From the IMG/VR virus record IMGVR_UViG_3300032225_000686: a stretch of 64,000 bases of DNA; one strand, given 5' to 3'. The stretch's first letter is position 1, and every line of letters begins with the position of its first letter. The notes beneath the pieces were generated by a model that was given only the letters and a program-made list of their open reading frames with translations, did no database searches and was not told where the DNA came from. Below, piece after piece: positions 1-64,000 of this stretch. The translations under genes and the position numbers were made by a program. Origin of the DNA: a virus (Duplodnaviria > Caudoviricetes).

Positions 1-123
1 ACCGGTTGAACCTGTTGATCCCGTTGATCCAGTTGAACCTGTCGGTCCTGTAGAACCGGTTGAACCTGTTGATCCCGTTGATCCAGTTGAACCTGTCGGT
101 CCTGTAGAACCGGTTGAACCTGT
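1..123. repeat. 54-bp exact tandem repeat (~2.3 copies) within the collagen-like gene
   Basis: ACCGGTTGAACCTGTTGATCCCGTTGATCCAGTTGAACCTGTCGGTCCTGTAGA at 1-54 and 55-108, partial copy at 109-123, built on a 9-bp sub-period. Confidence 0.9.
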
Positions 124-393
124 ACCACCTGTTGGACCAGTTCCACCCGTGCCACCTGTTCTACCTGTACCACCTGTTGGACCAGTTCCACCTGTACCGC
201 CGGTTCCACCTGTGCCGCCTGTGCCACCGCTAATGCCAGCACAGCCTACAGTACAGCAACTACAGCAGTTTCCATTGGAAAGCATTTGGATACATGCAGA
301 CCAACAAGCATTAGTAGTATCACCAGATAAAACTATAGCGTAGCAAGATTCGCAATTTGTTTGATTTACTGTGGCTGCGAGGCACACGCCCAT
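1..393 (-). CDS. Collagen-like (Gly-X-Thr)n fibre protein with Cys-rich N-terminus; 3' end runs off the window
   Basis: Not in the ORF track (open at the window edge). ATG at 393-391 overlaps the stop of the upstream ORF (TAATG). Hand translation: [65 protein letters not shown]...[10 protein letters not shown], no stop before base 1. Confidence 0.85.
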
Positions 394-608
394 TAGTTAT
401 TCCCCCGACTGTCTAGTTTGTTTAGTATGGTGTGTAGCATGGCTTTTAACTCTAGAACCTCTGTTTTTAGACTATTTATCTCTTCGTCCCTTGCCCTAAT
501 AGCCTTCTTTTTTGCCTTGTAGGCTTCTATTTCATCTTGATTGGTAAAGACCAACGCACTAGTATTCAGGTCTCTGTATATCGCCTCTCCCTTGACCTTT
601 AGGTTCAT
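393..608 (-). CDS. Small hypothetical coiled-coil protein
   Basis: 71 aa, coupled to both neighbours; C-terminal heptads ([16 protein letters not shown]). Small ORFs like this typically follow the DUF4815 gene in T4-like phages. Confidence 0.7.
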
Positions 609-3600
609 GTGGCTATTACCTTCATCGAACTGATTAGAGGTACAGGGTGATTTGCATTGGTTTTATCGCCGTACATTACCACCTTGATTGCAAAGGTAGA
701 GAATCGTTGATCTTCCGTTAGAGTCAAGGTATATCTTATGTCCTGATACTCGCCCTCTGCCGTATTCCTTTCTGTCGAAGCAGTCATCTTCTGATAGCCT
801 CTGTTTGAGAAAGTTGTATTCGAATCGGTCTCGTCGGGAAGTGTTTTGGCGAAGACCTCGACTCCCGTGGTTGGTGGATTTGAAATCTTGAGATAAACAT
901 CCAACTGTATTGCGGGATTCTCTAGGTTAATCTTCTTGGTGATATACCTAGATGCCGAACGGACAGAAGAAGATACCCCTCTGTTGTTTGGGCTTTGCTC
1001 ACCGTTTGAGTCGGTTGTGCCTACCTTGTTATTGTTTACCTGATCTTCAACTAGCACGATGCATGAACGATCCAAGTCAACCACGGGGGAGACATAATCG
1101 TTAGTGCTTGACATATTGAATCGGAGAGTTGTGAAGTTGGCTGTTGGGTTTACCGAATCAGCCTTTGCTCTCTTGAGATTCTTTCCAACGACTATATCGG
1201 TATCGGTTCCCAAAATTCCCTGACCGTATTCCTGAACTGTTATTGATGTTCCGGGAGGGGTTATGGTTGGGACTTCAACTCTGACAATACTTGGGTTTAC
1301 GCTTGCACCGTAGTAACTTGTTGGCACATTCTTGGTCTGAATGATTGATGCAGTATTACGATCAAACTTACAGAAGTTCACTACAAACTTCAGGTCTTCT
1401 CGGGGTTCCTTCAGTAGCGTGTTCTGTGACTGTGCTGTGAATAAAGAGCGTACATATGGCTGCTTTGTTACAGATAGAACAGGATCAGATTCGCTTTCCT
1501 GATATTGAGTTTGATTTAGTATTGCTGAGTGTAGAGAGAACTTGTCGCTTGTAGTTCTCAAACTGAAGCAGTATTCGACTCCCGGATTCAAGTAAATCGG
1601 AGAGCCAAATCCAAACCTAGTTGAAGACGATGCGTCATCGCTTACCGAAATTCCACTTGAGAACACCGTCGAAACTCCTGTTGGAAGAGTCTTGGATGGG
1701 TGTGGGAATCCGTTTAGCATGTTCTTTAGTTCTAGAGTGACGGGTACATTTGCCGAATCCTTGCTCTTGAACCACAAATCTACGCTGCTGACGAACACAC
1801 CATATGGGTAGATTACAGGATCAACAAAGAAGGATTGTGATAGTGGCTCAACGATGCCTCTAGAGGCTGCGGTTGTGCTTGTTTCCTTGGCAAAGATGTC
1901 GTTCACTATCGTACTTGAACTTGGAGAAGCCCTCTTGATAATTGGCTTTCGGGTGCTTACGGTTTCTGTTTCCTTGATACCGTAACTACCCTCAATCGGG
2001 AATATCTTCTCTGCTACTGTAGTTGTAGTTGTGATATCATTTGTGTTACTGTCACAGAAACGAATCAGTCTTGCTCCGGTCTTGAGGTTGCCCGTTTGAT
2101 TCAAGTAGATTGCATATCCAGAAGAACCTGCGGTAGTTCCACCAAACGATCCCTTGCTATCAGTCATCACATAACCCGTAGTCCCTGTGTCTGTTGAAGC
2201 AGTCAACGATTGGGTAGTAGTTACTATTGTTGCGGGAGTAGTTGAGTCATCAATGAATGCGTACAACTTGGTGTTTGGCTTTAGACCATCTCCACGAACC
2301 AAGACCTCAATGTTTCTTGCATAGAATTCAACATCGCTATTAGTCTTCTCTGATGACTTGTTCATTACGATTGACTCGGGTGAGGCATTTCTATCTAAGA
2401 TGCTATTCTTGAAGGCATTCATGTTTGCTGATACAGACATGTCTTCAATAGTCTTGTTGAAGATTTGATTATTGGTTTCGTCAAAGTTACTCTTGCCGAA
2501 CCACATCGTTTCCCAATCGTTCCATTGAGTACCGAATCCTGTACCCTCGCCCGCGCCCGTGCCTCCCTCCGCGCCCGCGCCCCCGCGCACGGAGAATGCC
2601 CAGTTGTCCTTTTCGCCTCTCGGGTTGACTCTGACAGAGGGTCTCTGTGTATCGGCAAACCAAAAATCCGAATCGGGGTTTGTGAATAGAGTACCTGTGT
2701 AGTTGATGATGCCGAATGGGTTCAACTGTCTTGAGGTTGACGCTTGAATCTGCACGACTCCGGCAACTCCAGTGTAGCCCATCGTGAACAAGCGATTGCC
2801 TGTTATTGACAAGGGTATAGATGCTGGGCTATAGTTATACTGTGATGGAGTTGCATTTGAATCCAACGAGAGTCTGTAAACCTTCGTCTTGAATGCGGGA
2901 CGGAGCAATGAACCTTCGGGGTCTACTGCTGCGTTGTACATAGTGTCCTTCACATCTCCAACATTGTGACCACGGAAGGTATCGACCAAGATACCCTTCT
3001 TCGGTACTTCAACGCCATCTGTATCAACGATAGCGGTATTCTTGGCTTCTTGTTCTAGAAGACTCATTGTGGTGTAGTACTCCACGGAGTCGATTCTTCT
3101 TTCCAAGTTACCAATATCCTGCATCGTGTAACGCTTGTTCTTGATTGCACGAATGGATACATCATCCTTGCTGTATGCATACGGCGGCAAGGATAGGGTG
3201 TATAGAGTCATGGCATTTGGCTGATCGGGAGGTACTGCGCCCTCCAAAGATGGGAGACCCGATACTAACTTGAATGTCTTGTCTCTTGTGAGTACCAACT
3301 TATCTGTTCTTGGGAGATACCTATCAACAGATACCAATCCTGTAGAAGTAGAAACCGGATAGCAGAATGGACTAAATGTTCCATCTGTCTGTCTGTCGGG
3401 CCTAAAATCAAACAAATCCGATAGACGATAGGTGTTTCCTGTGTCTGGACTTGTGTATACTGGGATGTCTCCAAAAGCAACTCCCGAATACGAATCTACG
3501 GTGAATGGTCCTGCTGCTCCAGTTGCCCCCGTTCTATCAAATCTTCGCACAGTTACGCTAAGTGTTCCTGTTAATCCTGCCGTAGAACCCGAACTAAATC

Positions 3601-5689
3601 CGGGAGCGAACACAAGTCGTGACCAATCATAGTAATTGTCTCGGTTACCTGTATCGAGCACGAAATAGGAGTTGAATGACTGACCACTTGCTCCCGTAAT
3701 TGCACTAATTTCAAAGACATCAATCTTCTTGTTCAGTAGACGATACTCTGCTCCGTTAGTTGCACCCGTTGGTCCTACATCAGTTAGTGTAGACCCTGTT
3801 ATAGAAAGTGTTTCTTGAACTACGGTCTTTCCTCTTCGGACATAAGATCCGCTGTTGTATAGAAGTCTTGCCTCGCCAATAACTGTTCCTGTTGCTCCGT
3901 TAGGACCATTGGTTACCATAAGAGTATTTGCCGCTGCACCTGTAGTTGCACTAGCAGATACCGAATCGCCGTTTTCATTGATTACGATGAAGGTGTTATC
4001 GGGGGCATTCACCAATGTGCCATAGTCAAACTTTGCCAAGTTTACATCAGTACCCAAGCCAATATTATTTGTTGAGATTGATGCTGAACCTGTTGCAGAG
4101 AAACTTACCTTCTTTGCAAATCTTACCTTATAGTCCACTTCCGTTACGGTCTTTATTCCGTTTCCTGCGGATAGCGGGAAGAGGAGCGTGTTTGTGAAGT
4201 CTTGAAGTTCTGCTCCACCAGTTGGGCTGTAGAAATCCACCAACTGCTGACCTGTTCCCGTCTTACCCGCAACAAACAAACTCTTTACATCCGAGAACTT
4301 GGAACCCGAACTCAAAGATACATCAAATAGGTCTACTCGCCAGTTCTTATCACCATAGCCACCAACATACTGAATTCCTCTAACCTTTGCTGTTCCCACT
4401 TGAGCAAATGCCGATGCTCCCGTCATTCCTCTGCTAGAAGACAGGTATGCTGTTGGCATGGTTGCCAAATCAAAACCAATAAATCCATTAGTAGGGAAAG
4501 CATTTCCTGTTAGGCTAGACAGAACATAAGGACCAACCACAGATTGGATGTTTGCATCTTCTATGTTCTTGGTTGTTCTTGTCTTGGGTAGATCAAGACG
4601 GGTGTTGCCTATGGTCTCAAATTCGTATCCAAAGACATATGCTTTGCCGGGGCTTACAACGAGCGAGAATGTTGCTCCAGTTGAACCATAAACGCTGTCT
4701 GTTACGGTGATTTGGAATGGCTCAACAGTATAGTTGCCAGACTCATCATATGTTCTTCTTGCTAGCGTGTCTCCAAGCACCGAGTAGTCGGGGTACTGTT
4801 CTCTCTTGATGACATTACCGTTTACAATACGAATGAATTCTATGAAGTTCTCACGGGAGAAGTTGTCAGTTGTGACCGTACTCAAATCTTCTGTGGCTGA
4901 GTAACCGTACTGTGTAAGTGGTAGGTCAATCTTGAAGCGATCTGCTCCGGGTGCTGCATAGTTGTAGAATCCGTATGAAGGATCTCTTAATGTAGTATCA
5001 TCGCTATCGGTGATGATTTGCTTATCTACAGAGAAGCCCACTCTTGTAGTTGGAGTTTGGAATAGTCTTACTTTAGAGCCAGTCGCGCCCGTGAGGGTGT
5101 GCGCGGCTATCGTTTGCTTATCGTTAGAAACAAAGAAGCCTTCTATGAATCTGATTCCGGGTGCTACCGAAACCAACAAAGCATCACCTATAGCCTGACC
5201 TGTTATTGATCCTGCTGTGATTCCTCCAATAGTGAATGAAAATGATGCTGAATTGGTTGCAGTTCCACCTATAGTATTTCCACTAGCAAAAGCAGTACCG
5301 CCTGATGTGTATTCGAAAAATACAACAGGGCGGGTATCAGATGTGCTGTTTGCTAGTGCTGTTTCTGCGTGTAGAATTCTACCACCAGAATAGGACGAAG
5401 AAATCTCTCCACCAATTAGGTCTGTGATATCCTGTGTTCCCGTAAGCCCACTAACTCTAGCAAACTTGACTCTATTCTCTACAACCTCACCGCCGTAAAC
5501 CAAAGACCCTTCGTTGAAGATGTTCTTACCAAACTTCTCAATCTGATTTTGAAGTATGGTCTGTAGTTGCGTAAGTTCTCGGGCTTGAACCGCATAGCCG
5601 GGGCGGAACAGCATACGCAAGAACTTCTTGTCCTCGCTGTAATCGTCGTAGTAAGGGTCTACATTGAAGAGTAATGGGTCGTAGGACAT
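605..5689 (-). CDS. Large virion structural protein, DUF4815/VrlC-like
   Basis: 1694 aa; N-terminus FNVDPYYDDY..LFRPGYAVQARELTQLQTILQNQIEKFG and internal LARRTYDESGNY and LERRIDSVEYYTTMSLLEQ motifs; lies downstream of gp8. Confidence 0.85.
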   Translation of the reverse strand: MSYDPLLFNVDPYYDDYSEDKKFLRMLFRPGYAVQARELTQLQTILQNQIEKFGKNIFNEGSLVYGGEVVENRVKFARVSGLTGTQDITDLIGGEISSSYSGGRILHAETALANSTSDTRPVVFFEYTSGGTAFASGNTIGGTATNSASFSFTIGGITAGSITGQAIGDALLVSVAPGIRFIEGFFVSNDKQTIAAHTLTGATGSKVRLFQTPTTRVGFSVDKQIITDSDDTTLRDPSYGFYNYAAPGADRFKIDLPLTQYGYSATEDLSTVTTDNFSRENFIEFIRIVNGNVIKREQYPDYSVLGDTLARRTYDESGNYTVEPFQITVTDSVYGSTGATFSLVVSPGKAYVFGYEFETIGNTRLDLPKTRTTKNIEDANIQSVVGPYVLSSLTGNAFPTNGFIGFDLATMPTAYLSSSRGMTGASAFAQVGTAKVRGIQYVGGYGDKNWRVDLFDVSLSSGSKFSDVKSLFVAGKTGTGQQLVDFYSPTGGAELQDFTNTLLFPLSAGNGIKTVTEVDYKVRFAKKVSFSATGSASISTNNIGLGTDVNLAKFDYGTLVNAPDNTFIVINENGDSVSASATTGAAANTLMVTNGPNGATGTVIGEARLLYNSGSYVRRGKTVVQETLSITGSTLTDVGPTGATNGAEYRLLNKKIDVFEISAITGASGQSFNSYFVLDTGNRDNYYDWSRLVFAPGFSSGSTAGLTGTLSVTVRRFDRTGATGAAGPFTVDSYSGVAFGDIPVYTSPDTGNTYRLSDLFDFRPDRQTDGTFSPFCYPVSTSTGLVSVDRYLPRTDKLVLTRDKTFKLVSGLPSLEGAVPPDQPNAMTLYTLSLPPYAYSKDDVSIRAIKNKRYTMQDIGNLERRIDSVEYYTTMSLLEQEAKNTAIVDTDGVEVPKKGILVDTFRGHNVGDVKDTMYNAAVDPEGSLLRPAFKTKVYRLSLDSNATPSQYNYSPASIPLSITGNRLFTMGYTGVAGVVQIQASTSRQLNPFGIINYTGTLFTNPDSDFWFADTQRPSVRVNPRGEKDNWAFSVRGGAGAEGGTGAGEGTGFGTQWNDWETMWFGKSNFDETNNQIFNKTIEDMSVSANMNAFKNSILDRNASPESIVMNKSSEKTNSDVEFYARNIEVLVRGDGLKPNTKLYAFIDDSTTPATIVTTTQSLTASTDTGTTGYVMTDSKGSFGGTTAGSSGYAIYLNQTGNLKTGARLIRFCDSNTNDITTTTTVAEKIFPIEGSYGIKETETVSTRKPIIKRASPSSSTIVNDIFAKETSTTAASRGIVEPLSQSFFVDPVIYPYGVFVSSVDLWFKSKDSANVPVTLELKNMLNGFPHPSKTLPTGVSTVFSSGISVSDDASSSTRFGFGSPIYLNPGVEYCFSLRTTSDKFSLHSAILNQTQYQESESDPVLSVTKQPYVRSLFTAQSQNTLLKEPREDLKFVVNFCKFDRNTASIIQTKNVPTSYYGASVNPSIVRVEVPTITPPGTSITVQEYGQGILGTDTDIVVGKNLKRAKADSVNPTANFTTLRFNMSSTNDYVSPVVDLDRSCIVLVEDQVNNNKVGTTDSNGEQSPNNRGVSSSVRSASRYITKKINLENPAIQLDVYLKISNPPTTGVEVFAKTLPDETDSNTTFSNRGYQKMTASTERNTAEGEYQDIRYTLTLTEDQRFSTFAIKVVMYGDKTNANHPVPLISSMKVIAT
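2544..2592. repeat. GC-rich CGCGCCCGY motif island
   Basis: CCCTCGCCCGCGCCCGTGCC...CGCGCCCGCGCCCCCGCGCACGG. Confidence 0.7.
5084..5105. repeat. GC-rich CGCGCCCGY motif island
   Basis: CGCGCCCGTGAGGGTGTGCGCG. Confidence 0.7.
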
Positions 5690-5698
5690 TCGTTTACC

Positions 5699-8248
5699 TC
5701 AGAATTGGAAGAGGACTTTTATCTCTTCCCGTTGCTCTATGTTTCTGGTAATTGGTTGTGTGTTTTGTATGTAGGTCAGTTCGCCCGATCTATACTTCAG
5801 TTCACCTTCGTGGGTTATTGCCTCTATTTGGCATTGGGCGGTTTCGTCTTTGTTGTCCGTGAATGTGATTAGGCTATCTTCGCTAAAGATTCCCTGTGTT
5901 CCGCATAGCCTCAAGGTTCCGCTTGTAGCACCATCTACGGCAGTCCATTCAAGCACCAATCCCGAACCCTCTGCGGTTAGCCCCGCGTAACTCTTTACCA
6001 ATGAGTCTTGTTCGAAAGACTGAACCCCGAATGGGTTGGATAGAGAAGTAGAAACTGTAACTGTTGTTGTTTGATCGTATAGGGTTGGTGAATTTTTGGC
6101 TATCTCGCCTATTTCCACTACAACCGCTGTTCCTGTATTGTGGGCAGGTCTTCCCGCTGTTGCTCCAGTCAAACCGTATCTTGAAGGAATACTTGGTCGA
6201 AGATAGTAATCAACCTCTACCAATTTCTCAAATCTTGTGGGTAAGCCGGATGGTTCCTCAACATACAGAGTTGCTGATGTGTTAGTTCCAACTGTGGGTT
6301 CCCACGAATAAATCGAACCGGTGAAGTGTGAGTTATGAACATTTCTTTCCAAGTTACCGATACTTGCAACATACATTCCCGGATGGAAATCTTCGCCACC
6401 TGCAAGGAATGCTCCTGCTGTTCCGCCTAATTGGGGATCATAAACTGTCGCTGGGGTAACCTTAAGGCGAAGTAGTTCTCTGCCTTCTGTTCCTGCTATA
6501 GTTCTTTCAGACACATCTACGATATTGAAGTAGCCGCTATTTGAGCCTGTCACAGAAGAATACACTCTTCCTGTAGAGAGGAAGTTGCCGCCCGTAACGC
6601 CACTCACTATCAATTCTGATATTCCATACTTGTCAACACCAGACAAACCTGTTCCTGTTGGACCATTTCTCCAAGATACAATTTTGCCTGTGGCTTGACT
6701 GTAGGTTGCTCCTGATATTCCTCCTGTGGTTCCTTGAGTTAGGGTTCCGCCTTCAAGGAAAGAACCAGTTAGACCAATAGCACCGAGCCGTAGTCTTACC
6801 TGCTTGTTCTTTAGGAGAGGGTTCTTGAGAATACCAAACTGTCTATAATCGTTTGCGACCGATAGTGTGTTCTTTTCGGTTTGACTAAATTCAACTACGA
6901 TCATGATTGCTGCTGCTCCCAATTCTGCAACAGCATTTGAGCCATGTCCACCCGGAGGAGAGAATACGATTTCCGCAGTATCATTCAAAGATCCAACTCC
7001 AGTCAATCCTGTGGTGAATGTCAGACCCTTGATTACCTTTAGTTCCGCACGGGTATAATCTCTGCCTCCATCTATGACTTCGTAGGAGTCAACAAATGCT
7101 TGGTTATAGACATTCGTAGTATCACATCCTGTTGAACCCGAACTCAAAAGAGGACCAAACTTAAGACCGATGTCCGCTTCACCAAACTTGTTTAGTGTTG
7201 TTTCTACAGGGAAACCATCGCCTCCAATTTGAACATTCGGAACTATGGAGAATTTACTATCTCCTGACGAGAGACCAACAGTCAAAGGATAATCCAGAGT
7301 TACGGTTCCATAGTTGCCTGTGCTTGAGTAAGCATAGGAGTTGATGATTCTTCTTTGCCCTTCACCCGGACCATCGTCTATAGACAAGATAAGGTCATCA
7401 TAGAACCCATTTACACCAATCAGATAAGGACTGTACAATCTTACAGAGCCAGTATAGCCTGCTGCGTAATTCTGCTGAACAACATTGCTGTTATCCGGTC
7501 TCAAACAGTTGATGATTGTTAGATATGGCTTGTATTGTTCTTTGACCCCAACAAACGATATCTGCCCGTTTATTGCGCTCTGTTGAACATTCCATTGAAG
7601 AACCCTATCATCTGCGTTCATCTTCAAATACTGAACATACGATACTGGCATGTAGCCCTGAATTATGACTCTCTGATAGGGAGTAGATGATTGTAGGGTC
7701 TCGTCATATACAGTCTTTGTGAGGAACTTTCTCTGATCTTCTGGAATGAGATACATGAACTTCCAACGATAGCCATCAGCCAATTTACGGATTTCGGAAT
7801 CCGTGTGGGTTGGGGCTACAGTAGAAGCAACACCGTAATTGTTGTCTATGCACTTGTACACGCGAGTTTCATCAACAAGAACATAGAACTGTGAGGGATA
7901 GTCTTGGTCAAATAGTGCCGAGTAATCCCTATATGGCTGATAGACTGTGCCAAGTTTCCAATCAAAACGAGGTATAACCAACGAGATGTTGTCTTTGCTT
8001 ATTCTCTTTGCTGCTACAACTCCCTGCCAAAATTCAGTCTCTACCCTATCGCTATCCGCAGGAACAGGCACAGGGCGAGCATAGTTAGTTCCCGACAAAC
8101 CCGAATCTGTGGTTTCTGTTGGCCAAGGGGTCGTTTTGCCGATGGTCAGGAAGTAGTTTTCTGTAGACATCAATTCGATGTCTGCTAGCATTCTTTCTGC
8201 AAGATGCCGTCTGTAGTTTTGACGAATTGGTGAGCAAGATGAAGCCAT
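5699..8248 (-). CDS. gp8: Baseplate wedge subunit gp8
   Basis: FYVLVDETRVYKCIDNN, DGYRWKFMY, PPGGHGSNAVAELGA and C-terminal ITRNIEQREEIKVLFQF motifs; gp6-gp7-gp8 synteny. Confidence 0.85.
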   Translation of the reverse strand: MASSCSPIRQNYRRHLAERMLADIELMSTENYFLTIGKTTPWPTETTDSGLSGTNYARPVPVPADSDRVETEFWQGVVAAKRISKDNISLVIPRFDWKLGTVYQPYRDYSALFDQDYPSQFYVLVDETRVYKCIDNNYGVASTVAPTHTDSEIRKLADGYRWKFMYLIPEDQRKFLTKTVYDETLQSSTPYQRVIIQGYMPVSYVQYLKMNADDRVLQWNVQQSAINGQISFVGVKEQYKPYLTIINCLRPDNSNVVQQNYAAGYTGSVRLYSPYLIGVNGFYDDLILSIDDGPGEGQRRIINSYAYSSTGNYGTVTLDYPLTVGLSSGDSKFSIVPNVQIGGDGFPVETTLNKFGEADIGLKFGPLLSSGSTGCDTTNVYNQAFVDSYEVIDGGRDYTRAELKVIKGLTFTTGLTGVGSLNDTAEIVFSPPGGHGSNAVAELGAAAIMIVVEFSQTEKNTLSVANDYRQFGILKNPLLKNKQVRLRLGAIGLTGSFLEGGTLTQGTTGGISGATYSQATGKIVSWRNGPTGTGLSGVDKYGISELIVSGVTGGNFLSTGRVYSSVTGSNSGYFNIVDVSERTIAGTEGRELLRLKVTPATVYDPQLGGTAGAFLAGGEDFHPGMYVASIGNLERNVHNSHFTGSIYSWEPTVGTNTSATLYVEEPSGLPTRFEKLVEVDYYLRPSIPSRYGLTGATAGRPAHNTGTAVVVEIGEIAKNSPTLYDQTTTVTVSTSLSNPFGVQSFEQDSLVKSYAGLTAEGSGLVLEWTAVDGATSGTLRLCGTQGIFSEDSLITFTDNKDETAQCQIEAITHEGELKYRSGELTYIQNTQPITRNIEQREEIKVLFQF

Positions 8249-8261
8249 ATACTCTATCTAT

Positions 8262-11200
8262 TCAAGATGTTTTGTTGTAGTTAAAATCCATGACTTTGGT
8301 GGCTTCTGGAACGACAGCATTTGCCGAGTTACGGAACACCAACTTTAGTCTCATGAAGTGCCTTTTGCTGTGGTAGTCCTGTCCTCTGAATCTGAAGATT
8401 GGACCATTAGAATCAAAGTAGTTTGCTGTAAACATTTCCCCCGTGCTGTCGGGGTTTTCGAAATTGGGAAACGGAGAATTTATTGAAATTAGGGCAGATG
8501 TGGGGGAGAATGGGCCAGCATTCGCCAACATGTATTCCTTTTCGGGTCCGCTAGAATCTGAAGGCTTTACTGCATATAGTTCTGCCCATAAAGAGCGGAT
8601 ACCGTAGTAGCCGAGATAAACAAGAGTAGAAACCCCTTCTTGGGGAGTCCCCGTAATACCCCTGACTGCCTCAAGATTTAGTATTAGGTTCTTCCCGCCC
8701 GTAACTAAATTGGCAGGCTCTCTGTAATCGTAGTTGTTGGCAGCGGGGGCAGTAAGTCCATTCATTTTTTCCGCGTATACCTGTGGGAACGGAGGAGCCT
8801 TTACCTGATCGTTGGTGCAATTGAATTCCTTACCTACGGGCATACTGAAGAAGGCTCTAGCCGTGATCTTTCTAAAATCGGAATAGGCGATGTTATACCC
8901 AAGCAACTCACCGTTGGTTGTGGATTCGATACCCTGAACAACGGGGATATAATCCCAAGGAGCATCATAGAAATTTTCAGATGCTCCTGTGTAATCCCTA
9001 AACCCCAATAAAAGAAGAGCAAGATCTCCGTTATCAACTACTCCACTTCCGTCTGCATCTCCCAAAACAAATCCCGCAAATGTGGATGGAACTTCAGGGG
9101 AATTATTGAATTGAGGATACGCCGAATAAGTATCAAGATTGCCACTTGTTGGACTTGCGAATGCCCACTCTCTTGCAATAAAACTATTGAAGGTGCAGTA
9201 GAGTGGCATGACAATTTGGTTAGCCAAGTTGTATCGTATGGTTTCAAAGGAAGTCATATCTCCCGTATGCCCAACTATCTTCTTGTCTCCCAAGGGGAAC
9301 CAATACGAAGGGCATAGTGCAGTTGGTCCCGTAGCAGAGTAGAATTCTGCATTTTCTCCTGTTGCTCCTGTGTATCCCAAAACATAGTGCAAATACGGGG
9401 TCATTGCTCTTCGAAGTATTATTTGATAGTTATCGCCGTTAGTCGATCTGTCTTGATTGAAGATATTTGGAGATTTGCTGTATGGGGCAAATACCGCATC
9501 TTGACCTGTTGAACCCATCAAAGCATCAAGCAAAAATGATGGGTTCAGATCATTATAGAACCCATCTATCAAACGGCATCCATAATCAGAATCGTTGAGT
9601 ATATCTTCCCACACAGAGTAAAACACCGATGCTTTGATTGCTGAGTATTCGGGAAGATACTTTCTTGTATCAGATAAGGATGAGATGAAGAAGTTTGGTG
9701 TGTCCTTTCCATTTGTCTTATAAAGACGGCTGGATACCATTATCACAAACTTTCTCTCTATCCCTTCCCCAACAAATGTCTCATTTAGGTATTTGCTAGC
9801 ATCCAACAACCTCTTGAATTTAGTGATGCTCTTTTCGATTGATGGTGATCTAAAGTGGCAATCTAAATACATTACATCTTGTTCATGTATAAGTGCCTTG
9901 ACATTTTCTGCTGCCTCTATGACTAGAGCCTTTTGATTTTCGTTGGGTAGATTTTCTATTGATCGGTATAGGTCTTCGACTACATTTACAAAGTTTGGGA
10001 TTCGTGGCCAACCGTTATACCCAAATCTACACAGAGGATACTTCAGTTTAATCAACTTCAACACAACTACCATGTCAGATAGTATCTGATTCTTGTCTTC
10101 TATTTCTTGTTGGCCCGTAAACGATCCCGCGTATGTTGGCTGTATTTTTGACGGAAAGAAGATAGTGTTCAAATCAATCATCACATATTCTTGAGATTGG
10201 CTATTCAGTCCGTTTGATTGCAGCCAAGAATCCAAAGAATCTACTATTTGCTGTAGTGTTGGTGCTGTAGAAGCAGACAAAATCTCATCCGTAAATCGGT
10301 AACATAGTTTTCCGCCTATGAGTTTTGGTCCATAAAGTGGGCTTGTTTCTGATAAGAATGTTGAGAAGTCAACTGTGGTTGATGGTTGTGTGTTTCTAAA
10401 CTCAACAGTAAATGGGTCATACAGGAATGTTGGATTGCTCTCCGATCCTGTAGTCTCCTGCCTATACGCGGTAAGGCTTTGACTAGTACCCGCAGAAATG
10501 GCCGAAGATATTGGTCCGTAGAAAGGAACTAATGGATTGTAAGACAGCATCACATAACGCTCTCCTGATGTAAACCCTGTAGCCCATTCTTCTCGGTTTG
10601 CCGTTACTGATTCTGTCCATTCTCTCCAATATACGGTATGCCCACACGCGCCCGTGGGTGTGGGATAACCAAACACCGATGCTGCACCATGATCTGTTAG
10701 GAACTCATCCTTTAAATCATATGGTATTCTTGCAACAACAGGCTCGCTCATTCTTCTGTTTGGGTGTTGGTAAACAATCCAAAAAGGATCAGCATTTGCT
10801 TGTCCCGATAATCCCAATGGGGGATTGAATAAATCAGGTTCTTGATAAGAGACACCAGATGCAAATGGGTTACCTATAACAAAGAAGAAATCATTTAGTG
10901 AAGCGTCTGGGTGACTTTGTAAATACTGGGCATAGTCCTCTAAATCAACTTTGCCATTCGGCACTCCTCCCAAATCATATTGTATTGGTGGAGTATGCCT
11001 TGATCTATTATATCCGGATGGTTCTGATATCACCTCACCATCAACAACACTAACTTTTCTAAACCACTTGTTTAGATCGTCGTGTGTCAAGAAGGTATAT
11101 GGAAGATAGTGTCCTATTATAGGAACATCATATTCAATCAATGAGGTTGCTTGATTTAGATCGGTATAAGCACATCTCTTAAGAAGCACTTTGCCGTAGA

Positions 11201-12305
11201 ATGCCATTCCCGCCGGATTCAAAAGTCTTCTAATCACATCACGATATCGGTCTATCGTGATCTCGGTGAGTAGGACATACGAGAAGTCCTGATAGTAGCG
11301 GTTGTCTTGCATTACTTTGTTGCTGCTCAACCTACCGTCGTTATTCGCGTAATATCCGGAGTATTCTGCTTGTCCCTTGACTGTTACCGTTCCCGCAAAT
11401 CCCGTTCCGATTTCGGATTCCACCGTTATGGTTGGAGCAATCTTGTAGTTGATACCAAAATTGTCGATGGTGATTTTCTTGATACTTCCCGAAGAATCAA
11501 CTTCAGATACTCTCGCTGCTGCTTTAACTCCAGTATCGCTCCCCGATGGAGTAAAGACTACCGTATCGCCAACCTTATAGTTTGAGCCACCACTTGTTAT
11601 GGTGATCTCACCGATAACCGAAAACACTCGGTTTTCTTTGCGTAGGTTTCCATCTTGGTCGGCGAACTCAATTCCATAGTAGCCCGATTCGAACTCTCCA
11701 TTTATTCCACCCAAGGATAGTTCTGCAACATCGTAGATTCCAATTCTGTAGGTGGAAACATCTAGAACTCTTCCGCTAGCGATAATCTCGCCTTCGTTGT
11801 TCTTTTGAATCACGCTTGTCCCTAGAGAATCGTATATTCTCGTCCCTAGAGCATTAGATAACTTGATGGTTTTGCGAAGAATCCATTTACCATCGGATAG
11901 TTTTAGGATGTCCTTCTTTGGGTAATAGAACTCTACTGCGGTGTCATAAAGGATACGGAATAGAAAATCGTAAGTCTTTTCCGTACCCTTGGCTTTGTAG
12001 AAACTTCGAATGTTCTTTACTAGTTTGGTTGTGTCGAGCAGGGTCTTGTCATCTGTTATGGCTAGAGTCTCAGGGAACTCAAACAAGAACTCTTTCTTGA
12101 ACTTACCCACAAACTCATCCATAGTCTGATCTATATCCACTACCTCTTTTAGTCGTTTTGGGGAACGAAGATAGGTGGTGTCTTTATCCATCCATTCGTA
12201 ATACGCGGTTAGGAATGCTGTCAATGATGGGTGGTCCACCCTGACAAACTCAGGAACCTGCCCATTTACGAACGGTGAGACTGGATTTTTGTTCTGATCT
12301 AGCAT
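8262..12305 (-). CDS. gp7: Baseplate wedge initiator gp7-like, with large C-terminal insertions
   Basis: QVPEFVRVDHP..FLTAYYEW, IRSFYKAKGTEKTYDFLFRILY and MQDNRYYQDFSYVL motifs; between gp6 and gp8. Confidence 0.8.
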   Translation of the reverse strand: MLDQNKNPVSPFVNGQVPEFVRVDHPSLTAFLTAYYEWMDKDTTYLRSPKRLKEVVDIDQTMDEFVGKFKKEFLFEFPETLAITDDKTLLDTTKLVKNIRSFYKAKGTEKTYDFLFRILYDTAVEFYYPKKDILKLSDGKWILRKTIKLSNALGTRIYDSLGTSVIQKNNEGEIIASGRVLDVSTYRIGIYDVAELSLGGINGEFESGYYGIEFADQDGNLRKENRVFSVIGEITITSGGSNYKVGDTVVFTPSGSDTGVKAAARVSEVDSSGSIKKITIDNFGINYKIAPTITVESEIGTGFAGTVTVKGQAEYSGYYANNDGRLSSNKVMQDNRYYQDFSYVLLTEITIDRYRDVIRRLLNPAGMAFYGKVLLKRCAYTDLNQATSLIEYDVPIIGHYLPYTFLTHDDLNKWFRKVSVVDGEVISEPSGYNRSRHTPPIQYDLGGVPNGKVDLEDYAQYLQSHPDASLNDFFFVIGNPFASGVSYQEPDLFNPPLGLSGQANADPFWIVYQHPNRRMSEPVVARIPYDLKDEFLTDHGAASVFGYPTPTGACGHTVYWREWTESVTANREEWATGFTSGERYVMLSYNPLVPFYGPISSAISAGTSQSLTAYRQETTGSESNPTFLYDPFTVEFRNTQPSTTVDFSTFLSETSPLYGPKLIGGKLCYRFTDEILSASTAPTLQQIVDSLDSWLQSNGLNSQSQEYVMIDLNTIFFPSKIQPTYAGSFTGQQEIEDKNQILSDMVVVLKLIKLKYPLCRFGYNGWPRIPNFVNVVEDLYRSIENLPNENQKALVIEAAENVKALIHEQDVMYLDCHFRSPSIEKSITKFKRLLDASKYLNETFVGEGIERKFVIMVSSRLYKTNGKDTPNFFISSLSDTRKYLPEYSAIKASVFYSVWEDILNDSDYGCRLIDGFYNDLNPSFLLDALMGSTGQDAVFAPYSKSPNIFNQDRSTNGDNYQIILRRAMTPYLHYVLGYTGATGENAEFYSATGPTALCPSYWFPLGDKKIVGHTGDMTSFETIRYNLANQIVMPLYCTFNSFIAREWAFASPTSGNLDTYSAYPQFNNSPEVPSTFAGFVLGDADGSGVVDNGDLALLLLGFRDYTGASENFYDAPWDYIPVVQGIESTTNGELLGYNIAYSDFRKITARAFFSMPVGKEFNCTNDQVKAPPFPQVYAEKMNGLTAPAANNYDYREPANLVTGGKNLILNLEAVRGITGTPQEGVSTLVYLGYYGIRSLWAELYAVKPSDSSGPEKEYMLANAGPFSPTSALISINSPFPNFENPDSTGEMFTANYFDSNGPIFRFRGQDYHSKRHFMRLKLVFRNSANAVVPEATKVMDFNYNKTS
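10641..10664. repeat. GC-rich CGCGCCCGY motif island
   Basis: CCCACACGCGCCCGTGGGTGTGGG. Confidence 0.75.
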
Positions 12306-12308
12306 CTA

Positions 12309-14216
12309 TCAATAGGGGAATGAGGTAGCACTTCTACTATCAGAACCAAATGAGGACTCTGGTTCCACTTGTATATTGCTCTGATCGTAGTCAATCATTA
12401 TGATTTGATTTCGTCTTGCTGATATGTCTTGTGCAGCAGGGATAACAGTTATCTTGATTTCAGAATCCGTTCTTGGGTTGATATACTCTACCTTGAAGTT
12501 GTTTAGAACTACCTTACCTGTGGTGTAGTCTATTGTTCCTGTCTTTCTGTTGATGTAGACCTTTTCTGTACCAACTACTTTGTAGATTCTAATATTACCT
12601 CTTCCGTCATCGTCCAAATAGCAATCAACGGTCGGCTTGACTAGTAGTGGACTTGTTGAATCTGCGTAACCAAACCCCGATGATGAAAGTATCGGCTGGT
12701 ATCCATCTATTGGGTGGAGTAATGCGTTGTCAAACTTTATATTGTATGGTGCGGAGTATGATAGTAGAGGCTCAATCTTTTTGTTCAGCCGTAGAGATAC
12801 TCTAGAACCGTTTATCGCTGCATTAGTGTTGTCTATGGAATACAGGAACTTCGACATCTTGAAGTTCTTGCCAAATTTGGACAGGTTGTCGCTCTCAAAA
12901 GTCTTGATGTTATTCAAGATGAATGCAGAAAGACCATCGGGGCTTAGGTTTGTTTTCGATGGGTTATAATAGGAGTTGCTGCTTATTTCCAAGAAGAGGA
13001 AGTCGGGGTCAACAATCTCTGGTGTGATGCCCACCAAATTTCTCTTGCTCAACACCGACTTCTCAAGAGCCAATTTCTCAAGGGTGCTGATACGCTTTCC
13101 GTTCTTTGGCTTGATCGAAATGAAGACTTTTCCGTATGATGGGGGATCGTTTTGCTCTCCACCCCATACCAAGAACGAATCTACACCATCAGAAAACTCT
13201 CTAACCAAGATAGTTTTGTAGTCTTCCTCGGTAACCGCTCTTTCCTGTGCTTGGTAGTTTCGGGGAGCGTAATACTTGATAGATGCCATGCTTTCAGGAT
13301 CAGTACCACCATAAGACACCCCATTCTTGTTGTAATCGTTGACTACAGGGGTGATTGATAGTGTGCTGCCGATCAAAGCAGTATTGACACCACTAGAATA
13401 GGTAAAGTTTGAACAACCGTTGGCTTCTATTCCGTGTGTCTGAACATACTCAACTTGTATCAGGTTGCCATTACGCAATGCCTTGCCCAAAATACCATCG
13501 CCAAAGTAGATTTCGAATCTACCGTCTTCGGTTTCTTGCAAGAAATATGCAAGAGATTCTGGGTTTAGACCGTTGATATCTGTAGCCTTGAACCACAGAT
13601 TAGCAAGACCCGTTGTATTTGTTGTGGACTCTTGAACTCTTACTACCAAGGTATCGACATCTATCTTGTTGCTTGGTAGGATGAACTTTTGAGTTGGATC
13701 AAAACTGTTCACCACAAAGTTGTAGGTTTTTAGTGTTCCTTCGTATAGTTTGACCGACTTTACTACAGGAGTATTGTTAACTACTTGAACCTTGTATGAC
13801 TCTAGGGGTATGAAGTTGTAGGTTGTATTCCCCAACTTACCTCGGAAGATGTCACCTTTGTTGACGAAGGCATTTCCCTTTATTGCAGAATCAAGAGCAG
13901 AAGAGTTGAACACCATATCGACTTCAATCTTGGACGATTTGACCGATCTTGGCGTATAACCCAAATGCTTGGCTATTGACACTACACTTGGTCGCAGTAC
14001 GGCAGAATCCAAGAACGCTTCATTTGCTACCATGTTTGCATAAAAAGCCTGATAGTGGGTGTTGTAGGCTAGAACATCCAATAGAATATTCATGCCTGCA
14101 CCCTCAAAGTCGAAGTCTTTAAACTGCTCCTGTGCTCGCAGGTAATCCTTTAGATTTGTCTTGATGGCATCAAAATCCAAACCATCTATGCGTAGATTTG
14201 CGTTATTGGTGCTCAT
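12309..14216 (-). CDS. gp6: Baseplate wedge subunit gp6
   Basis: LDFDAIKTNLKDYL..FKDFDFEGAGMNILLDVLAYNTHY, YQAQERAVTEEDY, GTIDYTTGKV. Confidence 0.95.
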   Translation of the reverse strand: MSTNNANLRIDGLDFDAIKTNLKDYLRAQEQFKDFDFEGAGMNILLDVLAYNTHYQAFYANMVANEAFLDSAVLRPSVVSIAKHLGYTPRSVKSSKIEVDMVFNSSALDSAIKGNAFVNKGDIFRGKLGNTTYNFIPLESYKVQVVNNTPVVKSVKLYEGTLKTYNFVVNSFDPTQKFILPSNKIDVDTLVVRVQESTTNTTGLANLWFKATDINGLNPESLAYFLQETEDGRFEIYFGDGILGKALRNGNLIQVEYVQTHGIEANGCSNFTYSSGVNTALIGSTLSITPVVNDYNKNGVSYGGTDPESMASIKYYAPRNYQAQERAVTEEDYKTILVREFSDGVDSFLVWGGEQNDPPSYGKVFISIKPKNGKRISTLEKLALEKSVLSKRNLVGITPEIVDPDFLFLEISSNSYYNPSKTNLSPDGLSAFILNNIKTFESDNLSKFGKNFKMSKFLYSIDNTNAAINGSRVSLRLNKKIEPLLSYSAPYNIKFDNALLHPIDGYQPILSSSGFGYADSTSPLLVKPTVDCYLDDDGRGNIRIYKVVGTEKVYINRKTGTIDYTTGKVVLNNFKVEYINPRTDSEIKITVIPAAQDISARRNQIIMIDYDQSNIQVEPESSFGSDSRSATSFPY

Positions 14217-14608
14217 CTAGTCCTCTCCAAGAAAATGCTGGTCTCAAAAATCTCTTGCTTGTTTATGATCGTGAACAGTATGCTTATAGTTATGGCGTTT
14301 TCATCGGGGCTTGGATTAAACGATACCTCCAAGTTTTCCACTCTAGGCTCGTACCTTCTTATGATGTCTGTGATCTGACTCTGCATGACTGCGTAAGTCA
14401 CGGGATTGTAGTTTTCAAAAAGTAGGTCTTGAATGCCCGAAGAAATTTCGGGATGAAATGGCTTCTCGTATCTCTTCAGAAGTATGAGATTCCTCAAGGC
14501 TCTCTTTACTGCTTCGGCATCTTCTTTGACAGCAACATCCTTGGTTACAGGGTTTGCCTGAAAACTCAAGTCCAAATCTCTGAAGTAGTTCTTCTTTGTT
14601 GCCATCAA
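14213..14608 (-). CDS. gp25: Baseplate wedge subunit gp25
   Basis: DLDLSF..NPVTKD, AVKRALRNLI..EKPFHPEI, IRRYEPRV, C-terminal LERTR. Confidence 0.95.
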   Translation of the reverse strand: MMATKKNYFRDLDLSFQANPVTKDVAVKEDAEAVKRALRNLILLKRYEKPFHPEISSGIQDLLFENYNPVTYAVMQSQITDIIRRYEPRVENLEVSFNPSPDENAITISILFTIINKQEIFETSIFLERTR

Positions 14609-15249
14609 TATTGCCTTATGATCTCAAGTTCTACGAATGATCGGTATCTCTCAACCAATCGCATAGTGTCATCGGTATCGCTTGGTACATTATTCTTGTC
14701 ATTCCATTCAACACGAATGAACCCAACATATAGTTCTTGCTTTTTGATGGGCATCAGGATGAAGGCTTCTATGTTTTTGGACTCGTTGTAAACCCTCAAA
14801 GAGGATTCCTCAACTAATGCTTTTGTTAGAAGAATCTTTGGATCGTCCTCTTTAATCATTTCAATCATGTCCCAAAAGATTGTTGTGAGGACATTCTGAA
14901 GATAGGGATATTCCATAGACACACCCGGTCTGCATGACTCATGGGATATACTAAACCTCTTCATGGGCGATCCCTCTAGGAAGCGACCCCCGTTGTGAAA
15001 CTGACCAATTTGAACTCGGTCAGCCTCCATGTTGATACGAAGAGAAGTCAGCATCTCATGAATGTGGCTGTGCTTAAGATCGGGCTTTGCTGATATGCAT
15101 AGTTCCTTTGGGTCTTCTTTCTTGGTAACAAACTCACCATACTTTTTCTTGATGTATCCGAAGGTAAGCATCATACCTCCGAAAAGCCCTGCTATTGCCA
15201 TACCCAAGTTGACCCAAAAATCTAGATTTGTATTTGAGGTGTTGTACAT
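14605..15249 (-). CDS. Membrane protein with N-terminal TM helix and GAF-like domain; possible class III (T-like) holin
   Basis: 214 aa; one hydrophobic segment (FWVNLGMAIAGLFGGMMLTFGYI), then ADRVQIGQFHNG...ILMPI....VGFIRVEW GAF-like pattern. Function inferred. Confidence 0.5.
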   Translation of the reverse strand: MYNTSNTNLDFWVNLGMAIAGLFGGMMLTFGYIKKKYGEFVTKKEDPKELCISAKPDLKHSHIHEMLTSLRINMEADRVQIGQFHNGGRFLEGSPMKRFSISHESCRPGVSMEYPYLQNVLTTIFWDMIEMIKEDDPKILLTKALVEESSLRVYNESKNIEAFILMPIKKQELYVGFIRVEWNDKNNVPSDTDDTMRLVERYRSFVELEIIRQY

Positions 15250-15258
15250 ATGAACTCC

Positions 15259-15558
15259 TTAGCCACCACAGCCTACATTCTTGCTTCCCCATCCGACTGC
15301 CGAACCACAACTGATAGGATCACCGAGTCTCATCAGTTGCCTGCTGTTTACAAAGACCATTGATGATCCCTTGAGAGATATAGCCAAATGGCAATGATCG
15401 TCGCAGCAGCATACCCAACAATGTGGACCCCAACCATCAAATTGACGGTGTGCTCCTCTGCTGTTGATGTAGACATTTGATGACCCTGCTATGTTTTGAC
15501 GAGGGGGCCAACAATCATGACCTGTGCAAATGTCTCCGAACCGTGCTGCTCCTGCCAT
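15259..15558 (-). CDS. PAAR-domain spike tip protein (gp5.4-like)
   Basis: GAARFGDICTGH..WPPR, GSSNVYINSRGAHR, GSSMVFVN..MRLGDPISCG..GSKNV. Confidence 0.92.
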   Translation of the reverse strand: MAGAARFGDICTGHDCWPPRQNIAGSSNVYINSRGAHRQFDGWGPHCWVCCCDDHCHLAISLKGSSMVFVNSRQLMRLGDPISCGSAVGWGSKNVGCGG

Positions 15559-16547
15559 TATGGAAAGTATCCTCTCTTCTTCATCTCCAACAGGTATTCT
15601 TTGTTGGTAGCGGGTTTGCTGTCAATGTAGAATCTATTCTTGATATTTAGGATGAGCCTATCTCTATCAGAAGACCAGTTGTTGCTGATCTTGAGGCTAA
15701 AAGTCCTGTCTGCAAATACTCTAGGGTCTCTGGCGTTGAAGGCTCGTATTGTGAACTTCGCCGTTGCATATCCCCCTCTGCCATTCAAAAAAGATGCGGC
15801 AGAACCAACCGTAGCGTAGTTCTCTTCATCAATTTGAAAGTCTTTGGGTAGACGGAAAGCCTCGGTGAAGTAGTCCTTCTCGGCGGGGTCTCCCGGATTG
15901 TCGGGCAAGTCCATTTCTGATATGAACCCGTATGCCTTTCCTGTCTCCATGTCTAAAGTCAAATCAGGAGGGAACTCGCCCCCAACCACCATGTATTTGA
16001 TGTCGCAGCATTCGTTACATTCGTATTGATATACTGATCCGTAATACCCATCGGGGGAGTACGCATTAGATACTCCACCCAAAGTGTTTGTGTATGGTCC
16101 GGGTGCGGGGTGAGCAGGAAAGTACATTGTCGTATTCTCTTCAGAGAAATACTGCAACTCCCTAACTGTGATGTTGGTTGCCAAGGTGTTAGCCATACTC
16201 TTGCTCTTCCCCAATTCACCAAACTCAATCAGACAGGCTCCATTTAAGGCAGACCCCGTTGCTCCTGATATGAGAGAACCGACTGATTGGCTTTGGTGGT
16301 AGTAATGGGCAGTTACTCCAATAGAACGACACCCATCTTCGGGAGTAATATCGACACCATTTATTCTGTATGGACCTTCAGGATAATAGAACTCAGGCGG
16401 ACGCATCCCCCTGTGCGTGTATCTACCTAGCCATCCTGTCCAAAGTTGGGGTTCCGTATTGCTGTATTTGTCTGATCCATCGCCCAAGGTACATTGAGCC
16501 TGAACCACATATGCAATTCTGTTATACGGGGAGTTGACCTGCCTCAT
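15558..16547 (-). CDS. Hypothetical structural protein with putative Ig-like (He_PIG-type) segment
   Basis: 329 aa between gp5 and PAAR; YMVVGGEFPPDLTLDMETGKAYG...FTIRA...RTFSLKI resembles putative-Ig repeats. Confidence 0.5.
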   Translation of the reverse strand: MRQVNSPYNRIAYVVQAQCTLGDGSDKYSNTEPQLWTGWLGRYTHRGMRPPEFYYPEGPYRINGVDITPEDGCRSIGVTAHYYHQSQSVGSLISGATGSALNGACLIEFGELGKSKSMANTLATNITVRELQYFSEENTTMYFPAHPAPGPYTNTLGGVSNAYSPDGYYGSVYQYECNECCDIKYMVVGGEFPPDLTLDMETGKAYGFISEMDLPDNPGDPAEKDYFTEAFRLPKDFQIDEENYATVGSAASFLNGRGGYATAKFTIRAFNARDPRVFADRTFSLKISNNWSSDRDRLILNIKNRFYIDSKPATNKEYLLEMKKRGYFP

Positions 16548-18388
16548 GCAAACTCCCCACCGTCAACCTGATCTACTGCGTCGGACGGGAAGTTAGTCTC
16601 GTATGCAACGATTGGAACGGCGGGGATTGCTGGTGAACTGCCTACTGATGGGTCATTTAGTTGCGTAGCAGCCTTGCCGGGGTATCCTGTGATAAGAGTA
16701 GCCTTTCCGCCCTGAACAGCATACAAACTCGTTGTGGGCAATCCGGGTGCGGCTGTGGGGGCTAGGTTTACGCTTGTGACGGGTTGATTCTGTCCTGCTA
16801 TACCTGCTGCTACAGGAGGTAGAGCCGTCTGTGTCTGCGTTCCTGCCGCTGCTGAATTTGTGGCAAACATGGCTCCAAGATCGGTTCCTTGATTTGCTAC
16901 TCCCGCAATACCGCCCGCCTGCATATTTCCACCGATTCCTCCAACAGCAGAACCAACAGGAGCCGCTGCACCACCTCCACCAAGTATTGCTCCACCAACA
17001 CCCAATAGACTTCCAAGATTTAGTGGACCTGCACCCTGACCAATTGATCCTAATCCGGTTCCTTCTGCTGCACCACCTACCGCTTGACCAATACCTCCGA
17101 CAATTCCACCAACAGCAGATTGAATTCCTGATATGACTGAGCCTATTCCAGATACAACAGAGTTTAATCCTGTATCTGCTTGCCCCGCTACTGATTGTAA
17201 TGGATTTGCTGATGCTTGAGCCTGCTGTGCTGCTGCCTGAACACTATCAAGTTGAGTTGCTTGTGATGCTGCTATTCCGCCTCCTGCAATCGAACTTGTT
17301 GTGGTTGTTACGCTGCTTACCGTGGTTACATTACCGCCTGCCGCTGCTACAGACAAAGCACTCGCGCTCGCGGGTGCGCCCGCGCCCGTGGGCATGAGAC
17401 CAGTAATAATTGCTCCCGGGTCTAGACCTTCGGGATTGAAATCTATGCGTGGGGCAACAAACAACATGTTTCCGCTACTTGCGACCGTATAGGTTCCTCC
17501 AACCTTGTGGACGAAATCCTTCTTGGTCTCCATGATGATGTTGCCGTTAACTAAAATCTTGGCATCGCCTGCTATCTCCACCAGCAAGTCTTTGCCCACC
17601 TTTTGCTTGCTAGTGCCATTAATGATAAGATCGCAGTTGCCTTTGATTAAAACCCGATTGTTTCCTGCAACGATCTCATAGTTATCGGACTTTATCTTCT
17701 CTACCTTCTTGCCGTCAGGATGTATTTCAGACCATGTGCCTGCTCGGTGGTAGATGCCAATACGCTCTGCTCCTGTGGTATCATCTATCTCAACTATATG
17801 CCCCGACTCACTTTCGATCACATGGTTTTGTGGATACTGTGCTGCGTATGGAGTCTGTGGCTCATCCCAACTTCCAATTAGGGCTGTGCTTACACCCTTC
17901 TCTACTCCATCCTTTTTAGTCTTGACGATTGTCTTGTCGATGCTTTCGTTACGGGCTAGCCTGTTTGTATCAGGTTCGCCTGCATAATCCTCGCTAGGAT
18001 ATTTGCCACTAGGATCATTGAATCCATCCTCGGGTGTTGACATCTTTCCTGTAAGATTGTCGGGTTGGGGAAAAGCCGCAAATGTTCCTAGTATTATTGG
18101 ATCTTGGCAATTGATGCCGTCGCGGAAGAAGCCAACCACCCACGCGCCCGCGAGCACGCCCGTGGGCGAGCGACCCTTACCGCTTACTGCTGAACTTGTA
18201 ATTGGTTGAAGTGGAGTTGCCCAAGGAAGGTCTTCTGTCGGAAGCAGAACCTTATCGCCTGTGTGAAAACCAAAGCATCTGACTCTTACACGACCCATCA
18301 TCAGAGGATCATCAATATCCTCCACGACTCCGTGAAACCAAACGAAGCCGTTCTTGCCTATTTGATCGTGTATAATTGACGCATCCAT
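16544..18388 (-). CDS. gp5: Baseplate hub/central spike gp5 (no lysozyme domain, long C-terminal extension)
   Basis: OB-fold FVWFHGVVEDIDDPLMMGRVRVRCFGFH, YPQNHVIESESGHIVEIDDT, beta-helix ending APRIDFN. Confidence 0.92.
   Translation of the reverse strand: MDASIIHDQIGKNGFVWFHGVVEDIDDPLMMGRVRVRCFGFHTGDKVLLPTEDLPWATPLQPITSSAVSGKGRSPTGVLAGAWVVGFFRDGINCQDPIILGTFAAFPQPDNLTGKMSTPEDGFNDPSGKYPSEDYAGEPDTNRLARNESIDKTIVKTKKDGVEKGVSTALIGSWDEPQTPYAAQYPQNHVIESESGHIVEIDDTTGAERIGIYHRAGTWSEIHPDGKKVEKIKSDNYEIVAGNNRVLIKGNCDLIINGTSKQKVGKDLLVEIAGDAKILVNGNIIMETKKDFVHKVGGTYTVASSGNMLFVAPRIDFNPEGLDPGAIITGLMPTGAGAPASASALSVAAAGGNVTTVSSVTTTTSSIAGGGIAASQATQLDSVQAAAQQAQASANPLQSVAGQADTGLNSVVSGIGSVISGIQSAVGGIVGGIGQAVGGAAEGTGLGSIGQGAGPLNLGSLLGVGGAILGGGGAAAPVGSAVGGIGGNMQAGGIAGVANQGTDLGAMFATNSAAAGTQTQTALPPVAAGIAGQNQPVTSVNLAPTAAPGLPTTSLYAVQGGKATLITGYPGKAATQLNDPSVGSSPAIPAVPIVAYETNFPSDAVDQVDGGEFA
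17359..17398. repeat. GC-rich CGCGCCCGY motif island (double)
   Basis: CACTCGCGCTCGCGGGTGCGCCCGCGCCCGTGGGCATGAG. Confidence 0.75.
18137..18172. repeat. GC-rich CGCGCCCGY motif island (double)
   Basis: CACCCACGCGCCCGCGAGCACGCCCGTGGGCGAGCG. Confidence 0.75.
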
Positions 18389-19725
18389 TATAACACCTTG
18401 AGTTGGGCTTCCTTCTTGTCGGGTAGTGGTGATGCGTATGAATCTTTGGCAAGAGTCATAATGATGTCATAATCATCGTGTGTAAATGAGTGGTTGATCT
18501 TTGTAATCAAGTAGTTGCCAGATAGGTATGGATCGTAAGGATCGCTCTTCTTTGCGGTATCTTCTTGAGATACTATCTTCAGTTCCACTATGTCTCCCAC
18601 CCTTCTTCTTGAATCTCCACTAGCAGTTGCCTGTATGAGTATGGTGTTCATCTGATTCAAAAGGCTTTGTCTGTTGAGAGCGTATAGATCGTGAGTTTCA
18701 TTGTCCTCAACACCATCATATCTGTAACTGTTCTTTGCCAACACCTTACGATAACTCATTACCTTGTCGCTATACTTATCTAGAGTAAAAGGAACAAGGG
18801 GATGCTTGTCAACATGGTCAACATCAGTATAGTTTCCTGAATAGCGATATACGGTGGACTCTATCTTCTTATTGTTGATATCAAATGTCGTTAGAAGAGA
18901 TGAGAACATACCGACTCCGATATCCTGAAGACGATTGCCTACACTCAAGACTGTGTACTCGCTGAGATTTGAAAATGCCAACAAGTCTTTTGTTTTGTCC
19001 GGTGGGCTATCGGAGTAAGACGCGGTTACAGGCATGTTTTTGAAGTAAGTTATGGGCATGAACTGATATGACCCATCCAATGATTGGAAGAACATGTAAT
19101 CCGCAACCGATTGATTAGATGCTGCACATGCTTTGTTTGCAAGCCAGTTTATGGTGTAAAACGGAGACCAATATGGAACAACTAGACTTCTTGCTCCATC
19201 TGTAGGAAATGCGTGTAGTCTTTCAGAGTCAGCGTTGATTTCAATACCTGCCTGTTCAACAGCAGGGTTGATGTATTCATCAAATATGTTCTGAACCATA
19301 TCGCTATATGGGATTTTTGAGAATGACTTGCTGAACTTCATGGTGCTATTTTGGAAGAACTCCTCCGACACCATTTCTACACTAATCATCACAGCCTTGT
19401 CTGCACCAAGTTCCAACCTCTTCGATATCTTATAGACTCGCATGTTCAACTCAATCTTCTTCTGTGGTTGATCTTCTTGGCCGGGAGTATAGAACACTAT
19501 CTTGATCTTTTCCTCACCAACCAATGGCAAGTGTCTGGATAGTGCTAGAGAATCACCGAAGATGATTGTTCCTGATAGCGAGTTAGAATACAAGTCCTCG
19601 TAAATTTCAACAGAGTATATCAAGTTCCATATGCTCAAAGAAAAGCCGCTTGCTGATGTGAGGGTGATGTCCTCAATAATCAGATCGCCGGGTGCGGCTA
19701 GTTTAGCATTAGATACTCTGCCCAC
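18388..19725 (-). CDS. Baseplate hub protein (gp27/contractile-system D-like)
   Basis: 445 aa between gp53 and gp5; IYEDLYSNSLSG, YMFFQSLDG, GDSRRRVGDIVEL, LSGNYLITKINHSF. GTG start. Confidence 0.7.
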   Translation of the reverse strand: MGRVSNAKLAAPGDLIIEDITLTSASGFSLSIWNLIYSVEIYEDLYSNSLSGTIIFGDSLALSRHLPLVGEEKIKIVFYTPGQEDQPQKKIELNMRVYKISKRLELGADKAVMISVEMVSEEFFQNSTMKFSKSFSKIPYSDMVQNIFDEYINPAVEQAGIEINADSERLHAFPTDGARSLVVPYWSPFYTINWLANKACAASNQSVADYMFFQSLDGSYQFMPITYFKNMPVTASYSDSPPDKTKDLLAFSNLSEYTVLSVGNRLQDIGVGMFSSLLTTFDINNKKIESTVYRYSGNYTDVDHVDKHPLVPFTLDKYSDKVMSYRKVLAKNSYRYDGVEDNETHDLYALNRQSLLNQMNTILIQATASGDSRRRVGDIVELKIVSQEDTAKKSDPYDPYLSGNYLITKINHSFTHDDYDIIMTLAKDSYASPLPDKKEAQLKVL

Positions 19726-19726
19726 T

Positions 19727-20614
19727 TCAGACTCCGCTTGTCTTTGTCTTGTTGAACATGAAAGAGAACTGCTTTAGTGCTTCGTTTATGAAGTACGGCT
19801 TTAGAAGATTGATGCTTCTTTTGCTTTCGTTTAGTTCGTACTCATATTCGCTGTTGTTCTTGTATGGCAAGACTGCTAAAGATGGTCTTCTGATATCGTC
19901 GTTGGGGTTTGTGTAAAGTAGGATTCTTACCGTCACTCCCAAGAAGTCGGCAGTTTCATCTATTCTTCCTCTTGGGTTTAGTGTCTCACCACTACTATCA
20001 ACAAAATGATTTAGTGCTGTATCATTCTGTTCTATGTAACGAATCGACCCCAATAGATTGGTCTCTTTGCTGTTCTTCAAAACTATTCGTCGGTTTTCTG
20101 GTACACCATTGTTTAACCAACCATCATCAAGCACTACCATCTTCATCAACAAAGGATCATAAGATACTGCTTTCAACTCTCTAGTTTCTGATCCTTGAGT
20201 TATGCTAACCACAACTTCTCCATCTACGATAGGTTCTGTTGCGTCTATTCTCTGATTCTTCTTAACGCCATCTGCGTAAAAGAAGGTGTCATCAACATAT
20301 ACTGCCTTGCCCGGATACTTGTATGCGATATATTGGTTCAACTCATCGTAACTCATCGGCCACTCGTAATACGGGTCAAGAATCTCATTGAATAGCAGGA
20401 TGACCCAATGCAAATCAGATCTTCCGTATAGTTTGTGAGCCAAGGTGTCGGGTCTTTCGCCATCCTTGATCTGATAAGTTTCGTAAAGCCCTTCTCTTGA
20501 CTTTAGATATTCCGAGAACTTTGCTCTTACAAGGATATTTCTTGCCTGTCTTATGTCTACGGCATCTTTGTCTAGGACTACAGATGTTAATGGAAAGTAC
20601 GAGAAATAACTCAT
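19727..20614 (-). CDS. gp53: Baseplate wedge component gp53
   Basis: MSYFSYFP, YQIKDGERPDTLAHKLYGRSDLHWVILLFNEILDPYYEWP, YEYELNESKRSINLLKP. Confidence 0.93.
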   Translation of the reverse strand: MSYFSYFPLTSVVLDKDAVDIRQARNILVRAKFSEYLKSREGLYETYQIKDGERPDTLAHKLYGRSDLHWVILLFNEILDPYYEWPMSYDELNQYIAYKYPGKAVYVDDTFFYADGVKKNQRIDATEPIVDGEVVVSITQGSETRELKAVSYDPLLMKMVVLDDGWLNNGVPENRRIVLKNSKETNLLGSIRYIEQNDTALNHFVDSSGETLNPRGRIDETADFLGVTVRILLYTNPNDDIRRPSLAVLPYKNNSEYEYELNESKRSINLLKPYFINEALKQFSFMFNKTKTSGV

Positions 20615-20616
20615 GA

Positions 20617-21831
20617 TTAGTATCCTTGGTCGATTCTCTGCTGAACGAGAATTTCCAACTCTTCGAAGGTCAACTCTAGTTCATATTTTGTTGGAGCAGC
20701 ACCAAATCCTGCTTCTGGAGCAAAGGTGGTAAAAGGCGTGTCTCCATAAGTTATGTTGATGTCTTTCAGGCAGCATCTTGCAATCTTTGGCAAGAATAGG
20801 TTCTCTTGTGCTCCGTGCCAAAAGCGAATACGCCACTCTGCGGGATACTCTAGCAAACGACCACCCGAAGAATCATCGGCTCTCTTTGGCATTGAATATT
20901 TCTTGAATAGCGTCATGATATTGTAAACATTGAAGAGTTCTTCTTTTGAAGTCGGCACGAACTTGTATGTAAAGGAAAAGGTTCTTCTCTTTACACTCTT
21001 GAACATATTCATGACCATAGGGTTTGCTACTGATCGGGTCATACCCTCATACAACTTGTCCAACTTCAGATCTCCACCGAATATTGGACTAGCAACTACC
21101 GAGAGAGTTTCTGATGCAACCTTTAGTGCCTGTCTTCCCATAAGGTTTCCTGTACCCTTATCCAAAGATCCCTTTAGTTGTTCAGCACCGCCTTTAGTCA
21201 TATTTGATAGCGTTTGTGCTGTAAGTTTTAGTGTCGATGCTGCTTGTGCTGTCGCAGTCATATCTTCTTCCGTATACTCAACTCCGTATGATGTCTTGAT
21301 ATTAGATGGCAAGTATAAGCAAATCGTCTTATCCACTCTCTTGTTTGCAGTATTGAATCCTGTGGTCTCTTGATTAAATCCAAACTCTCCTGTACCCATA
21401 CCCTTGTAGTAACCGAAGTTATCTTTTACTTGCTTGAATATGTCCGCACCAACTCCGCTAGTAACCAAAGAAATAATAGCACCCCCACCTATTGCTCCAC
21501 CAATCTTTCCCAAAATGGATTGACCAACCGATCCACCAAATCTAGTAAGCAGTTGTTCTCCTGCAACTCCTCCCAATATTGTTGTTGGGAATTGCAATCC
21601 TGCTCCTGCGAATGGACTGTCGCTATAGGAGTCTTTCTGAGAGTTGAGTCCTTGACCTCCTGTTTCAAACATCTCAAAGGTCATGAAGTTTTGATACTCG
21701 GGGCTTGAACCCAGAGTATAGGGGTAGCGAAACACTTGGTTTGATCCTTGTGATTCTCTTGCTACTTTAGGTTGTAATGATGTGCTTGGCTGCTGCCCCG
21801 AACTTGGGATTCGCTCTTGATTGTTTGGCAC
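20617..21831 (-). CDS. gp48: Baseplate tail-tube cap gp48
   Basis: ICLYLPS, NPMVMNMFKSVKRRTFSFTYKFVPTSKEE, LEYPAEW, ELTFEELE; GTG start with upstream AGGAG. Confidence 0.85.
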   Translation of the reverse strand: MPNNQERIPSSGQQPSTSLQPKVARESQGSNQVFRYPYTLGSSPEYQNFMTFEMFETGGQGLNSQKDSYSDSPFAGAGLQFPTTILGGVAGEQLLTRFGGSVGQSILGKIGGAIGGGAIISLVTSGVGADIFKQVKDNFGYYKGMGTGEFGFNQETTGFNTANKRVDKTICLYLPSNIKTSYGVEYTEEDMTATAQAASTLKLTAQTLSNMTKGGAEQLKGSLDKGTGNLMGRQALKVASETLSVVASPIFGGDLKLDKLYEGMTRSVANPMVMNMFKSVKRRTFSFTYKFVPTSKEELFNVYNIMTLFKKYSMPKRADDSSGGRLLEYPAEWRIRFWHGAQENLFLPKIARCCLKDINITYGDTPFTTFAPEAGFGAAPTKYELELTFEELEILVQQRIDQGY

Positions 21832-21848
21832 TTCGTTCTCCTTACTGC

Positions 21849-21856
21849 TATTTAGT
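21849..21856 (-). promoter_or_regulatory. T4-type late promoter (ACTAAATA) for the baseplate operon
   Basis: TATTTAGT on +, 17 nt upstream of the gp48 start; back-to-back with the gp4 promoter. Confidence 0.75.
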
Positions 21857-21864
21857 CAAAGATT

Positions 21865-21872
21865 TATAAATA
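21865..21872 (+). promoter_or_regulatory. T4-type late promoter TATAAATA
   Basis: Exact T4 late consensus upstream of gp4. Confidence 0.85.
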
Positions 21873-21891
21873 GGGGATAGGAGATACGGTC

Positions 21892-22353
21892 ATCGGAACC
21901 TTCAAAACATATAAAGGGTTCTACCGCCCACAGAACCCCCAAAAGTATAAAGGCGATCCCACCAAATGTGTGTATCGTTCGTTGTGGGAACGCCGCTTTA
22001 TGCAATACTGTGACCTAACCGAATCAATCCTAAAGTGGTCTTCGGAAGAAATCATCGTCCCATACCGCTCGCCCGTGGACGGGAAGGTACACAGATACTT
22101 CGTTGACTTTTGGATCAAAGCCAAGAACTCCCAAGGTATAGAGGAGTCTATGCTCATAGAGATCAAGCCAAAGAAAATGACTGTTCAGCCAATCACAGAG
22201 GGTAAGAAGATGACCCGAAACAAACTAAACGAGATCAGGGATTGGATGGTCAACAGCAGTAAATGGGAAGCCGCTAGAGCATTCTGTGCTGACAGGGGAT
22301 GGAAGTTCAAAATCCTAACGGAAGAAGAGATATTCGGTAAGGCTACCGCATGA
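21892..22353 (+). CDS. gp4: Head completion nuclease gp4 (probable ATC start)
   Basis: YKGFYRPQNPQKYKGDPTKCVYRSLWERRFM..WSSEEIIVPY..HRYFVDF..IEIKP. The conserved N-terminus extends upstream of the track's GTG at 21970. Confidence 0.9.
   Translation: MGTFKTYKGFYRPQNPQKYKGDPTKCVYRSLWERRFMQYCDLTESILKWSSEEIIVPYRSPVDGKVHRYFVDFWIKAKNSQGIEESMLIEIKPKKMTVQPITEGKKMTRNKLNEIRDWMVNSSKWEAARAFCADRGWKFKILTEEEIFGKATA
22066..22083. repeat. GC-rich motif copy
   Basis: CGCTCGCCCGTGGACGGG. Confidence 0.55.
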
Positions 22354-22940
22354 GTAAGAAAGATGTACTAAAGGTAGTCCGTCAGTTCCGCTTTGAGGAA
22401 ATGGACATGGCCTCCAAGAAGGCTACCTATTGGCTGAAAGATAACCTGACCCGAATAAAGCCGATGAGTCAGGGAGCCATTCTGCGTTCGGGAGTTGAAT
22501 CTCCAAACTCAGTCAAGCCCGGAAGGATGTACTTCTTCTCCTATGACCCCAAAGGCAAATACGAGATGCCCTTCTACGATCAGTTCCCCCTTGTTGTGGT
22601 ATTGAACTACGAAAAGAACGGCTTCTTGGGACTGAATCTGCACTACCTGCGGTTCCATAACCGTGCTGTGTTCCTGAACTACCTGATTGACTTTGCAGAT
22701 GCCGTGGATTGGTTTGAAGACCCCAAGGCATCCATGCTCTTGGAGTACTATCTTCTCAAGAAAAGCCCAAGTATGCGTAAATTCCTCAAGGCGTGTATCA
22801 AAAGTTACCGATACGGGCATTTCTTGTCGGGGGTGGTTCAAGTAACACCATACGATTGGAAGATTGTTCCGTTTTTGCCCCTAGATAGATTTCAGAAAGC
22901 CACACGCGAGGAAGTTTGGAAATGGGCGGCTTCCCTCTAA
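22350..22940 (+). CDS. gp2: DNA end protector gp2
   Basis: PGRMYFFSYDPKGK..MPFYDQFPLV..GFLGLNLHYL. Confidence 0.9.
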   Translation: MSKKDVLKVVRQFRFEEMDMASKKATYWLKDNLTRIKPMSQGAILRSGVESPNSVKPGRMYFFSYDPKGKYEMPFYDQFPLVVVLNYEKNGFLGLNLHYLRFHNRAVFLNYLIDFADAVDWFEDPKASMLLEYYLLKKSPSMRKFLKACIKSYRYGHFLSGVVQVTPYDWKIVPFLPLDRFQKATREEVWKWAASL

Positions 22941-22949
22941 AGGAGTAAC

Positions 22950-23969
22950 ATGTCTCTCAACAATGTATTCAGATCATTCATGGATATAGTCAGTCCGTCC
23001 TCTCCTCTTCGTGGAGCACCGACGCAAAGGACTGCTACGGGAGCATCGTTTGCCGAAGAAATAGTAGCCTTTGCTCGTAATTTGGGGTTCATGAGAAACA
23101 ATCGCTATTGCATTCTGTTCCGTGGAGAACCAACAGCCGCCGCGTCTATCCCCGTAGACAGCAAAAGACTATCTTTGAGTTGCTCCTCTGTTGCTTTCCC
23201 TGAAGCAACCTTCCAAACCATAGAGAGAGATATTGCAGGTCCAAAACAGACCATTCCGTTTGTTCAGCAGTTTGGTGATAGCAGTTCCCAATTTAGTTTC
23301 TTGTGTGGTGCTGATCTGTATGAGTACTTGGTGTTCCGATCATGGCAAAAGTTGATAGTTGATCCAGTATTCCGCTATTCTGCCTACTATGACGATTACG
23401 CCAAGAATTGCTCATTGACCGTCATGATTCTTCCCCAGTATGTAAGAAACTATAACGAGGCTTTGGAGAGACTAGAATCAAACCAAGTCTACGGACTAAC
23501 CTTGAGTGAAATCTACCCAAAGACCGTGGCTCTACAGCAGGTTCAAAGTGATGGTCAAGCCGTCTTGAGCGTCAATGTCAACTTTGGGTTCCGTGAAATC
23601 ATACCGTTCAGAGACTACAGCGAAGACTTCCGTTATGCTATGGCTGCTGTCAATCCGGGTCAGGGAACTCAACAAATACCAATACCAGACGGCATCAAGA
23701 AGAACTATTCAGAGGCAGAGGCACAGAAGTTCAAGAGTATGTTCTTGGCTCAAAAGCCGTTGGGTTCAAACAAAGATGGGATTACCTTCCCTCCTGTTAT
23801 GCAACCACAGGGAGTACCCAAGGCTGTCCTACCGCCAGAACCACAAAACTTGGAAGCATCTACCAATGTGGTATTGCCTCCACAGCCAAAGAACATTGCC
23901 GCAAATGTGTTCCTAAACAACCTAATCACATCGGGTATCAATACTGCCGCCCTCTTCAAAGGCATCTAA
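22950..23969 (+). CDS. Tail tube initiator (gp54/gp19-fold)
   Basis: GFMRNNRY, LSCSSVAFP, FRSWQKLI..YYDDY, LSEIYPKTV, VNVNFGFRE; position before gp26. Confidence 0.65.
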   Translation: MSLNNVFRSFMDIVSPSSPLRGAPTQRTATGASFAEEIVAFARNLGFMRNNRYCILFRGEPTAAASIPVDSKRLSLSCSSVAFPEATFQTIERDIAGPKQTIPFVQQFGDSSSQFSFLCGADLYEYLVFRSWQKLIVDPVFRYSAYYDDYAKNCSLTVMILPQYVRNYNEALERLESNQVYGLTLSEIYPKTVALQQVQSDGQAVLSVNVNFGFREIIPFRDYSEDFRYAMAAVNPGQGTQQIPIPDGIKKNYSEAEAQKFKSMFLAQKPLGSNKDGITFPPVMQPQGVPKAVLPPEPQNLEASTNVVLPPQPKNIAANVFLNNLITSGINTAALFKGI

Positions 23970-23972
23970 ATA
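23965..23972 (+). promoter_or_regulatory. Late promoter TCTAAATA
   Basis: Upstream of gp26, followed by SD AAGGAG. Confidence 0.7.
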
Positions 23973-24004
23973 CTGAAAGACATCATGTCCAAGGAGAATA
24001 AACT

Positions 24005-24724
24005 ATGAGTCTGCCTATTATTGCAACACCAAAGTATGAATTGACCCTTCCCTCAACGGGCAAGAAGGTAAAGTATCGTCCATTCCTAGTCAAGGAAGAG
24101 AAGATTCTTCTTCTAGCCAACGAGACAAAGGATCAGCAGCAGATCATTTCTGCCATGAAGGATATCGTGTCTAACTGCACATTCAATGAAGTAAACCCCG
24201 ATGAGGCTGCGACTTTTGACATCGAATACATCTTCCTGCAACTCCGCTCAAAGTCTGTCGGTGAGTCAGTAGATGTAAAGATCAAGTGCCCGAAGTGTGA
24301 GAACATGGTTCCTGTAAACATCAATCTGAATGAGGTTGAGGTTGTAAAGGAGAAGGGCTACTCAAACAAGGTAGCCATCAGTAATACTATGGGCATCATC
24401 ATGAAGTATCCCAACTTCAACACTCTTCAGAGTCTTGAGGCAAACAAGGAAAAGGGACAGGGAGCAGAAGAGTTGCTGAACTTCGTTACAGTTTGCATAG
24501 AGAGCATCTATGACGATAAGCAGATATACGAAGCCAAGGACTATAAGAAGGAAGAACTGTTAGAGTTTATTGAGAATCTTCCACAGGGAGTGTTTGCAAA
24601 GATCATGAACTTCTTCAATAAGATGCCCGCCATATCAAAGGAAGTGTCCTGCGATTGCGAGAAGTGCAAGACAAAGAGCAAAGTAACCTTGAGGGGGGCG
24701 CAAGATTTTTTTCAATCAGCATGA
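24005..24724 (+). CDS. gp26: Baseplate hub assembly chaperone gp26
   Basis: MSLPIIATPKYELTLPSTGKKVKYRPFLVKEEKILL, FDIEYIFLQLRSKSVGE, CPKC...CEKC, C-terminal GAQDFF. Confidence 0.92.
   Translation: MSLPIIATPKYELTLPSTGKKVKYRPFLVKEEKILLLANETKDQQQIISAMKDIVSNCTFNEVNPDEAATFDIEYIFLQLRSKSVGESVDVKIKCPKCENMVPVNINLNEVEVVKEKGYSNKVAISNTMGIIMKYPNFNTLQSLEANKEKGQGAEELLNFVTVCIESIYDDKQIYEAKDYKKEELLEFIENLPQGVFAKIMNFFNKMPAISKEVSCDCEKCKTKSKVTLRGAQDFFQSA
24706..24712 (+). promoter_or_regulatory. Candidate -1 ribosomal frameshift site T_TTT_TTT joining gp26 and gp51
   Basis: gp26 frame CAA GAT TTT TTT CAA; -1 frame TTT TTT TCA ATC AGC ATG ATG CAC is open into gp51; SD-like GAGGGGGG at 24691-24698. Confidence 0.55.
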
Positions 24725-24912
24725 TGCACGATAACCTCGGCAACATGCTAGAAACACATTTTCAGATGATGCAGCACCATCACTATTCGCTGACTGATAT
24801 TGAAAATATGCTGCCGTGGGAAAAGCAAATTTATGTGGGTATGATTTCGGAGTATGTGAAGAAACATAATGAAGAGGTGAAGGAACTAGAAGCAAAGATG
24901 CCAAAGAGGTAA
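24721..24912 (+). CDS. gp51: Baseplate hub assembly catalyst gp51
   Basis: MMHDNL..FQMMQHHHYSLTDIENMLPWEKQIYV; ATGA overlap with the gp26 stop, in the -1 frame. Confidence 0.85.
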   Translation: MMHDNLGNMLETHFQMMQHHHYSLTDIENMLPWEKQIYVGMISEYVKKHNEEVKELEAKMPKR

Positions 24913-24915
24913 TAG

Positions 24916-27900
24916 ATGGCCGAAGAATTCGGGGATTTTGGAACACCACCACCGCCGGGAGGACCACCTTCAGGCAGTCCGCTGCCATCTGATGCTGAAG
25001 CCGCAAAGAAAGCGGCAGAGAGCATGAAAGACCTTACCGAAAAGGTAAAGGACTTGAAAACCAAAACAGAGATTGCCGTTGAGAGAATCGTGGATCTCTC
25101 AAAGGAAGGGTTTCGTCTGAATGAAAGTCTTCGTAAGAACTACGAGGATATGAAGAAGTTAGAAGAGAAGCGAAAACTTGGACTCAAACTCACAGACGAT
25201 GAAATCAAGAGAGAAAAAGAACTCGCTGCACTTCAAAACAAAGAGAAAGAAGAACTGAAGAAAGTAGGAGAAGCCCTAGTTAAACTTCGTGATTCTTTGG
25301 AGTCAACCGAAGAGGTTCAATATCATGCTAATGAGAGTTTGAAGAGTCTATCAGATGCCTTTGATGACTTTGCTGATGGTGTTCCTAGACAACTAACAGA
25401 ACTTGAAAAAGAACTCAAGCCGATAACAAAAAGTCTCAAGGCAGACGGCACAGCACTTAAAGAATTTGGTGATTCCATTAGAGGAATTGCCAATACATTA
25501 CCGTCCTTCAAAGACTCGCTAAAAGCAGGGTTTGCTTTGGGTGTTGGAAAACTAATACCACTCATAGCAGATTCATTTGGCAAAGGAACTAAAACATCTC
25601 CATTAAATCTTGAGGGATTGTTCGGCAAGAAAGAACCAAAGAGGAACGAGGTAGTTCTATCCATAGAAGAACTAATCAAAGAGACTCAAAAGACAACAAG
25701 CGAAATTTGGATATTGGGGGATGTGTTCAAGACTAATTTAGGAGTCGTTGATACCACGATAAAGAGTGTGGGGGTTTCTATTCAGGAGTGGATAAATCTC
25801 CTTGCTGATACCATTTCTTCAACCCAAAAGGACATAAAGGCTGTTCTTGTATCAACCCGATCTTCCGGAGGTATGACCGCAGTAGTTGAGGGTGGTGGTG
25901 ATCTTGTAGCAGAATTCTTGAACATGCTGGTGGATGAAGTCAAAGAACTACACAAGATTGCAAATGTTGTAGTCACAAACACATCCGAAATGACCAAGGC
26001 ATTGGGGGAAATGAAGGATGCCTTGATTGATGCAGTAATTGCTCAACAAGAAAGTGCTCTTGAAATTAGCGAGAAAGAAAGAGCCTCGCCCGCAGGTGCG
26101 ACCGAGCCCGCAGGAGAACCATCAAAACCCGGCGAAAAGGCAGAGGCTAAACCACCAGAAAAAAGTGGGGTGATGGGCAATTTCTTGAATGCAGCAAAGC
26201 AGGGAGCACAAGCAATGCTCATGATTGCAGGTTCCTTGCTGGTTCTTGCGGTTGGCTTAAAGTTGATGAAAGAAATTGATCCCGGAACCTTGCTAAAAGC
26301 AGGCGTAGCAATGAGTGCTTTGGGCGGTGGATTATACTTGCTAGCAAAAATCCCAGCAGCAGATCTAAAGAAAGCAGCAGAGTCCATGCTATTAGTTGCT
26401 GCCTCTGTTAGTGTTTTGGCTATCGGAATGATGTTGATGAAAAATGTAGGGGCTGAAGGCTTTATCAAGACCGCAATAGGTCTTACTGCTATGGTTGGTG
26501 TTCTTCAGTTACTATCCAAAGTAGACTCCTCAAAACTTATGAAGTCTGCAATGTCTCTTGCTCTAGTTGGGGCATCGTTGATACCTCTCGCTGTAGGAAT
26601 GATGTTGATGACTAAAGTGAATGCGGGAGCGATGCTTAAGACAGGCGTTGCAATTCTTGGTCTCATGGGAGTCTTGTATGGTATAAGCAAAATCAACACC
26701 GCTTCTTTGATTAGGGGTGCTTTGGGAATCGCTATCCTTGGAGCATCATTATTACCATTATCGTTAGGTCTGTTGGCAATGAATTTCGTGAATTGGGAAT
26801 CTGTTGGGAAAATGGCTGCTTCTTTGGTTGGTCTTGCTATAGCGGCGGGAGTACTTGGATCAATGTCGGCATTGATTCTGCCGGGAGCCTTGGCTATTGC
26901 GGTATTGGGTGCTTCTCTCATTCCGTTGGCTCTTGCCTTAATGATGTTCAATGCCGTAGGTTGGGAATCTTTGGCTGTTGCGGGTGCAGCAATAGTTGGG
27001 TTTGCTCTTGTATTTGCAGGCATAGGGTTTATGTCTTTGTTCATAGCAGCAGGAGCCGCTGCTATGGCAGTATTGGGTGTAGGATTGATGTCGCTAGGTG
27101 CGGGTCTTTCAATAATCAATAGCGTGGGAATGGACAATATACCCACCTTGTCGGCAGGTATTATGGAGTTGGCTACGACTATGGCTATAGTTGGAGCGAT
27201 GTCTCCTCTACTAGTTCTTGCTTCTGCTGCTATGACAATTATGGCTGTCGCTCTTGTAGCACTTTCCTTCGGTCTAGCAATCGCAACACCCGGCATTCTT
27301 ATGTTCGCTGGTGCTATGGCTGTTGTTCAAGCATCAGGTACTATGGACATTCTATCTCAAATCGCAGATATCGGAATGAACGGAGTACAGGTAGCAGCAG
27401 GTCTTGTTGCTACTGCTGTGGGTATAGGTGCTGTTGGTGCTGCACTATTGGCATTTGGTGCTATGGGTGCGGCGGGACAAGTCACGGGTGCTATCGGTGA
27501 TGCCGTATCAGGAGTGCTTGGTTTCTTTACTGGTAAGAAGGCTCCATCACCAATAGAAATGCTTGGTATGTTCGTAGGTTTTGCAGAAATGGCTCCTAAG
27601 ATAAACGAAGGTGCTATGGCTATCAATGCTCTAGCAGACGCTCTTCAACGATTCTCAAACACCAAGTTCGGTGAAATGTTGGGCTTAGATAAGATCGGTT
27701 CTCTAGTAGATAAGATTGGTAGCACAGAGCCGGGAGTGTTTGACAAATTGAAGTCTATGGGTCAATCTTTAATGGCTTTTGCTACTGCACAGCCCCCACC
27801 ACTAACTGCACCAAAGGCAAGAGGCAGTACAGTAGAGTATGGAGGAGAAGAGTATCTACTTCCTGCCGCAAAGGAAGGAACTCCATTAGCAAGCAATCTA

Positions 27901-28221
27901 TCTTTCACAAATGGGGTGTTGACAACCAAAGGAGTTAGCACAGAAACTCTAATCGCTGAAGCAAATCTAGAAAAGCGAGACATGGAGAAATCTGAAGGTA
28001 TTGAAAGAGAATTGAGTGAAGATCTTCTCAGACAAATTCTAGGAGAATTGCGTTCAAGAGGAGAAATACAGCCTGTGGTGGTAAACAATACAAACTCTAC
28101 CCAAATGGCAGCACCCCCATCCGGTGGGGGTGGAGGTGCTACCATGATTCCGCTTTATTCAGGCAGTCACACCGATGCTACCAAGATGGCATATCAGGTG
28201 TCTTACCGTCCCGCAGGATAA
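24916..28221 (+). CDS. Tape measure protein
   Basis: 1101 aa; coiled-coil N-terminus, long Ala/Gly/Leu-rich hydrophobic helical repeats, C-terminal VVVNNTNS motif; follows gp26/gp51. Confidence 0.82.
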   Translation: MAEEFGDFGTPPPPGGPPSGSPLPSDAEAAKKAAESMKDLTEKVKDLKTKTEIAVERIVDLSKEGFRLNESLRKNYEDMKKLEEKRKLGLKLTDDEIKREKELAALQNKEKEELKKVGEALVKLRDSLESTEEVQYHANESLKSLSDAFDDFADGVPRQLTELEKELKPITKSLKADGTALKEFGDSIRGIANTLPSFKDSLKAGFALGVGKLIPLIADSFGKGTKTSPLNLEGLFGKKEPKRNEVVLSIEELIKETQKTTSEIWILGDVFKTNLGVVDTTIKSVGVSIQEWINLLADTISSTQKDIKAVLVSTRSSGGMTAVVEGGGDLVAEFLNMLVDEVKELHKIANVVVTNTSEMTKALGEMKDALIDAVIAQQESALEISEKERASPAGATEPAGEPSKPGEKAEAKPPEKSGVMGNFLNAAKQGAQAMLMIAGSLLVLAVGLKLMKEIDPGTLLKAGVAMSALGGGLYLLAKIPAADLKKAAESMLLVAASVSVLAIGMMLMKNVGAEGFIKTAIGLTAMVGVLQLLSKVDSSKLMKSAMSLALVGASLIPLAVGMMLMTKVNAGAMLKTGVAILGLMGVLYGISKINTASLIRGALGIAILGASLLPLSLGLLAMNFVNWESVGKMAASLVGLAIAAGVLGSMSALILPGALAIAVLGASLIPLALALMMFNAVGWESLAVAGAAIVGFALVFAGIGFMSLFIAAGAAAMAVLGVGLMSLGAGLSIINSVGMDNIPTLSAGIMELATTMAIVGAMSPLLVLASAAMTIMAVALVALSFGLAIATPGILMFAGAMAVVQASGTMDILSQIADIGMNGVQVAAGLVATAVGIGAVGAALLAFGAMGAAGQVTGAIGDAVSGVLGFFTGKKAPSPIEMLGMFVGFAEMAPKINEGAMAINALADALQRFSNTKFGEMLGLDKIGSLVDKIGSTEPGVFDKLKSMGQSLMAFATAQPPPLTAPKARGSTVEYGGEEYLLPAAKEGTPLASNLSFTNGVLTTKGVSTETLIAEANLEKRDMEKSEGIERELSEDLLRQILGELRSRGEIQPVVVNNTNSTQMAAPPSGGGGGATMIPLYSGSHTDATKMAYQVSYRPAG
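26085..26116. repeat. GC-rich motif island (double)
   Basis: CTCGCCCGCAGGTGCGACCGAGCCCGCAGGAG. Confidence 0.65.
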
Positions 28222-29136
28222 TCAATCCTCTTCAGCCAACTTGCGGAAGTAGTCGAGGGTATCCCCCTCGCCGTCTTCATCATCGTTGGTCGGAACGGGC
28301 TTCTTCGCAGCAGCGACCTTCGCCTCGTTCTTACGGAACTTCTCACTCAGAGACTCACGGATGGGTTCCTCGTCCTCAGCCTTCTTGGAGGGCTTTGCCT
28401 CCGTGTTGATGACGGTATCAAACCGTTCCTTCAACTCTTCATAAGCCTTGAACTTATCCTTGCCGACGAGTTCCGACAGCGGGTACTGCGACTTCCAAAC
28501 CTTCTCAAGGAGTTCATCCTTGCCGTCAAGAAGTGCAGACTGCGTATCAAATTCGCTCTTGTCATAGTTAGCGAAGCCACCAACGGTCTGAATCTTCATC
28601 TTGAAGTTACGACCGTTCCAGAAATCAAACGGGTTGGTTGGCTGCTCGCCGGGGAACTTCGGCTGCATACAATCGCTGATCTTATCAAAGATCTTCTTGC
28701 CGTAGCGGAACAGGAACACCTTACCCTCGTTCTCGCGGTTAGCGGGATCGCTGATAACCATGATGTTGCTGATATACGACAACTTACGCTTACGGGCGCG
28801 GGCGATTTCCTTATCGGACTCAATGCCGCTGTTCCACAGTTCGTTGTTTGCCTCGCACACGGGGCACTTCAGACCAAGAGTGGTTGGGCAGTTCTCAATG
28901 TACCAACCACCCTTACCTTGGAAGCCGTGATTGAACAGGCGAACCCAAGGAACATCCTCGCCCTCACACGAAGGCAGGAAGCGAACGATAGCAAACCCAT
29001 TGCCATCCTTCCCACGCTCGGTAGTCCAAAAGCGGTCATCCTTGTAGGACTTGCTTTCGGAGGTCTTCTCAAGTTCCTTCTGTAGATTACCCACAGAGTT
29101 CTTGCTCATCTTCTTCATATCTGCGAATCCGGCCAT
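28222..29136 (-). CDS. gp32: Single-stranded DNA-binding protein gp32
   Basis: DDRFW..GNGFAIVRFLP, HGFQGKGGWYIENCPTT..CPVCE, KRKLSYISNI, FDFWNG.NFKMKI, acidic tail LDYFRKLAEED. Confidence 0.97.
   Translation of the reverse strand: MAGFADMKKMSKNSVGNLQKELEKTSESKSYKDDRFWTTERGKDGNGFAIVRFLPSCEGEDVPWVRLFNHGFQGKGGWYIENCPTTLGLKCPVCEANNELWNSGIESDKEIARARKRKLSYISNIMVISDPANRENEGKVFLFRYGKKIFDKISDCMQPKFPGEQPTNPFDFWNGRNFKMKIQTVGGFANYDKSEFDTQSALLDGKDELLEKVWKSQYPLSELVGKDKFKAYEELKERFDTVINTEAKPSKKAEDEEPIRESLSEKFRKNEAKVAAAKKPVPTNDDEDGEGDTLDYFRKLAEED
28785..28805. repeat. GC-rich motif copy, reverse orientation
   Basis: Minus strand reads TCGCCCGCGCCCGTAAGCGTA. Confidence 0.5.
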
Positions 29137-29174
29137 GTGTATTTCCTTTCGTTGTATGACGGAGTGTAAACGGT

Positions 29175-29202
29175 ATTATACATCATCAGCAGATAGGTGC
29201 AA
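29175..29202 (-). promoter_or_regulatory. Sigma70-like promoter for gp32 (TTGCAC-16-TATAAT)
   Basis: Read on the minus strand; followed by a ~32-nt leader containing SD AAGGA. Confidence 0.65.
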
Positions 29203-29811
29203 GTCTTTTCTCACAACTTCTGCGATGATTTTCTTTAACTCGCCTCTTCTACTCTCAAGTTGAAGAAACGGGCTATATCTAATTAGGGGGATTCCAATCT
29301 CCTCCCATACGGGATCATTGGCAACCACCCATGACTTTGTAAAATCAAGTATGTCGTTCAGAACGAGAAATGTTTCGGGACTAATCTTTTTCTGAATGAC
29401 TGCTTCAAATATTGGAGCGTATGCCCCCCGCTCTTTGGGGATAAACAGGTTGTGAAATCTTTCGGGGTTTTCTCCCGACCTTTCCCACAACTTTTTGATA
29501 TCGGTCTTGATTGTGTTTGTTAGAGCCTGAACCCTACGCATCCTCTGTCTATGCAGGTCTTCTGCCTCTTCACTAAACATATCGCCAACCCAAGGGTCTG
29601 ACTTGCCGACAAACTGCGAGACAAAGAACTCTACAAGATCGTCCTTCTTGAACTTCTTAGCCATCTTCTCAAAGTAGTATCTGTCCTTTCTACTCTCAAA
29701 CGACTGTGGAGTAGTTCGGGTTCTACCGTGAGTATTGTAATTGAAGCCTTGACCTTTGAAGTGGGCTTTCAACGCAAGATAGGTCTGATAGACCTCGTAG
29801 GGATTCATCAT
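29176..29811 (-). CDS. gp59: Helicase loader gp59
   Basis: YEVYQTYLALKAHF, FESRKDRYYFEKMAKK, ISPETFLVLN; next to gp32. Confidence 0.9.
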   Translation of the reverse strand: MMNPYEVYQTYLALKAHFKGQGFNYNTHGRTRTTPQSFESRKDRYYFEKMAKKFKKDDLVEFFVSQFVGKSDPWVGDMFSEEAEDLHRQRMRRVQALTNTIKTDIKKLWERSGENPERFHNLFIPKERGAYAPIFEAVIQKKISPETFLVLNDILDFTKSWVVANDPVWEEIGIPLIRYSPFLQLESRRGELKKIIAEVVRKDLHLSADDV

Positions 29812-30035
29812 AGAGGAAGTTTGGAACTCTTCTTGACCATGTTCAGTCTTTGACCTTCAGCCTTCAATCTTTCCTTGATTGGTTTTGTTAGCAGTTTTGC
29901 TGCGGCTTCAGGTTCAATCCCGTGCTTCTCGCACAGATCAACGATCACTTCAACATAGGTTGTATCTTTTCGGCTCTTGTACAACTCTTCTACTTCTCGG
30001 CAGAAATCATTCTGTAGGTTTATGATTGACCCCAT
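29808..30035 (-). CDS. gp33: Late transcription coactivator gp33
   Basis: YVEVIVDLCEKHGIEPEAAAKLLTKPIKERLKAEG..LN...KLPL. Confidence 0.9.
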   Translation of the reverse strand: MGSIINLQNDFCREVEELYKSRKDTTYVEVIVDLCEKHGIEPEAAAKLLTKPIKERLKAEGQRLNMVKKSSKLPL

Positions 30036-30036
30036 C

Positions 30037-30267
30037 TCACTCCTCTCTCGGTATCTTGGTTAGTTGCTGACCTCTGAGCATTCCGTTTTGAAACTCTTCA
30101 TCAGAGAAAGCAAGTGTGATTTCCTTTTCATGCAGCATGATATGAATGATGTGCTTGCCATCACCTAACTTGGCAAGAACCGACTCATCGGGCTTGTCTA
30201 TGCCGTCTTCAATAATAGGCTTGGTCGGCTCTTCATTGGCCGATAGCAGTTTTTTCAACCATTTCAT
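30037..30267 (-). CDS. Hypothetical protein
   Basis: Likely start ATG 30267 (MKWLKKLL) after GAGGA; the longer track ORF overlaps the exonuclease. Confidence 0.6.
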   Translation of the reverse strand: MKWLKKLLSANEEPTKPIIEDGIDKPDESVLAKLGDGKHIIHIMLHEKEITLAFSDEEFQNGMLRGQQLTKIPREE

Positions 30268-30919
30268 TGATAGTCCTCTGTAGTTCTTTGAAGTTGTTGT
30301 TTGCCCAATAGTTCTTGATAGCAGCACCGAGACTTTCCTTATATTCCTCGGGCTTCTTCTTGAACACTTGCGTAGTACCATCCTCTGCCGAAATCAGAAT
30401 CACGACCTGCGGAATACGCTCACCATGATTCTCCAACCACATGTACGAATACGCTGCGGTTTGCTCAAAGTAGTTCGTGATCCACTCCTCCTTGCGAGAG
30501 GACTTGGCACTCTTGAAGTCGATGACAGAGAGTACTCCCTCATACTCCCCAATACAGTCGAATCGTCCTGCCATGCGTAGTGTATCAGAACACAGTTGTG
30601 ATTCTTGTGCTATGACCTTGTTGATCTTATTCAGATTCGGAACAAGTTGGTCAAATAGTGCTTGTGCTTTCTCGTCGGTTGTTTTGTACTCCGTACCATC
30701 ATTGAGGTATTCCTCAACCATCGTATGCAGAGCCGTACCACGACGCATAGCCGCCTCGCTAGTCTTTCTGTTTTCGGGGTTCTTTCTCCACTCTTTCCAA
30801 AAGTCTTTCTTGGCAAAACCTGTAACAGTAGTGACCGAAGGATACCAATTACCCGTGTTTGCGGATTGGTAGAAACGGCCCATACCGTCAATTTCAATTG
30901 ACTTTAAAACATGATTCAT
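30233..30919 (-). CDS. PD-(D/E)XK (RecB/Cas4-like) exonuclease
   Basis: YPSVTTV, RGTALH, AGRFDCIGEYEGVLSVIDFKS, YFEQTAAY. Confidence 0.88.
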   Translation of the reverse strand: MNHVLKSIEIDGMGRFYQSANTGNWYPSVTTVTGFAKKDFWKEWRKNPENRKTSEAAMRRGTALHTMVEEYLNDGTEYKTTDEKAQALFDQLVPNLNKINKVIAQESQLCSDTLRMAGRFDCIGEYEGVLSVIDFKSAKSSRKEEWITNYFEQTAAYSYMWLENHGERIPQVVILISAEDGTTQVFKKKPEEYKESLGAAIKNYWANNNFKELQRTINEMVEKTAIGQ

Positions 30920-31179
30920 CAGTAGTCTTTCTTGTGTAGGTCGCTACGGGGATTGCCCTTCTTGATCTTGGAGATGATCTCCTTGAACCCGTTATCGGGT
31001 CTACGAATACCAAGGCGAACAGAATCTATGCATTGCACAGAAGAGGCATCCAACTTGGCTACCTTTTTCTCTCCGCACTTCGGGCAGGGCTTTTTTGTTG
31101 GCTTGTTACGATTCGCTACCGTGTAGAAATCGTCCCATTGATGGTCACAAGCATTACACTTGTATTCGTATAAAGGCAT
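30919..31179 (-). CDS. FmdB-family zinc-ribbon protein
   Basis: MPLYEYKCNAC...CPKCG. Confidence 0.85.
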   Translation of the reverse strand: MPLYEYKCNACDHQWDDFYTVANRNKPTKKPCPKCGEKKVAKLDASSVQCIDSVRLGIRRPDNGFKEIISKIKKGNPRSDLHKKDY

Positions 31180-31188
31180 AATGATCTA

Positions 31189-31755
31189 TTATGTATCTAG
31201 GATGACTAGGGTAGTTGGGGTAAACCATCGTGGGCGAGAACGATTCTTCCACTTGGCAAACCCCTTCTTTTCGATGTTGTAGTAACTGCGGTATGCCGAT
31301 ACGGTATTGCCCATAATCTTACAATGATTGGGCATAGCCTGTGGTATTTCGGTCAAGCCTTTGGACTTGATGTTTTGGGGCAGAGTGGCTAGCAGAGTCT
31401 TTAGATCAGACTCCACTTTGTGTACCTTGCCATACCTGTGCGTATACTCGTCCATGAGGTGAACCATGAGGGCATAAAGCCACTCGTAGTTCTGTTTGGA
31501 CTCTCTCGCCCAAATGGCGGATGGGTGGTTTACATGAGTAGCGAAATACAGTCGCTCATTCAACAAGGGGTCAGGAAGAATCCACCGACTAACCTTCCTG
31601 TTGGTCTTGGACAGGGACATGACTTCTTCACCGTCTAACACCCGATGGGCAGTAGATAGCAGTTGAGCGTACTCAAGAATCATCTTGACTACATGCTTGT
31701 CACAATGGTACTGTGCTGCCGTTTTGGGGCAGGTATCTAATGCGAAGATGTTCAT
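31189..31755 (-). CDS. Pyrimidine-dimer DNA glycosylase (DenV-like) family protein
   Basis: MNIFALD..AAQYHCDKHVVKMILEYAQLLSTAH, THVNHPSAIWARES, PQAMP, AYRSYY. Start placed at ATG 31755 (leaderless). Confidence 0.75.
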   Translation of the reverse strand: MNIFALDTCPKTAAQYHCDKHVVKMILEYAQLLSTAHRVLDGEEVMSLSKTNRKVSRWILPDPLLNERLYFATHVNHPSAIWARESKQNYEWLYALMVHLMDEYTHRYGKVHKVESDLKTLLATLPQNIKSKGLTEIPQAMPNHCKIMGNTVSAYRSYYNIEKKGFAKWKNRSRPRWFTPTTLVILDT

Positions 31756-31761
31756 GGTATT

Positions 31762-31790
31762 ATTATAGCACAAGAGCCTTGCCGAAGCAA
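31762..31790 (-). promoter_or_regulatory. Sigma70-like promoter TTGCTT-17-(TGc)TATAAT, leaderless
   Basis: ATG lies 6 nt after the -10 box; extended -10 TG present. Confidence 0.75.
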
Positions 31791-31793
31791 GGC
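31776..31793 (-). terminator. C(UUCG)G hairpin, probable terminator overlapping the promoter
   Basis: GCCTTGC-TTCG-GCAAGGC on minus, just downstream of the acidic ORF; U-tract weak. Confidence 0.5.
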
Positions 31794-31825
31794 CCTTATG
31801 TCGGTTTTCACATCCGTGAGTTTAG

Positions 31826-32113
31826 TTAGTCCTCTTCGGACTCGTCATCATCATCGAAGACGAAGCCATCATCATCGTCAAACTCCTCGGTGGGTTCGTC
31901 CCTGTTGTGGCTAGACCAATTATGTTCCCAATCGTTGGTCTCATCGTTGGTTTGGTTCTGACGGTGGTCGGGAAGGTTTACACCCTCTGCGTCATCGTCA
32001 TCATCCGCGAACTGATGCTCATCGTCATCGTAGCCGTCCTCGTCGGGGTCAAAAAACTCACCCTCTTCGGCGAGGAAATCTTCTACATCTTCGTTCATCG
32101 GATCAGCGTCCAC
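31826..32113 (-). CDS. Extremely acidic small protein
   Basis: GTG at 32113 with SD AAGGAG 7 nt upstream; 95 aa, 44 Asp/Glu, no Lys. Confidence 0.7.
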   Translation of the reverse strand: MDADPMNEDVEDFLAEEGEFFDPDEDGYDDDEHQFADDDDDAEGVNLPDHRQNQTNDETNDWEHNWSSHNRDEPTEEFDDDDGFVFDDDDESEED

Positions 32114-32336
32114 GGTTGTTCTCCTTCTTGGGAGCAGCGTAAGAAACCACATCGGTATTCTTGATCCACCGCTGCTCATATGGGTGAGTGTTCTCAATCG
32201 TGTCAGGCTCATGGAACGAGACAAGATACTGCGGACCATGATTGTGGTCACGCTCGGTGCGGATAACCATACCCGCTCGCTCTTCCGAATTACACCAAAC
32301 CTTCGTACCCGGCGTGAGGAACTCTTCCTGTGCCAT
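32103..32336 (-). CDS. Hypothetical small protein (SH3-like beta fold possible)
   Basis: 77 aa with SD AAGGA; first gene behind the leftward early promoter. Confidence 0.65.
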   Translation of the reverse strand: MAQEEFLTPGTKVWCNSEERAGMVIRTERDHNHGPQYLVSFHEPDTIENTHPYEQRWIKNTDVVSYAAPKKENNRGR

Positions 32337-32396
32337 AGGTATCCTTTGCTAAAGCGGGGATCACTACAGGTGAACCCCAAATGCTTCAATACTAAT

Positions 32397-32424
32397 ATAA
32401 TAGCACAGGCAATCCATAAGTCAA
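32397..32424 (-). promoter_or_regulatory. Sigma70-like promoter TTGACT-16-(TGc)TATTAT
   Basis: Leftward member of a divergent promoter pair. Confidence 0.65.
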
Positions 32425-32428
32425 GGGC

Positions 32429-32456
32429 TTGACATCACTTTTTTTGGAGTTATACT
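32429..32456 (+). promoter_or_regulatory. Sigma70-like promoter TTGACA-16-TATACT, leaderless
   Basis: ATG at 32464 is 7 nt after the -10 box. Confidence 0.78.
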
Positions 32457-32463
32457 AGAACGC

Positions 32464-33597
32464 ATGGCTAACAAAATTGAACAGCAGTATTGGGGAAGCG
32501 AGCCTCCTTGGGATCACCTTCCCCGAGACCCGAAAGACCCCAAGATCGCCACGCAGTATTGCAGGGCGGTTCAATGGTATCACAATATGTCGGATACCGA
32601 TGACCATAAGAAGTGGGTCATAGAGTGGATGTCCGATAACAAGTACAAGGCTGATGCCCTAGCCGCTGTAAAGAAGTTGGCTGATGTAAGTCTTTATCCG
32701 GGAGACAATCCTGATCTGCCCGTAGGCATCATTACAGGTCCAATAGCACGAATGCTGACCTTGGGTGCTCCTCTTATGCCTCAACAGGTAGATTCCTTCC
32801 GTAAGGCTATCCTGACCCTTATAGAGAAGGGTAAGAAGCAGAAGGACGCGCCCGCAGGCGCGCCCGCGCCCGCCCGTGCGAGCGTGAGAGACTATGTTAA
32901 AGATCAGGTCCGAGAACTGATTGAAGAGATTGAGTTGGTCTACGATTCCATCCTGCTAGGCAAACCCGTCAAGTGGGAATGCTCCGACTTCATCAAGTCT
33001 CGTCAAGTCAAGCCCATGCAAGCCCACATGATTGCGGATTGGTTTGACCATTCTCTGCAAGACATCAAGGCAGTAATCGGTGGCTCTGCGGACGATCAAT
33101 TAAAGGAAGGCTACTCTGTTTATACCAAGTCTCAACTGAAGAAGTGTATGGCTTGGCTTACACATGTAGTGGATACTTGCCGAGAGATGAAGCGACCGAC
33201 TCCTATCCGTAGGGTTCGTCGCAGAAAGTCTCCGATTGATCGCGTGAAGAGTATGAAGTGGAAGAAGTCCGATACTGATCTTGGTGTGGAGTCTATTCAC
33301 CCTAGCCGTATGATTGGTGCATCCAAGGTTGTTCTGTTCAACACTAAGACCCGAGTAGTAACCCTACTAGAGGCAGAGAATGCTGATGGTCTTGATGTGA
33401 AGGGAACATCTGTGGTATCCTTTGACTCCAAGGGCTGTAAGTGCAAAAAGGTACGAAAGCCCAAGGAATTCATCAAGGCAATCAAGGATGGCGGTATTCG
33501 TGCATTCAAGAATGCCTTTGACGCACTAAAAACCGATGAAAAGATCGGCAAGGGCAGAACTAACGAAGACACCATTATTCTTACAGTCTACAAGTGA
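32464..33597 (+). CDS. Hypothetical early protein of a type seen in T4-like phages
   Basis: 377 aa; QLKEGYS, SIHPSRMIGASKVVLFNTKTR, GLDVKGTS, GRTNEDTIIL. Confidence 0.8.
   Translation: MANKIEQQYWGSEPPWDHLPRDPKDPKIATQYCRAVQWYHNMSDTDDHKKWVIEWMSDNKYKADALAAVKKLADVSLYPGDNPDLPVGIITGPIARMLTLGAPLMPQQVDSFRKAILTLIEKGKKQKDAPAGAPAPARASVRDYVKDQVRELIEEIELVYDSILLGKPVKWECSDFIKSRQVKPMQAHMIADWFDHSLQDIKAVIGGSADDQLKEGYSVYTKSQLKKCMAWLTHVVDTCREMKRPTPIRRVRRRKSPIDRVKSMKWKKSDTDLGVESIHPSRMIGASKVVLFNTKTRVVTLLEAENADGLDVKGTSVVSFDSKGCKCKKVRKPKEFIKAIKDGGIRAFKNAFDALKTDEKIGKGRTNEDTIILTVYK
32847..32890. repeat. GC-rich CGCGCCCGY motif island (double)
   Basis: CGCGCCCGCAGGCGCGCCCGCGCCCGCCCGTGCGAGCGTGAGAG. Confidence 0.75.
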
Positions 33598-33602
33598 GAT
33601 CG

Positions 33603-33610
33603 TATAAATA
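33603..33610 (+). promoter_or_regulatory. Late promoter TATAAATA
   Basis: Exact consensus upstream of the 33638-35453 cluster that includes the glycosyltransferase. Confidence 0.8.
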
Positions 33611-33637
33611 GTCTCGTCATCATGAAGGAGCGAAACA

Positions 33638-34069
33638 ATGAAACTACTCGTATCTGAAATACTAGCCAAAGTAGCAACAGCGGAAACAGAGGCGAAGAAG
33701 ATCAACCTCCTTCGTGAGAACTACTCTCCTGCATTGGAAGATGTCCTTCATTGGGCATATGATCCAAACATCAAGTTCTTTACAAATAAGGTTCCGCCGT
33801 ACACCCCCGATCAGTCTCCTGATGGATTGGCGATGACCACATTTTATTCGGAACACAAGAGACTCTACTTGTTCCTAGAACAAACAAAAATTGATGCTGC
33901 CCGAAAGAACATTTTGCTCATTCAAATGCTTGAGGCTTTGAGTGGAGCAGAGTCAAAGATTCTAGAGAACATCCTTCTCAAGAACATCCCCGAGGTCTCA
34001 AAAGATCTTGCAGAGAAGGCTTATCCGGGTCTACTTCAAAGACCTATTCGTATCCCTGTGGAGGCTTAA
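33638..34069 (+). CDS. Hypothetical protein (DUF6433-like)
   Basis: LLVSEILAKV..KKINLLR..AYDPNIKF..PPY..LYLF..LIQMLEAL; SD AAGGAG. Confidence 0.75.
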   Translation: MKLLVSEILAKVATAETEAKKINLLRENYSPALEDVLHWAYDPNIKFFTNKVPPYTPDQSPDGLAMTTFYSEHKRLYLFLEQTKIDAARKNILLIQMLEALSGAESKILENILLKNIPEVSKDLAEKAYPGLLQRPIRIPVEA

Positions 34070-34074
34070 ATCAC

Positions 34075-34242
34075 ATGAGTCGCAACAATGAATACCGAGA
34101 GTGGGAAGATCACGATTCCCGCAAGACTCGCAATTCTACGAACAAGAAGAAGAAGAACAGTTCGAAGAATTGGATGGAACGCTATGCAAAAGATTATGAT
34201 GACGATCAGTACGAAAACCGAGAAAAATTTCGGGGACGCTGA
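34075..34242 (+). CDS. Small charged hypothetical protein (55 aa, below the track cutoff)
   Basis: SD GGAGG at 34060-34064; MSRNNEYREWEDHDSRKTRNSTNKKKKNSSKNWMERYAKDYDDDQYENREKFRGR. Confidence 0.65.
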   Translation: MSRNNEYREWEDHDSRKTRNSTNKKKKNSSKNWMERYAKDYDDDQYENREKFRGR

Positions 34243-34289
34243 TCCATCACATACATATAAAGAATCCTTTCTCATAATGGAGATATACA

Positions 34290-35453
34290 ATGCCTGACAC
34301 TACTACGCCAAAGAAGAAGATTGCTCTTTGCATGATTGTGAAGAATGAGGCTCATGTAATTGAGCGTTGTTTGACTTCGGTTCTCCCTGTCATTGATAAA
34401 TGGGTTATCTGTGATACGGGATCGACCGATGGAACTCAAGATAAAATTAAGAAGTTCTTTGAAAACGCGGGCATTCCCGGGGAACTACATGAGCGTACTT
34501 GGGTTGACTTCGGTACTAATAGAAGCGAAGTCCTAGAGTTTGCTCACAAGCAAACCGATATAGACTACTGCTTGATGATTGACTCCGATGAGGTTTTGGT
34601 TTTTGACCCCGGATTTGATCCTGACAAGTTCAAGGAAAGTCTTACAGCGGACCTGTACAATGTGTTTGCCTTCTATGGCAACACTCGTTACCACCGTCCA
34701 CAGTTGACTAGCAACAAGTTGCGATACTACTACCGTGGTGTTCTACATGAATATGTTGATTGCCATGACGAGATCAAGACCCGCGACTTTGCCCGTGGCT
34801 TCACAAACACTCCAATTCAGGACGGTGCTCGTTCTCAAAATCCAGACAAGTACAAGAAGGATGCCGAAGTATTTGAGAATGCTCTTGCTAGTGGTAAGGT
34901 AGAAGAGAAGGATTTCAACCGTTACCACTTCTATCTTGCTCAGTCGTATCGTGACTCACAGCAATGGGAAAAGTCTCTTGAGGCTTATCTCAAGAGAGCC
35001 TCTCTTGGTGGTTGGAACGAAGAAATCTTCTACAGCCTATTCCAAGTTGGCAGAATTCGTGAAATTCTAAAGCATGGAGTGGACGATATTGTTGCTTCGT
35101 ATTTCCAAGCATATCAGGCCGCTCCGTGGAGAGCCGAAAGCCTGTGGGCTGCGGCTAGAGTTTGTCGTATTATGAATAGATTTGACCAAGCCTATCGTTT
35201 TGCCAAATTGGCTATGTCGGTCAGATGCCCAGAAGGTGCTTTGTTTGTTGCCCAACCAGTCTACGATTGGATGATTTTGGACGAATACGCCATCTCTGCT
35301 TATTGGACCGAACGATATAAGGAATCTCGTATGGCTTGTCAGAAACTACTGGCTGAAAACAAGTTCCCTGAAGATCAGAAGCAGAGAATTGAAGCCAACC
35401 TAAAGTTTGCTACCGACAAGATCATGGAAGAGTCGGGAATGTTAGTCGGGTAA
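34290..35453 (+). CDS. Glycosyltransferase family 2 with C-terminal TPR repeats (GmaR/flagellin O-glycosyltransferase-like)
   Basis: IALCMIVKNEAHVIERCL..VICDTGSTDGT, WVDFGTNR, DxD motif MIDSDE, YRGVLHE; TPR-like helices RYHFYLAQSYRD..AYLKRA and AYQAAPWRAE. Confidence 0.92.
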   Translation: MPDTTTPKKKIALCMIVKNEAHVIERCLTSVLPVIDKWVICDTGSTDGTQDKIKKFFENAGIPGELHERTWVDFGTNRSEVLEFAHKQTDIDYCLMIDSDEVLVFDPGFDPDKFKESLTADLYNVFAFYGNTRYHRPQLTSNKLRYYYRGVLHEYVDCHDEIKTRDFARGFTNTPIQDGARSQNPDKYKKDAEVFENALASGKVEEKDFNRYHFYLAQSYRDSQQWEKSLEAYLKRASLGGWNEEIFYSLFQVGRIREILKHGVDDIVASYFQAYQAAPWRAESLWAAARVCRIMNRFDQAYRFAKLAMSVRCPEGALFVAQPVYDWMILDEYAISAYWTERYKESRMACQKLLAENKFPEDQKQRIEANLKFATDKIMEESGMLVG

Positions 35454-35474
35454 TCTTCGCAGGCTCTAGGTGCT

Positions 35475-35482
35475 ACTAAATA
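35475..35482 (+). promoter_or_regulatory. Late promoter ACTAAATA
   Basis: Upstream of the tail fibre gene. Confidence 0.7.
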
Positions 35483-35511
35483 GTCCCTAGAGATAGCGAG
35501 GGTATACCAAC

Positions 35512-38500
35512 ATGGCATTTTCTACTTCCCGTGGCGGGGTTCAGATTATACAACAGCCTCCTCAAACGACGCTGTTAAAAAAATACACGGATCTTAACCA
35601 ATCCTTACAGAACTCCCAAAATTACGGAGCCGCTGTATACATTGACGATGACGGTAGCCTAAACCTAGCAAAGGCTAATATTTGGCAAAACGCCCAAACT
35701 GTCGGAGTTGTTCAGGGTGGGTATACCGCAAACGGCATGTGGCATTTGGAGATTGTCTACCAAGGTGAGATTACTTTCCCTAACGGTGCTACTTCCACAT
35801 TCCTAAAGTTTCCTCTCGTTACTGGAGATACCTATTACCTATCCACAGGATTGAGTGGTGGTCTCACAGGAGCACCCCCATCGACATCAACGGTTGTTCA
35901 ACCAATGATGGTGGCTACAGATTCCTATTCGGGTATCGTAGTTAATGGTCTTCCTGCTGCATCAGTACTTCTTGGTAATACACAGGTTTCAATTTTTAGT
36001 CCTGTGGGTAGCGTTATGCCGTTCATGGGAACTCCCGACAAAGTGCCGGGTAATTACCTGTTATGCGTTGGGGATTCTTTCCCCAAAGGAACAACCAGTT
36101 CAGATACCTACAACGATCTATATTCCTCTATTCGTGAGAAGTATAGCATATTAGGATTGATTCGTTCAGGAACAACAGGAACTACGGGATATGTAAGATT
36201 TGACGGCTCTGTGGATGATGCTGCGCTTATTTCCGCAGGAAGTCCCGGAAGCACAAAGAATCACTCTCTAGCAAACAACCAAGTTTACAAGATGGTTTGG
36301 GGAACTAAAGAAGCAGTAGTGAAGGTATACTCTGCTACAGGTGCATCAACCGATGTAACTTTCCAATTCCTCAAAGGTATAACAGGATGGGCTGCGGGTG
36401 CTTCATCATTCTCTGGACTCGTTGATGGAACAGAAATCTACCTGAAGTCTCTAAAGACAGCAGAGGTTTCCGGATATACCTCCGACAATTTCTTTGTTCC
36501 TGATCTTCGTGGAAGAGCCTTAATGGGTGCAGGCAAGGGAAGAGGACTAACTGCACACACCTTGGGCGAGATGGGAGGAGAAGAGACTCATCTATTGACT
36601 TCTTCAGAAATACCCTCACACAGCCACGAAATTCCAATCAGAAGTAATGTTGCGGGTGGAGCAGGATCAATTCCTCCTGCACTACAGCAAACCATAGGAT
36701 CAGGAGTTACTGCTTCTGGTGTAAACAGCGTAAACACCAATGTATGGCAGGCAAATAAAGCACTATCCTTACCCACGGGTGGAGCAGAAGCACATCAAAA
36801 TCTACCACCATACATTTCCGCAAATTGGATCATTCGCTACAAATCAAACAAGGGCAATCCGGGAGTTGAAGTCGGTCCTCAAGGTCCGGCTGGCGCACAG
36901 GGAATAACAGGGTTAAACGGAGGAACTGGACCAACAGGGTCTACAGGATATTCTCTCGGAACACTATCTTATCGTTATAGTTCAAATTCGACAGTATCTT
37001 CTGGATATTTCTACTACGATACCGTAGCCAAAATACTTTACATAAATTCCACAGATATCGCGTCAAACGAATTATCTCCTCTCTTTGATACTTGGGGATT
37101 GCCTACTTCATTCACGAAGGGGACTCTTTATATCAGAGATGCCGTGACTCTGAATGCAATTAGAGTGCTTGGAATTGTAACAGCACCCGCAAAAGTCGGT
37201 AGTGTCTATAGAATGAATGCTACTGTAGATTTGGGTGGTTCTCTCAGTTTTACAAGTGGAAGATTGTATAATTTGATTTGGGTTCCTTCGGGTAATAAGG
37301 GAACTGATGGAGTCAGCATTACTGGTCCAACAGGAATTGGAACTGTTGGAGCAACAGGAAATACAGGTGCTACCGGTCCAACGGGAGCCTGTGTTTGCCC
37401 AGTAGATGCTTGGGGGGACTCTAGTGTAAAAACTGTATATTTGAATGTAAATGGAGTTGTTGAGCAAGGAGGGGGTAATGTATTCCCCAACTATTTCTCA
37501 GGAGAAGCGGGCAATCCAACAAATTGGTTAAGTTGGACACAATCGACTCAAGGTAAATACACAGCAAAAAGATCATCTCCTATTAATCTCTCCAGACTAA
37601 TATCAAACAGCGTAGATACATCTTTCCAAGTGAAGAGACCATGTGGTGGAAACGATTGTGATGATTCTAGCCAAACAGTATCTCTACTATATCAAACAGC
37701 AGCATCCAACACTCTAGAAAAGATAAAAGCGGTTGGGCTAGTGTTATCTTCAGGACAGTACACCATAAACAATCCTATTTTGGCTTCTAATGGTAACTAC
37801 TTCATCTGTGCTGAATCCGGATCATATCAACAAATAGACCCCGATGGACTTTCCGCATCAAACTCAGGAAATACCATAACAATTGATATCACATCAGACA
37901 TTTCAAATGTTGCTGTTGGTGATTATCTGAGTCTAACATCGGAGACATTCGCTGGAGGAATTAGTGGTTTTACTGGCTCAGACACATATACAGGATCTAA
38001 TTCCTTGTGTGGTCTGTATACCGTAACATCAATAGACACAAATAACGGTATTGTTAGAGCAAATGGAATAGTAGCAAATGGTGCTTCAGGTGCTTCGGTT
38101 TTCTCTGGCTATATTCCTTCTGGCAATCTTGGTCACTACAATGTATACAAAACATCAGTTGTATTCAACAATACTGACGGGTTTATAGTAGACCCCAGCG
38201 CAACATTGACCTTGGGCAAAACTTATGGTGGTACAGGAAATCCGTTTGTCATAGTCTTTGCTAACGGTACAAGTGGTGGTGCTGCGTCAAAGGCGGTTAT
38301 CTGTGATGGTGGTAAAGTAAATATGGAAGCAGGAATGGCCATTTACGGAACACCCATAAATGGTGCGGGTATTTATAGCAATGGTGGAAGAGTTGTTGCC
38401 GATAGAGTAGTAGCATCAAAAAATGGTGTTGCGGTGTATGCAGAAAACTCATCAGTAACACTAAAGTCCCCCACACTAGCACAAAATACCACAGCAATAG

Positions 38501-38946
38501 TTGCTAATAGAAATGGTCTAATAGATGTGGTGGGTTTATCAGGAGCAACATATGACTACACGGTTATTGCAAACAATAGAACAGCAGGAGTTGTTTCTGC
38601 AACAACCGTCGATGTATCTGACCCGAGATTCCATCTGTTGATAAGTGACTATCAGCAAGGAATACTTGCTACAAATCAAGCATCAGTTTCGATAGCACCC
38701 GGAACAACATCATCATACTCAAGTGTAATTTCCGGATATTTGCCTGTAAGTGGATTAGAAACTTCCGAACCAAAACCTGTAGTTATACGAATGGTGGATT
38801 CAAACTATAGGATAGTATCGAATAGGCTTGCAGGATTGCTTTCTGTAACTGGAGGATTCCTTGCTTCGTCAACATCTCTCACCGGAAATACCACCACAAT
38901 AAGCGGTCCTACTAGGGTATACCCCAACCAAGATTTAAGTCTATGA
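35512..38946 (+). CDS. Tail fibre: collar domain, collagen-like GxT segments, beta-helix-like C-terminus
   Basis: PVGSVMPF..YLLCVG, FVPDLRGR..GGEETHLLT..IPSHSH..HQNLPPY; GPQGPAGAQGITG and GPTG..GATGNTGATGPTG. Confidence 0.85.
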   Translation: MAFSTSRGGVQIIQQPPQTTLLKKYTDLNQSLQNSQNYGAAVYIDDDGSLNLAKANIWQNAQTVGVVQGGYTANGMWHLEIVYQGEITFPNGATSTFLKFPLVTGDTYYLSTGLSGGLTGAPPSTSTVVQPMMVATDSYSGIVVNGLPAASVLLGNTQVSIFSPVGSVMPFMGTPDKVPGNYLLCVGDSFPKGTTSSDTYNDLYSSIREKYSILGLIRSGTTGTTGYVRFDGSVDDAALISAGSPGSTKNHSLANNQVYKMVWGTKEAVVKVYSATGASTDVTFQFLKGITGWAAGASSFSGLVDGTEIYLKSLKTAEVSGYTSDNFFVPDLRGRALMGAGKGRGLTAHTLGEMGGEETHLLTSSEIPSHSHEIPIRSNVAGGAGSIPPALQQTIGSGVTASGVNSVNTNVWQANKALSLPTGGAEAHQNLPPYISANWIIRYKSNKGNPGVEVGPQGPAGAQGITGLNGGTGPTGSTGYSLGTLSYRYSSNSTVSSGYFYYDTVAKILYINSTDIASNELSPLFDTWGLPTSFTKGTLYIRDAVTLNAIRVLGIVTAPAKVGSVYRMNATVDLGGSLSFTSGRLYNLIWVPSGNKGTDGVSITGPTGIGTVGATGNTGATGPTGACVCPVDAWGDSSVKTVYLNVNGVVEQGGGNVFPNYFSGEAGNPTNWLSWTQSTQGKYTAKRSSPINLSRLISNSVDTSFQVKRPCGGNDCDDSSQTVSLLYQTAASNTLEKIKAVGLVLSSGQYTINNPILASNGNYFICAESGSYQQIDPDGLSASNSGNTITIDITSDISNVAVGDYLSLTSETFAGGISGFTGSDTYTGSNSLCGLYTVTSIDTNNGIVRANGIVANGASGASVFSGYIPSGNLGHYNVYKTSVVFNNTDGFIVDPSATLTLGKTYGGTGNPFVIVFANGTSGGAASKAVICDGGKVNMEAGMAIYGTPINGAGIYSNGGRVVADRVVASKNGVAVYAENSSVTLKSPTLAQNTTAIVANRNGLIDVVGLSGATYDYTVIANNRTAGVVSATTVDVSDPRFHLLISDYQQGILATNQASVSIAPGTTSSYSSVISGYLPVSGLETSEPKPVVIRMVDSNYRIVSNRLAGLLSVTGGFLASSTSLTGNTTTISGPTRVYPNQDLSL

Positions 38947-38963
38947 ATTTAGGATTATAAACC

Positions 38964-39476
38964 ATGTCAATCAAATCATTCGTAAGAGAACCCGATGGAA
39001 ACTTTACAATAAACGGAATTTCCGTATCTCGTTCCATCTTTTGCTCTATGGAACCATCTTATGCTGAAATGGATGGATTGGAGCACATTCGTTATACCGT
39101 AAATGGTCCAAGACGAATCGTGTGCAATGGAAAACACAATTTGATTGATGGTGTTTGGGAAGATGGCGAGAGATACATGGATCGTTTATCTGATTATGTC
39201 GAGGCGGCTGCTTTGGTTGAGTCAGAAGCATTCGGAACAAATGAACAGATAAGAAAGTTGGTAGAGATGAACGAAACACCAAGAGGAAAGAGAAGGAAAG
39301 AATACCCTCCGATAGAAGACTTGGTGATTGCTCTTTGGGAAAATCTAATAGAAAAGAAGAGCAAAAAAGAATCAGGCGTTGAGCAGATTCAAAAGTTAAG
39401 AAAAGCCGTCAAGGCTAAATACCCAACGGAGAACCAAGAAAATGCCGTCAATACGGACGAGGAAGAAACTAATTGA
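38964..39476 (+). CDS. Hypothetical protein, possible fibre assembly chaperone
   Basis: RRKEYPPIEDLVIALWE...AVKAKYP C-terminal motif, typical of small ORFs beside phage fibre genes. Confidence 0.55.
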   Translation: MSIKSFVREPDGNFTINGISVSRSIFCSMEPSYAEMDGLEHIRYTVNGPRRIVCNGKHNLIDGVWEDGERYMDRLSDYVEAAALVESEAFGTNEQIRKLVEMNETPRGKRRKEYPPIEDLVIALWENLIEKKSKKESGVEQIQKLRKAVKAKYPTENQENAVNTDEEETN

Positions 39477-40263
39477 TTACGCACTACGGGCTTTAGGTGC
39501 GCCCGTTATAGAAGTCAATGTTGATGACGATCAGGTTGAGGATCGCGTCGATGATGCTGTTCGTTTCTTCTCTGAATATCACTTCGATGGAGTTGAGCGA
39601 GTATACCTGAAGTATCAAATTCAACAAGCAGATATTGATAATGGCTACATCAGCATAAAAGCGGATAATCCGGGATTTGTTAATACGGGAGAGACTACTT
39701 TTCAAGTGCAGGAAGAGGGAGTTACCGCTGCTGATATTCTTCTTGAAGATCTAATCACAAGCATAACCAAGATATTCCACATCACAGCACAGTCTGTTGG
39801 TATGTTCGATGTTCGATATCAATACGCTTTGAATGACCTCTATACATTTGGAACTATTGACCTAGTTCAATACGATCTAACACAGCAGTATCTCTCACTC
39901 TTGAGGCAATACCTATCCCCAGAAAAGATGGTAAATTTCAGCCGAGTGAAGAATCAGTTGAGAGTTGATATGGATTGGAAGTTTGTCCAACCGGGTCAGT
40001 ACTTTATCATCGAAGCATACCGTATTCTAGACCCAAGAGTACACACAGAAATCTACGAAGATCGAATGCTCAAAAGATATCTGACATCCTTAATCAAAAA
40101 GCAATGGGGTGTAAATCTGAGCAAGTATAACGGCATCAAGTTGCCGGGTGATATAACATTCAACGGCGAAAAAATCCTGTCCGAGGCTACGGCAGAGATT
40201 GACGCTATAGAGAAAGACCTCATAGCCAAGTACGAGTTGCCAACAGATTTCATGATGGGATAA
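39442..40263 (+). CDS. gp13: Neck protein gp13
   Basis: LIDYALRALGAPVIEVNVDDDQVEDRVDDA, KKQWGVNLSKY.G..LPG, C-terminal DFMMG. Confidence 0.95.
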   Translation: MPSIRTRKKLIDYALRALGAPVIEVNVDDDQVEDRVDDAVRFFSEYHFDGVERVYLKYQIQQADIDNGYISIKADNPGFVNTGETTFQVQEEGVTAADILLEDLITSITKIFHITAQSVGMFDVRYQYALNDLYTFGTIDLVQYDLTQQYLSLLRQYLSPEKMVNFSRVKNQLRVDMDWKFVQPGQYFIIEAYRILDPRVHTEIYEDRMLKRYLTSLIKKQWGVNLSKYNGIKLPGDITFNGEKILSEATAEIDAIEKDLIAKYELPTDFMMG

Positions 40264-40267
40264 CCCC

Positions 40268-41155
40268 GTGGCACTCAACCCATATTTCAATAAGTTCAAG
40301 AATCTACCTGAACAGAATCTAATTGAAGACCTCACTATTGAGGCTATCAAGATTCACGGTATGGAAATGTTTTACTTGCCGAGGGAAATGATTCGCAAGG
40401 ATGACTTCTTTGGCGAAGCACCTTACTCAAGATTCTCAACCTTCAAGATGATTGAAATGTATATGGATACAACTACAGCATTTGAAGGTGGTGATATGTT
40501 CACCAAGTTTGGCTTCGAAATTAGGGACAGCGTGAAATTTACTGTTTCTAGAAAACGATTCAAGAGAGAGACTGGCATGGATAGACCGATGGAAGGAGAC
40601 TTGCTATTCCTGCCTCTGAACAACGGTTTGTTTGAAATCAAGTTCGTAGAACATGAGAATCCTTTCTACCAACTAGGAAAGAGACTAACTTTCCAATTAA
40701 CATGTGAACTGTTCCAATACAGCGAGGAAAAGATGGAAACCGGTATTCCCGAGATAGATGTTGTGGAAGAGGAAGCCGCGTACAGTATCAACCTCACTAT
40801 AGGAGCAACAAATGGAACAGGCACTTTTGGAAAGGGCGATCTCGTATACCAATTCGCAAATGGCTCCCCAACGGGATCTATGGGAGAAGCGAATGCAACA
40901 GCAACCATTCTATCCTATGACACGGCAAGCCCGAACATTCTTGTACTTACTGATATCGTTGGTAGTTGGAGCATCACGGGTGGCACAGGTCAGACACTAT
41001 ATGTGACCAAGAGTGACAATACTTTATATGCGACAGTTTCCGGTATTGGCGATAAGTTTGGAGTCCTTATTGATGAAAACAACAAGGGCATTCAAGACGA
41101 AGCAAATACCTTCCTTGACTTTACTGAAAGCCATCCGTTTGGAGACCCAACCTAA
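40268..41155 (+). CDS. gp14: Neck protein gp14
   Basis: EQNLIEDLTIEAIKIHG, KFGFEIRD, RPMEGDL, FEIKFVEHENPFYQLGK, LDFTESHPFG. Confidence 0.95.
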   Translation: MALNPYFNKFKNLPEQNLIEDLTIEAIKIHGMEMFYLPREMIRKDDFFGEAPYSRFSTFKMIEMYMDTTTAFEGGDMFTKFGFEIRDSVKFTVSRKRFKRETGMDRPMEGDLLFLPLNNGLFEIKFVEHENPFYQLGKRLTFQLTCELFQYSEEKMETGIPEIDVVEEEAAYSINLTIGATNGTGTFGKGDLVYQFANGSPTGSMGEANATATILSYDTASPNILVLTDIVGSWSITGGTGQTLYVTKSDNTLYATVSGIGDKFGVLIDENNKGIQDEANTFLDFTESHPFGDPT

Positions 41156-41928
41156 TGTTGGAACACTTCTACCATCAAACTATCCGTAAAGTTGTTGTAG
41201 CGTTTGGATCACTTTTCAACAACATCTACATCTCTCGTTTAGATGATGCGGGAGATGAGGTAGAGCGTATTAAGGTTCCTATCTCTTATGGGCCGCAGCA
41301 GAAGTTCATACGCAGGCTCGCCCGCATAGGAACAGACTTTGATGCCGCTAAAGTCAAGATTGAGAACTATATTCCTCGTCTATCGTTTGAGATTCAGTCA
41401 CTAACATATGACCCGAATCGTAAACTCAACACAATGAACAGGACTCTCCTGTACAAAGATGCGAGCACACTAAAAACTCGTTATGAGCGTGTGCCATATA
41501 ACTTAGACTTGTCTTTGGGAATAATGACAAAGAACACCGAAGATGCTCTGCAAATTGTAGAGCAGATACTTCCTTACTTCCAACCAGAATACACAATCAC
41601 GATCAAAATGAATGACATGGACCCGAAGGTAAACATACCTATCGTGTTCAAAGCATGTACTATCGGTGAAGGAGATGATGGTTCGTATGGCAACTACGAT
41701 CTACGCAAGTTGACCTATATGACCCTCTCCTTCACCGCACGGGTTTACTTGTATGGACCAATCCGCGAGCAGGGAGTCATCTTGGACACTCAAGTTGGTC
41801 TCCGAGATTCCCTCAAGGGCGGTCTTACTGCTGCAACTATAAATGTATATCCAAACACAGGAATTACAGCAGGTTCATATGTTCCCGCAGGACCGACAGC
41901 ACAGACACAAATAATAGAAAAGGCTTGA
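41155..41928 (+). CDS. gp15: Tail sheath stabiliser gp15
   Basis: FYHQTIRKVVVAFGSLFNNI, KVPISYGPQQKF, PRLSFE, QIVEQILPYFQP. Confidence 0.95.
   Translation: MLEHFYHQTIRKVVVAFGSLFNNIYISRLDDAGDEVERIKVPISYGPQQKFIRRLARIGTDFDAAKVKIENYIPRLSFEIQSLTYDPNRKLNTMNRTLLYKDASTLKTRYERVPYNLDLSLGIMTKNTEDALQIVEQILPYFQPEYTITIKMNDMDPKVNIPIVFKACTIGEGDDGSYGNYDLRKLTYMTLSFTARVYLYGPIREQGVILDTQVGLRDSLKGGLTAATINVYPNTGITAGSYVPAGPTAQTQIIEKA
41307..41330. repeat. GC-rich motif copy
   Basis: CATACGCAGGCTCGCCCGCATAGG. Confidence 0.5.
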
Positions 41929-41941
41929 GGAGGAGTTTGTT

Positions 41942-42415
41942 ATGACTGGACATGAATCACGGGTTGACAACAACCTAGACAAGGTGCTATTGGGTGGACC
42001 CGCAATGCGTAGTACACCCGAGCCTACTATGCTAGTACCAATTCCTATAAAACCACCACCATCAGACAAAGACCACGATAAAGACTATAGCGAGGTCAGA
42101 GATAACCTAAAGCGAGTTATCATACAGTCTGAAAGTGCTATTCAGGGAATCTTGCAGGTAGCCGAAGAAACACAGAACGCCCGTGCATACGAGGTGGCTG
42201 CACAGTTGATTCAGGCTACTCTTGAGGCCAACAACAAACTGATGCACCTGCATAAGCAACTAAAAGAAATCAAGAAAGAAGATGCTGTAAAGCAAACCAA
42301 TGTGACAAACAACAGCATATTTGTTGGCAATACATCAGAACTCTCCAAATTCCTAAAAGCACGAAAAGAATTGGAGAAGGCGGTCAAGCCCGAGGATATT
42401 ATAGATGCCGAGTAA
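41942..42415 (+). CDS. gp16: Terminase small subunit gp16
   Basis: DYSEVRDNL, ARAYEVAAQLI, TNVTNNSIFVGNTSELSKFL. Confidence 0.92.
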   Translation: MTGHESRVDNNLDKVLLGGPAMRSTPEPTMLVPIPIKPPPSDKDHDKDYSEVRDNLKRVIIQSESAIQGILQVAEETQNARAYEVAAQLIQATLEANNKLMHLHKQLKEIKKEDAVKQTNVTNNSIFVGNTSELSKFLKARKELEKAVKPEDIIDAE

Positions 42416-44093
42416 GCAAGGTATAGCCTATCTTGGTAACCCTCTACTAAAGGGTCCGGGTGTCAAGATTGAATACTCCCCCGAGCAGATGGGGGAGTAT
42501 GTCAAGGCATCTGAAGACCTTATCTATTTTACAACCAAGTACTTCTATATCAGAAGTCTAGATCGTGGTCCCATACTGTTTGATCTATATGACTTTCAGA
42601 AAAGGTTCCTAAAAACAGTAAGAGAGAACCGCTTTAATATCTGCAAGTTCCCTCGTCAGACAGGTAAAACATCATGCGTAACTGCTGATGTTTTGCACAT
42701 GACTCAATTCAATGGTGACTACAAAGTTGCCATCCTAGCCAACAAGCAGAAAACGGCTACCGAAATTCTTGACCGTATCAAGTTAGCATATGAGCGTCTA
42801 CCTCTGTGGCTCAAGCAGGGTGTGGTTGAATGGAATAAGACGAGCATCAAGTTTGAGAATGGCTCAAAGATCATAGCATCAGCAACCTCTGCTTCTGCTG
42901 TCCGTGGTGATTCGTTCAACTACATCGTTCTTGACGAGTTCGCATTCGTTCCCAACAACATAGCCGACGAGTTCTTTGCATCGGTATACCCAACCATTTC
43001 ATCAGGCCAAACCTCTAAAGTAATCATCGTATCTACCCCAAAGGGTATGAACATGTACTACAAACTATGGAAGGATGCTATATCAGGCAGAAATCCATAC
43101 AAGGCTATTGAAGTGCATTGGTGGGAAGTCCCCGGCAGAGATGATGCTTGGAAAGAGACCACGAAGAAGGCTTTGGGTTCAGAACGCCTTTGGCTAGCCG
43201 AATATGAGTGTGAATTCTTGGGATCAGAAGACACCCTCATCAAGACCACTAAAATCTCTACCCTCACTTATGAGAATCCGAAAATACAAACCAAGGACGG
43301 ATTGGAACTCTACGAAGAGCCAAAAGAAGGTCACATTTACGCTATGTCTGTGGATACCTGTAGGGCGGTAGGTCTAGATTACCACGCCTTCACAATCATA
43401 GATGTAACTGACATGCCCTACAAAGTCGTGGGCAAATTCAGAAATAACACCATGCCCGTGATGCTTTTGCCTAACATTATCGTATCTGTAGCCAACCGCT
43501 ACAACGAAGCACAGTTGATTGTTGAAATCAACGATACTGGTCAGCAGGTAGCGGACATTATCCATGACGATTTGGAATATGAAAATATCATCAGCATCAG
43601 CATCAAGGGCAAAAAGGGTCAGAAGGCAGGTACATTCGGTTCGGGTAGGGTTCAGTATGGTGTGAAAATGTCTGCACAGGTCAAGAAGACAGGATGCCTA
43701 GTTCTTAAAGAGATGATAGAGGGCGATAAACTGTTTGTGAACGATTTTGACATCGTATCCGAGTTGTCTACCTTTGTGTCTAGCAAAGCGTCCTACGAGG
43801 CTTCAGAGGGCTATAACGACGATCTGGTGGCTACCCTTGTTCTGTTTGCTTGGCTAACCACACAGCCCTACTTCAGAGACTTGGTAAATGCCGACATTCG
43901 TAAGAAACTGATGGAAGACAAACTTAAAAAGTTGGAAGAAGACCTGATGCCGTTTGGTTTCTTGAGTACTGAAATTGACGATGACGGCTCTGCGGAGTTG
44001 GCTAGAGAACCCCAACAAAGAAGAAACCTAAATGATAATGGGTGGCTTTCCGACATAGACACAAAACAGTATAAAGGTCCATACGGTCTTTGA
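42405..44093 (+). CDS. gp17: Terminase large subunit gp17
   Basis: YLGNPLLK, Walker A PRQTGKT, Walker B IVLDEFAF, STPKG, NDDLV. Confidence 0.98.
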   Translation: MPSKQGIAYLGNPLLKGPGVKIEYSPEQMGEYVKASEDLIYFTTKYFYIRSLDRGPILFDLYDFQKRFLKTVRENRFNICKFPRQTGKTSCVTADVLHMTQFNGDYKVAILANKQKTATEILDRIKLAYERLPLWLKQGVVEWNKTSIKFENGSKIIASATSASAVRGDSFNYIVLDEFAFVPNNIADEFFASVYPTISSGQTSKVIIVSTPKGMNMYYKLWKDAISGRNPYKAIEVHWWEVPGRDDAWKETTKKALGSERLWLAEYECEFLGSEDTLIKTTKISTLTYENPKIQTKDGLELYEEPKEGHIYAMSVDTCRAVGLDYHAFTIIDVTDMPYKVVGKFRNNTMPVMLLPNIIVSVANRYNEAQLIVEINDTGQQVADIIHDDLEYENIISISIKGKKGQKAGTFGSGRVQYGVKMSAQVKKTGCLVLKEMIEGDKLFVNDFDIVSELSTFVSSKASYEASEGYNDDLVATLVLFAWLTTQPYFRDLVNADIRKKLMEDKLKKLEEDLMPFGFLSTEIDDDGSAELAREPQQRRNLNDNGWLSDIDTKQYKGPYGL

Positions 44094-44110
44094 CCGGAAA
44101 TAGACCATTT

Positions 44111-44118
44111 CCTAAATA
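44111..44118 (+). promoter_or_regulatory. Late promoter CCTAAATA
   Basis: Upstream of gp18. Confidence 0.75.
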
Positions 44119-44157
44119 TCGTCTGAATCATCAAGCATCCTTCAAGGAGATAGATAG

Positions 44158-45870
44158 ATGGCATTTCAAATCAGCCCCGGCGTAAATGTTTCAGAAAAAG
44201 ACCTCACAACAATCGTTCCCTCTGTTGCAACAACATCAGCAGGTATGGCAGGATTGTTTGAATGGGGTCCAGTAGATCAACCCGTACTCATCAGTAGTGT
44301 TCAGGAATTGGGTGCTCTTTATGGAATGCCCTCTGATGCAAACTACGAGTGGTGGTTCACAGCATATAACTTCCTCAACTATGGCAACAATCTAAAAATC
44401 GTTCGCCATGTAGATAAGGATACTGCAAAGAACTCAACAGCAGGCGGTTTGGCTGGAACTTTCATTAGAAATGTGGAAGAGTCACAGAGCACGCCTCCAA
44501 CAGCAGGAACGGGTACAATCATTGCTCGTTATCCGGGTTCTCTTGGAAATTCTATAACGATTGAAGTATGTGGTGGTCTATCTGCCGCCGCTGCTGGAAA
44601 CAATTGGAACGGTTGGGCATACAAATCATACTTTAGTTCAAAGCCCACCCAATCAGATTACGCATTCCGATCAGGTCTAACCACACAAGATGCTTTCCAT
44701 ATGGTTGTTGTTGACCGTACAGGTCTACTGAGTGGTGCAACAGGAACAGTTCTAGAAAGATATGAATCTCTTTCGACCATTTCTGGTGCTGTAAATCCTG
44801 ATGGAACTCCATCATACTTCAAGAGTAAGATCAATAGCGATTCTCGTTACATCTCATGCTTGGGAGTAACAGGAACCGATAATATGCTAACTTCGTTTGC
44901 AACAAATGGTTCTCTCGGATCAAACGGAGATACCAACATCCTCGGAGTTTCTTACGCTGCATATTCAGGTGGAACGGGAGAATTCGATGGAGTGGCAAGC
45001 ATCTTGGGAACCACAGGTAGTGGTTACGAAATGTTCAAGGATGCAGATCATGTTGATGTTGCTCTACTCTTGGGTGGTCCTCTAGTAGGAAGTAGTGCAA
45101 AGTTGCTAACAGATCTTGCCAAGGCTCGTATGGATTGTGTTGCGTTCGTATCAAGCCCAAACAAGAATCCATCGGCAAGTTCATCAACCAAGATTACAAA
45201 CTGCAAGAATCTTCGTGATTCCGTAGGTAACAACAACTACGCATTCATCGACAGCGGATACAAGTTCATGTATGACCCATTCAACGATGTAAACCGTTGG
45301 GTTCCAATGAACGGAGATACCGCAGGTCTATGTGTAAGAACAGACAACACAAATGATCCTTGGTACTCGCCAGCAGGTTTCAATCGTGGTCAGGTTCGTG
45401 GAACAATCAAGGTTGCATTCAATCCAACCAAGGCTGAAAGAGATGAGATTTACGGCTACGGTATCAACCCAATCGTAACCTTCTCCGGTGAAGGCACAAT
45501 TCTCTTTGGCGATAAGACGGCTCAAACAAGACCATCAGCATTCGACCGTATCAATGTTCGCCGCCTCTTCATCGTTCTTGAGAAGGCAATTGCCAAGGCT
45601 GCTAAGTACAGTCTCTTTGAATTCAACGACGCATTCACAAGAGCACAGTTTAAGGGTCTAGTAGAACCCTTCCTCCGTGATGTTCAGGCTCGCCGTGGTA
45701 TCGTGGACTTCAAGGTTGTATGCGATGAGAAAAACAACACACCACAAGTTATCGACAGCAACCAGTTTGTTGCCGACATCTATGTGAAGCCAAACCGAAG
45801 CATCAACTACATTCAGTTGAACTTTGTTGCTACCAAGACAGGCGTTTCGTTCGAAGAAGTAGGAGCCTGA
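44158..45870 (+). CDS. gp18: Tail sheath protein gp18
   Basis: MAFQISPGVNVSEKDLT, WYSPAGFNRG, SAFDRINVRRLF, KPNRSINYIQLNFVA. Confidence 0.98.
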   Translation: MAFQISPGVNVSEKDLTTIVPSVATTSAGMAGLFEWGPVDQPVLISSVQELGALYGMPSDANYEWWFTAYNFLNYGNNLKIVRHVDKDTAKNSTAGGLAGTFIRNVEESQSTPPTAGTGTIIARYPGSLGNSITIEVCGGLSAAAAGNNWNGWAYKSYFSSKPTQSDYAFRSGLTTQDAFHMVVVDRTGLLSGATGTVLERYESLSTISGAVNPDGTPSYFKSKINSDSRYISCLGVTGTDNMLTSFATNGSLGSNGDTNILGVSYAAYSGGTGEFDGVASILGTTGSGYEMFKDADHVDVALLLGGPLVGSSAKLLTDLAKARMDCVAFVSSPNKNPSASSSTKITNCKNLRDSVGNNNYAFIDSGYKFMYDPFNDVNRWVPMNGDTAGLCVRTDNTNDPWYSPAGFNRGQVRGTIKVAFNPTKAERDEIYGYGINPIVTFSGEGTILFGDKTAQTRPSAFDRINVRRLFIVLEKAIAKAAKYSLFEFNDAFTRAQFKGLVEPFLRDVQARRGIVDFKVVCDEKNNTPQVIDSNQFVADIYVKPNRSINYIQLNFVATKTGVSFEEVGA

Positions 45871-45883
45871 TAGCAGGTTTCCG

Positions 45884-45891
45884 CATAAATA
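45884..45891 (+). promoter_or_regulatory. Late promoter CATAAATA
   Basis: Upstream of gp19, followed by SD AGGAG. Confidence 0.75.
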
Positions 45892-45906
45892 GGCATAGGA
45901 GAACAA

Positions 45907-46539
45907 ATGGCATATAGTCAGTTCAGCATAGACGCTTTCAGAGCGAATCTAATCAACGGTGGTGCGAGAGACAATCTCTATCTTGTTTCGGGTGTATTCC
46001 CCGGAGCAGGCACGGCTGCTATCAATGCTGCTTCTAGCGTAGCAGGAGCACTCTTTGGTGGCGCAGTATCAGGAGCCATCACAAATGTGGCTGCTGCAAT
46101 CGGTTTAGGTAACCCCGGCGCACAGGTATCATTCCTCTGCCGTTCAGCGGGAATTCCTGCCTCAACTTTGGGTCAAGTAGAAGTTAACTACATGGGCAGA
46201 AAGTTGAAGTATGGTGGAGATAGAGAGTTTGCTGATTGGAACCTCAAGTGCTATAACGACGGATCATACTCGCTCCGTAAGGCATTTGAATCTTGGTCAA
46301 ACCTCATCAATTCGTATCAAGGTAATGTTGGTCCAAACAACCTCAACTCATACCTTGCCGATTGGTATGTTCAGCCCTTGACCCGTGAAGGCAACCCAAT
46401 CGCCACCTACAAGATGGTGGGTTGCTGGCCAAAGGATGTTCAGGGATACGAACTCAACTTCGATTCCAAGACAGCAATTTCTGAATTCGGCGTATTGATG
46501 TCATACCAGTACCACGAACTTGTTGACATCACCACCTGA
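45907..46539 (+). CDS. gp19: Tail tube protein gp19
   Basis: GGARDNLY, FLCRSAGIPASTLG, YMGRKLKYGGDREFADW, LRKAFESW. Confidence 0.95.
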   Translation: MAYSQFSIDAFRANLINGGARDNLYLVSGVFPGAGTAAINAASSVAGALFGGAVSGAITNVAAAIGLGNPGAQVSFLCRSAGIPASTLGQVEVNYMGRKLKYGGDREFADWNLKCYNDGSYSLRKAFESWSNLINSYQGNVGPNNLNSYLADWYVQPLTREGNPIATYKMVGCWPKDVQGYELNFDSKTAISEFGVLMSYQYHELVDITT

Positions 46540-46569
46540 TAGTGACCTTTTCAAAAAGGAGTTTACATA

Positions 46570-48075
46570 ATGGAACTCTTCGGCTTAAAAATTGAGCGGT
46601 CGAAGAAGCAGAAGCAAGACTTCAAAGCACTAAAGTCGTTCGTAATTCCAACTACGGACGATGGTGCTATTCCAGTCGAAGCAGGCGGCTTCTATGGTCA
46701 GTATGTTGATCTCGACGGCTCTATACGCAACGATTATGAACTAATAGCAAAGTACCGCGAAATGTCTATGGACCCAATCGCGGAAACTGCTATTGATGAC
46801 ATCATCAACGAATCTGTTGTCTGTGAGGGTAAGCGTTCACCTGTGAAGATATTCTTCACAAGCGATTTAAGTGTATCGGAGAATGTCAAGGACAAGATTC
46901 AAGAAGAGTTCAAGAATGTTCTTCGTCTTATGCAGTTTGAGACTAAAGGATATGAAATCTTCCGTAGATGGTATGTTGACGGCAAGATTTATTTCCACCT
47001 TATAGCAGACGAAGATAAACCCGAAAAGGGAATCTTGGAACTGCGTTTTGTTGATCCTCTGAACATTCAGAAAATCCGAGAGTTCCAAAAAGAGACCCGT
47101 AAAGACGGCACTAAAATCATCACGGGCTATCGGGACTTCTATGTGTACAACAAGGATAATCCCCGTGCCGCAGGTAACTCTACAGGCATCAAAATTAGTG
47201 ATGATGCTATTGCTTTCTGCTCATCGGGTCTGTTTGATAGCCGCTATCGCAGAACAGTAGGCTTCCTTCACAAGGCTATCAAGCCACTAAACCAACTTCG
47301 CATGATGGAAGATGCTGTGGTCATCTACCGTATCTCCCGTGCGCCTGAACGCCGAATCTTTTACATAGATGTCGGTTCGCTACCAAAGACCAAGGCAGAA
47401 CAGTATGTGAAGGACATCATGAACCGCTACCGTAACAAGTTGGTCTATGATGCCAACACGGGCGAGATCAGAGATGACCGCAAGTTCATGAGTATGTTGG
47501 AAGACTATTGGCTACCCCGTCGTGAAGGTAGCAAGGGTACTGAAATCAGCACACTCAGCGGCGCACAGAACCTTGGCGAATTGACCGATGTGGTCTACTT
47601 CCAGAAGAAGTTATACAAGGCTCTAAATGTCCCTGTATCGCGTTTGGAGCAGGATAAGGGCTTCCAACTAGGTAGAGCAGCAGAAATCAGCCGTGACGAG
47701 TTGAAGTTTAACAAATTCGTTGTAAGGCTTCGTAACAAGTTTAGTGAAATGTTCTATGACCTCCTCAAGAAGCAACTCTTGATGAAGAATGTCATAAAGC
47801 CTGATGATTGGGTACATATCAAAGAATGTCTTTTCTTTGACTATTTGAAGGATAGTCACTTCGTAGAACTCAAGAATCAAGAACTACGCAAAGGCATGTA
47901 TGAAGAACTAAATCAAGTAGAAAAATACATAGGTAAGTACTATTCCCACTATTGGGTTAGGACTCAAGTCTTGGGTATGAGCGAAGGTCAGATCAAAGAA
48001 ATGGATAAGCAAATCACGGTTGAACGCAACAGGGGCATGTATGCACCGGATAACACAGCATTCGGTCTACAATAA
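46570..48075 (+). CDS. gp20: Portal protein gp20
   Basis: FRRWYVDG, LHKAIKPLNQLRMMEDAVVIYRISRAPERRIFYIDVG, EDYWLPRREG. Confidence 0.98.
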   Translation: MELFGLKIERSKKQKQDFKALKSFVIPTTDDGAIPVEAGGFYGQYVDLDGSIRNDYELIAKYREMSMDPIAETAIDDIINESVVCEGKRSPVKIFFTSDLSVSENVKDKIQEEFKNVLRLMQFETKGYEIFRRWYVDGKIYFHLIADEDKPEKGILELRFVDPLNIQKIREFQKETRKDGTKIITGYRDFYVYNKDNPRAAGNSTGIKISDDAIAFCSSGLFDSRYRRTVGFLHKAIKPLNQLRMMEDAVVIYRISRAPERRIFYIDVGSLPKTKAEQYVKDIMNRYRNKLVYDANTGEIRDDRKFMSMLEDYWLPRREGSKGTEISTLSGAQNLGELTDVVYFQKKLYKALNVPVSRLEQDKGFQLGRAAEISRDELKFNKFVVRLRNKFSEMFYDLLKKQLLMKNVIKPDDWVHIKECLFFDYLKDSHFVELKNQELRKGMYEELNQVEKYIGKYYSHYWVRTQVLGMSEGQIKEMDKQITVERNRGMYAPDNTAFGLQ

Positions 48076-48086
48076 CGGAGACAAAA

Positions 48087-49361
48087 ATGGAAAATCTCAA
48101 GAAGGCAGTAGAGACAGTACTAACAAAGAACGCAGTAGACTTTAAAGACGCAATTCATACAGAATTGGCATCAAGACTACATGCAGCAATCAGCACCCGC
48201 AAGGAGTCTGTTGCTAGCGGCTCGGTTGCAGCAAACGAAGAAGTTAGCGAACCAGTTGAGACTAACGAAGAGACTATTGAAGAAGCCAAGGGCGAAATGC
48301 TATTCAGGCAAACCAAAGATGGCAAGTTTGAAGTAGTTCGTCACATGGGTGGTCAAAAGTTCTCTCCACCTGTAAAGAAATTCAACAGCAGAAAAGATGC
48401 CCTAAAGTACATTGATAGCAAAGAAGGAAAGAAAGAAGCATGGAACGAAGAAGCCGAAGTGAGTGAGGCTAATGTTCTTGCTCCTTCTGCTCCTGCGACA
48501 GGTGCAAAGGCAGGAATTCCCGGCAGCGAAAGATCAAATTTTGGTGCGGGAGAAGTTCCCGACCCTTTAGACGGAGACCTGCAAAGCGAACTAGAGTCGG
48601 CGTTCGGACTCAAGGCCGCTGAAACAGGTAAGGCAACAGCCAAGGACGATGATATCTCCCTCGACCCGAACTTCGAAAAGGAGTTCTACATGAAGGAGAC
48701 TGACTACAAAGGTCACAAAGTTCTTCTAAAGCAAGTAGGCTTGGGACTATCAAAGCCTGTGCGTGTCTATGTTGACAACAAGCGTTGGGAATTCTTTGCC
48801 GGTCCCGAATCTGCTATGAGAGGCGCAAAGTCATACATTGATGGTATGGACTCTGACCTTGCCAAGGAGCAGGCTGAACTAGAAGGCGAAACGATTAGCG
48901 AGAAGGTTGATCTTGACGGCAGAACAAAAATGGTCAAGCATACAATGTCTCGCTTGGAGCAGGCTCGCAAACTACGAGAAGGATCAAAGAAGATTGCAGA
49001 ATCTCCTTCAAAGTTTGCAGGTCTTTATAACGATGGTTCAGGAAAGGGTGCAATGATCCCAGAGCCAATCGAAATCAAGAACAAGCCCGCTCAAGTTGCT
49101 GAAAAGATAGTTGGACAGAAGAACACCACGGCTGAAGAAGTCGAGGCTCCTATGTCAACAATAGAAATGATTGCCGCCGTCAACATGAAGAGTGGCAAAT
49201 ATCAGATCAAAGAAGAAGAACTATCGCCAAAGCAAAAGAAGTACAGAGCATTCTTTGACAAGGCACTCAAGAAGCACAATGTAAGTTCACCATCAGACTT
49301 CAAGAGTGATGCAGAGAAGAAGAAGTTCTTTGATTATGTGAAGAGCAATTGGAAGGGATAA
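48087..49361 (+). CDS. Prohead core/internal head protein (extended gp67-like)
   Basis: Between gp20 and gp21; Glu/Lys-rich, N-terminal helix like gp67, many (I/V/L)xE sites. Confidence 0.6.
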   Translation: MENLKKAVETVLTKNAVDFKDAIHTELASRLHAAISTRKESVASGSVAANEEVSEPVETNEETIEEAKGEMLFRQTKDGKFEVVRHMGGQKFSPPVKKFNSRKDALKYIDSKEGKKEAWNEEAEVSEANVLAPSAPATGAKAGIPGSERSNFGAGEVPDPLDGDLQSELESAFGLKAAETGKATAKDDDISLDPNFEKEFYMKETDYKGHKVLLKQVGLGLSKPVRVYVDNKRWEFFAGPESAMRGAKSYIDGMDSDLAKEQAELEGETISEKVDLDGRTKMVKHTMSRLEQARKLREGSKKIAESPSKFAGLYNDGSGKGAMIPEPIEIKNKPAQVAEKIVGQKNTTAEEVEAPMSTIEMIAAVNMKSGKYQIKEEELSPKQKKYRAFFDKALKKHNVSSPSDFKSDAEKKKFFDYVKSNWKG

Positions 49362-49814
49362 ATGCCGCAGTTTCTAGCCAACTTTGGTAAAGAAGCAAGA
49401 GCCAAGAAGTATTCTTCGGCTCTAAAGGACATTCATTTGGATGTGACTTCACAGATTGTTCAGTCTGCTAATGGCTATCAGGTAAAAGTTAGTTCTGCAA
49501 AAGCAGACAACATCAAGGTAGCAAAGTCCCTATACAAAGACATGACCGAAGGCTTCGATACAAAAGTTATGGTTGATGTGTTGCGAAAGGTGTCTCAGGA
49601 AAATAAGGGAGCAAACCTGCGTTTAGCGGACAACACTCTAATCCGCATCACACCAGAAATTGCGGAATCTGCAATTACTGTTCATGATGTTTTGAATGAG
49701 ACTAGCCAAAAGGCTTTTCTCATAATGCTTGGCGAAAGTAAAGAATCGTTCGAAGGCGCAATTAAGTTCTGCAAGGAGAATGGTAAAAATTCAAGCATAA
49801 ATATTGGCGAATAA
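49362..49814 (+). CDS. Hypothetical protein in the prohead core cluster
   Basis: 150 aa, directly abutting the upstream stop (TAAATG). Confidence 0.6.
   Translation: MPQFLANFGKEARAKKYSSALKDIHLDVTSQIVQSANGYQVKVSSAKADNIKVAKSLYKDMTEGFDTKVMVDVLRKVSQENKGANLRLADNTLIRITPEIAESAITVHDVLNETSQKAFLIMLGESKESFEGAIKFCKENGKNSSINIGE
49796..49803 (+). promoter_or_regulatory. Late promoter CATAAATA
   Basis: 12 nt upstream of ATG 49816. Confidence 0.65.
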
Positions 49815-49815
49815 T

Positions 49816-50301
49816 ATGCCAATTACACCACCTCCGATATCACCTCCAAACCACAGTACAGATCAGCCACCGGGAGTACAAACATCAATGGGAAGCAGAT
49901 TAGAATACCTAGTAAGATCAAAAAACCGAGTTGTAGTTCACTACAATGCTGACACGGCGGGTGGTGGTGCTACATTCGGAATGGACCCAACGATATTTGG
50001 TCCTACCGCTTGGGGAGAATTTACAACAACAGGATTGACCTACAACTCCGCTGCTATCTCAAGAATAGTGTGGGGAACTGGTGGTGTAACAGGAACAGTA
50101 GATTTAGTGTTCCTTGGTGCAACAGGGTTTACCGCATTTTCTGTTCCCGCAGGTGGAGCAGGTGACCTCAATCTAGAAAGAATGACCATACCAAATCTTG
50201 CTCTTGGTGCAACCGGTCTCTTTGCAATTCAAAACAATCTTGCAGGTACAGCATCAAAGAATGCAACCGTCATGCTTGAATTTGTGACTCGTAATGTCTA
50301 A
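49816..50301 (+). CDS. Small beta-rich head-cluster protein, rich in GxT motifs (possible capsid decoration protein)
   Basis: Just before gp21; GATF, GPTA, GLTY, GVTG, GATG twice, GFTA. ATG 49816 preferred over TTG 49804. Confidence 0.6.
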   Translation: MPITPPPISPPNHSTDQPPGVQTSMGSRLEYLVRSKNRVVVHYNADTAGGGATFGMDPTIFGPTAWGEFTTTGLTYNSAAISRIVWGTGGVTGTVDLVFLGATGFTAFSVPAGGAGDLNLERMTIPNLALGATGLFAIQNNLAGTASKNATVMLEFVTRNV

Positions 50302-50316
50302 CCATAGGAGAAGCCA

Positions 50317-50964
50317 ATGAAACTATTTTGCGACATCAACGAGGAAATTCAAGTACTCACAGAAGAAAACGAACCCGGCAAGAAGAACTACTTCATCGAA
50401 GGTATCTTCCTCATGTGCGATCAAAAGAATCGCAACGGTCGTGTGTATACCTTTGAGATGATGGACAAGAAGGTAAAGGAATACAATAACGGTTTCGTAA
50501 AACAAAAGAGAGCGTTCGGTGAGTTGGGTCACCCAGAGGGACCAACCATCAACCTAGAGCGTGTCTCCCACATGATTACCGATCTCTATTCCGATAAAAA
50601 AAACTTTATCGGCAGAGCCAAGATCATGGATACTCCCTACGGCAAGATTGTAAAGAATCTAATTGACGAGGGAGCAAAACTAGGAGTTTCAAGCCGTGGT
50701 ATTGGTTCTTTGGAAGAGAAGAATGGAGTCAACTATGTCAAGGATGACTTCCAACTAGCCACAGCAGCAGATATTGTAGCCGATCCTTCGGCTCCTGAAG
50801 CCTTCGTAAGAGGCATCATGGAAGGTAAGGAATGGGTATATGAAAGCGGCAGATTGGTAGAACGGGATGTTGAGGAAATTAAAAAGAGCATTTTGAAAGC
50901 CTCATCCCGCAAACTAGAGGAAGCGAAAATCAAGGCGTTTGAGCGTTTCCTACGAAATATCTGA
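50317..50964 (+). CDS. gp21: Prohead protease gp21
   Basis: YFIEGIF..NRNGRVY, GELGHPEGPTINLERVSH, LGVSSRGIGS, DIVADPSAPEAFV. Confidence 0.98.
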   Translation: MKLFCDINEEIQVLTEENEPGKKNYFIEGIFLMCDQKNRNGRVYTFEMMDKKVKEYNNGFVKQKRAFGELGHPEGPTINLERVSHMITDLYSDKKNFIGRAKIMDTPYGKIVKNLIDEGAKLGVSSRGIGSLEEKNGVNYVKDDFQLATAADIVADPSAPEAFVRGIMEGKEWVYESGRLVERDVEEIKKSILKASSRKLEEAKIKAFERFLRNI

Positions 50965-50968
50965 TAAC

Positions 50969-50976
50969 ACTAAATA
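50969..50976 (+). promoter_or_regulatory. Late promoter ACTAAATA
   Basis: Upstream of gp22-gp23. Confidence 0.75.
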
Positions 50977-51016
50977 AGTTTTGAAACCTTTTTAGGAACA
51001 TACAAGGAGCGAGTTC

Positions 51017-52150
51017 ATGGACTCAATCAACAACGAAGAAGTAGAAGAAATCCTCGACAACGAGGAAGTTATCGAAGAGACCGAAGAGACAACTGAAGAA
51101 GTTGTTGAAGAGGACGAAGTAGAGGAACTAGATTCGGATGAGGCTATCGAAGAAGCCACATCAGCCGAAAAGTTGAACGCCTCTGTAGCATCAGCCCGTA
51201 AGAAGGCCGATCCTGCTCCTTCAAAGGTCAAGCCATCGAAGGAGTCACCCAAGTACAAGGGTCTATACAAGTCAGTAGGCGGCGGTGCAGTAGTACCTGA
51301 GCCGGTTGCCACAGACTCAAGTGCTTCAGGTGAGAAGCAAATGAAGAATGTAGATGCCAAGCGTTCAGGCAAGACTGAATCTGTAAAGGTTCATATGGAT
51401 GCCATGTTCAGCGGCGAAGAACTCAGCGAGGACTTCAAGACAAAGGCATCAACAATCTTTGAGACCGCCATCAACGAGCGTGTTGAGGCTATTGAAACAG
51501 AACTCAAGGAAGAGTATGAAAGCCGTCTACTTGAACAAGTCGAAGGCATCAAGTCTGATATGACTCAGCAACTTGATTCATACCTCTCATATGTTGTTGA
51601 AGAGTGGATGACCGAGAACAAACTCTCTGTTGAGAAGGGTCTTCGTACCGAGATCGCAGAAGAGTTCATGGAAGGTCTCCGTAATCTTTTCTTGCAGCAC
51701 AACATCGAAGTACCACAGGGCAAAGTTGACTTGGTAGACGAGATGGCTGGCAAGATTGAAGAGTTGACCAATGATCTTAATGAGCAAGTTAACAAGAGCA
51801 TCGAACTTAAGGAACAGGTCTCTTCATTGGAGCGCAAGACACTCGTCACCAAAATGACAGAGGGCTTGGCTGATACCGATAAGGATCGCTTCGTTAAGTT
51901 GGCAGAAGGTGTTGGATTTGACAGCAATGATGAATTCAAGACCAAACTACAAGTAATCCGTGAATCATACTTCGGCGGTTCAGGCAAGGTCACCCTTGTC
52001 GAGAGCAAGATTGAAGATGATATGGACGCAGCAGAAAATGCACCCACCGACACAGAGGAAACCCTCACCGAGTCGATGGAAGCATATTCAAACATGTTGT
52101 CACGCTTGAGCCGTGCAAAGGCTCCCGCAAAGACAAACAGCAAGAACTGA
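51017..52150 (+). CDS. gp22: Prohead scaffold protein gp22
   Basis: ELSEDFKTKASTIFETA, LDSYLSYVVEEWMTEN..GLRTEIAEEF, IRESYF. Confidence 0.95.
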   Translation: MDSINNEEVEEILDNEEVIEETEETTEEVVEEDEVEELDSDEAIEEATSAEKLNASVASARKKADPAPSKVKPSKESPKYKGLYKSVGGGAVVPEPVATDSSASGEKQMKNVDAKRSGKTESVKVHMDAMFSGEELSEDFKTKASTIFETAINERVEAIETELKEEYESRLLEQVEGIKSDMTQQLDSYLSYVVEEWMTENKLSVEKGLRTEIAEEFMEGLRNLFLQHNIEVPQGKVDLVDEMAGKIEELTNDLNEQVNKSIELKEQVSSLERKTLVTKMTEGLADTDKDRFVKLAEGVGFDSNDEFKTKLQVIRESYFGGSGKVTLVESKIEDDMDAAENAPTDTEETLTESMEAYSNMLSRLSRAKAPAKTNSKN

Positions 52151-52192
52151 CACTACTAACAAAGTTATAACTTTCCACAGGAGAAATTTCAC

Positions 52193-53605
52193 ATGGAACT
52201 AACAATTTCAGAAGCACTTCAGAGTAAGTGGAAGCCGGTGCTAGAGCATCCGGAACTTCCCGAAATCTCTGACCCATACCGCAAGGCGGTTACAACGATT
52301 CTTTTAGAGAATCAGCAGCAGTATCTCCGCGAAGACGGTCCTGCTAACATCTCAGGCAACGATGGCGGTCTAGCCTCACCAGCGGGCATGGCTCGTTGGG
52401 ATCCGATCCTCATCTCGCTCGTTCGTCGTTCAATGCCAAACCTAATGGCATACGATGTCTGCGGCGTTCAGCCGATGAGTGGTCCAACAGGACTTATCTT
52501 TGCTCTACGCAGTCGCTACAACAACCAGTTCGGTGACGAAGCACTATTCCAAGAAGCCAACAGCCGCTTCTCAGGTGCATCGGCAGGCGGATTGACTGGT
52601 GTAGGTTACGGTCAGACCGCTACCTTTGGTGGCGTAACCGCAACCGATACTGATCCTTTCTACGCAGGCATAGGATCAGCCAGTTCAACTGGTAGTTTCT
52701 TCGGCTTGGGTGGTGGTACAGGCGATCCGTTCCTCGGAACCGCAATGGCAACCAATGCAGGCGAATCACTTGGTTATCCAAACGGTTCACAGGCTGCTGG
52801 TTCACAGTTTGCACAGATGGCATTCAGCATTGAGAAGGCAACCGTAAGTGCTCAGACCCGCGCATTGAAGGCTGAGTACACGATGGAACTCGCTCAAGAC
52901 TTGAAGGCTATTCACGGTCTTGATGCAGAGACAGAACTCGCCAACATTTTGTCAAGCGAAATCCTTGCCGAAATCAACCGCGAAGTCGTTCGTCGCATCT
53001 ATGTGTCAGCCAAGTTGGGTGCTCGCAGCGGTCTAACTCAGACCACAGGCGTGTTCGACTTGAATGTTGACTCCAACGGTCGTTGGTCAGTCGAGAAGTT
53101 CAAGGGCTTGCTCTTCCAAATTGAGCGTGAGTGCAACGCAATCGCCAAGGAAACCCGTCGTGGCAAGGGTAACTTCATCGTCTGCTCGGCAGATGTTGCA
53201 AGTGCTCTAAGCATGGCAGGCGTACTTGACTATGCTCCAGCATTGTCAACCAACCTCAATGTGGACGATACGGGCAACACATTCGCAGGCGTTCTAAATG
53301 GCCGCCTCCGCGTGTACATCGACCCATACGCTTCACAGACAGCAGCACATGAGTTCTTCTGCGTCGGCTATAAGGGTTCAAGCCCATACGATGCAGGTCT
53401 CTTCTACTGCCCATATGTACCTCTACAGATGGTTCGTGCAGTTGGTGAGAACTCATTCCAGCCGAAGATCGGATTCAAGACCCGTTACGGTCTAATCCAC
53501 AACCCCTTCGTGCTAAACGCAAACGGCGCAGTAACAAGCGACATCGAAGCAACCGTTCGTCGCAATATGTACTACCGCATCGTCAAGGTAACCAACCTCT
53601 TCTGA
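52193..53605 (+). CDS. gp23: Major capsid protein gp23
   Basis: KWKPVLEH, LVRRSMPNL.AYDVCGVQPMSGPTGLIFA, RALKAEYTMELAQDLKAIHGLDAE, FQPKIGFKTRYG. Confidence 0.99.
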   Translation: MELTISEALQSKWKPVLEHPELPEISDPYRKAVTTILLENQQQYLREDGPANISGNDGGLASPAGMARWDPILISLVRRSMPNLMAYDVCGVQPMSGPTGLIFALRSRYNNQFGDEALFQEANSRFSGASAGGLTGVGYGQTATFGGVTATDTDPFYAGIGSASSTGSFFGLGGGTGDPFLGTAMATNAGESLGYPNGSQAAGSQFAQMAFSIEKATVSAQTRALKAEYTMELAQDLKAIHGLDAETELANILSSEILAEINREVVRRIYVSAKLGARSGLTQTTGVFDLNVDSNGRWSVEKFKGLLFQIERECNAIAKETRRGKGNFIVCSADVASALSMAGVLDYAPALSTNLNVDDTGNTFAGVLNGRLRVYIDPYASQTAAHEFFCVGYKGSSPYDAGLFYCPYVPLQMVRAVGENSFQPKIGFKTRYGLIHNPFVLNANGAVTSDIEATVRRNMYYRIVKVTNLF

Positions 53606-53637
53606 TTCGTCAGAATTAGGTTACTACTACAATGGGG

Positions 53638-53670
53638 CAACGCCTCCGAAAGGGGGCGTTGTTCTTTTCT
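53638..53670 (+). terminator. Intrinsic terminator after gp23
   Basis: CAACGCCTCC-GAAA-GGGGGCGTTG followed by TTCTTTTCT. Confidence 0.9.
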
Positions 53671-53675
53671 AAATA
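53668..53675 (+). promoter_or_regulatory. Late promoter TCTAAATA (near-leaderless gp3)
   Basis: 5 nt before ATG 53681. Confidence 0.7.
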
Positions 53676-53680
53676 CTCTT

Positions 53681-54226
53681 ATGGCAGACAAAGACTACGG
53701 GCTACCCTCATTTGTAAACTACGGGTCGCTACAGAGACAGCCGCCCAATACTAACCTAACGGCTCAAACGAACTTTGTGTTTGTATTGCCCAAGGTTCCA
53801 AACTCTGTATATTTCTGTACATCAGTAACCATACCCGGCATGAGTTGCCCATCCATATCAATAAAGACGGGTAGAGGATTAGCGGTAAAGACACCAAGTT
53901 CAGAAGTTACTCATGGAGATTTAGTGTTCACATATCTCATAAATGAAGACATGAGTAACTACGATGAACTCATGACTTGGTTTAGAACCATGACATCATT
54001 CCGCGATTTTGAGGGTCTAGCAAACTATCGTAATTTCATGAGTGAAGAAGGACAATTAGTGATCCTATCCAACAAGAAAAACCCTATGGCTAGATTCCAT
54101 TTTCGTGGACTATTCCCATCAAATCTATCGGGTGTTACCTTCAATAGTGCTGATCCAGAGGCAAACTCTTTGATTGCTACTTGCACTATGCAATTCACCT
54201 ACTACACCATAGAGTCTCTAATATGA
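53681..54226 (+). CDS. gp3: Tail tube terminator gp3, copy 1
   Basis: NFVFVLPKVP..YFCTSVTIPG, LVFTYLINEDMSNYDEL..W, FRGLFPSNLSG; follows gp23. Confidence 0.85.
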   Translation: MADKDYGLPSFVNYGSLQRQPPNTNLTAQTNFVFVLPKVPNSVYFCTSVTIPGMSCPSISIKTGRGLAVKTPSSEVTHGDLVFTYLINEDMSNYDELMTWFRTMTSFRDFEGLANYRNFMSEEGQLVILSNKKNPMARFHFRGLFPSNLSGVTFNSADPEANSLIATCTMQFTYYTIESLI

Positions 54227-54762
54227 GTGACGATAAACCATACGGCATACCCGATAGACCATACGGTGGGCTTCAAGGAAGACCCAAGAATACCAATCTG
54301 TCTGTACCTCAGAACTTTGAGTTTCACATACAGAAGTTACCTAACTTCTCATATTTCATTCAGAGTGTTGGTATTAATGACATGGGTGGAGACCCAATTG
54401 AAACCGAATTCATGCTTGGTCCAAAAGTCAAGATACCTGCTGCTACAGCAAGAATAGGAACTCTGACCATAAACTTCTTGGTGAATGAAGACTTCACTAA
54501 TTACTTTGAAGTTATAAAGTGGATGCGTGAAGGTACGGCATACACGGATTTCTCCGAAGTAAAACCTTTGCTTGAAGTGTGGCATGAAGCCTCTTTGATA
54601 TATCTAACGAACAAGAAAAACCCATATCGAAAGATAACTTTCTTTGGTATATTCCCAACAGAGTTATCGGGATTTGATTTCAATTATTCGGACACGGAAA
54701 ACAAGCCCTTGGTAGCAACAGCCAAGTTCGCAGTCAATGACTACAAGGTAGAAAACCTTTGA
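54223..54762 (+). CDS. gp3: Tail tube terminator gp3-like, copy 2
   Basis: Start ATG 54223 (MSDDKPYG); NFEFHIQKLP..YFIQSV, FLVNEDFTNYFEV..W, FFGIFPTELSG. Confidence 0.8.
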   Translation: MSDDKPYGIPDRPYGGLQGRPKNTNLSVPQNFEFHIQKLPNFSYFIQSVGINDMGGDPIETEFMLGPKVKIPAATARIGTLTINFLVNEDFTNYFEVIKWMREGTAYTDFSEVKPLLEVWHEASLIYLTNKKNPYRKITFFGIFPTELSGFDFNYSDTENKPLVATAKFAVNDYKVENL

Positions 54763-54786
54763 CTTTACTGTAGTTTGTGGTATAAT
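54759..54786 (+). promoter_or_regulatory. Sigma70-like promoter TTGACT-16-(TGg)TATAAT, near-leaderless
   Basis: uvsY ATG 8 nt after the -10 box; no SD. Confidence 0.8.
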
Positions 54787-54794
54787 CTATCGTT

Positions 54795-55232
54795 ATGAAT
54801 CTAGACAAACTGCGAGAGATGGTAGAAAAAGATATCGTCATAGACAAGACCGAGTTGGGCGATGAGTCCGCTCGTATTCCGCAGTTGCACAACAAGTATC
54901 TGAATGTGTTCCATGATGAAAGACTCATCCTTCACAAGATGACAACTTCTCTCAAGGAACTACGCAAGACCAAATGGGAGTGGTTCACAGGTAAGTTAGA
55001 CCATGAGCGTCTTGCTCAACTTGGATGGGAACCATTTCAGACTCGCATCATGCGTCAAGATTTAGACCTGTACATGGATGCTGATGCTGATCTAAATGAA
55101 CTAGAGGCTCGCCTTGCTCTACAGAACGAGAAGGTGGAGTATTTGGAGTCCATACTCAAGGGTATTGCACAAAGGCATTGGACTATTCGTAACGCCATAG
55201 AGTGGCGTAAGTTCACACAAGGCGTGGTATAA
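54795..55232 (+). CDS. uvsY: Recombination mediator UvsY
   Basis: ESARIPQLHNKYL, WEWFTGK, YMDADAD, IRNAIEWRKF. Confidence 0.93.
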   Translation: MNLDKLREMVEKDIVIDKTELGDESARIPQLHNKYLNVFHDERLILHKMTTSLKELRKTKWEWFTGKLDHERLAQLGWEPFQTRIMRQDLDLYMDADADLNELEARLALQNEKVEYLESILKGIAQRHWTIRNAIEWRKFTQGVV

Positions 55233-55248
55233 CACCTCCACTAGTCAC

Positions 55249-55256
55249 CCTAAATA
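55249..55256 (+). promoter_or_regulatory. Late promoter CCTAAATA
   Basis: Just upstream of uvsW. Confidence 0.7.
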
Positions 55257-55262
55257 TGGGTG

Positions 55263-56771
55263 ATGAGTGTGATTTCTGTATCATGGGTAAATACTGTCCA
55301 TGCTCGCATCATGACCGAGCCGGGTGTGGCTAAAGAGATACAGGAATACTTCACCTTTGAAGTTCCTAACGCCAAGTTTACCCCCGCTTATAAGAACAAA
55401 TATTGGGATGGAAAGATACGCTTGTTCACGCCGTTCAACGGCTTGCTATACATTGGGCTATTGGATTATCTAGCCGAGTTTGCCAAGGAGCGTAACTACG
55501 AAATCCAGTTAGATAATGACTTCACAGATAAGCCTCCCGAAGTCAATATGGATAGGATCAAGGAGTATCTTTCGTCTTTAGCCCCAAAGGCAGGGGGGAA
55601 AGATTTAGTGCCGCATGAACATCAATTGCAGGCTATACACACGGCTATAAACCGCGAGAGGGCGTTACTCCTATCTCCTACTGCTAGTGGCAAGTCTCTC
55701 ATCATCTACTCTTTGATTCGGTGGTATCAAGATATCATTCCGCCTGATCGGAAGATACTGATCGTTGTTCCAACCATCTCTCTTGTAACGCAGATGAAGT
55801 CGGACTTTGCTGATTATGCATCAGGAAGCGATTGGGATTCGGAGAAAAATTGTCATGCCATCTTTGGTGGTCAACAAAAGATGGATAGCAGACAAATCGT
55901 CATCTCAACATGGCAGTCTATATACGAATTGCCCAAGTCATACTTTGACCAATTTGAAGTTGTGATAGGTGATGAGGCTCACTTGTTCAAGGCACAATCA
56001 CTAACCTCCATCATGACCAAGTTGACAAAGTGTCCTTACCGTATTGCTTTGACAGGAACATTAGACGGAACCAAGACAAATAAGTTGGCTATTGAGGGTC
56101 TGTTTGGAGCAACAACCAAGGTCACAACAACCAAGGATTTGATTGACAAGAACCTACTGTCAACCCTGTCTATTGATTGCATCGTTTTGAACTATCCGCA
56201 AGAGATATGCAAGATGGTTAAGGATTTCCCTTACCCTGATGAGATGGACTATCTAGTAAACAACGGTAGGCGTAACGAATTCATCACACAGTTGGCTTTA
56301 CAAACCAAGGGCAATACCCTTGTTCTGTTTCAGTTTGTAGAGAAGCACGGTAAGCCACTCTATGAAATGATAGCAAGCAGAGCCAAGGATAGGCATGTGT
56401 TCTTTGTGCATGGAGAGACCGAAGCAGATTACCGCGAAAGTGTTCGTCAGATTACTGAAGGAGAAGAGAACGCCATCATAGTAGCCTCATATGGAACCTT
56501 CTCAACAGGCATAAATATTCGTAGTCTAAAGAACATCATCTTTGCTAGTCCATCAAAGAGCAGAATCCGAGTACTACAATCAATCGGAAGACAGTTGCGT
56601 AAGAGTGACAAAAAGGACAAAGCAAAACTCTACGATATTGCAGATGATTTGAGGTGGAAGAGTCGTAAGAACCACACTCTCAAGCACTTTGTTGAGAGAG
56701 TCAAAATCTATTCAGAAGAAGGGTTTCCTTTCCGTATGATTAGACTACCTGTTAAGGAGGTTACCAAGTGA
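55263..56771 (+). CDS. uvsW: DNA helicase UvsW
   Basis: WDGKIRLF, SPTASGKS, DEAH, ALTGT, ASYGTFSTGINI, LQSIGR. Confidence 0.97.
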   Translation: MSVISVSWVNTVHARIMTEPGVAKEIQEYFTFEVPNAKFTPAYKNKYWDGKIRLFTPFNGLLYIGLLDYLAEFAKERNYEIQLDNDFTDKPPEVNMDRIKEYLSSLAPKAGGKDLVPHEHQLQAIHTAINRERALLLSPTASGKSLIIYSLIRWYQDIIPPDRKILIVVPTISLVTQMKSDFADYASGSDWDSEKNCHAIFGGQQKMDSRQIVISTWQSIYELPKSYFDQFEVVIGDEAHLFKAQSLTSIMTKLTKCPYRIALTGTLDGTKTNKLAIEGLFGATTKVTTTKDLIDKNLLSTLSIDCIVLNYPQEICKMVKDFPYPDEMDYLVNNGRRNEFITQLALQTKGNTLVLFQFVEKHGKPLYEMIASRAKDRHVFFVHGETEADYRESVRQITEGEENAIIVASYGTFSTGINIRSLKNIIFASPSKSRIRVLQSIGRQLRKSDKKDKAKLYDIADDLRWKSRKNHTLKHFVERVKIYSEEGFPFRMIRLPVKEVTK

Positions 56772-57283
56772 ATAGAGCAGACATACGGATCATAAGGCTA
56801 AAGAACGGTGAGACAGTCATTGCCGGATTTGCTTATAACCAAATGACGGGTAAGGTGACTTTAGAAAGACCATTTCAAATAGCATCCATTCCTATCATGG
56901 GTAAAACAGGTGTGAAAAGTATGAGTCTGTATTTGAAGGATTGGATGGAATACAGCAAGGATCACCTATTTGCTATTCCTGATGATGTGATTATGCTTAT
57001 ATGCAGTCCCGAAGAAGAACTGATTCTTGATTACTTGGATGCAATAGAGCAAACCGATCTGATTAAAGTTCAACAAGACTTTGACTCAATAGCCAAGAAT
57101 TATCTCGGGGAAAATGGGGATGAAGATGATGACAACCCACAAGATATAGGGTATAATCCCAACAAGATATTTGAGGAAGGATTGAAAGGATCCGACCAGT
57201 TAGGCGGATTCCCTTACCCCGATGATGATATTGATGATGATGAAGAAGATGAGTTCGATCAACCTGATAGACCAGACGATTAA
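56768..57283 (+). CDS. Hypothetical protein (Sm-like N-terminus, acidic tail)
   Basis: IRIIRLKNGETVIA..LERPF..LKDWM; usual slot between uvsW and gp55. Confidence 0.75.
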   Translation: MNRADIRIIRLKNGETVIAGFAYNQMTGKVTLERPFQIASIPIMGKTGVKSMSLYLKDWMEYSKDHLFAIPDDVIMLICSPEEELILDYLDAIEQTDLIKVQQDFDSIAKNYLGENGDEDDDNPQDIGYNPNKIFEEGLKGSDQLGGFPYPDDDIDDDEEDEFDQPDRPDD

Positions 57284-57334
57284 GTATACTACCGGTATCT
57301 GATAATCTAATTCTTTATTGAAACCAGACACCGG

Positions 57335-57342
57335 TATTTATG
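57335..57342 (-). promoter_or_regulatory. Antisense late promoter CATAAATA upstream of gp55
   Basis: TATTTATG on + in the intergenic gap; no minus-strand gene follows. Confidence 0.5.
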
Positions 57343-57388
57343 CTCCCAAAAGAGACACCACCCAAAAAATCTAGAAAGAATCTACAAA

Positions 57389-57952
57389 ATGGCAAAAAAT
57401 GAACACTACATAGACAACAAAAGGTTTCTAAAAGAGATAGTAGATCACAGAAAGGCCGCTAGAAAGGCAGAACGGGAAAATTTACCAAGACCCGGCGTTA
57501 ATGATTACATAGGGCAATGCTTCATGGACATAGCCCTGAATCTAGCCAAGAAGCCCAACTTTGCAAATTACCCATTCAAGGAAGAGATGATTGGTGATGC
57601 TATTGAAAACTGCATCATGTATTCCACCAACTTTGACCCCAATAAATCAAAGAATCCCTTCGCGTTCTTCACGCAGATAATCTTCTATGCTTTCCTTCGT
57701 CGCATACAGAAGGAGAAGAAGCAGTTGTACATCAAGATGAAGCAGTTTGAGCAGGTCGATCCTACTGGCAAGTTCCGTAATTGGCTGAAGGATAAGTTTG
57801 AGCCTGAAAATAATCCATTTGCTGATGTTCTTCAAATGAACGAGGAAGAGATGCTTGAGTTTGAAAAGAAGATCAAGCCCAAGAAGAAGAAGGCTGTAAA
57901 AAAGACAAAGGTAAATAAGGGCAAAAATCGCCTTGACAACTTCCTTGCTTGA
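57389..57952 (+). CDS. gp55: Late transcription sigma factor gp55
   Basis: HYIDNKRFL, YIGQCF..IA..L..KPNFANY, NFDPNKSKNPFAFFTQIIFYAFLRRIQKEKKQ. Confidence 0.97.
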   Translation: MAKNEHYIDNKRFLKEIVDHRKAARKAERENLPRPGVNDYIGQCFMDIALNLAKKPNFANYPFKEEMIGDAIENCIMYSTNFDPNKSKNPFAFFTQIIFYAFLRRIQKEKKQLYIKMKQFEQVDPTGKFRNWLKDKFEPENNPFADVLQMNEEEMLEFEKKIKPKKKKAVKKTKVNKGKNRLDNFLA

Positions 57953-57961
57953 GGTTATACT
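57933..57961 (+). promoter_or_regulatory. Sigma70-like promoter TTGACA-17-TATACT, leaderless
   Basis: gp47 ATG 6 nt after the -10 box. Confidence 0.8.
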
Positions 57962-57967
57962 TACGCA

Positions 57968-59008
57968 ATGAAAATCGCCCTACTCTGTGACACCCATTTC
58001 GGGGCACGGAACGATAGTCCCATATTCCTGCATCACTTCTTCCGATTCGTGGATGAGGTGTTCCTGCCGTACTTGGACAAAGAGGGCATCACCCACATAA
58101 TCCATTTGGGTGACCTAATGGATCGCCGCAAATTCGTGAACTTCGCTACTCTGCGAGAAACACGGAAGCGGTTTATTGAGCCTCTGAAGGAACGCAGAAT
58201 ACACATGACCGTGCTTCTCGGAAATCACGATACCTTCTTCCGCAATACAAGCGAGATCAACACGGTAGAGGAACTGTTTGGTAACGACGATTCTGTTACT
58301 GTGGTAAAAGACCCCCGCGAGTATGAGATTGGTGGGACTACTGTTCTACTCCTGCCGTGGATCAATAAGGGCAACGAGGAGGCTAGCCTAAATCTCATCA
58401 AGAATACCTCTGCCACCATAGTTATGGGACACTTGGAACTTAGTGGCTATGAGGTGTTGCGTGGCACTAAATTTGAAGAGGGTATGGACGCAGGTATACT
58501 CAAGGGCTTTGAGGCAGTCTACAGCGGTCATTTTCATTGCAAGCACAGCGGCGGGAATGTTCACTACTTGGGAACACCCTATCAGATCACCTTCAATGAT
58601 CTAAATGAGCCAAAGGGTTTCCATATCTTTGAGACAAGTGACCACTCTATCAAGTATGTGGAAAACCCGCTGCGTATCTTCACAGAACTCACTTATGACG
58701 ATTCTGCGAACCAATATGATAACCCATCATTCCCCTATATCAAGAATACCTTCGTTAGAGTGAAGGTGCTGAAGAAGGGAGACCCATCCATGTTCGACCG
58801 CTATATGGATGCGGTGAACTCTTCAGGTGCACACGGGGTTACTGTGATTGAGGACAAGAACAGCGGAATAGAAATATCACAAGAGGTTGATATCAGCAAG
58901 GACACACTCTCCATCATCAATCAGGAGATTGACCAAATTGAGATAGTCAACCCCAACAAACTCAAAACCATCATACGAGAACTGTATATGGAGTCACTTT
59001 TCAACTAA
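57968..59008 (+). CDS. gp47: Recombination endonuclease subunit gp47 (Mre11/SbcD-like)
   Basis: DTHFGAR, HLGDLMDRRK, GNHD, GHLE, SGHFH, YLGTPY. Confidence 0.97.
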   Translation: MKIALLCDTHFGARNDSPIFLHHFFRFVDEVFLPYLDKEGITHIIHLGDLMDRRKFVNFATLRETRKRFIEPLKERRIHMTVLLGNHDTFFRNTSEINTVEELFGNDDSVTVVKDPREYEIGGTTVLLLPWINKGNEEASLNLIKNTSATIVMGHLELSGYEVLRGTKFEEGMDAGILKGFEAVYSGHFHCKHSGGNVHYLGTPYQITFNDLNEPKGFHIFETSDHSIKYVENPLRIFTELTYDDSANQYDNPSFPYIKNTFVRVKVLKKGDPSMFDRYMDAVNSSGAHGVTVIEDKNSGIEISQEVDISKDTLSIINQEIDQIEIVNPNKLKTIIRELYMESLFN

Positions 59009-59018
59009 GGAGAACACA

Positions 59019-59333
59019 ATGGACACAAAGATTATGATCGTCAGAATGCGTAGTGGTGAGGATGTCATTTCACAGGTGGTCGATAACGGTGACACCTATA
59101 CCCTAACCAAGCCCGCCATGCTCGTTCCTGCGGGCAAGGGAGAGTTGGGGCTTCTGCCTTGGCTCATGTATGGAGAGATCGAAAACGGCATCACAATTTC
59201 AAAGGATGCTACCTTCTTTACTTTCAAGCCAATCAAGGGTTTGGAAGAGGAGTATCGTGCGGGATTCGTTAGCAAGTTGGTAACGCCATCGAAGAAGATC
59301 GCAACCCCGCAGATGAAGTTGGTCACAGACTAA
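59019..59333 (+). CDS. Small Sm-like hypothetical protein
   Basis: IVRMRSGEDVI..LTKP..GLLPW..LVTP; SD AAGGAG. Confidence 0.75.
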   Translation: MDTKIMIVRMRSGEDVISQVVDNGDTYTLTKPAMLVPAGKGELGLLPWLMYGEIENGITISKDATFFTFKPIKGLEEEYRAGFVSKLVTPSKKIATPQMKLVTD

Positions 59334-59788
59334 ATCGACCGCCACTTCTTTCGGATCAATTCAATAAAGCGTAGAACATCCTCTTTGGGTTTATCTACAC
59401 AGGCTTCCTCGTAGATGTCCTCTGCGAGGAGCCTTTCTTTATTGAGAGACTCTTCTAGTTCTTTGATGTTTATGTTTTTTTCCTCTAGGAACTCAGACAT
59501 GTTCTTAAAACTTAAACTTTCGGGTTTGAGGTACTCATGTATGTCTGACTCATACCCCCGTTTGTTGATTAGGTCAAAGTCTAGGATAGGCTTGGTGAAA
59601 GCATCGGAGAACATACTCCACTCAATCATGAGTTCGTTGATGTTCTCACCATAGGGGTTTACGGCACTTTCGCTTATAGAGGCTACCTTTCTCTTATCGT
59701 CGTAGTAGACCTCATGAATTTCATAAAATGTGAAGGTTTTACCCCCCGAACGGTCATACTTCCTCAAAACTCGGTAGTCCCACGACAT
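59330..59788 (-). CDS. Hypothetical protein
   Basis: MSWDYRV..YEIHEVYYDD..AFTKPIL; own late promoter and SD GGAGG. Confidence 0.75.
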   Translation of the reverse strand: MSWDYRVLRKYDRSGGKTFTFYEIHEVYYDDKRKVASISESAVNPYGENINELMIEWSMFSDAFTKPILDFDLINKRGYESDIHEYLKPESLSFKNMSEFLEEKNINIKELEESLNKERLLAEDIYEEACVDKPKEDVLRFIELIRKKWRSI

Positions 59789-59805
59789 AGGCGGTTCCTC
59801 CCCTA

Positions 59806-59825
59806 TATTTAGGGTTTCCTAAATA
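59806..59825. promoter_or_regulatory. Back-to-back divergent late promoters forming a perfect inverted repeat
   Basis: TATTTAGG-GTTT-CCTAAATA: CCTAAATA on each strand. Confidence 0.8.
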
Positions 59826-59830
59826 CGGAC

Positions 59831-60748
59831 ATGAAGACTCTATCCGAACTAGTACAGTACCTAGAAGAAAAGTTAGTCATCGTAGGCAAGGGAAAGCCTT
59901 ACGGGCAGGTTATTTTCTTGGCAGGTGGTGCGGGTTCAGGTAAAGGATTCGCTATCTCAAACTTCATTCAGTCCTCGCAATTCAAAGTCTTTGACCCTGA
60001 CGAGATGAAGTTGTCATACTTGAAGTGGAATGATATTCACAACAAGTATCCCGAACTCAAAGGCAGAGACCTTCGTAACCCAAACGATGTTTCTTTCTTG
60101 CATCAATGGGTTAAGAGCAAGGGTTCAGAAGACAAGAAGATAAACGCCTTTCTCTCTATCGCAAGAGCAAAAGACATTCTTCCAAATATCATCTTTGACC
60201 GAACACTAAAAGACAACAGCGACTTTGCTAAGTTGGTTCCGATGCTTTTGGAAGCAGGATATCGCAAAGAGAACATGCACTTGATTTGGGTACTGACAGA
60301 CTTCCGTATGGCAGTACAACAGAACTTCGAACGCCGCAGAACCGTTCCCGTAAACATCCTGATTCAAACACACGCAGGAGCAGCAAAAAACATGCAGGAT
60401 ATGTTGACCAAAAACTACCCGTATCAGTACATAAACGGAGATGCGTTTGTGATCTTGGGAGGTCCATCAAATACGGTAATGTTTGAGCCATCCAAGCAGT
60501 CTGCTACGAGAGTTCCAAACATGATAGTCAAGGACTTCAAGTACATCAAAGTCAAAGAAGCAGGTCAGGCTTTGGATGATAACGAAAAGGTCAATAAGAA
60601 AATTCTGAATTGGGTGTATCAGAACGCTCCCTCAAAATCAGCCATAGATGATTTCTTGGATGATGAGGAAGAAAAGGATGCGGGAGGACCAACGGCATCC
60701 CGTCAACAGACCCTAAAACGCTTCAATATTCCTATCCCCACAAGATAG
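59831..60748 (+). CDS. P-loop kinase (zeta-toxin/AAA_33-like)
   Basis: IFLAGGAGSGKG Walker A, FDPDE, IIFDRT, AVQQNFERRRTVP lid motif. Confidence 0.8.
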   Translation: MKTLSELVQYLEEKLVIVGKGKPYGQVIFLAGGAGSGKGFAISNFIQSSQFKVFDPDEMKLSYLKWNDIHNKYPELKGRDLRNPNDVSFLHQWVKSKGSEDKKINAFLSIARAKDILPNIIFDRTLKDNSDFAKLVPMLLEAGYRKENMHLIWVLTDFRMAVQQNFERRRTVPVNILIQTHAGAAKNMQDMLTKNYPYQYINGDAFVILGGPSNTVMFEPSKQSATRVPNMIVKDFKYIKVKEAGQALDDNEKVNKKILNWVYQNAPSKSAIDDFLDDEEEKDAGGPTASRQQTLKRFNIPIPTR

Positions 60749-60756
60749 CCTAAATA
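60749..60756 (+). promoter_or_regulatory. Late promoter CCTAAATA
   Basis: Followed by SD GGAGGT and ATG 60772. Confidence 0.75.
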
Positions 60757-60771
60757 AGACGGAGGTACATT

Positions 60772-61137
60772 ATGAACATACTAGCAGCCATATCATGGGT
60801 TGCAGCGACATTATTCGTCTGCTACAAGACATCCGCAGTCTATGAATATCTAAAGAGTTTACCGTTGCCAAATTGGCTAACTCACATGAAAGATTACGAA
60901 GCCGACCGCAAATATGATTTCGGGCTTTCTTACAAGATGTACATGATGACCATGAGAGATTCCTTTTTTATAAGATTGGTCACTTGTCCGTATTGCTTGG
61001 GTGCATGGCTTTCTTTGGGATTCTCTTGGGAATTCTCTTGCCTTGAGTGGTTGCCTGTGGTATACTTGGGAGGACTAACAAGTTACATGGTTGTTTCTAC
61101 AGCCATTTCTAAATTGGAGGCAGCAGATGGAAACTAA
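60772..61137 (+). CDS. DUF1360-like membrane protein
   Basis: LVTCPYCLGAW motif with hydrophobic segments. Confidence 0.7.
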   Translation: MNILAAISWVAATLFVCYKTSAVYEYLKSLPLPNWLTHMKDYEADRKYDFGLSYKMYMMTMRDSFFIRLVTCPYCLGAWLSLGFSWEFSCLEWLPVVYLGGLTSYMVVSTAISKLEAADGN

Positions 61138-61414
61138 CACTTTCGATTCGCCGCAGGCTTTAATCAATTACCTAGTACCACACGAAGAAAAAATGAGAAC
61201 ACCTTCTGCTTTAGGTTCTTGGTATTGGCGGGCCAAACTTTGGTTTGACCCAAATGTGTGTGGATGCAAGAAAAAGAACATGAGTTTGCAGCAGATTGAG
61301 GACGGCTACAGAAACATGGTAAATTGGCCTGAAGGTGAAAAATCCGTCGCTCGCAATATTGCAGGATGCTCATTCACTATCATTATGAATGGAGTAACAC
61401 TAGGAACGATCTAA
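61127..61414 (+). CDS. Hypothetical protein (CGC motif)
   Basis: ATG 61127 with SD GGAGG; VCGCKKK. Confidence 0.65.
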   Translation: METNTFDSPQALINYLVPHEEKMRTPSALGSWYWRAKLWFDPNVCGCKKKNMSLQQIEDGYRNMVNWPEGEKSVARNIAGCSFTIIMNGVTLGTI

Positions 61415-61428
61415 CACACGGAGGACAC

Positions 61429-62040
61429 ATGGACGCTAAATCCAAGAAGTTCATTAAGCATGTCCGTGAGCATTTGTCTGAATATGGTGGGAGACTGATA
61501 TTTGGCAGAGGTAAGAGAGTCAACTGTGGTGATGGCTGTAGGTCTATTGGTTTCTTCTCGGATAACCCAATTGAGATCAGAGTAGCAACTAAATCTAGAG
61601 ATCCAATCACGACTATAGCACACGAATATTCCCATTTTCTACAATGGATTGAGACCCCACAAAACATAATGAGAGCAGACGATAATGCAAGTCTCTTGAT
61701 GTTTGATTGGCTTGGTGGTAAAGAGTTTGAGAACCGCGATGTCGAAAAAGCATTCTGTAGAGTCATGGTTATGGAAAGAGATGCAGAGCGTAGGACCGTG
61801 GAACTCATCAAGAAGTTTGATCTGAATGTCGATATCGACAAATACATTCGCCAAGCAAACTGCTACATCTACATGCATTGGATCATGAAGGAACGCCGTT
61901 CTTGGAGATATAGACCCGGTTGCCCAGATCCATTCATTTCACGCACGGTAATGTCGATCATGCCAAATACATTCAAGGCAAAATCCGATCAGAAGATTCC
62001 TTCACACATTAGGGAAAGGCTTCTTTCTTACTTCCCTTGA
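61429..62040 (+). CDS. Zincin-like HExxH protein
   Basis: ATG 61429 with SD GGAGG; TIAHEYSHFLQW...MERDAE. Confidence 0.7.
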   Translation: MDAKSKKFIKHVREHLSEYGGRLIFGRGKRVNCGDGCRSIGFFSDNPIEIRVATKSRDPITTIAHEYSHFLQWIETPQNIMRADDNASLLMFDWLGGKEFENRDVEKAFCRVMVMERDAERRTVELIKKFDLNVDIDKYIRQANCYIYMHWIMKERRSWRYRPGCPDPFISRTVMSIMPNTFKAKSDQKIPSHIRERLLSYFP

Positions 62041-62072
62041 TACCTACATAAAGGATAAGAAAGGAGGCTAAC

Positions 62073-62186
62073 ATGGCAGATTTTCTAGGAACAGCATGGT
62101 GGTCAGTATTGATGTTCGTTGCTGGTGCTCTTATCGGTGCTCCACTTTGGAAGTGGGTATCCGCCAAGATGCCTTGGAACAAGTGA
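62073..62186 (+). CDS. 37-aa single-TM membrane peptide
   Basis: Perfect SD AAGGAGG; MADFLGTAWWSVLMFVAGALIGAPLWKWVSAKMPWNK; late-like CCTACATA at 62043-62050. Confidence 0.75.
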   Translation: MADFLGTAWWSVLMFVAGALIGAPLWKWVSAKMPWNK

Positions 62187-62215
62187 ACTGATACTCCACA
62201 AGTGAACTCTAAACA

Positions 62216-63934
62216 ATGATTACATTCAGCAAAATTAGGTGGTCAAACTTTCTATCAACGGGTCAGTATCCTACAGAGATAGACTTGACCTCCACAAATA
62301 CGACGCTCATAACGGGCGAAAACGGAGCAGGTAAGAGTACCCTATTGGATGCTCTTACCTTTGCTCTTTTTGGTAAGCCCTACCGCAACATCAACAAGCC
62401 GCAAATAGTGAACTCGGTCAACGAGAAGAACTGTATCGTTGAACTTGAGTTTGATATTGCAGCAGACAAGTACAAAGTTCGTCGCGGTCTTGAACCCGCC
62501 CTGTTTGAGATATTCAAGAACGGCGAGATCATCAACCAAGATGCAAAGAGCAAGGACTATCAGCGTATGTTTGAGGAGCAGATACTCCGTCAAACCTACA
62601 AGTCATTCTGCCAAGTAGCCATACTTGGTTCTGCTAACTACACCGCGTTCATGGAACTGACAGCAGCAGATCGTCGTGCTGTGGTTGAGTCAATCCTAGA
62701 CATCAACATCTTCTCGCAGATGAATGCTCTTCTAAAGACCAAGCAATCACAGGTCAAGGAAGAACTAACGATCATGGAAGCAGACCTGACCGTTCTTCGT
62801 GAGAAGATCAAGTTGAATGAGAAGTATCTACAGAGCCGCGAGAAGGATACTGACCACAAGATTGACGATTACAAGGAAGAAATCACAAGGTGTAAGGAAG
62901 ATGAGACTCGTTTGTTGGCAGACATCCAAACACTACGAGAAAAGATATCTGTCTTGGTTGAGACTATCGCCGATACAGATACGGTGAATAAGACTATCTA
63001 CGACCTATCGTCAATCAATCGTCAGTTAAAGTCCAAGATCAAGACGCTTGAGAGTGAGGTTGACTTCTACAACAAGAACGATACCTGCCCGACCTGCATT
63101 CAGAAGATTGATGATACCTTCCGCAAGAACATCATAACCACCAAGAACAACAAGATCAGCGAGGTGGGTAAGGCGGTAGAAGACATAGCAGAGCAGTCGG
63201 AGAACACAAGCAAGAGGCTTCAGGAGATTCAGGCTATCTCTGCCAAGATCAAGTCTTTGGAGGGTAAGGTTTCTGATATGTCAGCGAGTCTACGCAGCAC
63301 AGAAGTTACACGCAAGAAGTTTGAGCGGCTACTAATCGAAAGCGAGACAAGCAAGGCAACCGAAGATAAGAGCGAAGAGAATGCCCTCGTTGAACTACGA
63401 AAGCAACTTGAAGAGATGGAAGCCGAACGCAAGGAGATGGTAGAGAATCAATACTACTATGGTGTTGCAGCCAATCTCCTGAAGGATAGCGGCATCAAGA
63501 GCCGTATCATCAAGCACTACATTCCTATTATCAATCAAATCATTAACCGATATCTAAATCAGATGGGTCTATTTGTGTCCTTCAATCTTGACGAAGAGTT
63601 CAAGGAAACAATCAAGAGCCGTCACAGAGACACATTCACTTATGCATCGTTCAGCGAGGGAGAGAAGCGTAAGATTGACCTGTCTCTCTTGTTTGCTTGG
63701 AGGGCTATTGCAGGAATCAAGAATAGCATCAATACTAACCTACTTATCATGGATGAGGTGCTTGATGGTAGCCTAGACGATTCTTCGGTGGAGTCTTTTC
63801 TAGACATCCTGAAGAATATGAACTCGGCTATAAACATCTTCGTAATCAGCCACAAACCCAAGGAACTACTAGAGAGTAAGTTCCAACGCCACATTCAGTT
63901 TGCCAAAAAGGGGAACTTTAGTGCGAGGGTCTAA
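62216..63934 (+). CDS. gp46: Recombination endonuclease subunit gp46 (Rad50/SbcC-like)
   Basis: NFLSTG, GENGAGKST, zinc hook CPTC, SFSEGEK, LIMDE, ISH. Confidence 0.97.
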   Translation: MITFSKIRWSNFLSTGQYPTEIDLTSTNTTLITGENGAGKSTLLDALTFALFGKPYRNINKPQIVNSVNEKNCIVELEFDIAADKYKVRRGLEPALFEIFKNGEIINQDAKSKDYQRMFEEQILRQTYKSFCQVAILGSANYTAFMELTAADRRAVVESILDINIFSQMNALLKTKQSQVKEELTIMEADLTVLREKIKLNEKYLQSREKDTDHKIDDYKEEITRCKEDETRLLADIQTLREKISVLVETIADTDTVNKTIYDLSSINRQLKSKIKTLESEVDFYNKNDTCPTCIQKIDDTFRKNIITTKNNKISEVGKAVEDIAEQSENTSKRLQEIQAISAKIKSLEGKVSDMSASLRSTEVTRKKFERLLIESETSKATEDKSEENALVELRKQLEEMEAERKEMVENQYYYGVAANLLKDSGIKSRIIKHYIPIINQIINRYLNQMGLFVSFNLDEEFKETIKSRHRDTFTYASFSEGEKRKIDLSLLFAWRAIAGIKNSINTNLLIMDEVLDGSLDDSSVESFLDILKNMNSAINIFVISHKPKELLESKFQRHIQFAKKGNFSARV

Positions 63935-63937
63935 AAA

Positions 63938-63945
63938 CCTAAATA
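63938..63945 (+). promoter_or_regulatory. Late promoter CCTAAATA before a truncated next gene (ATG ~63969)
   Basis: Followed by AGGAG and an ATG open to the window end. Confidence 0.65.
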
Positions 63946-64000
63946 TGAAAGTATCGCAGGAGAACCCGATGAAAGAGTCAATTTTTAAGTTTCCTACTTC

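Follow-up and report, generated by a model that had tools for sequence, protein, structure and literature searches.

The window analysed here is a 64,000-nt stretch of the 176-kb genome of an uncultured, T4-like freshwater phage. Within its tail and replication genes lie about ten short GC-rich islands that have the word CGCCCG in common (Table 1). Their GC content is 65-90% across 22-49 bp, compared to 44.6% for the window. All ten had been listed in a first-pass annotation of the sequence and were recovered at the same positions, and the CGCCCGY half does lie on the + strand in nine of the ten, as claimed there. The ~16-bp imperfect palindrome to which the annotation had aligned most islands, CNCGCCC-GY-RGGYGNG, has seven fits with at most one mismatch; the 16-mer CNCGCCCGYRGGYGNG is present at four perfect and three one-mismatch loci, 7/7 of them on the + strand. 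Island 10 is not distinguishable from roughly six chance background copies of the word.

Table 1. GC-rich islands of the window, with the host gene and encoded peptide of each.
Island	Position	Strand	Sequence features	Host gene (strand)	Peptide
1	2544..2592	+	90% GC; CGCCCG x3 including a tandem dimer; GCGC x4	DUF4815 virion protein, 605-5689 (-)	Gly/Ala-rich, RGGAGAEGGTGAGEG
2	5084..5106	+	CGCGCCCGTGAGGGTGTGCGCGG	same DUF4815 gene as island 1	AAHTLTGA, eight G/C-ending codons in succession
3	10641..10664	+	perfect 16-mer CGCGCCCGTGGGTGTG at 10647	baseplate wedge (gp7-like), 8262-12305 (-)	PTPTGACG
4	17359..17398	+	16-mers at 17363 and 17381, one mismatch each; tandem CGCCCGCGCCCG	gp5, 16544-18388 (-)	linker PTGAGAPASASA
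5	18137..18176	+	perfect 16-mer CACGCCCGTGGGCGAG at 18155; CGCCCG x2	gp5	conserved OB-fold peptide GRSPTGVLAGAWV, recoded
6	22066..22087	+	CGCTCGCCCGTGGACGGGAAGG, 16-mer with one mismatch	TnsA-like endonuclease, 21970-22353 (+)	RSPVDGK
7	26085..26115	+	perfect 16-mer CTCGCCCGCAGGTGCG	tape-measure-like, 24916-28221 (+)	Ala/Pro linker SPAGATEPAGEP
8	28785..28810	-	sole reversed island; tandem CGCCCGCGCCCGT on - strand	gp32, 28222-29136 (-)	EIARARKRK
9	32847..32886	+	90% GC; perfect 16-mer CGCGCCCGCAGGCGCG; CGCCCG x4	32464-33597 (+), function not assigned	DAPAGAPAPARASV
10	41307..41330	+	weak: 67% GC, one CGCCCG	ORF 41155-41928 (+)	RRLARIG

The word occurs 22 times on the + strand (15 loci), against four copies of its reverse, CGGGCG (3 loci). 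An amino-acid-preserving codon shuffle gives an expectation of 5.75 +/- 2.45 on the + strand, and 22 copies were reached in 0 of 500 shuffles, which bears out the proposal that the word exceeds a codon-shuffled background; the reverse word is not enriched (4 observed vs 4.7 expected). In an unbiased k-mer ranking against the codon shuffle, the top 7-mers are CGCGCCC (10 vs 0.8), CGCCCGC and GCGCCCG, and CGCCCG ranks second among 6-mers. The 16-mer has 45 matches at three or fewer mismatches, compared to 7.2 expected. The rare codon usage ascribed to the islands was likewise confirmed: Thr-Gly-Ala is spelled ACG GGC GCG in 4 of the 16 cases in - strand genes and in 0 of the 7 in + strand genes, with ~0.35% expected from codon usage. 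An artefact of amino acid content or codon usage alone is ruled out by the codon shuffle and these Thr-Gly-Ala counts.

The excess of CGCCCG persists under every null built, the other + strand expectations for the 22 copies being 10.5, 13.6, 15.4 and 7.7, depending on the null. Neighbour-context (codon-junction) bias does not account for it, the window still showing 22 vs 13.6 under a null that permits very few swaps; with the same null, the relative G002 has little or no excess (44 vs 41.5; 40 vs 33.9). The strictest null kept the amino acid sequence, the places at which codons end in G or C (GC3) and the avoided tetranucleotides fixed, and the expectation is then 15.4 +/- 2.3 on the + strand and 6.0 +/- 1.6 on the - strand. 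When the GC3 positions are freed and the avoidance is kept, 7.7 (+) and 6.9 (-) copies are expected. It follows from this comparison that the word and its polarity come mainly from the placement of runs of G/C-ending codons. A residue is left over the strictest null, with CGCCCG at 22 vs 15.4 (reached in 0 of 57 samples) and the words CGCGCCCGT at 4 vs 1.0, CGCCCGCGCCC at 4 vs 0.6 and a 10-mer at 5 vs 1.5.

The codon runs themselves are unusual. Runs of at least five G/C-ending four-fold codons number 7, compared to 1.7-2.3 expected, and shorter runs are depleted (28 runs of three vs 54 expected); once two-fold codons are counted too, there is no general clustering of G/C-ending codons. GCGC is found 32 times in the window, with 102 expected, and 17 of the 32 copies are within the islands. 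Identical 9-14-mers reappear in other frames or orientations and specify other peptides: CGCCCGCGCCCG, present four times, is read as TGAG, TGAG, APAP and ARAR, and CGCGCCCGT occurs five times. A cause working at the DNA level rather than the protein level is supported. The first-pass suggestion of a DNA-level signal thus stands insofar as words shared across frames and peptides point to DNA, and fails as to a genome-organising, partition or packaging role.

Tandem hexamers of the coding-microsatellite kind are seen in islands 1, 4, 7, 8 and 9, with tandem dimers of the hexamer in four islands and length variation in island 7 only; islands 2, 3, 5, 6 and 10 do not show this pattern. The low-complexity linkers elsewhere in the genome are written without the rare G/C-ending codons, and the recoding of conserved peptides by such codons is confined to this lineage. 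The relative G001 carries (CGTGGG)2, and three of its genes, with both strands represented, contain the 12-mer GGCGCACCCGCG in coding orientation, where it encodes GAPA.

Apart from the weak site at 41.3 kb, the islands are restricted to 2.5-33 kb. Copies of CGCCCG on the + and - strands number 19 vs 2 in 1-33.6 kb, 3 vs 2 in 33.6-64 kb and 2 vs 0 in the following 19.7 kb of the genome. A search across 33.6-83.7 kb of the same genome found no islands and the word at background. The signal "every few kb" described earlier is thus a local property, and over the 83.7 kb read of 176 kb the genome-wide spread of a selected dispersed word is not seen. The polarity of the islands has a binomial p of 0.02, based on only about ten events. 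Among the possible sites at which the word could be written, 22 of 201 are realised on the + strand and 4 of 223 on the - strand (Fisher p = 7e-5 by sites, p = 0.003 by loci).

This polarity is one of the points in favor of a DNA recognition word, a reading that we consider rather unlikely. The 16-bp pseudo-dyad or the CGCCCG core would be a lineage-specific, fast-turnover site at which a putative dimeric protein of the phage, or a strand-specific enzyme, binds or cuts. Its action would be local, in the genes for baseplate, tail and replication, for a regulator, for the initiation of recombination or replication, or as a T5-like nick site, with density selected and position not; in the nick variant, GGCGCGGG may mark candidate - strand nick sites. 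The strand-specific word heads the unbiased k-mer ranking, the seven 16-mers are all on the + strand, and synonymous change writes the word into conserved peptides as well as into varied frames and peptides. The word also contains GCGC, which is elsewhere avoided by the genome.

Conservation bears directly on a maintained site. Island identity compared to that of the 300-nt flanks is 88.3 vs 90.6% in G001, 74.2 vs 81.2% in G002 (p = 0.005), 93.6 vs 95.1% in L045 and 75.2 vs 78.0% in L047. The islands are marginally above the flanks in L004 (82.4 vs 81.1%), and above them in L046, from a 104-nt overlap only. Third codon positions in the islands have no excess conservation. Intact hexamers are retained at the background rate (13/20 vs 63% in G001, 6/21 vs 27% in G002, 3/9 vs 23% in L047). 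Conservation at synonymous sites in relatives, on which the first-pass annotation had let its proposal stand or fall, is therefore absent, the islands being no more conserved than the flanks in G001, G002, L045 and L047. With divergence at least equal to that of the flanks and hexamer survival equal to background, the island sites appear to be under no purifying selection. The strongest island varies between genomes whose surrounding sequence is 96-99% identical. In the 145 kb of G002, the word is ~2-fold enriched on both strands equally, with no polarity, CGCCCG is no commoner than other GC-only hexamers free of the avoided tetramers, and a single, non-orthologous 16-mer is present. The word is wholly absent from relatives of 38-40% GC, and a metagenome scan for further close relatives added none. 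Since the relatives carry sequence of equal length at the island sites, mobile insertions or in-frame mini-elements were rejected.

The fate of individual islands is varied. The G002 counterpart of island 1 is still GC-rich, at 85% identity vs 72% regionally; the G002 ortholog of island 2 has A/T-ending codons, and at island 3 G002 spells the same PTPTG peptide with other codons (ACT CCA ACA GGA). The island 3 core is retained in G001, L045, L046 and L047. Island 4 differs from G001 by two internal substitutions. Island 6 shows no difference in G001 or G002, and 5/5 relatives covering the site keep its 16-mer intact, with one or two flanking-base differences each in L045, L047 and L004; the surrounding region is unusually conserved (91% to G002). 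Island 7 is a variable tandem repeat, with two 18-nt PAGAPA units in L045 and in-frame deletions in L047, and its equivalent in G001 reads APAGAPAPAGAP. Island 8 is kept in G001 and G002, and its gene is itself highly conserved. Island 9 differs in G001 and L022 despite 96-99% flank identity; in G002 there is an equal-length linker, DSPVPATAGARASV, in which CGGGCG is oppositely oriented. The hexamer of island 10 is CGCTCG in G001. Island 5 represents a derived state. It is a succession of 12 G/C-ending codons, ten of them four-fold, which the window shares with L014, L045 and L046 alone, with L004 and L047 intermediate; A/T-ending codons are used at the site by G001, by G002 and by nine homologs that are more distant. 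Compared to L004, there are six AT-to-GC differences inside 40 nt.

For a recognition word, the persistence of the core at 10647 in L047 (76% overall identity) and the three copies of CGCCCGTGGGT at sites private to G002 are favorable. The balance is tipped the other way by conservation that is not in excess, by the following 50 kb of the same genome, which holds nothing of the kind, and by G002, which has no polarity and nearly no 16-mers. Codon positions also predict most of the polarity (15.4 vs 6.0), and there is no candidate binding protein, ParB-like or other, among the annotated genes of the window, about one third of the genome. The T5 nick consensus RGCGCRGG occurs four times on the - strand and once on the + strand, 5 vs 2.9 expected, which is not significant (5 were reached in 16 of 100 shuffles). 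The fuller proposition is that synonymous AT-to-GC change is actively writing the strand-specific pseudo-dyad CNCGCCC-GY-RGGYGNG into genes for the baseplate, tail and replication, against the avoidance of GC-rich runs and GCGC, and that the word serves a local DNA transaction through a putative dimeric binder or T5-like nicking enzyme, with density rather than position selected; it is improbable in our estimate. The partition, packaging or genome-organising sites envisaged in the first-pass annotation do not agree with sites that are unconserved and local, without polarity in G002 and with a polarity largely predicted by codon positions. The dyad also has imperfect symmetry, with an asymmetric centre (CGTG/CGCA), and the sites are unconserved, which is not parS-like.

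The divergence of the window from G001 or L045 is strongly mosaic, and the phage group recombines heavily. The islands could be recombination footprints, either short conversion patches from GC-richer relatives or the product of GC-biased heteroduplex repair at mosaic junctions. Islands 3, 4, 6, 7 and 10 are within 46-253 nt of a mosaic boundary (G001 or L045), and the median boundary distance is 245 nt vs 562 nt for random positions with G001 (p = 0.125; p = 0.065 for L045), a trend that is non-significant; apparent boundaries may also arise near islands because the variable islands themselves create them. AT-to-GC clusters extend over 400 nt in the window lineage at 17.8-18.2 kb, but genome-wide, clusters in the reverse direction, GC-to-AT, are just as frequent. 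A stretch of ~28 nt is nearly identical between two unrelated genes, those with island 9 and the G001 tape-measure island. The patch at island 5, however, is merely ~30 nt with near-identical flanks, a search of IMG/VR for a donor of its 24-mer returned only the near-identical L014 contig, and G002, though GC-richer, is without islands 2, 3 and 5. Footprints of this kind are in our view a doubtful explanation.

Selected strand-specific hairpins in + strand ssDNA or RNA, such as priming or pausing signals, appear very improbable. The + strand folds better than shuffles at islands 4 (z = -4.5), 2 (-2.0) and 3 (-2.1), and the + strand hairpin of island 4 is the best among the islands at -29.6 kcal/mol; the folds are + specific because of G.T wobbles. 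Of the six derived changes at island 5, five strengthen an 8-bp stem (18145-18152/18161-18168), including a compensatory pair at 18146/18167, but this reading is post hoc and the relatives differ in pairing register. At islands 1, 5, 7, 9 and 10 it is the - strand that folds better, and at islands 6 and 8 the folds do not beat shuffles. No Rfam family match and no stem followed by a T-run was found in the window. A general hairpin element was rejected, since strand preference and significance are inconsistent between islands. A G-quadruplex was rejected as well, as four G3 tracts are present in only one island with loops of up to 7 nt, or in three with loops of up to 12 nt; island 1 is the only candidate for a canonical C-tract (G4 on the - strand). 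The CGCCCG core is non-alternating, which rules out Z-DNA.

We tentatively favor the islands being a by-product of mutation or conversion, which is quite possible, over a functional site, which we regard as unlikely. Unconserved in the relatives and missing from the following 50 kb, the islands resemble a fast-evolving by-product more than a genome-wide DNA signal. They are runs of 4-16 G/C-ending codons over segments rich in Gly, Ala, Pro, Thr or Arg, and about half of these segments are repeat-prone low-complexity linkers such as (GA)n, (AP)n, (PT)n or APAGAP. One 6-bp-periodic duplex encodes (GA)n, (AP)n and also (AR)n, since (GGC GCG)n on one strand is (GCG CCC)n or (GCC CGC)n on the other, and CGCCCG/CGGGCG and their dimers are therefore common to all such tracts. 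The pseudo-palindrome forms at the junction of a G-rich half with a C-rich one, the latter made of Ala/Pro/Arg codons or of antisense Gly. In this lineage the tracts may have arisen by clustered AT-to-GC substitutions, with units of 6-18 nt being homogenised or copied locally, and would then decay through CpG transitions with fast turnover, selection for DNA binding, partition or packaging presumably not maintaining them. The mutational origin is inferred.

Some observations run against a by-product. Word specificity is left over even under the strictest null, and the potential-site test is still polar (22/201 vs 4/223). Islands 2, 3, 5 and 6 are neither repeats nor linkers and are constant in length. 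At island 5, a functional peptide was recoded by at least six AT-to-GC changes and 0 in reverse. A neutral process would have to outpace the avoidance of G/C-ending runs and of GCGC.

If the islands are a by-product, they represent a cautionary case: the word passes a codon shuffle (z near 7) and seems palindromic and polar, with most of the signal traceable to a few runs of G/C-ending codons over Gly/Ala/Pro peptides. Should the residual signal be true, this would be a rare case of a T4-like phage that writes a DNA word of its own into structural genes that are conserved. Under either reading, the clustered AT-to-GC recoding in gp5 needs explaining because the clade otherwise purges GC-rich words, and it points to an unrecognised local bias of mutation or conversion in phage recombination.

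Of the known systems, the cyanobacterial word HIP1 (GCGATCGC) recurs periodically throughout the genome with a 15- to 300-fold over-representation, and shows conservation both within ORFs and between them (PMC5861425). Like HIP1, the island word is a short GC-rich (pseudo)palindrome encoded by codon choice in genes and present above codon-aware nulls; unlike HIP1, it is 1.4- to 4-fold enriched in ~30 kb only, is unconserved and is no true palindrome. USS/DUS and Chi-type polar words are genome-wide, present in hundreds to thousands of copies, conserved and tied to a known machine. The island word resembles them in entering genes via point substitution, shaping local peptides and being potentially strand-polar, and differs from them in having ~10 local copies in a phage, unconserved, with a relative that lacks polarity. 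The nick sites of T5, phiKMV-like phages and phage tf are dispersed, one-stranded and intragenic; the islands resemble them in being dispersed within genes, with the seven 16-mer loci all on the + strand. In phage tf, 14/14 consensus nick sites are on one strand over the whole genome (PMC3517423), and the major nick consensus of T5, for which the same paper cites R/GCGCRGG, sits within the antisense of the tandem CGCCCGCGCCCG. Four to five islands share with Ala/Pro, Pro/Thr and Gly/Ala linkers and coding microsatellites their 6- or 18-nt tandem units and rapid variation, one of them being length-variable; unlike these, islands 2, 3, 5 and 6 have constant length and lie in ordinary or conserved peptides. 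As in the restriction-site avoidance of phages, the clade is without AGCT and ACGT, and this avoidance limits the usable GC-rich words and raises CGGG/CCCG. Avoidance alone was rejected as an explanation, predicting 7.7 (+) and 6.9 (-) copies and no islands, whereas 22 and 4 are observed and the islands hold half of the remaining GCGC.

All ten GC-rich islands reported in the first-pass annotation were recovered (see table), and they are a real, statistically robust compositional feature. The word CGCCCG occurs 22 times (15 loci) on the + strand of the window and 4 times on the − strand. After shuffling that preserves amino acids and codon usage, the expected numbers are 5.75 ± 2.45 and 4.7, respectively, and 22 or more + strand copies were reached in 0 of 500 shuffles. 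When all k-mers are ranked in an unbiased way relative to this shuffle, the top 7-mers are CGCGCCC, CGCCCGC and GCGCCCG, with CGCCCG second among 6-mers. The pseudo-palindromic 16-mer CNCGCCC-GY-RGGYGNG is likewise present: four loci match it perfectly and three with one mismatch, all seven on the + strand. The rare-codon usage described earlier also holds: Thr-Gly-Ala is written ACG GGC GCG in 4 of 16 cases (− strand genes), Pro-Thr-Gly CCC ACG GGC in 3 of 11 and Gly-Ala-Gly GGC GCG GGC in 3 of 6, versus 0.4–0.8% each expected from codon usage. The 12-mer CGCCCGCGCCCG codes for TGAG at two places and for APAP at one, and in reverse orientation it codes for ARAR at one more. Since one 12-mer serves differing peptides, the repetition belongs to the DNA and not to the protein, and the cause of the islands lies at the DNA level.

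Positions of the islands and of other features (window coordinates unless a relative is named)
Feature	Position	Gene or context
Island 1	~2544	DUF4815
Island 2	~5084	DUF4815
Island 3	~10641	gp7-like
Island 4	~17359	gp5
Island 5	~18137	gp5
Island 6	~22066	TnsA-like
Island 7	26085-26115	tape-measure-like; variable tandem repeat
Island 8	~28785	gp32
Island 9	~32847	gene 32464-33597
Island 10	~41307	ORF 41155-41928
54-nt tandem repeat	1-160 (copies begin at 1, 55, 109)	open-ended − strand ORF at window start
TnsA-like (PF08722) small endonuclease gene	21970-22353	between baseplate block and gp2-like gene
Perfect inverted pair CGCCCG-TT-CGGGCG, then TGGG	9474-9487 of relative L052 (~82 kb on window scale)	225-aa gene adjoining GC-rich MoxR/AAA_5 region

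The islands are runs of G/C-ending codons from four-fold families. Such runs are depleted at lengths 2, 3 and 4 (305 observed vs 341 expected, 28 vs 54, 3 vs 9.7) and in excess at lengths of at least 5 (7 vs 1.7–2.3) and at least 7 (2 vs 0.1); 8 of the 10 runs of four or more fall within the islands. The low-complexity peptides ascribed to the islands are found at four to five of them (GAGAEGGTGAGEG, PTGAGAPASASA, SPAGATEPAGEP, APAGAPAPARA and ARARKRK linkers), the others falling in peptides that are ordinary or conserved. A single 6-bp-periodic duplex reads as (GGC GCG)n from one strand and as (GCG CCC)n or (GCC CGC)n from its complement, so Gly-Ala tracts of − strand genes and Ala-Pro tracts of + strand genes yield a single + strand word.

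Expected copies on the + and − strands are 7.7 and 6.9 when the avoided tetranucleotides are also held at observed counts, which rejects restriction-site avoidance alone as the source of the word. They become 10.5 and 5.7 with the per-position GC3 pattern kept, 13.6 and 6.7 with neighbouring bases kept, and 15.4 ± 2.3 and 6.0 ± 1.6 with GC3 positions and tetranucleotide avoidance combined. Conditional on the presence of the islands, these nulls thus account for a 2.6-to-1 polarity and for the greater part of the word count; the residue under the strictest null is 22 vs 15.4 for the word, 4 vs 1.0 for CGCGCCCGT and 4 vs 0.6 for CGCCCGCGCCC. Among positions where a copy could occur, 22 of 201 are realised on the + strand and 4 of 223 on the − strand (p = 7e-5 counting sites, 0.003 counting loci), a polarity whose base is ~10 independent islands divided 9 to 1 (p = 0.02). 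A putative recognition or nick site with rapid turnover is an unlikely explanation. Searches for the T5 nick consensus and known RNA families gave nothing significant.

Restriction-site avoidance in the window clade is extreme. AGCT and ACGT (241 and 153 expected) are wholly lacking in the window, in the adjoining 19.7 kb (L049/L050, 64001-83700) and in nearly all relatives checked (G001, L045, L047, L004, L052, L009, L011, L013). RGCGCY has no copies, 28 six-bp palindromes are missing (including ATCGAT, CTGCAG, AAGCTT and GGTACC), and TCGA, TTAA, GGCC, GCGC, CCAG/CTGG and GTAC are depleted 2- to 4-fold. Window genes are enriched on both strands in CGGG (180 vs 109) and CCCG (186 vs 127) and strongly depleted in Shine-Dalgarno-like AGGAGGA (1 vs 10.6 expected). 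Relative G002 retains 73 AGCT and 15 ACGT; its many single-base coding indels, ORF coverage of only 78% and guaC in three pieces (L024-L031) suggest an error-prone assembly, and these counts and its gene calls call for caution.

The relatives compared are L045 and L046 (97.4% identity to the window), G001 (55 kb, 90.5%), L004 (78%), L047 (76%) and G002 (145 kb, 78%, oriented as the window, with indel errors). By these comparisons the islands are a derived state and are not insertions. In the conserved gp5 peptide GRSPTGVLAGAWV, G/C-ending codons are confined to the window and near-identical relatives; codons are intermediate in L004 and L047, and A/T-ending in G002, G001 and nine more distant homologs. 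PTPTG of island 3 reads ACT CCA ACA GGA in G002. Within islands, sequence identity is equal to or lower than that of the flanks in G001, G002 (p = 0.005), L045 and L047, about equal in L004, and higher only in L046, a short overlap. Intact hexamers show no excess over background in relatives, and the word is absent from those of 38–40% GC. In G002 it is ~2-fold enriched on each strand (44 and 40), with no bias by strand or coding strand and a frequency not above that of other GC-only hexamers lacking avoided tetramers; G002 carries just one 16-mer at a non-orthologous position. The islands are also local: + and − copies number 19 vs 2 at 1–33.6 kb, 3 vs 2 at 33.6–64 kb and 2 vs 0 in the 19.7 kb beyond, which does not fit a signal every few kb. 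Considering that synonymous sites are not conserved in close relatives and the distribution is not genome-wide, the genome-organising, partition or packaging signal proposed in the first-pass annotation is unlikely, and a conserved functional signal is not supported.

Island 9 varies, chiefly through CpG transitions, across three genomes whose surrounding sequence is 96–99% identical; its gene, unrelated to the tape-measure-like gene, has nearly the same DNA (~28 nt) as the linker of island 7. That (APAGAP)n linker varies among orthologs in L045, L047 and G001: L045 carries a duplicated unit, and L047 has deletions that keep the reading frame. We tentatively favour the islands as a by-product: GC-rich, partly repeat-prone coding tracts would arise through clustered AT-to-GC change and unit homogenisation, and would later decay. 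A mutational origin is what we infer from the non-conservation, local distribution and predictability by codon positions. The process, hypothetical in mechanism, must counter the tendency of the genome itself to avoid GC-rich runs and GCGC. Patches left by recombination, or GC-biased conversion where mosaic segments join, seem improbable, about half as credible as the by-product reading; islands tend to sit near mosaic boundaries (p = 0.065–0.125). Strand-specific hairpins are a far weaker candidate: island 4 folds well (z = −4.5) and 5 of 6 derived changes in island 5 improve a stem there, but other islands disagree. Nothing significant for G-quadruplexes or Z-DNA was found at the islands.

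A 176,208-bp ENA scaffold (ERZ28594166 scaffold_4) matches the window at 100% over 11,785 nt and is therefore the window's own genome. The window starts 68 nt past the scaffold's end (window 1-68 vs L048), which would fit an assembly that is circularly permuted or wrapped. The ORF holding the 54-nt repeat at this start encodes a repeated Pro/Gly/Thr-rich fibre-like segment. The region around the TnsA-like gene is unusually conserved (91% to G002 vs 78% overall), L047 has no such gene called at the matching place, and the gene may be of mobile or homing type. Related contigs presumably come from lake metagenomes, judging by sample names.

The window comes from the genome of an uncultured T4-like myovirus and encodes a DUF4815 virion protein, gp8-, gp7-, gp6- and gp25-like baseplate proteins and a gp5 OB-fold hub; gp53, tail-tube-like, gp2-like and tape-measure-like proteins; gp32, gp59, a PD-(D/E)XK nuclease and a DenV-like glycosylase; and terminase, portal, gp23, UvsY and UvsW. 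Its portal shares only ~53% identity with the portals of cyanophages and Methylophilales phages.

Follow-up and report, generated by a model that had tools for sequence, protein, structure and literature searches.

Why does a T4-like phage carry a putative glycosyltransferase gene next to a fibre gene with collagen-like (GxT)n segments, and why does the short peptide G-x-T-(G/A) recur in so many of its other virion proteins? In this work, the question was addressed on a stretch of 64,000 nucleotides of viral DNA (IMG/VR record IMGVR_UViG_3300032225_000686), the whole of which is referred to here as the window. The first-pass annotation, made from the sequence alone, had proposed that a GT2-TPR transferase glycosylates a collagen-derived sequon spread over the exposed surfaces of head, sheath, baseplate and fibres. 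The motif distribution and the gene arrangement on which this proposal was based were confirmed, apart from the two details corrected below. The interpretation was only partly supported, because the modification of the isolated sites remains an inference in the absence of any glycan data. The gene encodes a relative of the enzyme that puts sugars on the Gly-X-Thr collagen repeats of Clostridioides difficile spores, and the peptide accepted by that enzyme is strongly over-represented on the outer head, sheath, baseplate and fibre proteins of the phage, which suggests, but does not prove, a sugar-coated virion.

Gene arrangement and motif distribution

The glycosyltransferase (GT) gene and the fibre gene lie where the first-pass annotation had placed them (Table 1). 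However, the fibre protein has only two short collagen stretches, and a third, uninterrupted (GxT)n protein starts at the left edge of the window. The GT gene had been described as sitting behind a late promoter, but the perfect promoter does not lie directly before the GT gene and is situated about 690 nt upstream, ahead of two small ORFs in the same orientation. The other correction concerns gp14, which had been listed among the motif-bearing proteins and is not enriched (1 site against 0.35 expected).

Table 1. Features of the window discussed in the text (positions are those of the whole stretch; sites are G-x-T-(G/A), observed against expected where both are given)
Position	Strand	Feature	Sites	Observations
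33602..33609	+	Perfect T4-type late promoter TATAAATA		Read directly from the sequence; heads the unit DUF6433 gene, small ORF, GT, fibre
33638..34069	+	DUF6433 gene, first gene of the late unit that contains the GT		Pfam PF20025, E 2e-19
34290..35453	+	SgtA-family protein O-glycosyltransferase (assigned by homology)		GT-A domain at aa about 10-180, with DTGSTD and DxD at 98-100; TPR-like helical domain at aa 187-381; no TM segment
35512..38946	+	Fibre protein with two short GxT-rich collagen stretches (about aa 455-480 and 595-628)	18 against 2.9	10 isolated sites outside collagen runs, counted on the window proteins; weak tail-collar and gp10_C hits
1..393	-	Start of a collagen-like protein		Cys-rich N-terminus followed by uninterrupted (G-x-T)n; runs off the window
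605..5689	-	VrlC/DUF4815-like large structural protein	17 against 2.5	phrog_358; orthologues annotated VrlC in pelagiphages
5699..8248	-	gp8-like baseplate wedge protein	11 against 1.4	phrog_438
8262..12305	-	gp7-like baseplate wedge protein	7 against 0.9	phrog_17744; all sites in the C-terminal variable part
41155..41928	+	gp15-like tail sheath stabiliser	3	phrog_227; sites in the C-terminal 35 residues
44158..45870	+	Tail sheath gp18	5	phrog_23; four sites in the part (aa 110-283) that does not align with T4 gp18
49816..50301	+	Small late protein with a predicted jelly-roll-like beta-sandwich fold	5	All sites in turns or loops; its own ATAAATA just upstream
52193..53605	+	Major capsid protein gp23	5	phrog_138; four sites clustered at aa 133-177 in the variable insertion; GPTG97 universal in the family

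In an unbiased scan of all three-residue patterns (a.bc, ab.c and abc) over the ORFs of the window, G.TG was the top-ranked pattern, with 53 occurrences observed against 10.1 expected (p 2e-21), and G.TA came next with 26 against 8.1. When collagen runs were removed, G.TG was found 44 times against 9.6 and G.TA 26 times against 7.8, and these ranked 1 and 2 of 3360 patterns. Furthermore, the excess was kept in global shuffles of each protein and in local shuffles of 15 or 30 residues for the VrlC/DUF4815-like protein, the gp8-like and gp7-like proteins, the fibre, gp15, the sheath, the ORF at 49804-50301 and the major capsid protein, all with p at most 0.0065. The signal acts at protein level, since the corresponding DNA pattern occurs 79 times in the sense reading frame against 3-20 in other frames and uses mixed synonymous codons. 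The excess is also Thr-specific. Gly at position -2 is 1.77x, and Gly or Ala at position +1 are 1.75x and 1.49x, around Thr but not around Ser.

On the other hand, no motifs were found in gp6, gp25, gp53, PAAR, gp5 (14.8% Gly), gp48, gp54, tube (11% Gly), portal, protease, scaffold, terminase, gp32 or gp59, and the excess is confined to outer virion proteins. The outer orthologue set gave 48 sites against 6.6 expected, while the inner and other set gave 1 against 3.6. Within the outer proteins, the sites lie in regions of lower conservation, in the stretches that do not align, or align only weakly, with T4 sheath and capsid, and in turns of the predicted beta-sandwich of the small protein.

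The glycosyltransferase and its family

Pfam identified a GT2 domain at aa 14-103 of the GT, whereas the sequence-level TPR hit was weak. The predicted fold (AF2, pLDDT 95.8) confirmed a helical TPR-like C-terminal domain. The best PDB sequence hits were all protein or peptide glycosyltransferases, namely GmaR (7e-8), SunS (4e-4) and ThuS, and the top Foldseek matches of the model over its full length were SunS/ThuS (E 2e-14), followed by TPR proteins. The residues D42, TGS, D47, D98-x-D100 and H153-E154 are invariant in 28 homologues. No TM segment was found, so the enzyme is taken to be soluble.

The characterised enzyme of C. difficile was reached with the sgtA primer from PMC7157674, which retrieved sgtA-bclA3 loci. 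BLASTP of the GT against the 358-aa SgtA gave E 9e-22, and hhalign gave 99.8% and E 2e-29 over 305 columns that span both domains, so that the two proteins are full-length homologues. SgtA adds beta-O-GlcNAc to Thr of GPT/GAT repeats, and it converts peptides with a single GPTG or a single GATG by 28-39% (PMC7157674). However, the identity to SgtA is only 28%, and donor and acceptor specificity may therefore differ.

In bacteria, the family is coupled to (Gly-X-Thr)n collagen-like genes. GxT-rich runs were found in 17 of 22 bacterial GT loci, against 1 of 40 loci situated 100 kb away in the same genomes (Fisher p 6e-10; 2839 against 6 triplets). The same holds in the jumbo phage Tunturi_5 and in the IMG/VR lineages L065 and L069.

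Comparison with related phages

By comparing outer-protein orthologues, an excess of 7.3x, 5.4x and 5.4x was observed in the three GT-bearing genomes (the window and the relatives G002 and G003, respectively), against 1.1x, 1.4x and 2.2x in the complete GT-lacking genomes Mosig, HTVC008M and S-8S56. The baseplate modules of HTVC008M, S-8S55 and P-TIM40 were at about 1.0x. The sites turn over between lineages. Only about a quarter of the window's sites align with a motif in G002 or G003, yet each of those genomes keeps its own excess. The GT is present in all 30 clade loci that reach at least 5 kb upstream of gp13. In sub-lineages such as G003, however, it sits directly before gp13 with no fibre gene between them. 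G003 also has a glycan island next to uvsX, which comprises a GDP-mannose 4,6-dehydratase, a GT2, two GT15 and an FkbM methyltransferase.

Not all comparisons favour a link between the enzyme and the dispersed sites. The association is essentially one clade-level event, and no clade member without the GT was found among these loci to serve as a close control. Tunturi_5, an independent GT carrier, has the GxT fibre, but isolated G.TG occurs there at only 0.62x expectation, so the enzyme does not by itself entail a dispersed sequon. Cyanophage S-8S56 lacks the GT, yet its 2.2x outer-set excess, although mild, has a p of 1e-3. Loci of other T4-like phages centred on the major capsid protein show G.TG at 2.5x, partly from conserved structural GxTG such as GPTG97. 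Moreover, at short distance (comparison with G001), motif Thr is not more conserved than other Thr (91% against 85%, p 0.38).

Proposed protein O-glycosylation system

All of the computational expectations set out in the first-pass annotation came out in its favour: the enrichment goes beyond composition, the sites lie in poorly conserved or non-alignable regions and in predicted turns, and relatives without the GT do not keep the motif density. In addition, the enzyme is assigned as a protein or peptide glycosyltransferase. We hypothesize that the GT is a soluble, late-expressed protein O-glycosyltransferase of the SgtA family, with a GT-A catalytic domain and a TPR-like substrate-binding domain. 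During virion assembly in the cytoplasm, it would transfer a sugar from a nucleotide sugar, metal-dependently via its DxD motif, to the Thr hydroxyl of G-x-T-(G/A). By analogy, this sugar would be a HexNAc. In this view, the ancestral and most secure substrates are the (Gly-X-Thr)n collagen-like stretches of the phage's fibres. In this phage clade, the same minimal acceptor would have been multiplied as isolated copies in variable, exposed parts of the outer virion proteins, that is, the VrlC-like protein, gp8, gp7, the gp15 C-terminus, the outer domains of the sheath, the capsid insertion and the small beta-sandwich protein. It would mean that head, sheath, baseplate and fibres are all glycosylated. 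Other glycosyltransferases and sugar-nucleotide enzymes encoded elsewhere in genomes of this clade could extend the first sugar.

The analysis itself established the family and predicted fold of the enzyme, the genomic coupling of its family to GxT collagen genes, the motif excess, the restriction of this excess to outer proteins and its specificity to this lineage. It is by inference from sequence alone that we propose that the enzyme is active and acts on the fibres, that the isolated sites are modified, which sugar is used, and that the coat serves shielding, solubility or adsorption. The assignment of the enzyme is held with fair confidence, and its action on the GxT fibres is likely. Its action on the dispersed sites is about as likely as not, and the explanation as a whole, dispersed sites included, is only slightly more probable than not.

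Alternative explanations

The alternative that survives best, although we consider it unlikely, is that the GT glycosylates only the collagen-like (GxT)n stretches of the fibres, as SgtA does with BclA3, and that the isolated copies in other virion proteins are not substrates. They would then reflect a lineage-specific structural preference for tight turns in beta-rich decoration domains, as G-x-T-G in turns could have a purely structural role, or short remnants of collagen-type triplets. In agreement with this, the coupling across the family is to long GxT runs and not to dispersed motifs, and Tunturi_5 has the enzyme and the fibre without a dispersed excess. Some motifs come as two or three in-phase triplets, such as GYTGATG, GTTGTTG and GSTAGLTG, all five sites of the small protein sit in beta-turns, and a mild excess exists without the GT in S-8S56 and in loci of the major capsid protein. 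On the other hand, orthologous proteins of the same fold in GT-lacking relatives show no excess, for example VrlC with 3 sites against 2.9 and 5 against 2.8, and this is not explained by a fold-based preference. The excess is also Thr-specific and absent from Gly-rich inner proteins. Since SgtA accepts single GPTG or GATG units in short peptides, exposed single sites would be hard to keep unmodified.

It is less likely that the motif excess is real and selected, but for something other than this GT. Such a function could be another Thr-directed modification, for instance phosphorylation by the late P-loop kinase-like gene at 59831-60748, or a binding or adhesion function of Gly-flanked Thr on the virion surface. 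The GT is tied to the isolated sites only by co-occurrence in one clade, and other putative late enzymes of unknown role are present in the window. However, the only enzyme family with a demonstrated G-x-T-G acceptor is the one encoded here, its genomic partner across bacteria is GxT, and no alternative enzyme has any link to this motif.

Finally, it is very unlikely that the GT is unrelated to the motif and acts on a non-virion acceptor such as host envelope polysaccharide or LPS, which is the usual reading of glycosyltransferases in pelagimyophages and the published interpretation for those of related marine myophages (PMC7029224) and agrees with the automatic JGI name 'glycosyltransferase involved in cell wall biosynthesis', or on phage DNA, because the enzyme is soluble, has the glycocin-GT and SgtA architecture with a TPR domain, lies in a late structural unit, is conserved as a core gene beside the neck genes and belongs to a family coupled to GxT proteins, while the T4 DNA glucosyltransferases are of a different fold (GT-B).

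Comparison with known systems

The closest characterised system is SgtA with BclA3, a collagen-like glycoprotein of the C. difficile spore exosporium. Both enzymes combine a GT-A and a TPR domain (358 aa in SgtA against 387 aa here), both genes lie next to a GxT collagen-like gene, and the SgtA acceptors GPTG and GATG, of which single sites suffice in vitro (PMC7157674), are identical to the motif of the window. In contrast to SgtA, the enzyme described here is encoded by a T4-like phage in a late structural unit, and its proposed substrates, inferred from sequence, include non-collagen virion proteins with dispersed single sites. The glycocin glycosyltransferases SunS and ThuS (PDB 7msn, 7msk) are the best structural matches over the whole length, with a GT-A and a TPR-like domain, at 13-16% identity. 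They modify a residue of a peptide, which sits in a Gly-rich loop, but their S- or O-glycosylation is directed to small bacteriocin precursors and not to structural proteins. Listeria GmaR, a flagellin O-GlcNAc transferase and anti-repressor, is the best PDB sequence hit for the GT-A domain and shares the DTGSTD and DxD motifs. It has TPR repeats (PMC9638930). GmaR O-glycosylates Ser/Thr of flagellin, a surface polymer subunit, but it is larger (637 aa), has a regulatory function, and no GxT sequon is known for it.

Phage-encoded glycosyltransferases are also reported to decorate virion proteins in mycobacteriophages (Freeman et al., 2023, as summarised in PMC12619734). The glycans there sit on C-terminal extensions of capsid and tail-tube subunits, whereas in the phage studied here the tube has no motif and the putative sites are internal and dispersed, with a defined short sequon. 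In Bacillus anthracis BclA, GxT collagen repeats are O-glycosylated on Thr, and chloroviruses and mimiviruses encode autonomous machinery for the glycosylation of their fibrils or capsids (reviewed in PMC9614988 and PMC5408694), with different enzymes and in different hosts.

Genomic context and distribution of the G-x-T-[GA] motif

The window comprises the structural and replication core of a T4-like myovirus, whose major capsid protein (MCP) is about 60% identical to those of Pelagibacter phage Mosig and of marine cyanophages of the Kyanoviridae. PHROG and Pfam scans identified a VrlC/DUF4815-like protein, followed by gp8, gp7, gp6, gp25, a PAAR protein, gp5, gp48, gp54, and the tape measure, then gp32, gp59, gp13, gp14, gp15, and terminase, and finally sheath, tube, portal, protease, scaffold, and MCP. 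A nucleotide search of the region against GenBank phages returned no match, whereas metagenomes hold a very large clade of relatives. The glycosyltransferase (GT) gene is directly followed by a fibre gene with two short GxT-rich collagen stretches, and a further collagen-like protein with 10 Cys in its first 51 residues, followed by uninterrupted GGT/GPT/GST triplets, starts at the left edge of the window and runs off it. The coordinates of these and other features are collected in the table below.

Coordinates of the features discussed in the text
Sequence	Coordinates	Strand	Feature
Window	1-393	-	Start of the Cys-rich collagen-like protein
Window	605-5689		VrlC/DUF4815-like protein
Window	33602-33609		Perfect late promoter TATAAATA
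Window	34290-35453		GT (GT2 domain at aa 14-103)
Window	35512-38946		Fibre, 1144 aa
Window	45907-46539		Tail tube
Window	49816-50301 (also delimited as 49797-50301)	+	Small late protein with a predicted jelly-roll-like fold
Window	53681-54226 and 54181-54762	+	Two adjacent, overlapping ORFs, both matching the tail-tube PHROG (phrog_45) in addition to the tube gene
Bradyrhizobium chromosome CP145948.1 (locus L293)	L293:3291-8966	-	Open frame of 1891 aa, probably a giant unannotated collagen-like glycoprotein
GT-bearing relative G003 (locus L089)	L089:4166-9653 = G003 about 137.2-142.7 kb	+	Glycan island next to uvsX
GT-bearing relative G003 (loci L090/L091)	165699-174224	+	Protein of 2841 aa with internal repeats
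Jumbo phage Tunturi_5, PP885688.1 (locus L172)	L172:11010-12014		Locus of the GT homologue

In this work, 61 non-overlapping ORFs were called and the copies of G-x-T-[GA] were counted, which showed that eight proteins hold nearly all of them. The excess remained significant in each of these eight proteins when the sequences were shuffled globally or within blocks of 30 or 15 residues. In an unbiased scan of all patterns of three specified residues (a.bc, ab.c, abc, and some two-residue shapes), G.TG ranked first, with 53 copies observed against 10.1 expected (p 2e-21), and G.TA was third. After removal of every run of four or more G-x-y triplets, the two patterns ranked first and second of 3360, with 44 against 9.6 and 26 against 7.8 copies, respectively. 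The signal is specific to Thr, since around Thr in the eight proteins Gly is enriched at position -2 (1.77x) and Gly or Ala at position +1 (1.75x and 1.49x), while there is no Gly excess at -2 around Ser. On the other hand, Gly-rich inner proteins, such as gp5 with 14.8% Gly and the tube with 11%, contain no copies. The observation made in the first-pass annotation was thus confirmed, with two corrections. It had listed gp14 among the proteins carrying the motif, but gp14 is not enriched, and it had placed the GT behind a late promoter, but the perfect late promoter lies ahead of two small ORFs in the same orientation and not directly before the GT.

The glycosyltransferase and its relationship to SgtA

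The GT contains an N-terminal GT-A (GT2) domain (PF00535, E 1e-8), whereas Pfam gives only a faint TPR hit. A sequence search of the PDB returned only protein or peptide glycosyltransferases, namely Listeria GmaR (7e-8), SunS, and a ThuS-like enzyme. A search of 1.8 billion cluster representatives found 3045 clusters at E up to 1e-30, many of which are fused in larger multi-GT proteins. In 28 aligned homologues, the nucleotide-binding DTGSTD motif (D42/TGS/D47), D98-x-D100, and H153-E154 are invariant. The AF2 model is confident (pLDDT 95.8) and shows a Rossmann-like beta/alpha GT-A domain followed by ten helices at aa 187-381. The best full-length Foldseek matches are the glycocin glycosyltransferases SunS and ThuS (E 2e-14), followed by TPR proteins including CTPR and the TPR domain of OGT, and the C-terminal domain also matches the helical domain of SunS. 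The maximum Kyte-Doolittle value over 19 residues is 1.24, so there is no transmembrane segment and the enzyme is predicted to be soluble.

The literature search led to SgtA of C. difficile, a 358-aa GT-A plus TPR enzyme encoded immediately upstream of bclA3. It adds beta-O-GlcNAc from UDP-GlcNAc (Mn2+) to Thr in the GPT/GAT collagen repeats of BclA3, and peptides holding a single GPTG or a single GATG are converted by 28-39% in 24 h (PMC7157674). The coding part of the published sgtA primer retrieved eight metagenome loci. In one of them (L423) it starts a 358-aa ORF, and the following ORF begins with the N-terminal SML7 peptide of BclA3 reported in that paper and continues as GPTGATG repeats, which verified the identity of SgtA. 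The GT of the window matches this SgtA with E 9e-22 at 28% identity over 246 residues (BLASTP), and the profile of the phage and bacterial family aligns to it with 99.8% probability (hhalign, E 2e-29) over 305 columns that cover both domains. The phage enzyme is therefore a member of the SgtA family.

Genomic partners of the enzyme family

By examining the neighborhood of bacterial homologues, we found a recurrent association with GxT-rich collagen-like genes. In the Bradyrhizobium chromosome, the homologue lies about 1 kb from an open frame that is 29% Gly and 28% Thr, holds 487 GxT[GA] copies, and falls in a 5.5-kb stretch with no called gene; this frame is divergent from a 1882-aa multi-domain GT (GT2, GT25, GDSL lipase, TPR). 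In a metagenomic contig, the homologue abuts a 602-aa ORF with 69 copies. A scan of one genome per species returned 80 loci from Alpha-, Beta-, and Gammaproteobacteria, Streptomyces, Chlamydiae, Polyangiaceae, Holophagaceae, and others. Of the 55 loci of at least 15 kb, 32 contain a run of six or more G-x-y triplets with at least half Thr at Y. In a matched control, 17 of 22 GT loci have such a run, against 1 of 40 loci taken 100 kb away in the same genomes (Fisher p 6e-10; 2839 against 6 triplets). The same holds in phages, since in Tunturi_5 the GT (40% identity) lies 4 kb from a tail fibre with 66 GxTG triplets, and in the IMG/VR lineages L065 and L069 it is flanked by GxT collagen ORFs. 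In Tunturi_5, the GT homologue is preceded by a gene annotated as a nucleotidyltransferase and followed on the other strand by five ORFs annotated as hypothetical (four of about 280 aa and one of about 105 aa) before the GxT fibre. However, the association is weaker in sub-lineages of the phage clade in which the GT abuts gp13, and on three IMG/VR contigs binned as giant-virus MAGs (L070-L072, one labelled GVMAG) a 34%-identical homologue is fused in a 698-aa ORF with no GxT runs within 10 kb. The family-wide coupling to GxT genes supports the inference that Thr of GxT is the acceptor of the family. The GT is also carried by huge phages (LR7565xx).

Occurrence of the dispersed motif in relatives with and without the enzyme

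The complete genomes of Mosig, HTVC008M, and S-8S56 have no homologue of the GT, and their proteome-wide non-collagen G.TG ratios are 1.0, 0.78, and 1.29, respectively. In the GT-bearing near-complete relatives G002 and G003, the ratios are 2.5 (rank 2 of 10488) and 2.15. In G003, a protein with a GLSVTG-like repeat unit, probably a repeat-built fibre or adhesin, makes S.TG, VTG, and GLS the top patterns of the proteome. The counts for orthologues of the seven outer proteins are compared in the table below.

Observed and expected G-x-T-[GA] copies in orthologues of the seven outer proteins
Genome	GT	Outer set (observed / expected)	Ratio
Window	yes	48 / 6.6	7.3x
G002	yes	28 / 5.2	5.4x
G003	yes	34 / 6.2	5.4x
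Mosig	no	9 / 8.2	1.1x
HTVC008M	no	10 / 7.2	1.4x
S-8S56 (OQ504984.1)	no	20 / 8.9	2.2x

The inner and other set (gp6, gp5, tube, portal, gp48, gp54, terminase, scaffold, and gp13) is at or below 1.4x in every genome, and the baseplate modules of HTVC008M, S-8S55, and P-TIM40 are at 1.09, 0.96, and 0.8. Only about a quarter of the sites of the window align with a motif in G002 or G003, yet each of these genomes keeps its own excess. Density is therefore maintained while positions turn over. In all seven alignments the sites lie in regions less conserved than the protein average, and they also lie in the sheath segment that does not align with T4 gp18 and in the weakly aligned MCP insertion. In the small late protein, all five sites are in turns or loops of the predicted beta-sandwich. 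This protein has ATAAATA directly upstream and a Pro-rich N-terminus and is conserved only within the clade; the PHROG search gave no match, and the fold search gave only weak jelly-roll or cupin matches (TM 0.3-0.4), so a role as a decoration protein is no more than a possibility.

A dependence of the excess on presence of the enzyme is supported by three GT-bearing against three GT-lacking genomes, but this comparison sets a single clade against its outgroups. A search for clade members lacking the GT found none, since all 30 clade loci that reach at least 5 kb upstream of gp13 carry it. Moreover, Tunturi_5 is a counter-example, because it has the GT and a GxT fibre but its isolated motif is not enriched (0.62x). 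The mild excess of S-8S56, a cyanophage whose collagen run has Lys and Gln at Y, and that of MCP-centred loci of other T4-like phages occur without an SgtA-family GT, and part of this excess comes from conserved structural sites such as GPTG97. Against the nearest relative, G001, motif Thr is not significantly more conserved than other Thr. Furthermore, the Thr content at the collagen Y position does not co-vary cleanly, as it is 79% in the window but 20% in G002 and 24% in G003. A generic property of T4-like outer proteins or of their folds was rejected as a full explanation of the excess, because Mosig, HTVC008M, S-8S55, and P-TIM40 are at about 1x, although the mild baseline in S-8S56 and the MCP loci does exist. 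A DNA-level motif, such as a methylation or recombination site, was rejected because the corresponding DNA pattern is found 79 times in the sense reading frame against 3-20 in other frames and uses mixed synonymous codons.

Proposed function and comparison with known systems

The assignment of the GT as an SgtA-family protein O-glycosyltransferase acting on Thr in GxT is well supported and likely to be correct. The family membership, the motif excess, and its restriction to the outer proteins follow directly from the analysis, whereas the sugar transfer itself, the acceptor, and the modification of any virion protein are inferred from sequence alone. That the dispersed GxT(G/A) sites on head, sheath, and baseplate would also be glycosylated is a coherent inference, but one that could equally well prove right or wrong. 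The proposal of the first-pass annotation, that the enzyme glycosylates such a sequon over the whole virion, is accordingly supported in part. In the relative G003, the glycan island encodes GDP-mannose 4,6-dehydratase (E 4e-115), a GT2-like protein, two GT15 (Kre2/Mnt1-type alpha-1,2-mannosyltransferase) homologues, and an FkbM methyltransferase. GT15 is mainly a fungal protein-glycan family, which would make it unusual in a phage. This block is compatible with the building of a larger glycan, although on present evidence it cannot be linked to a particular acceptor.

We tentatively hypothesize that a very abundant, uncultured clade of T4-like phages has turned the collagen GxT acceptor of an SgtA-type enzyme into a dispersed minimal O-glycosylation sequon, which it maintains, with rapid site turnover, on every outward-facing virion protein. 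It would mean that these phages possess a glycan shield with a readable sequence code. In this still more speculative than established view, SgtA-type GTs paired with (Gly-X-Thr)n proteins would form a widespread, largely unannotated surface-glycoprotein system across Proteobacteria, Actinobacteria, Chlamydiae, Myxococcota, and phages. If the reading is right, glycosylation sites on a T4-like virion could be predicted from sequence, and glycan shielding, adsorption, and particle stability would become directly testable by Thr-to-Ala changes or deletion of the GT. The clade is very common in metagenomes, with thousands of GT homologues at over 65% identity, and the trait could therefore matter ecologically. 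The strong coupling of the family to GxT collagen-like genes in many bacterial phyla also assigns a likely function to thousands of enzymes annotated as "cell wall biosynthesis" glycosyltransferases, and it points to large collagen-like ORFs, at least one of which was missed by gene callers.

To our knowledge, virion glycosylation in phages is so far documented only for mycobacteriophages, and without a sequon. In that system the glycans are reported on C-terminal Ser/Thr-rich extensions of capsid and tail-tube subunits (as cited in PMC12619734), whereas in the window the tube has no motif and the MCP sites lie at aa 133-177 and not at the C-terminus. This is a different layout, so the resemblance to the mycobacteriophage system would be in function only. 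Both SgtA with BclA3 and the mycobacteriophage system are already known, and what is new here is the phage setting of an SgtA-family enzyme together with a defined and dispersed putative sequon.
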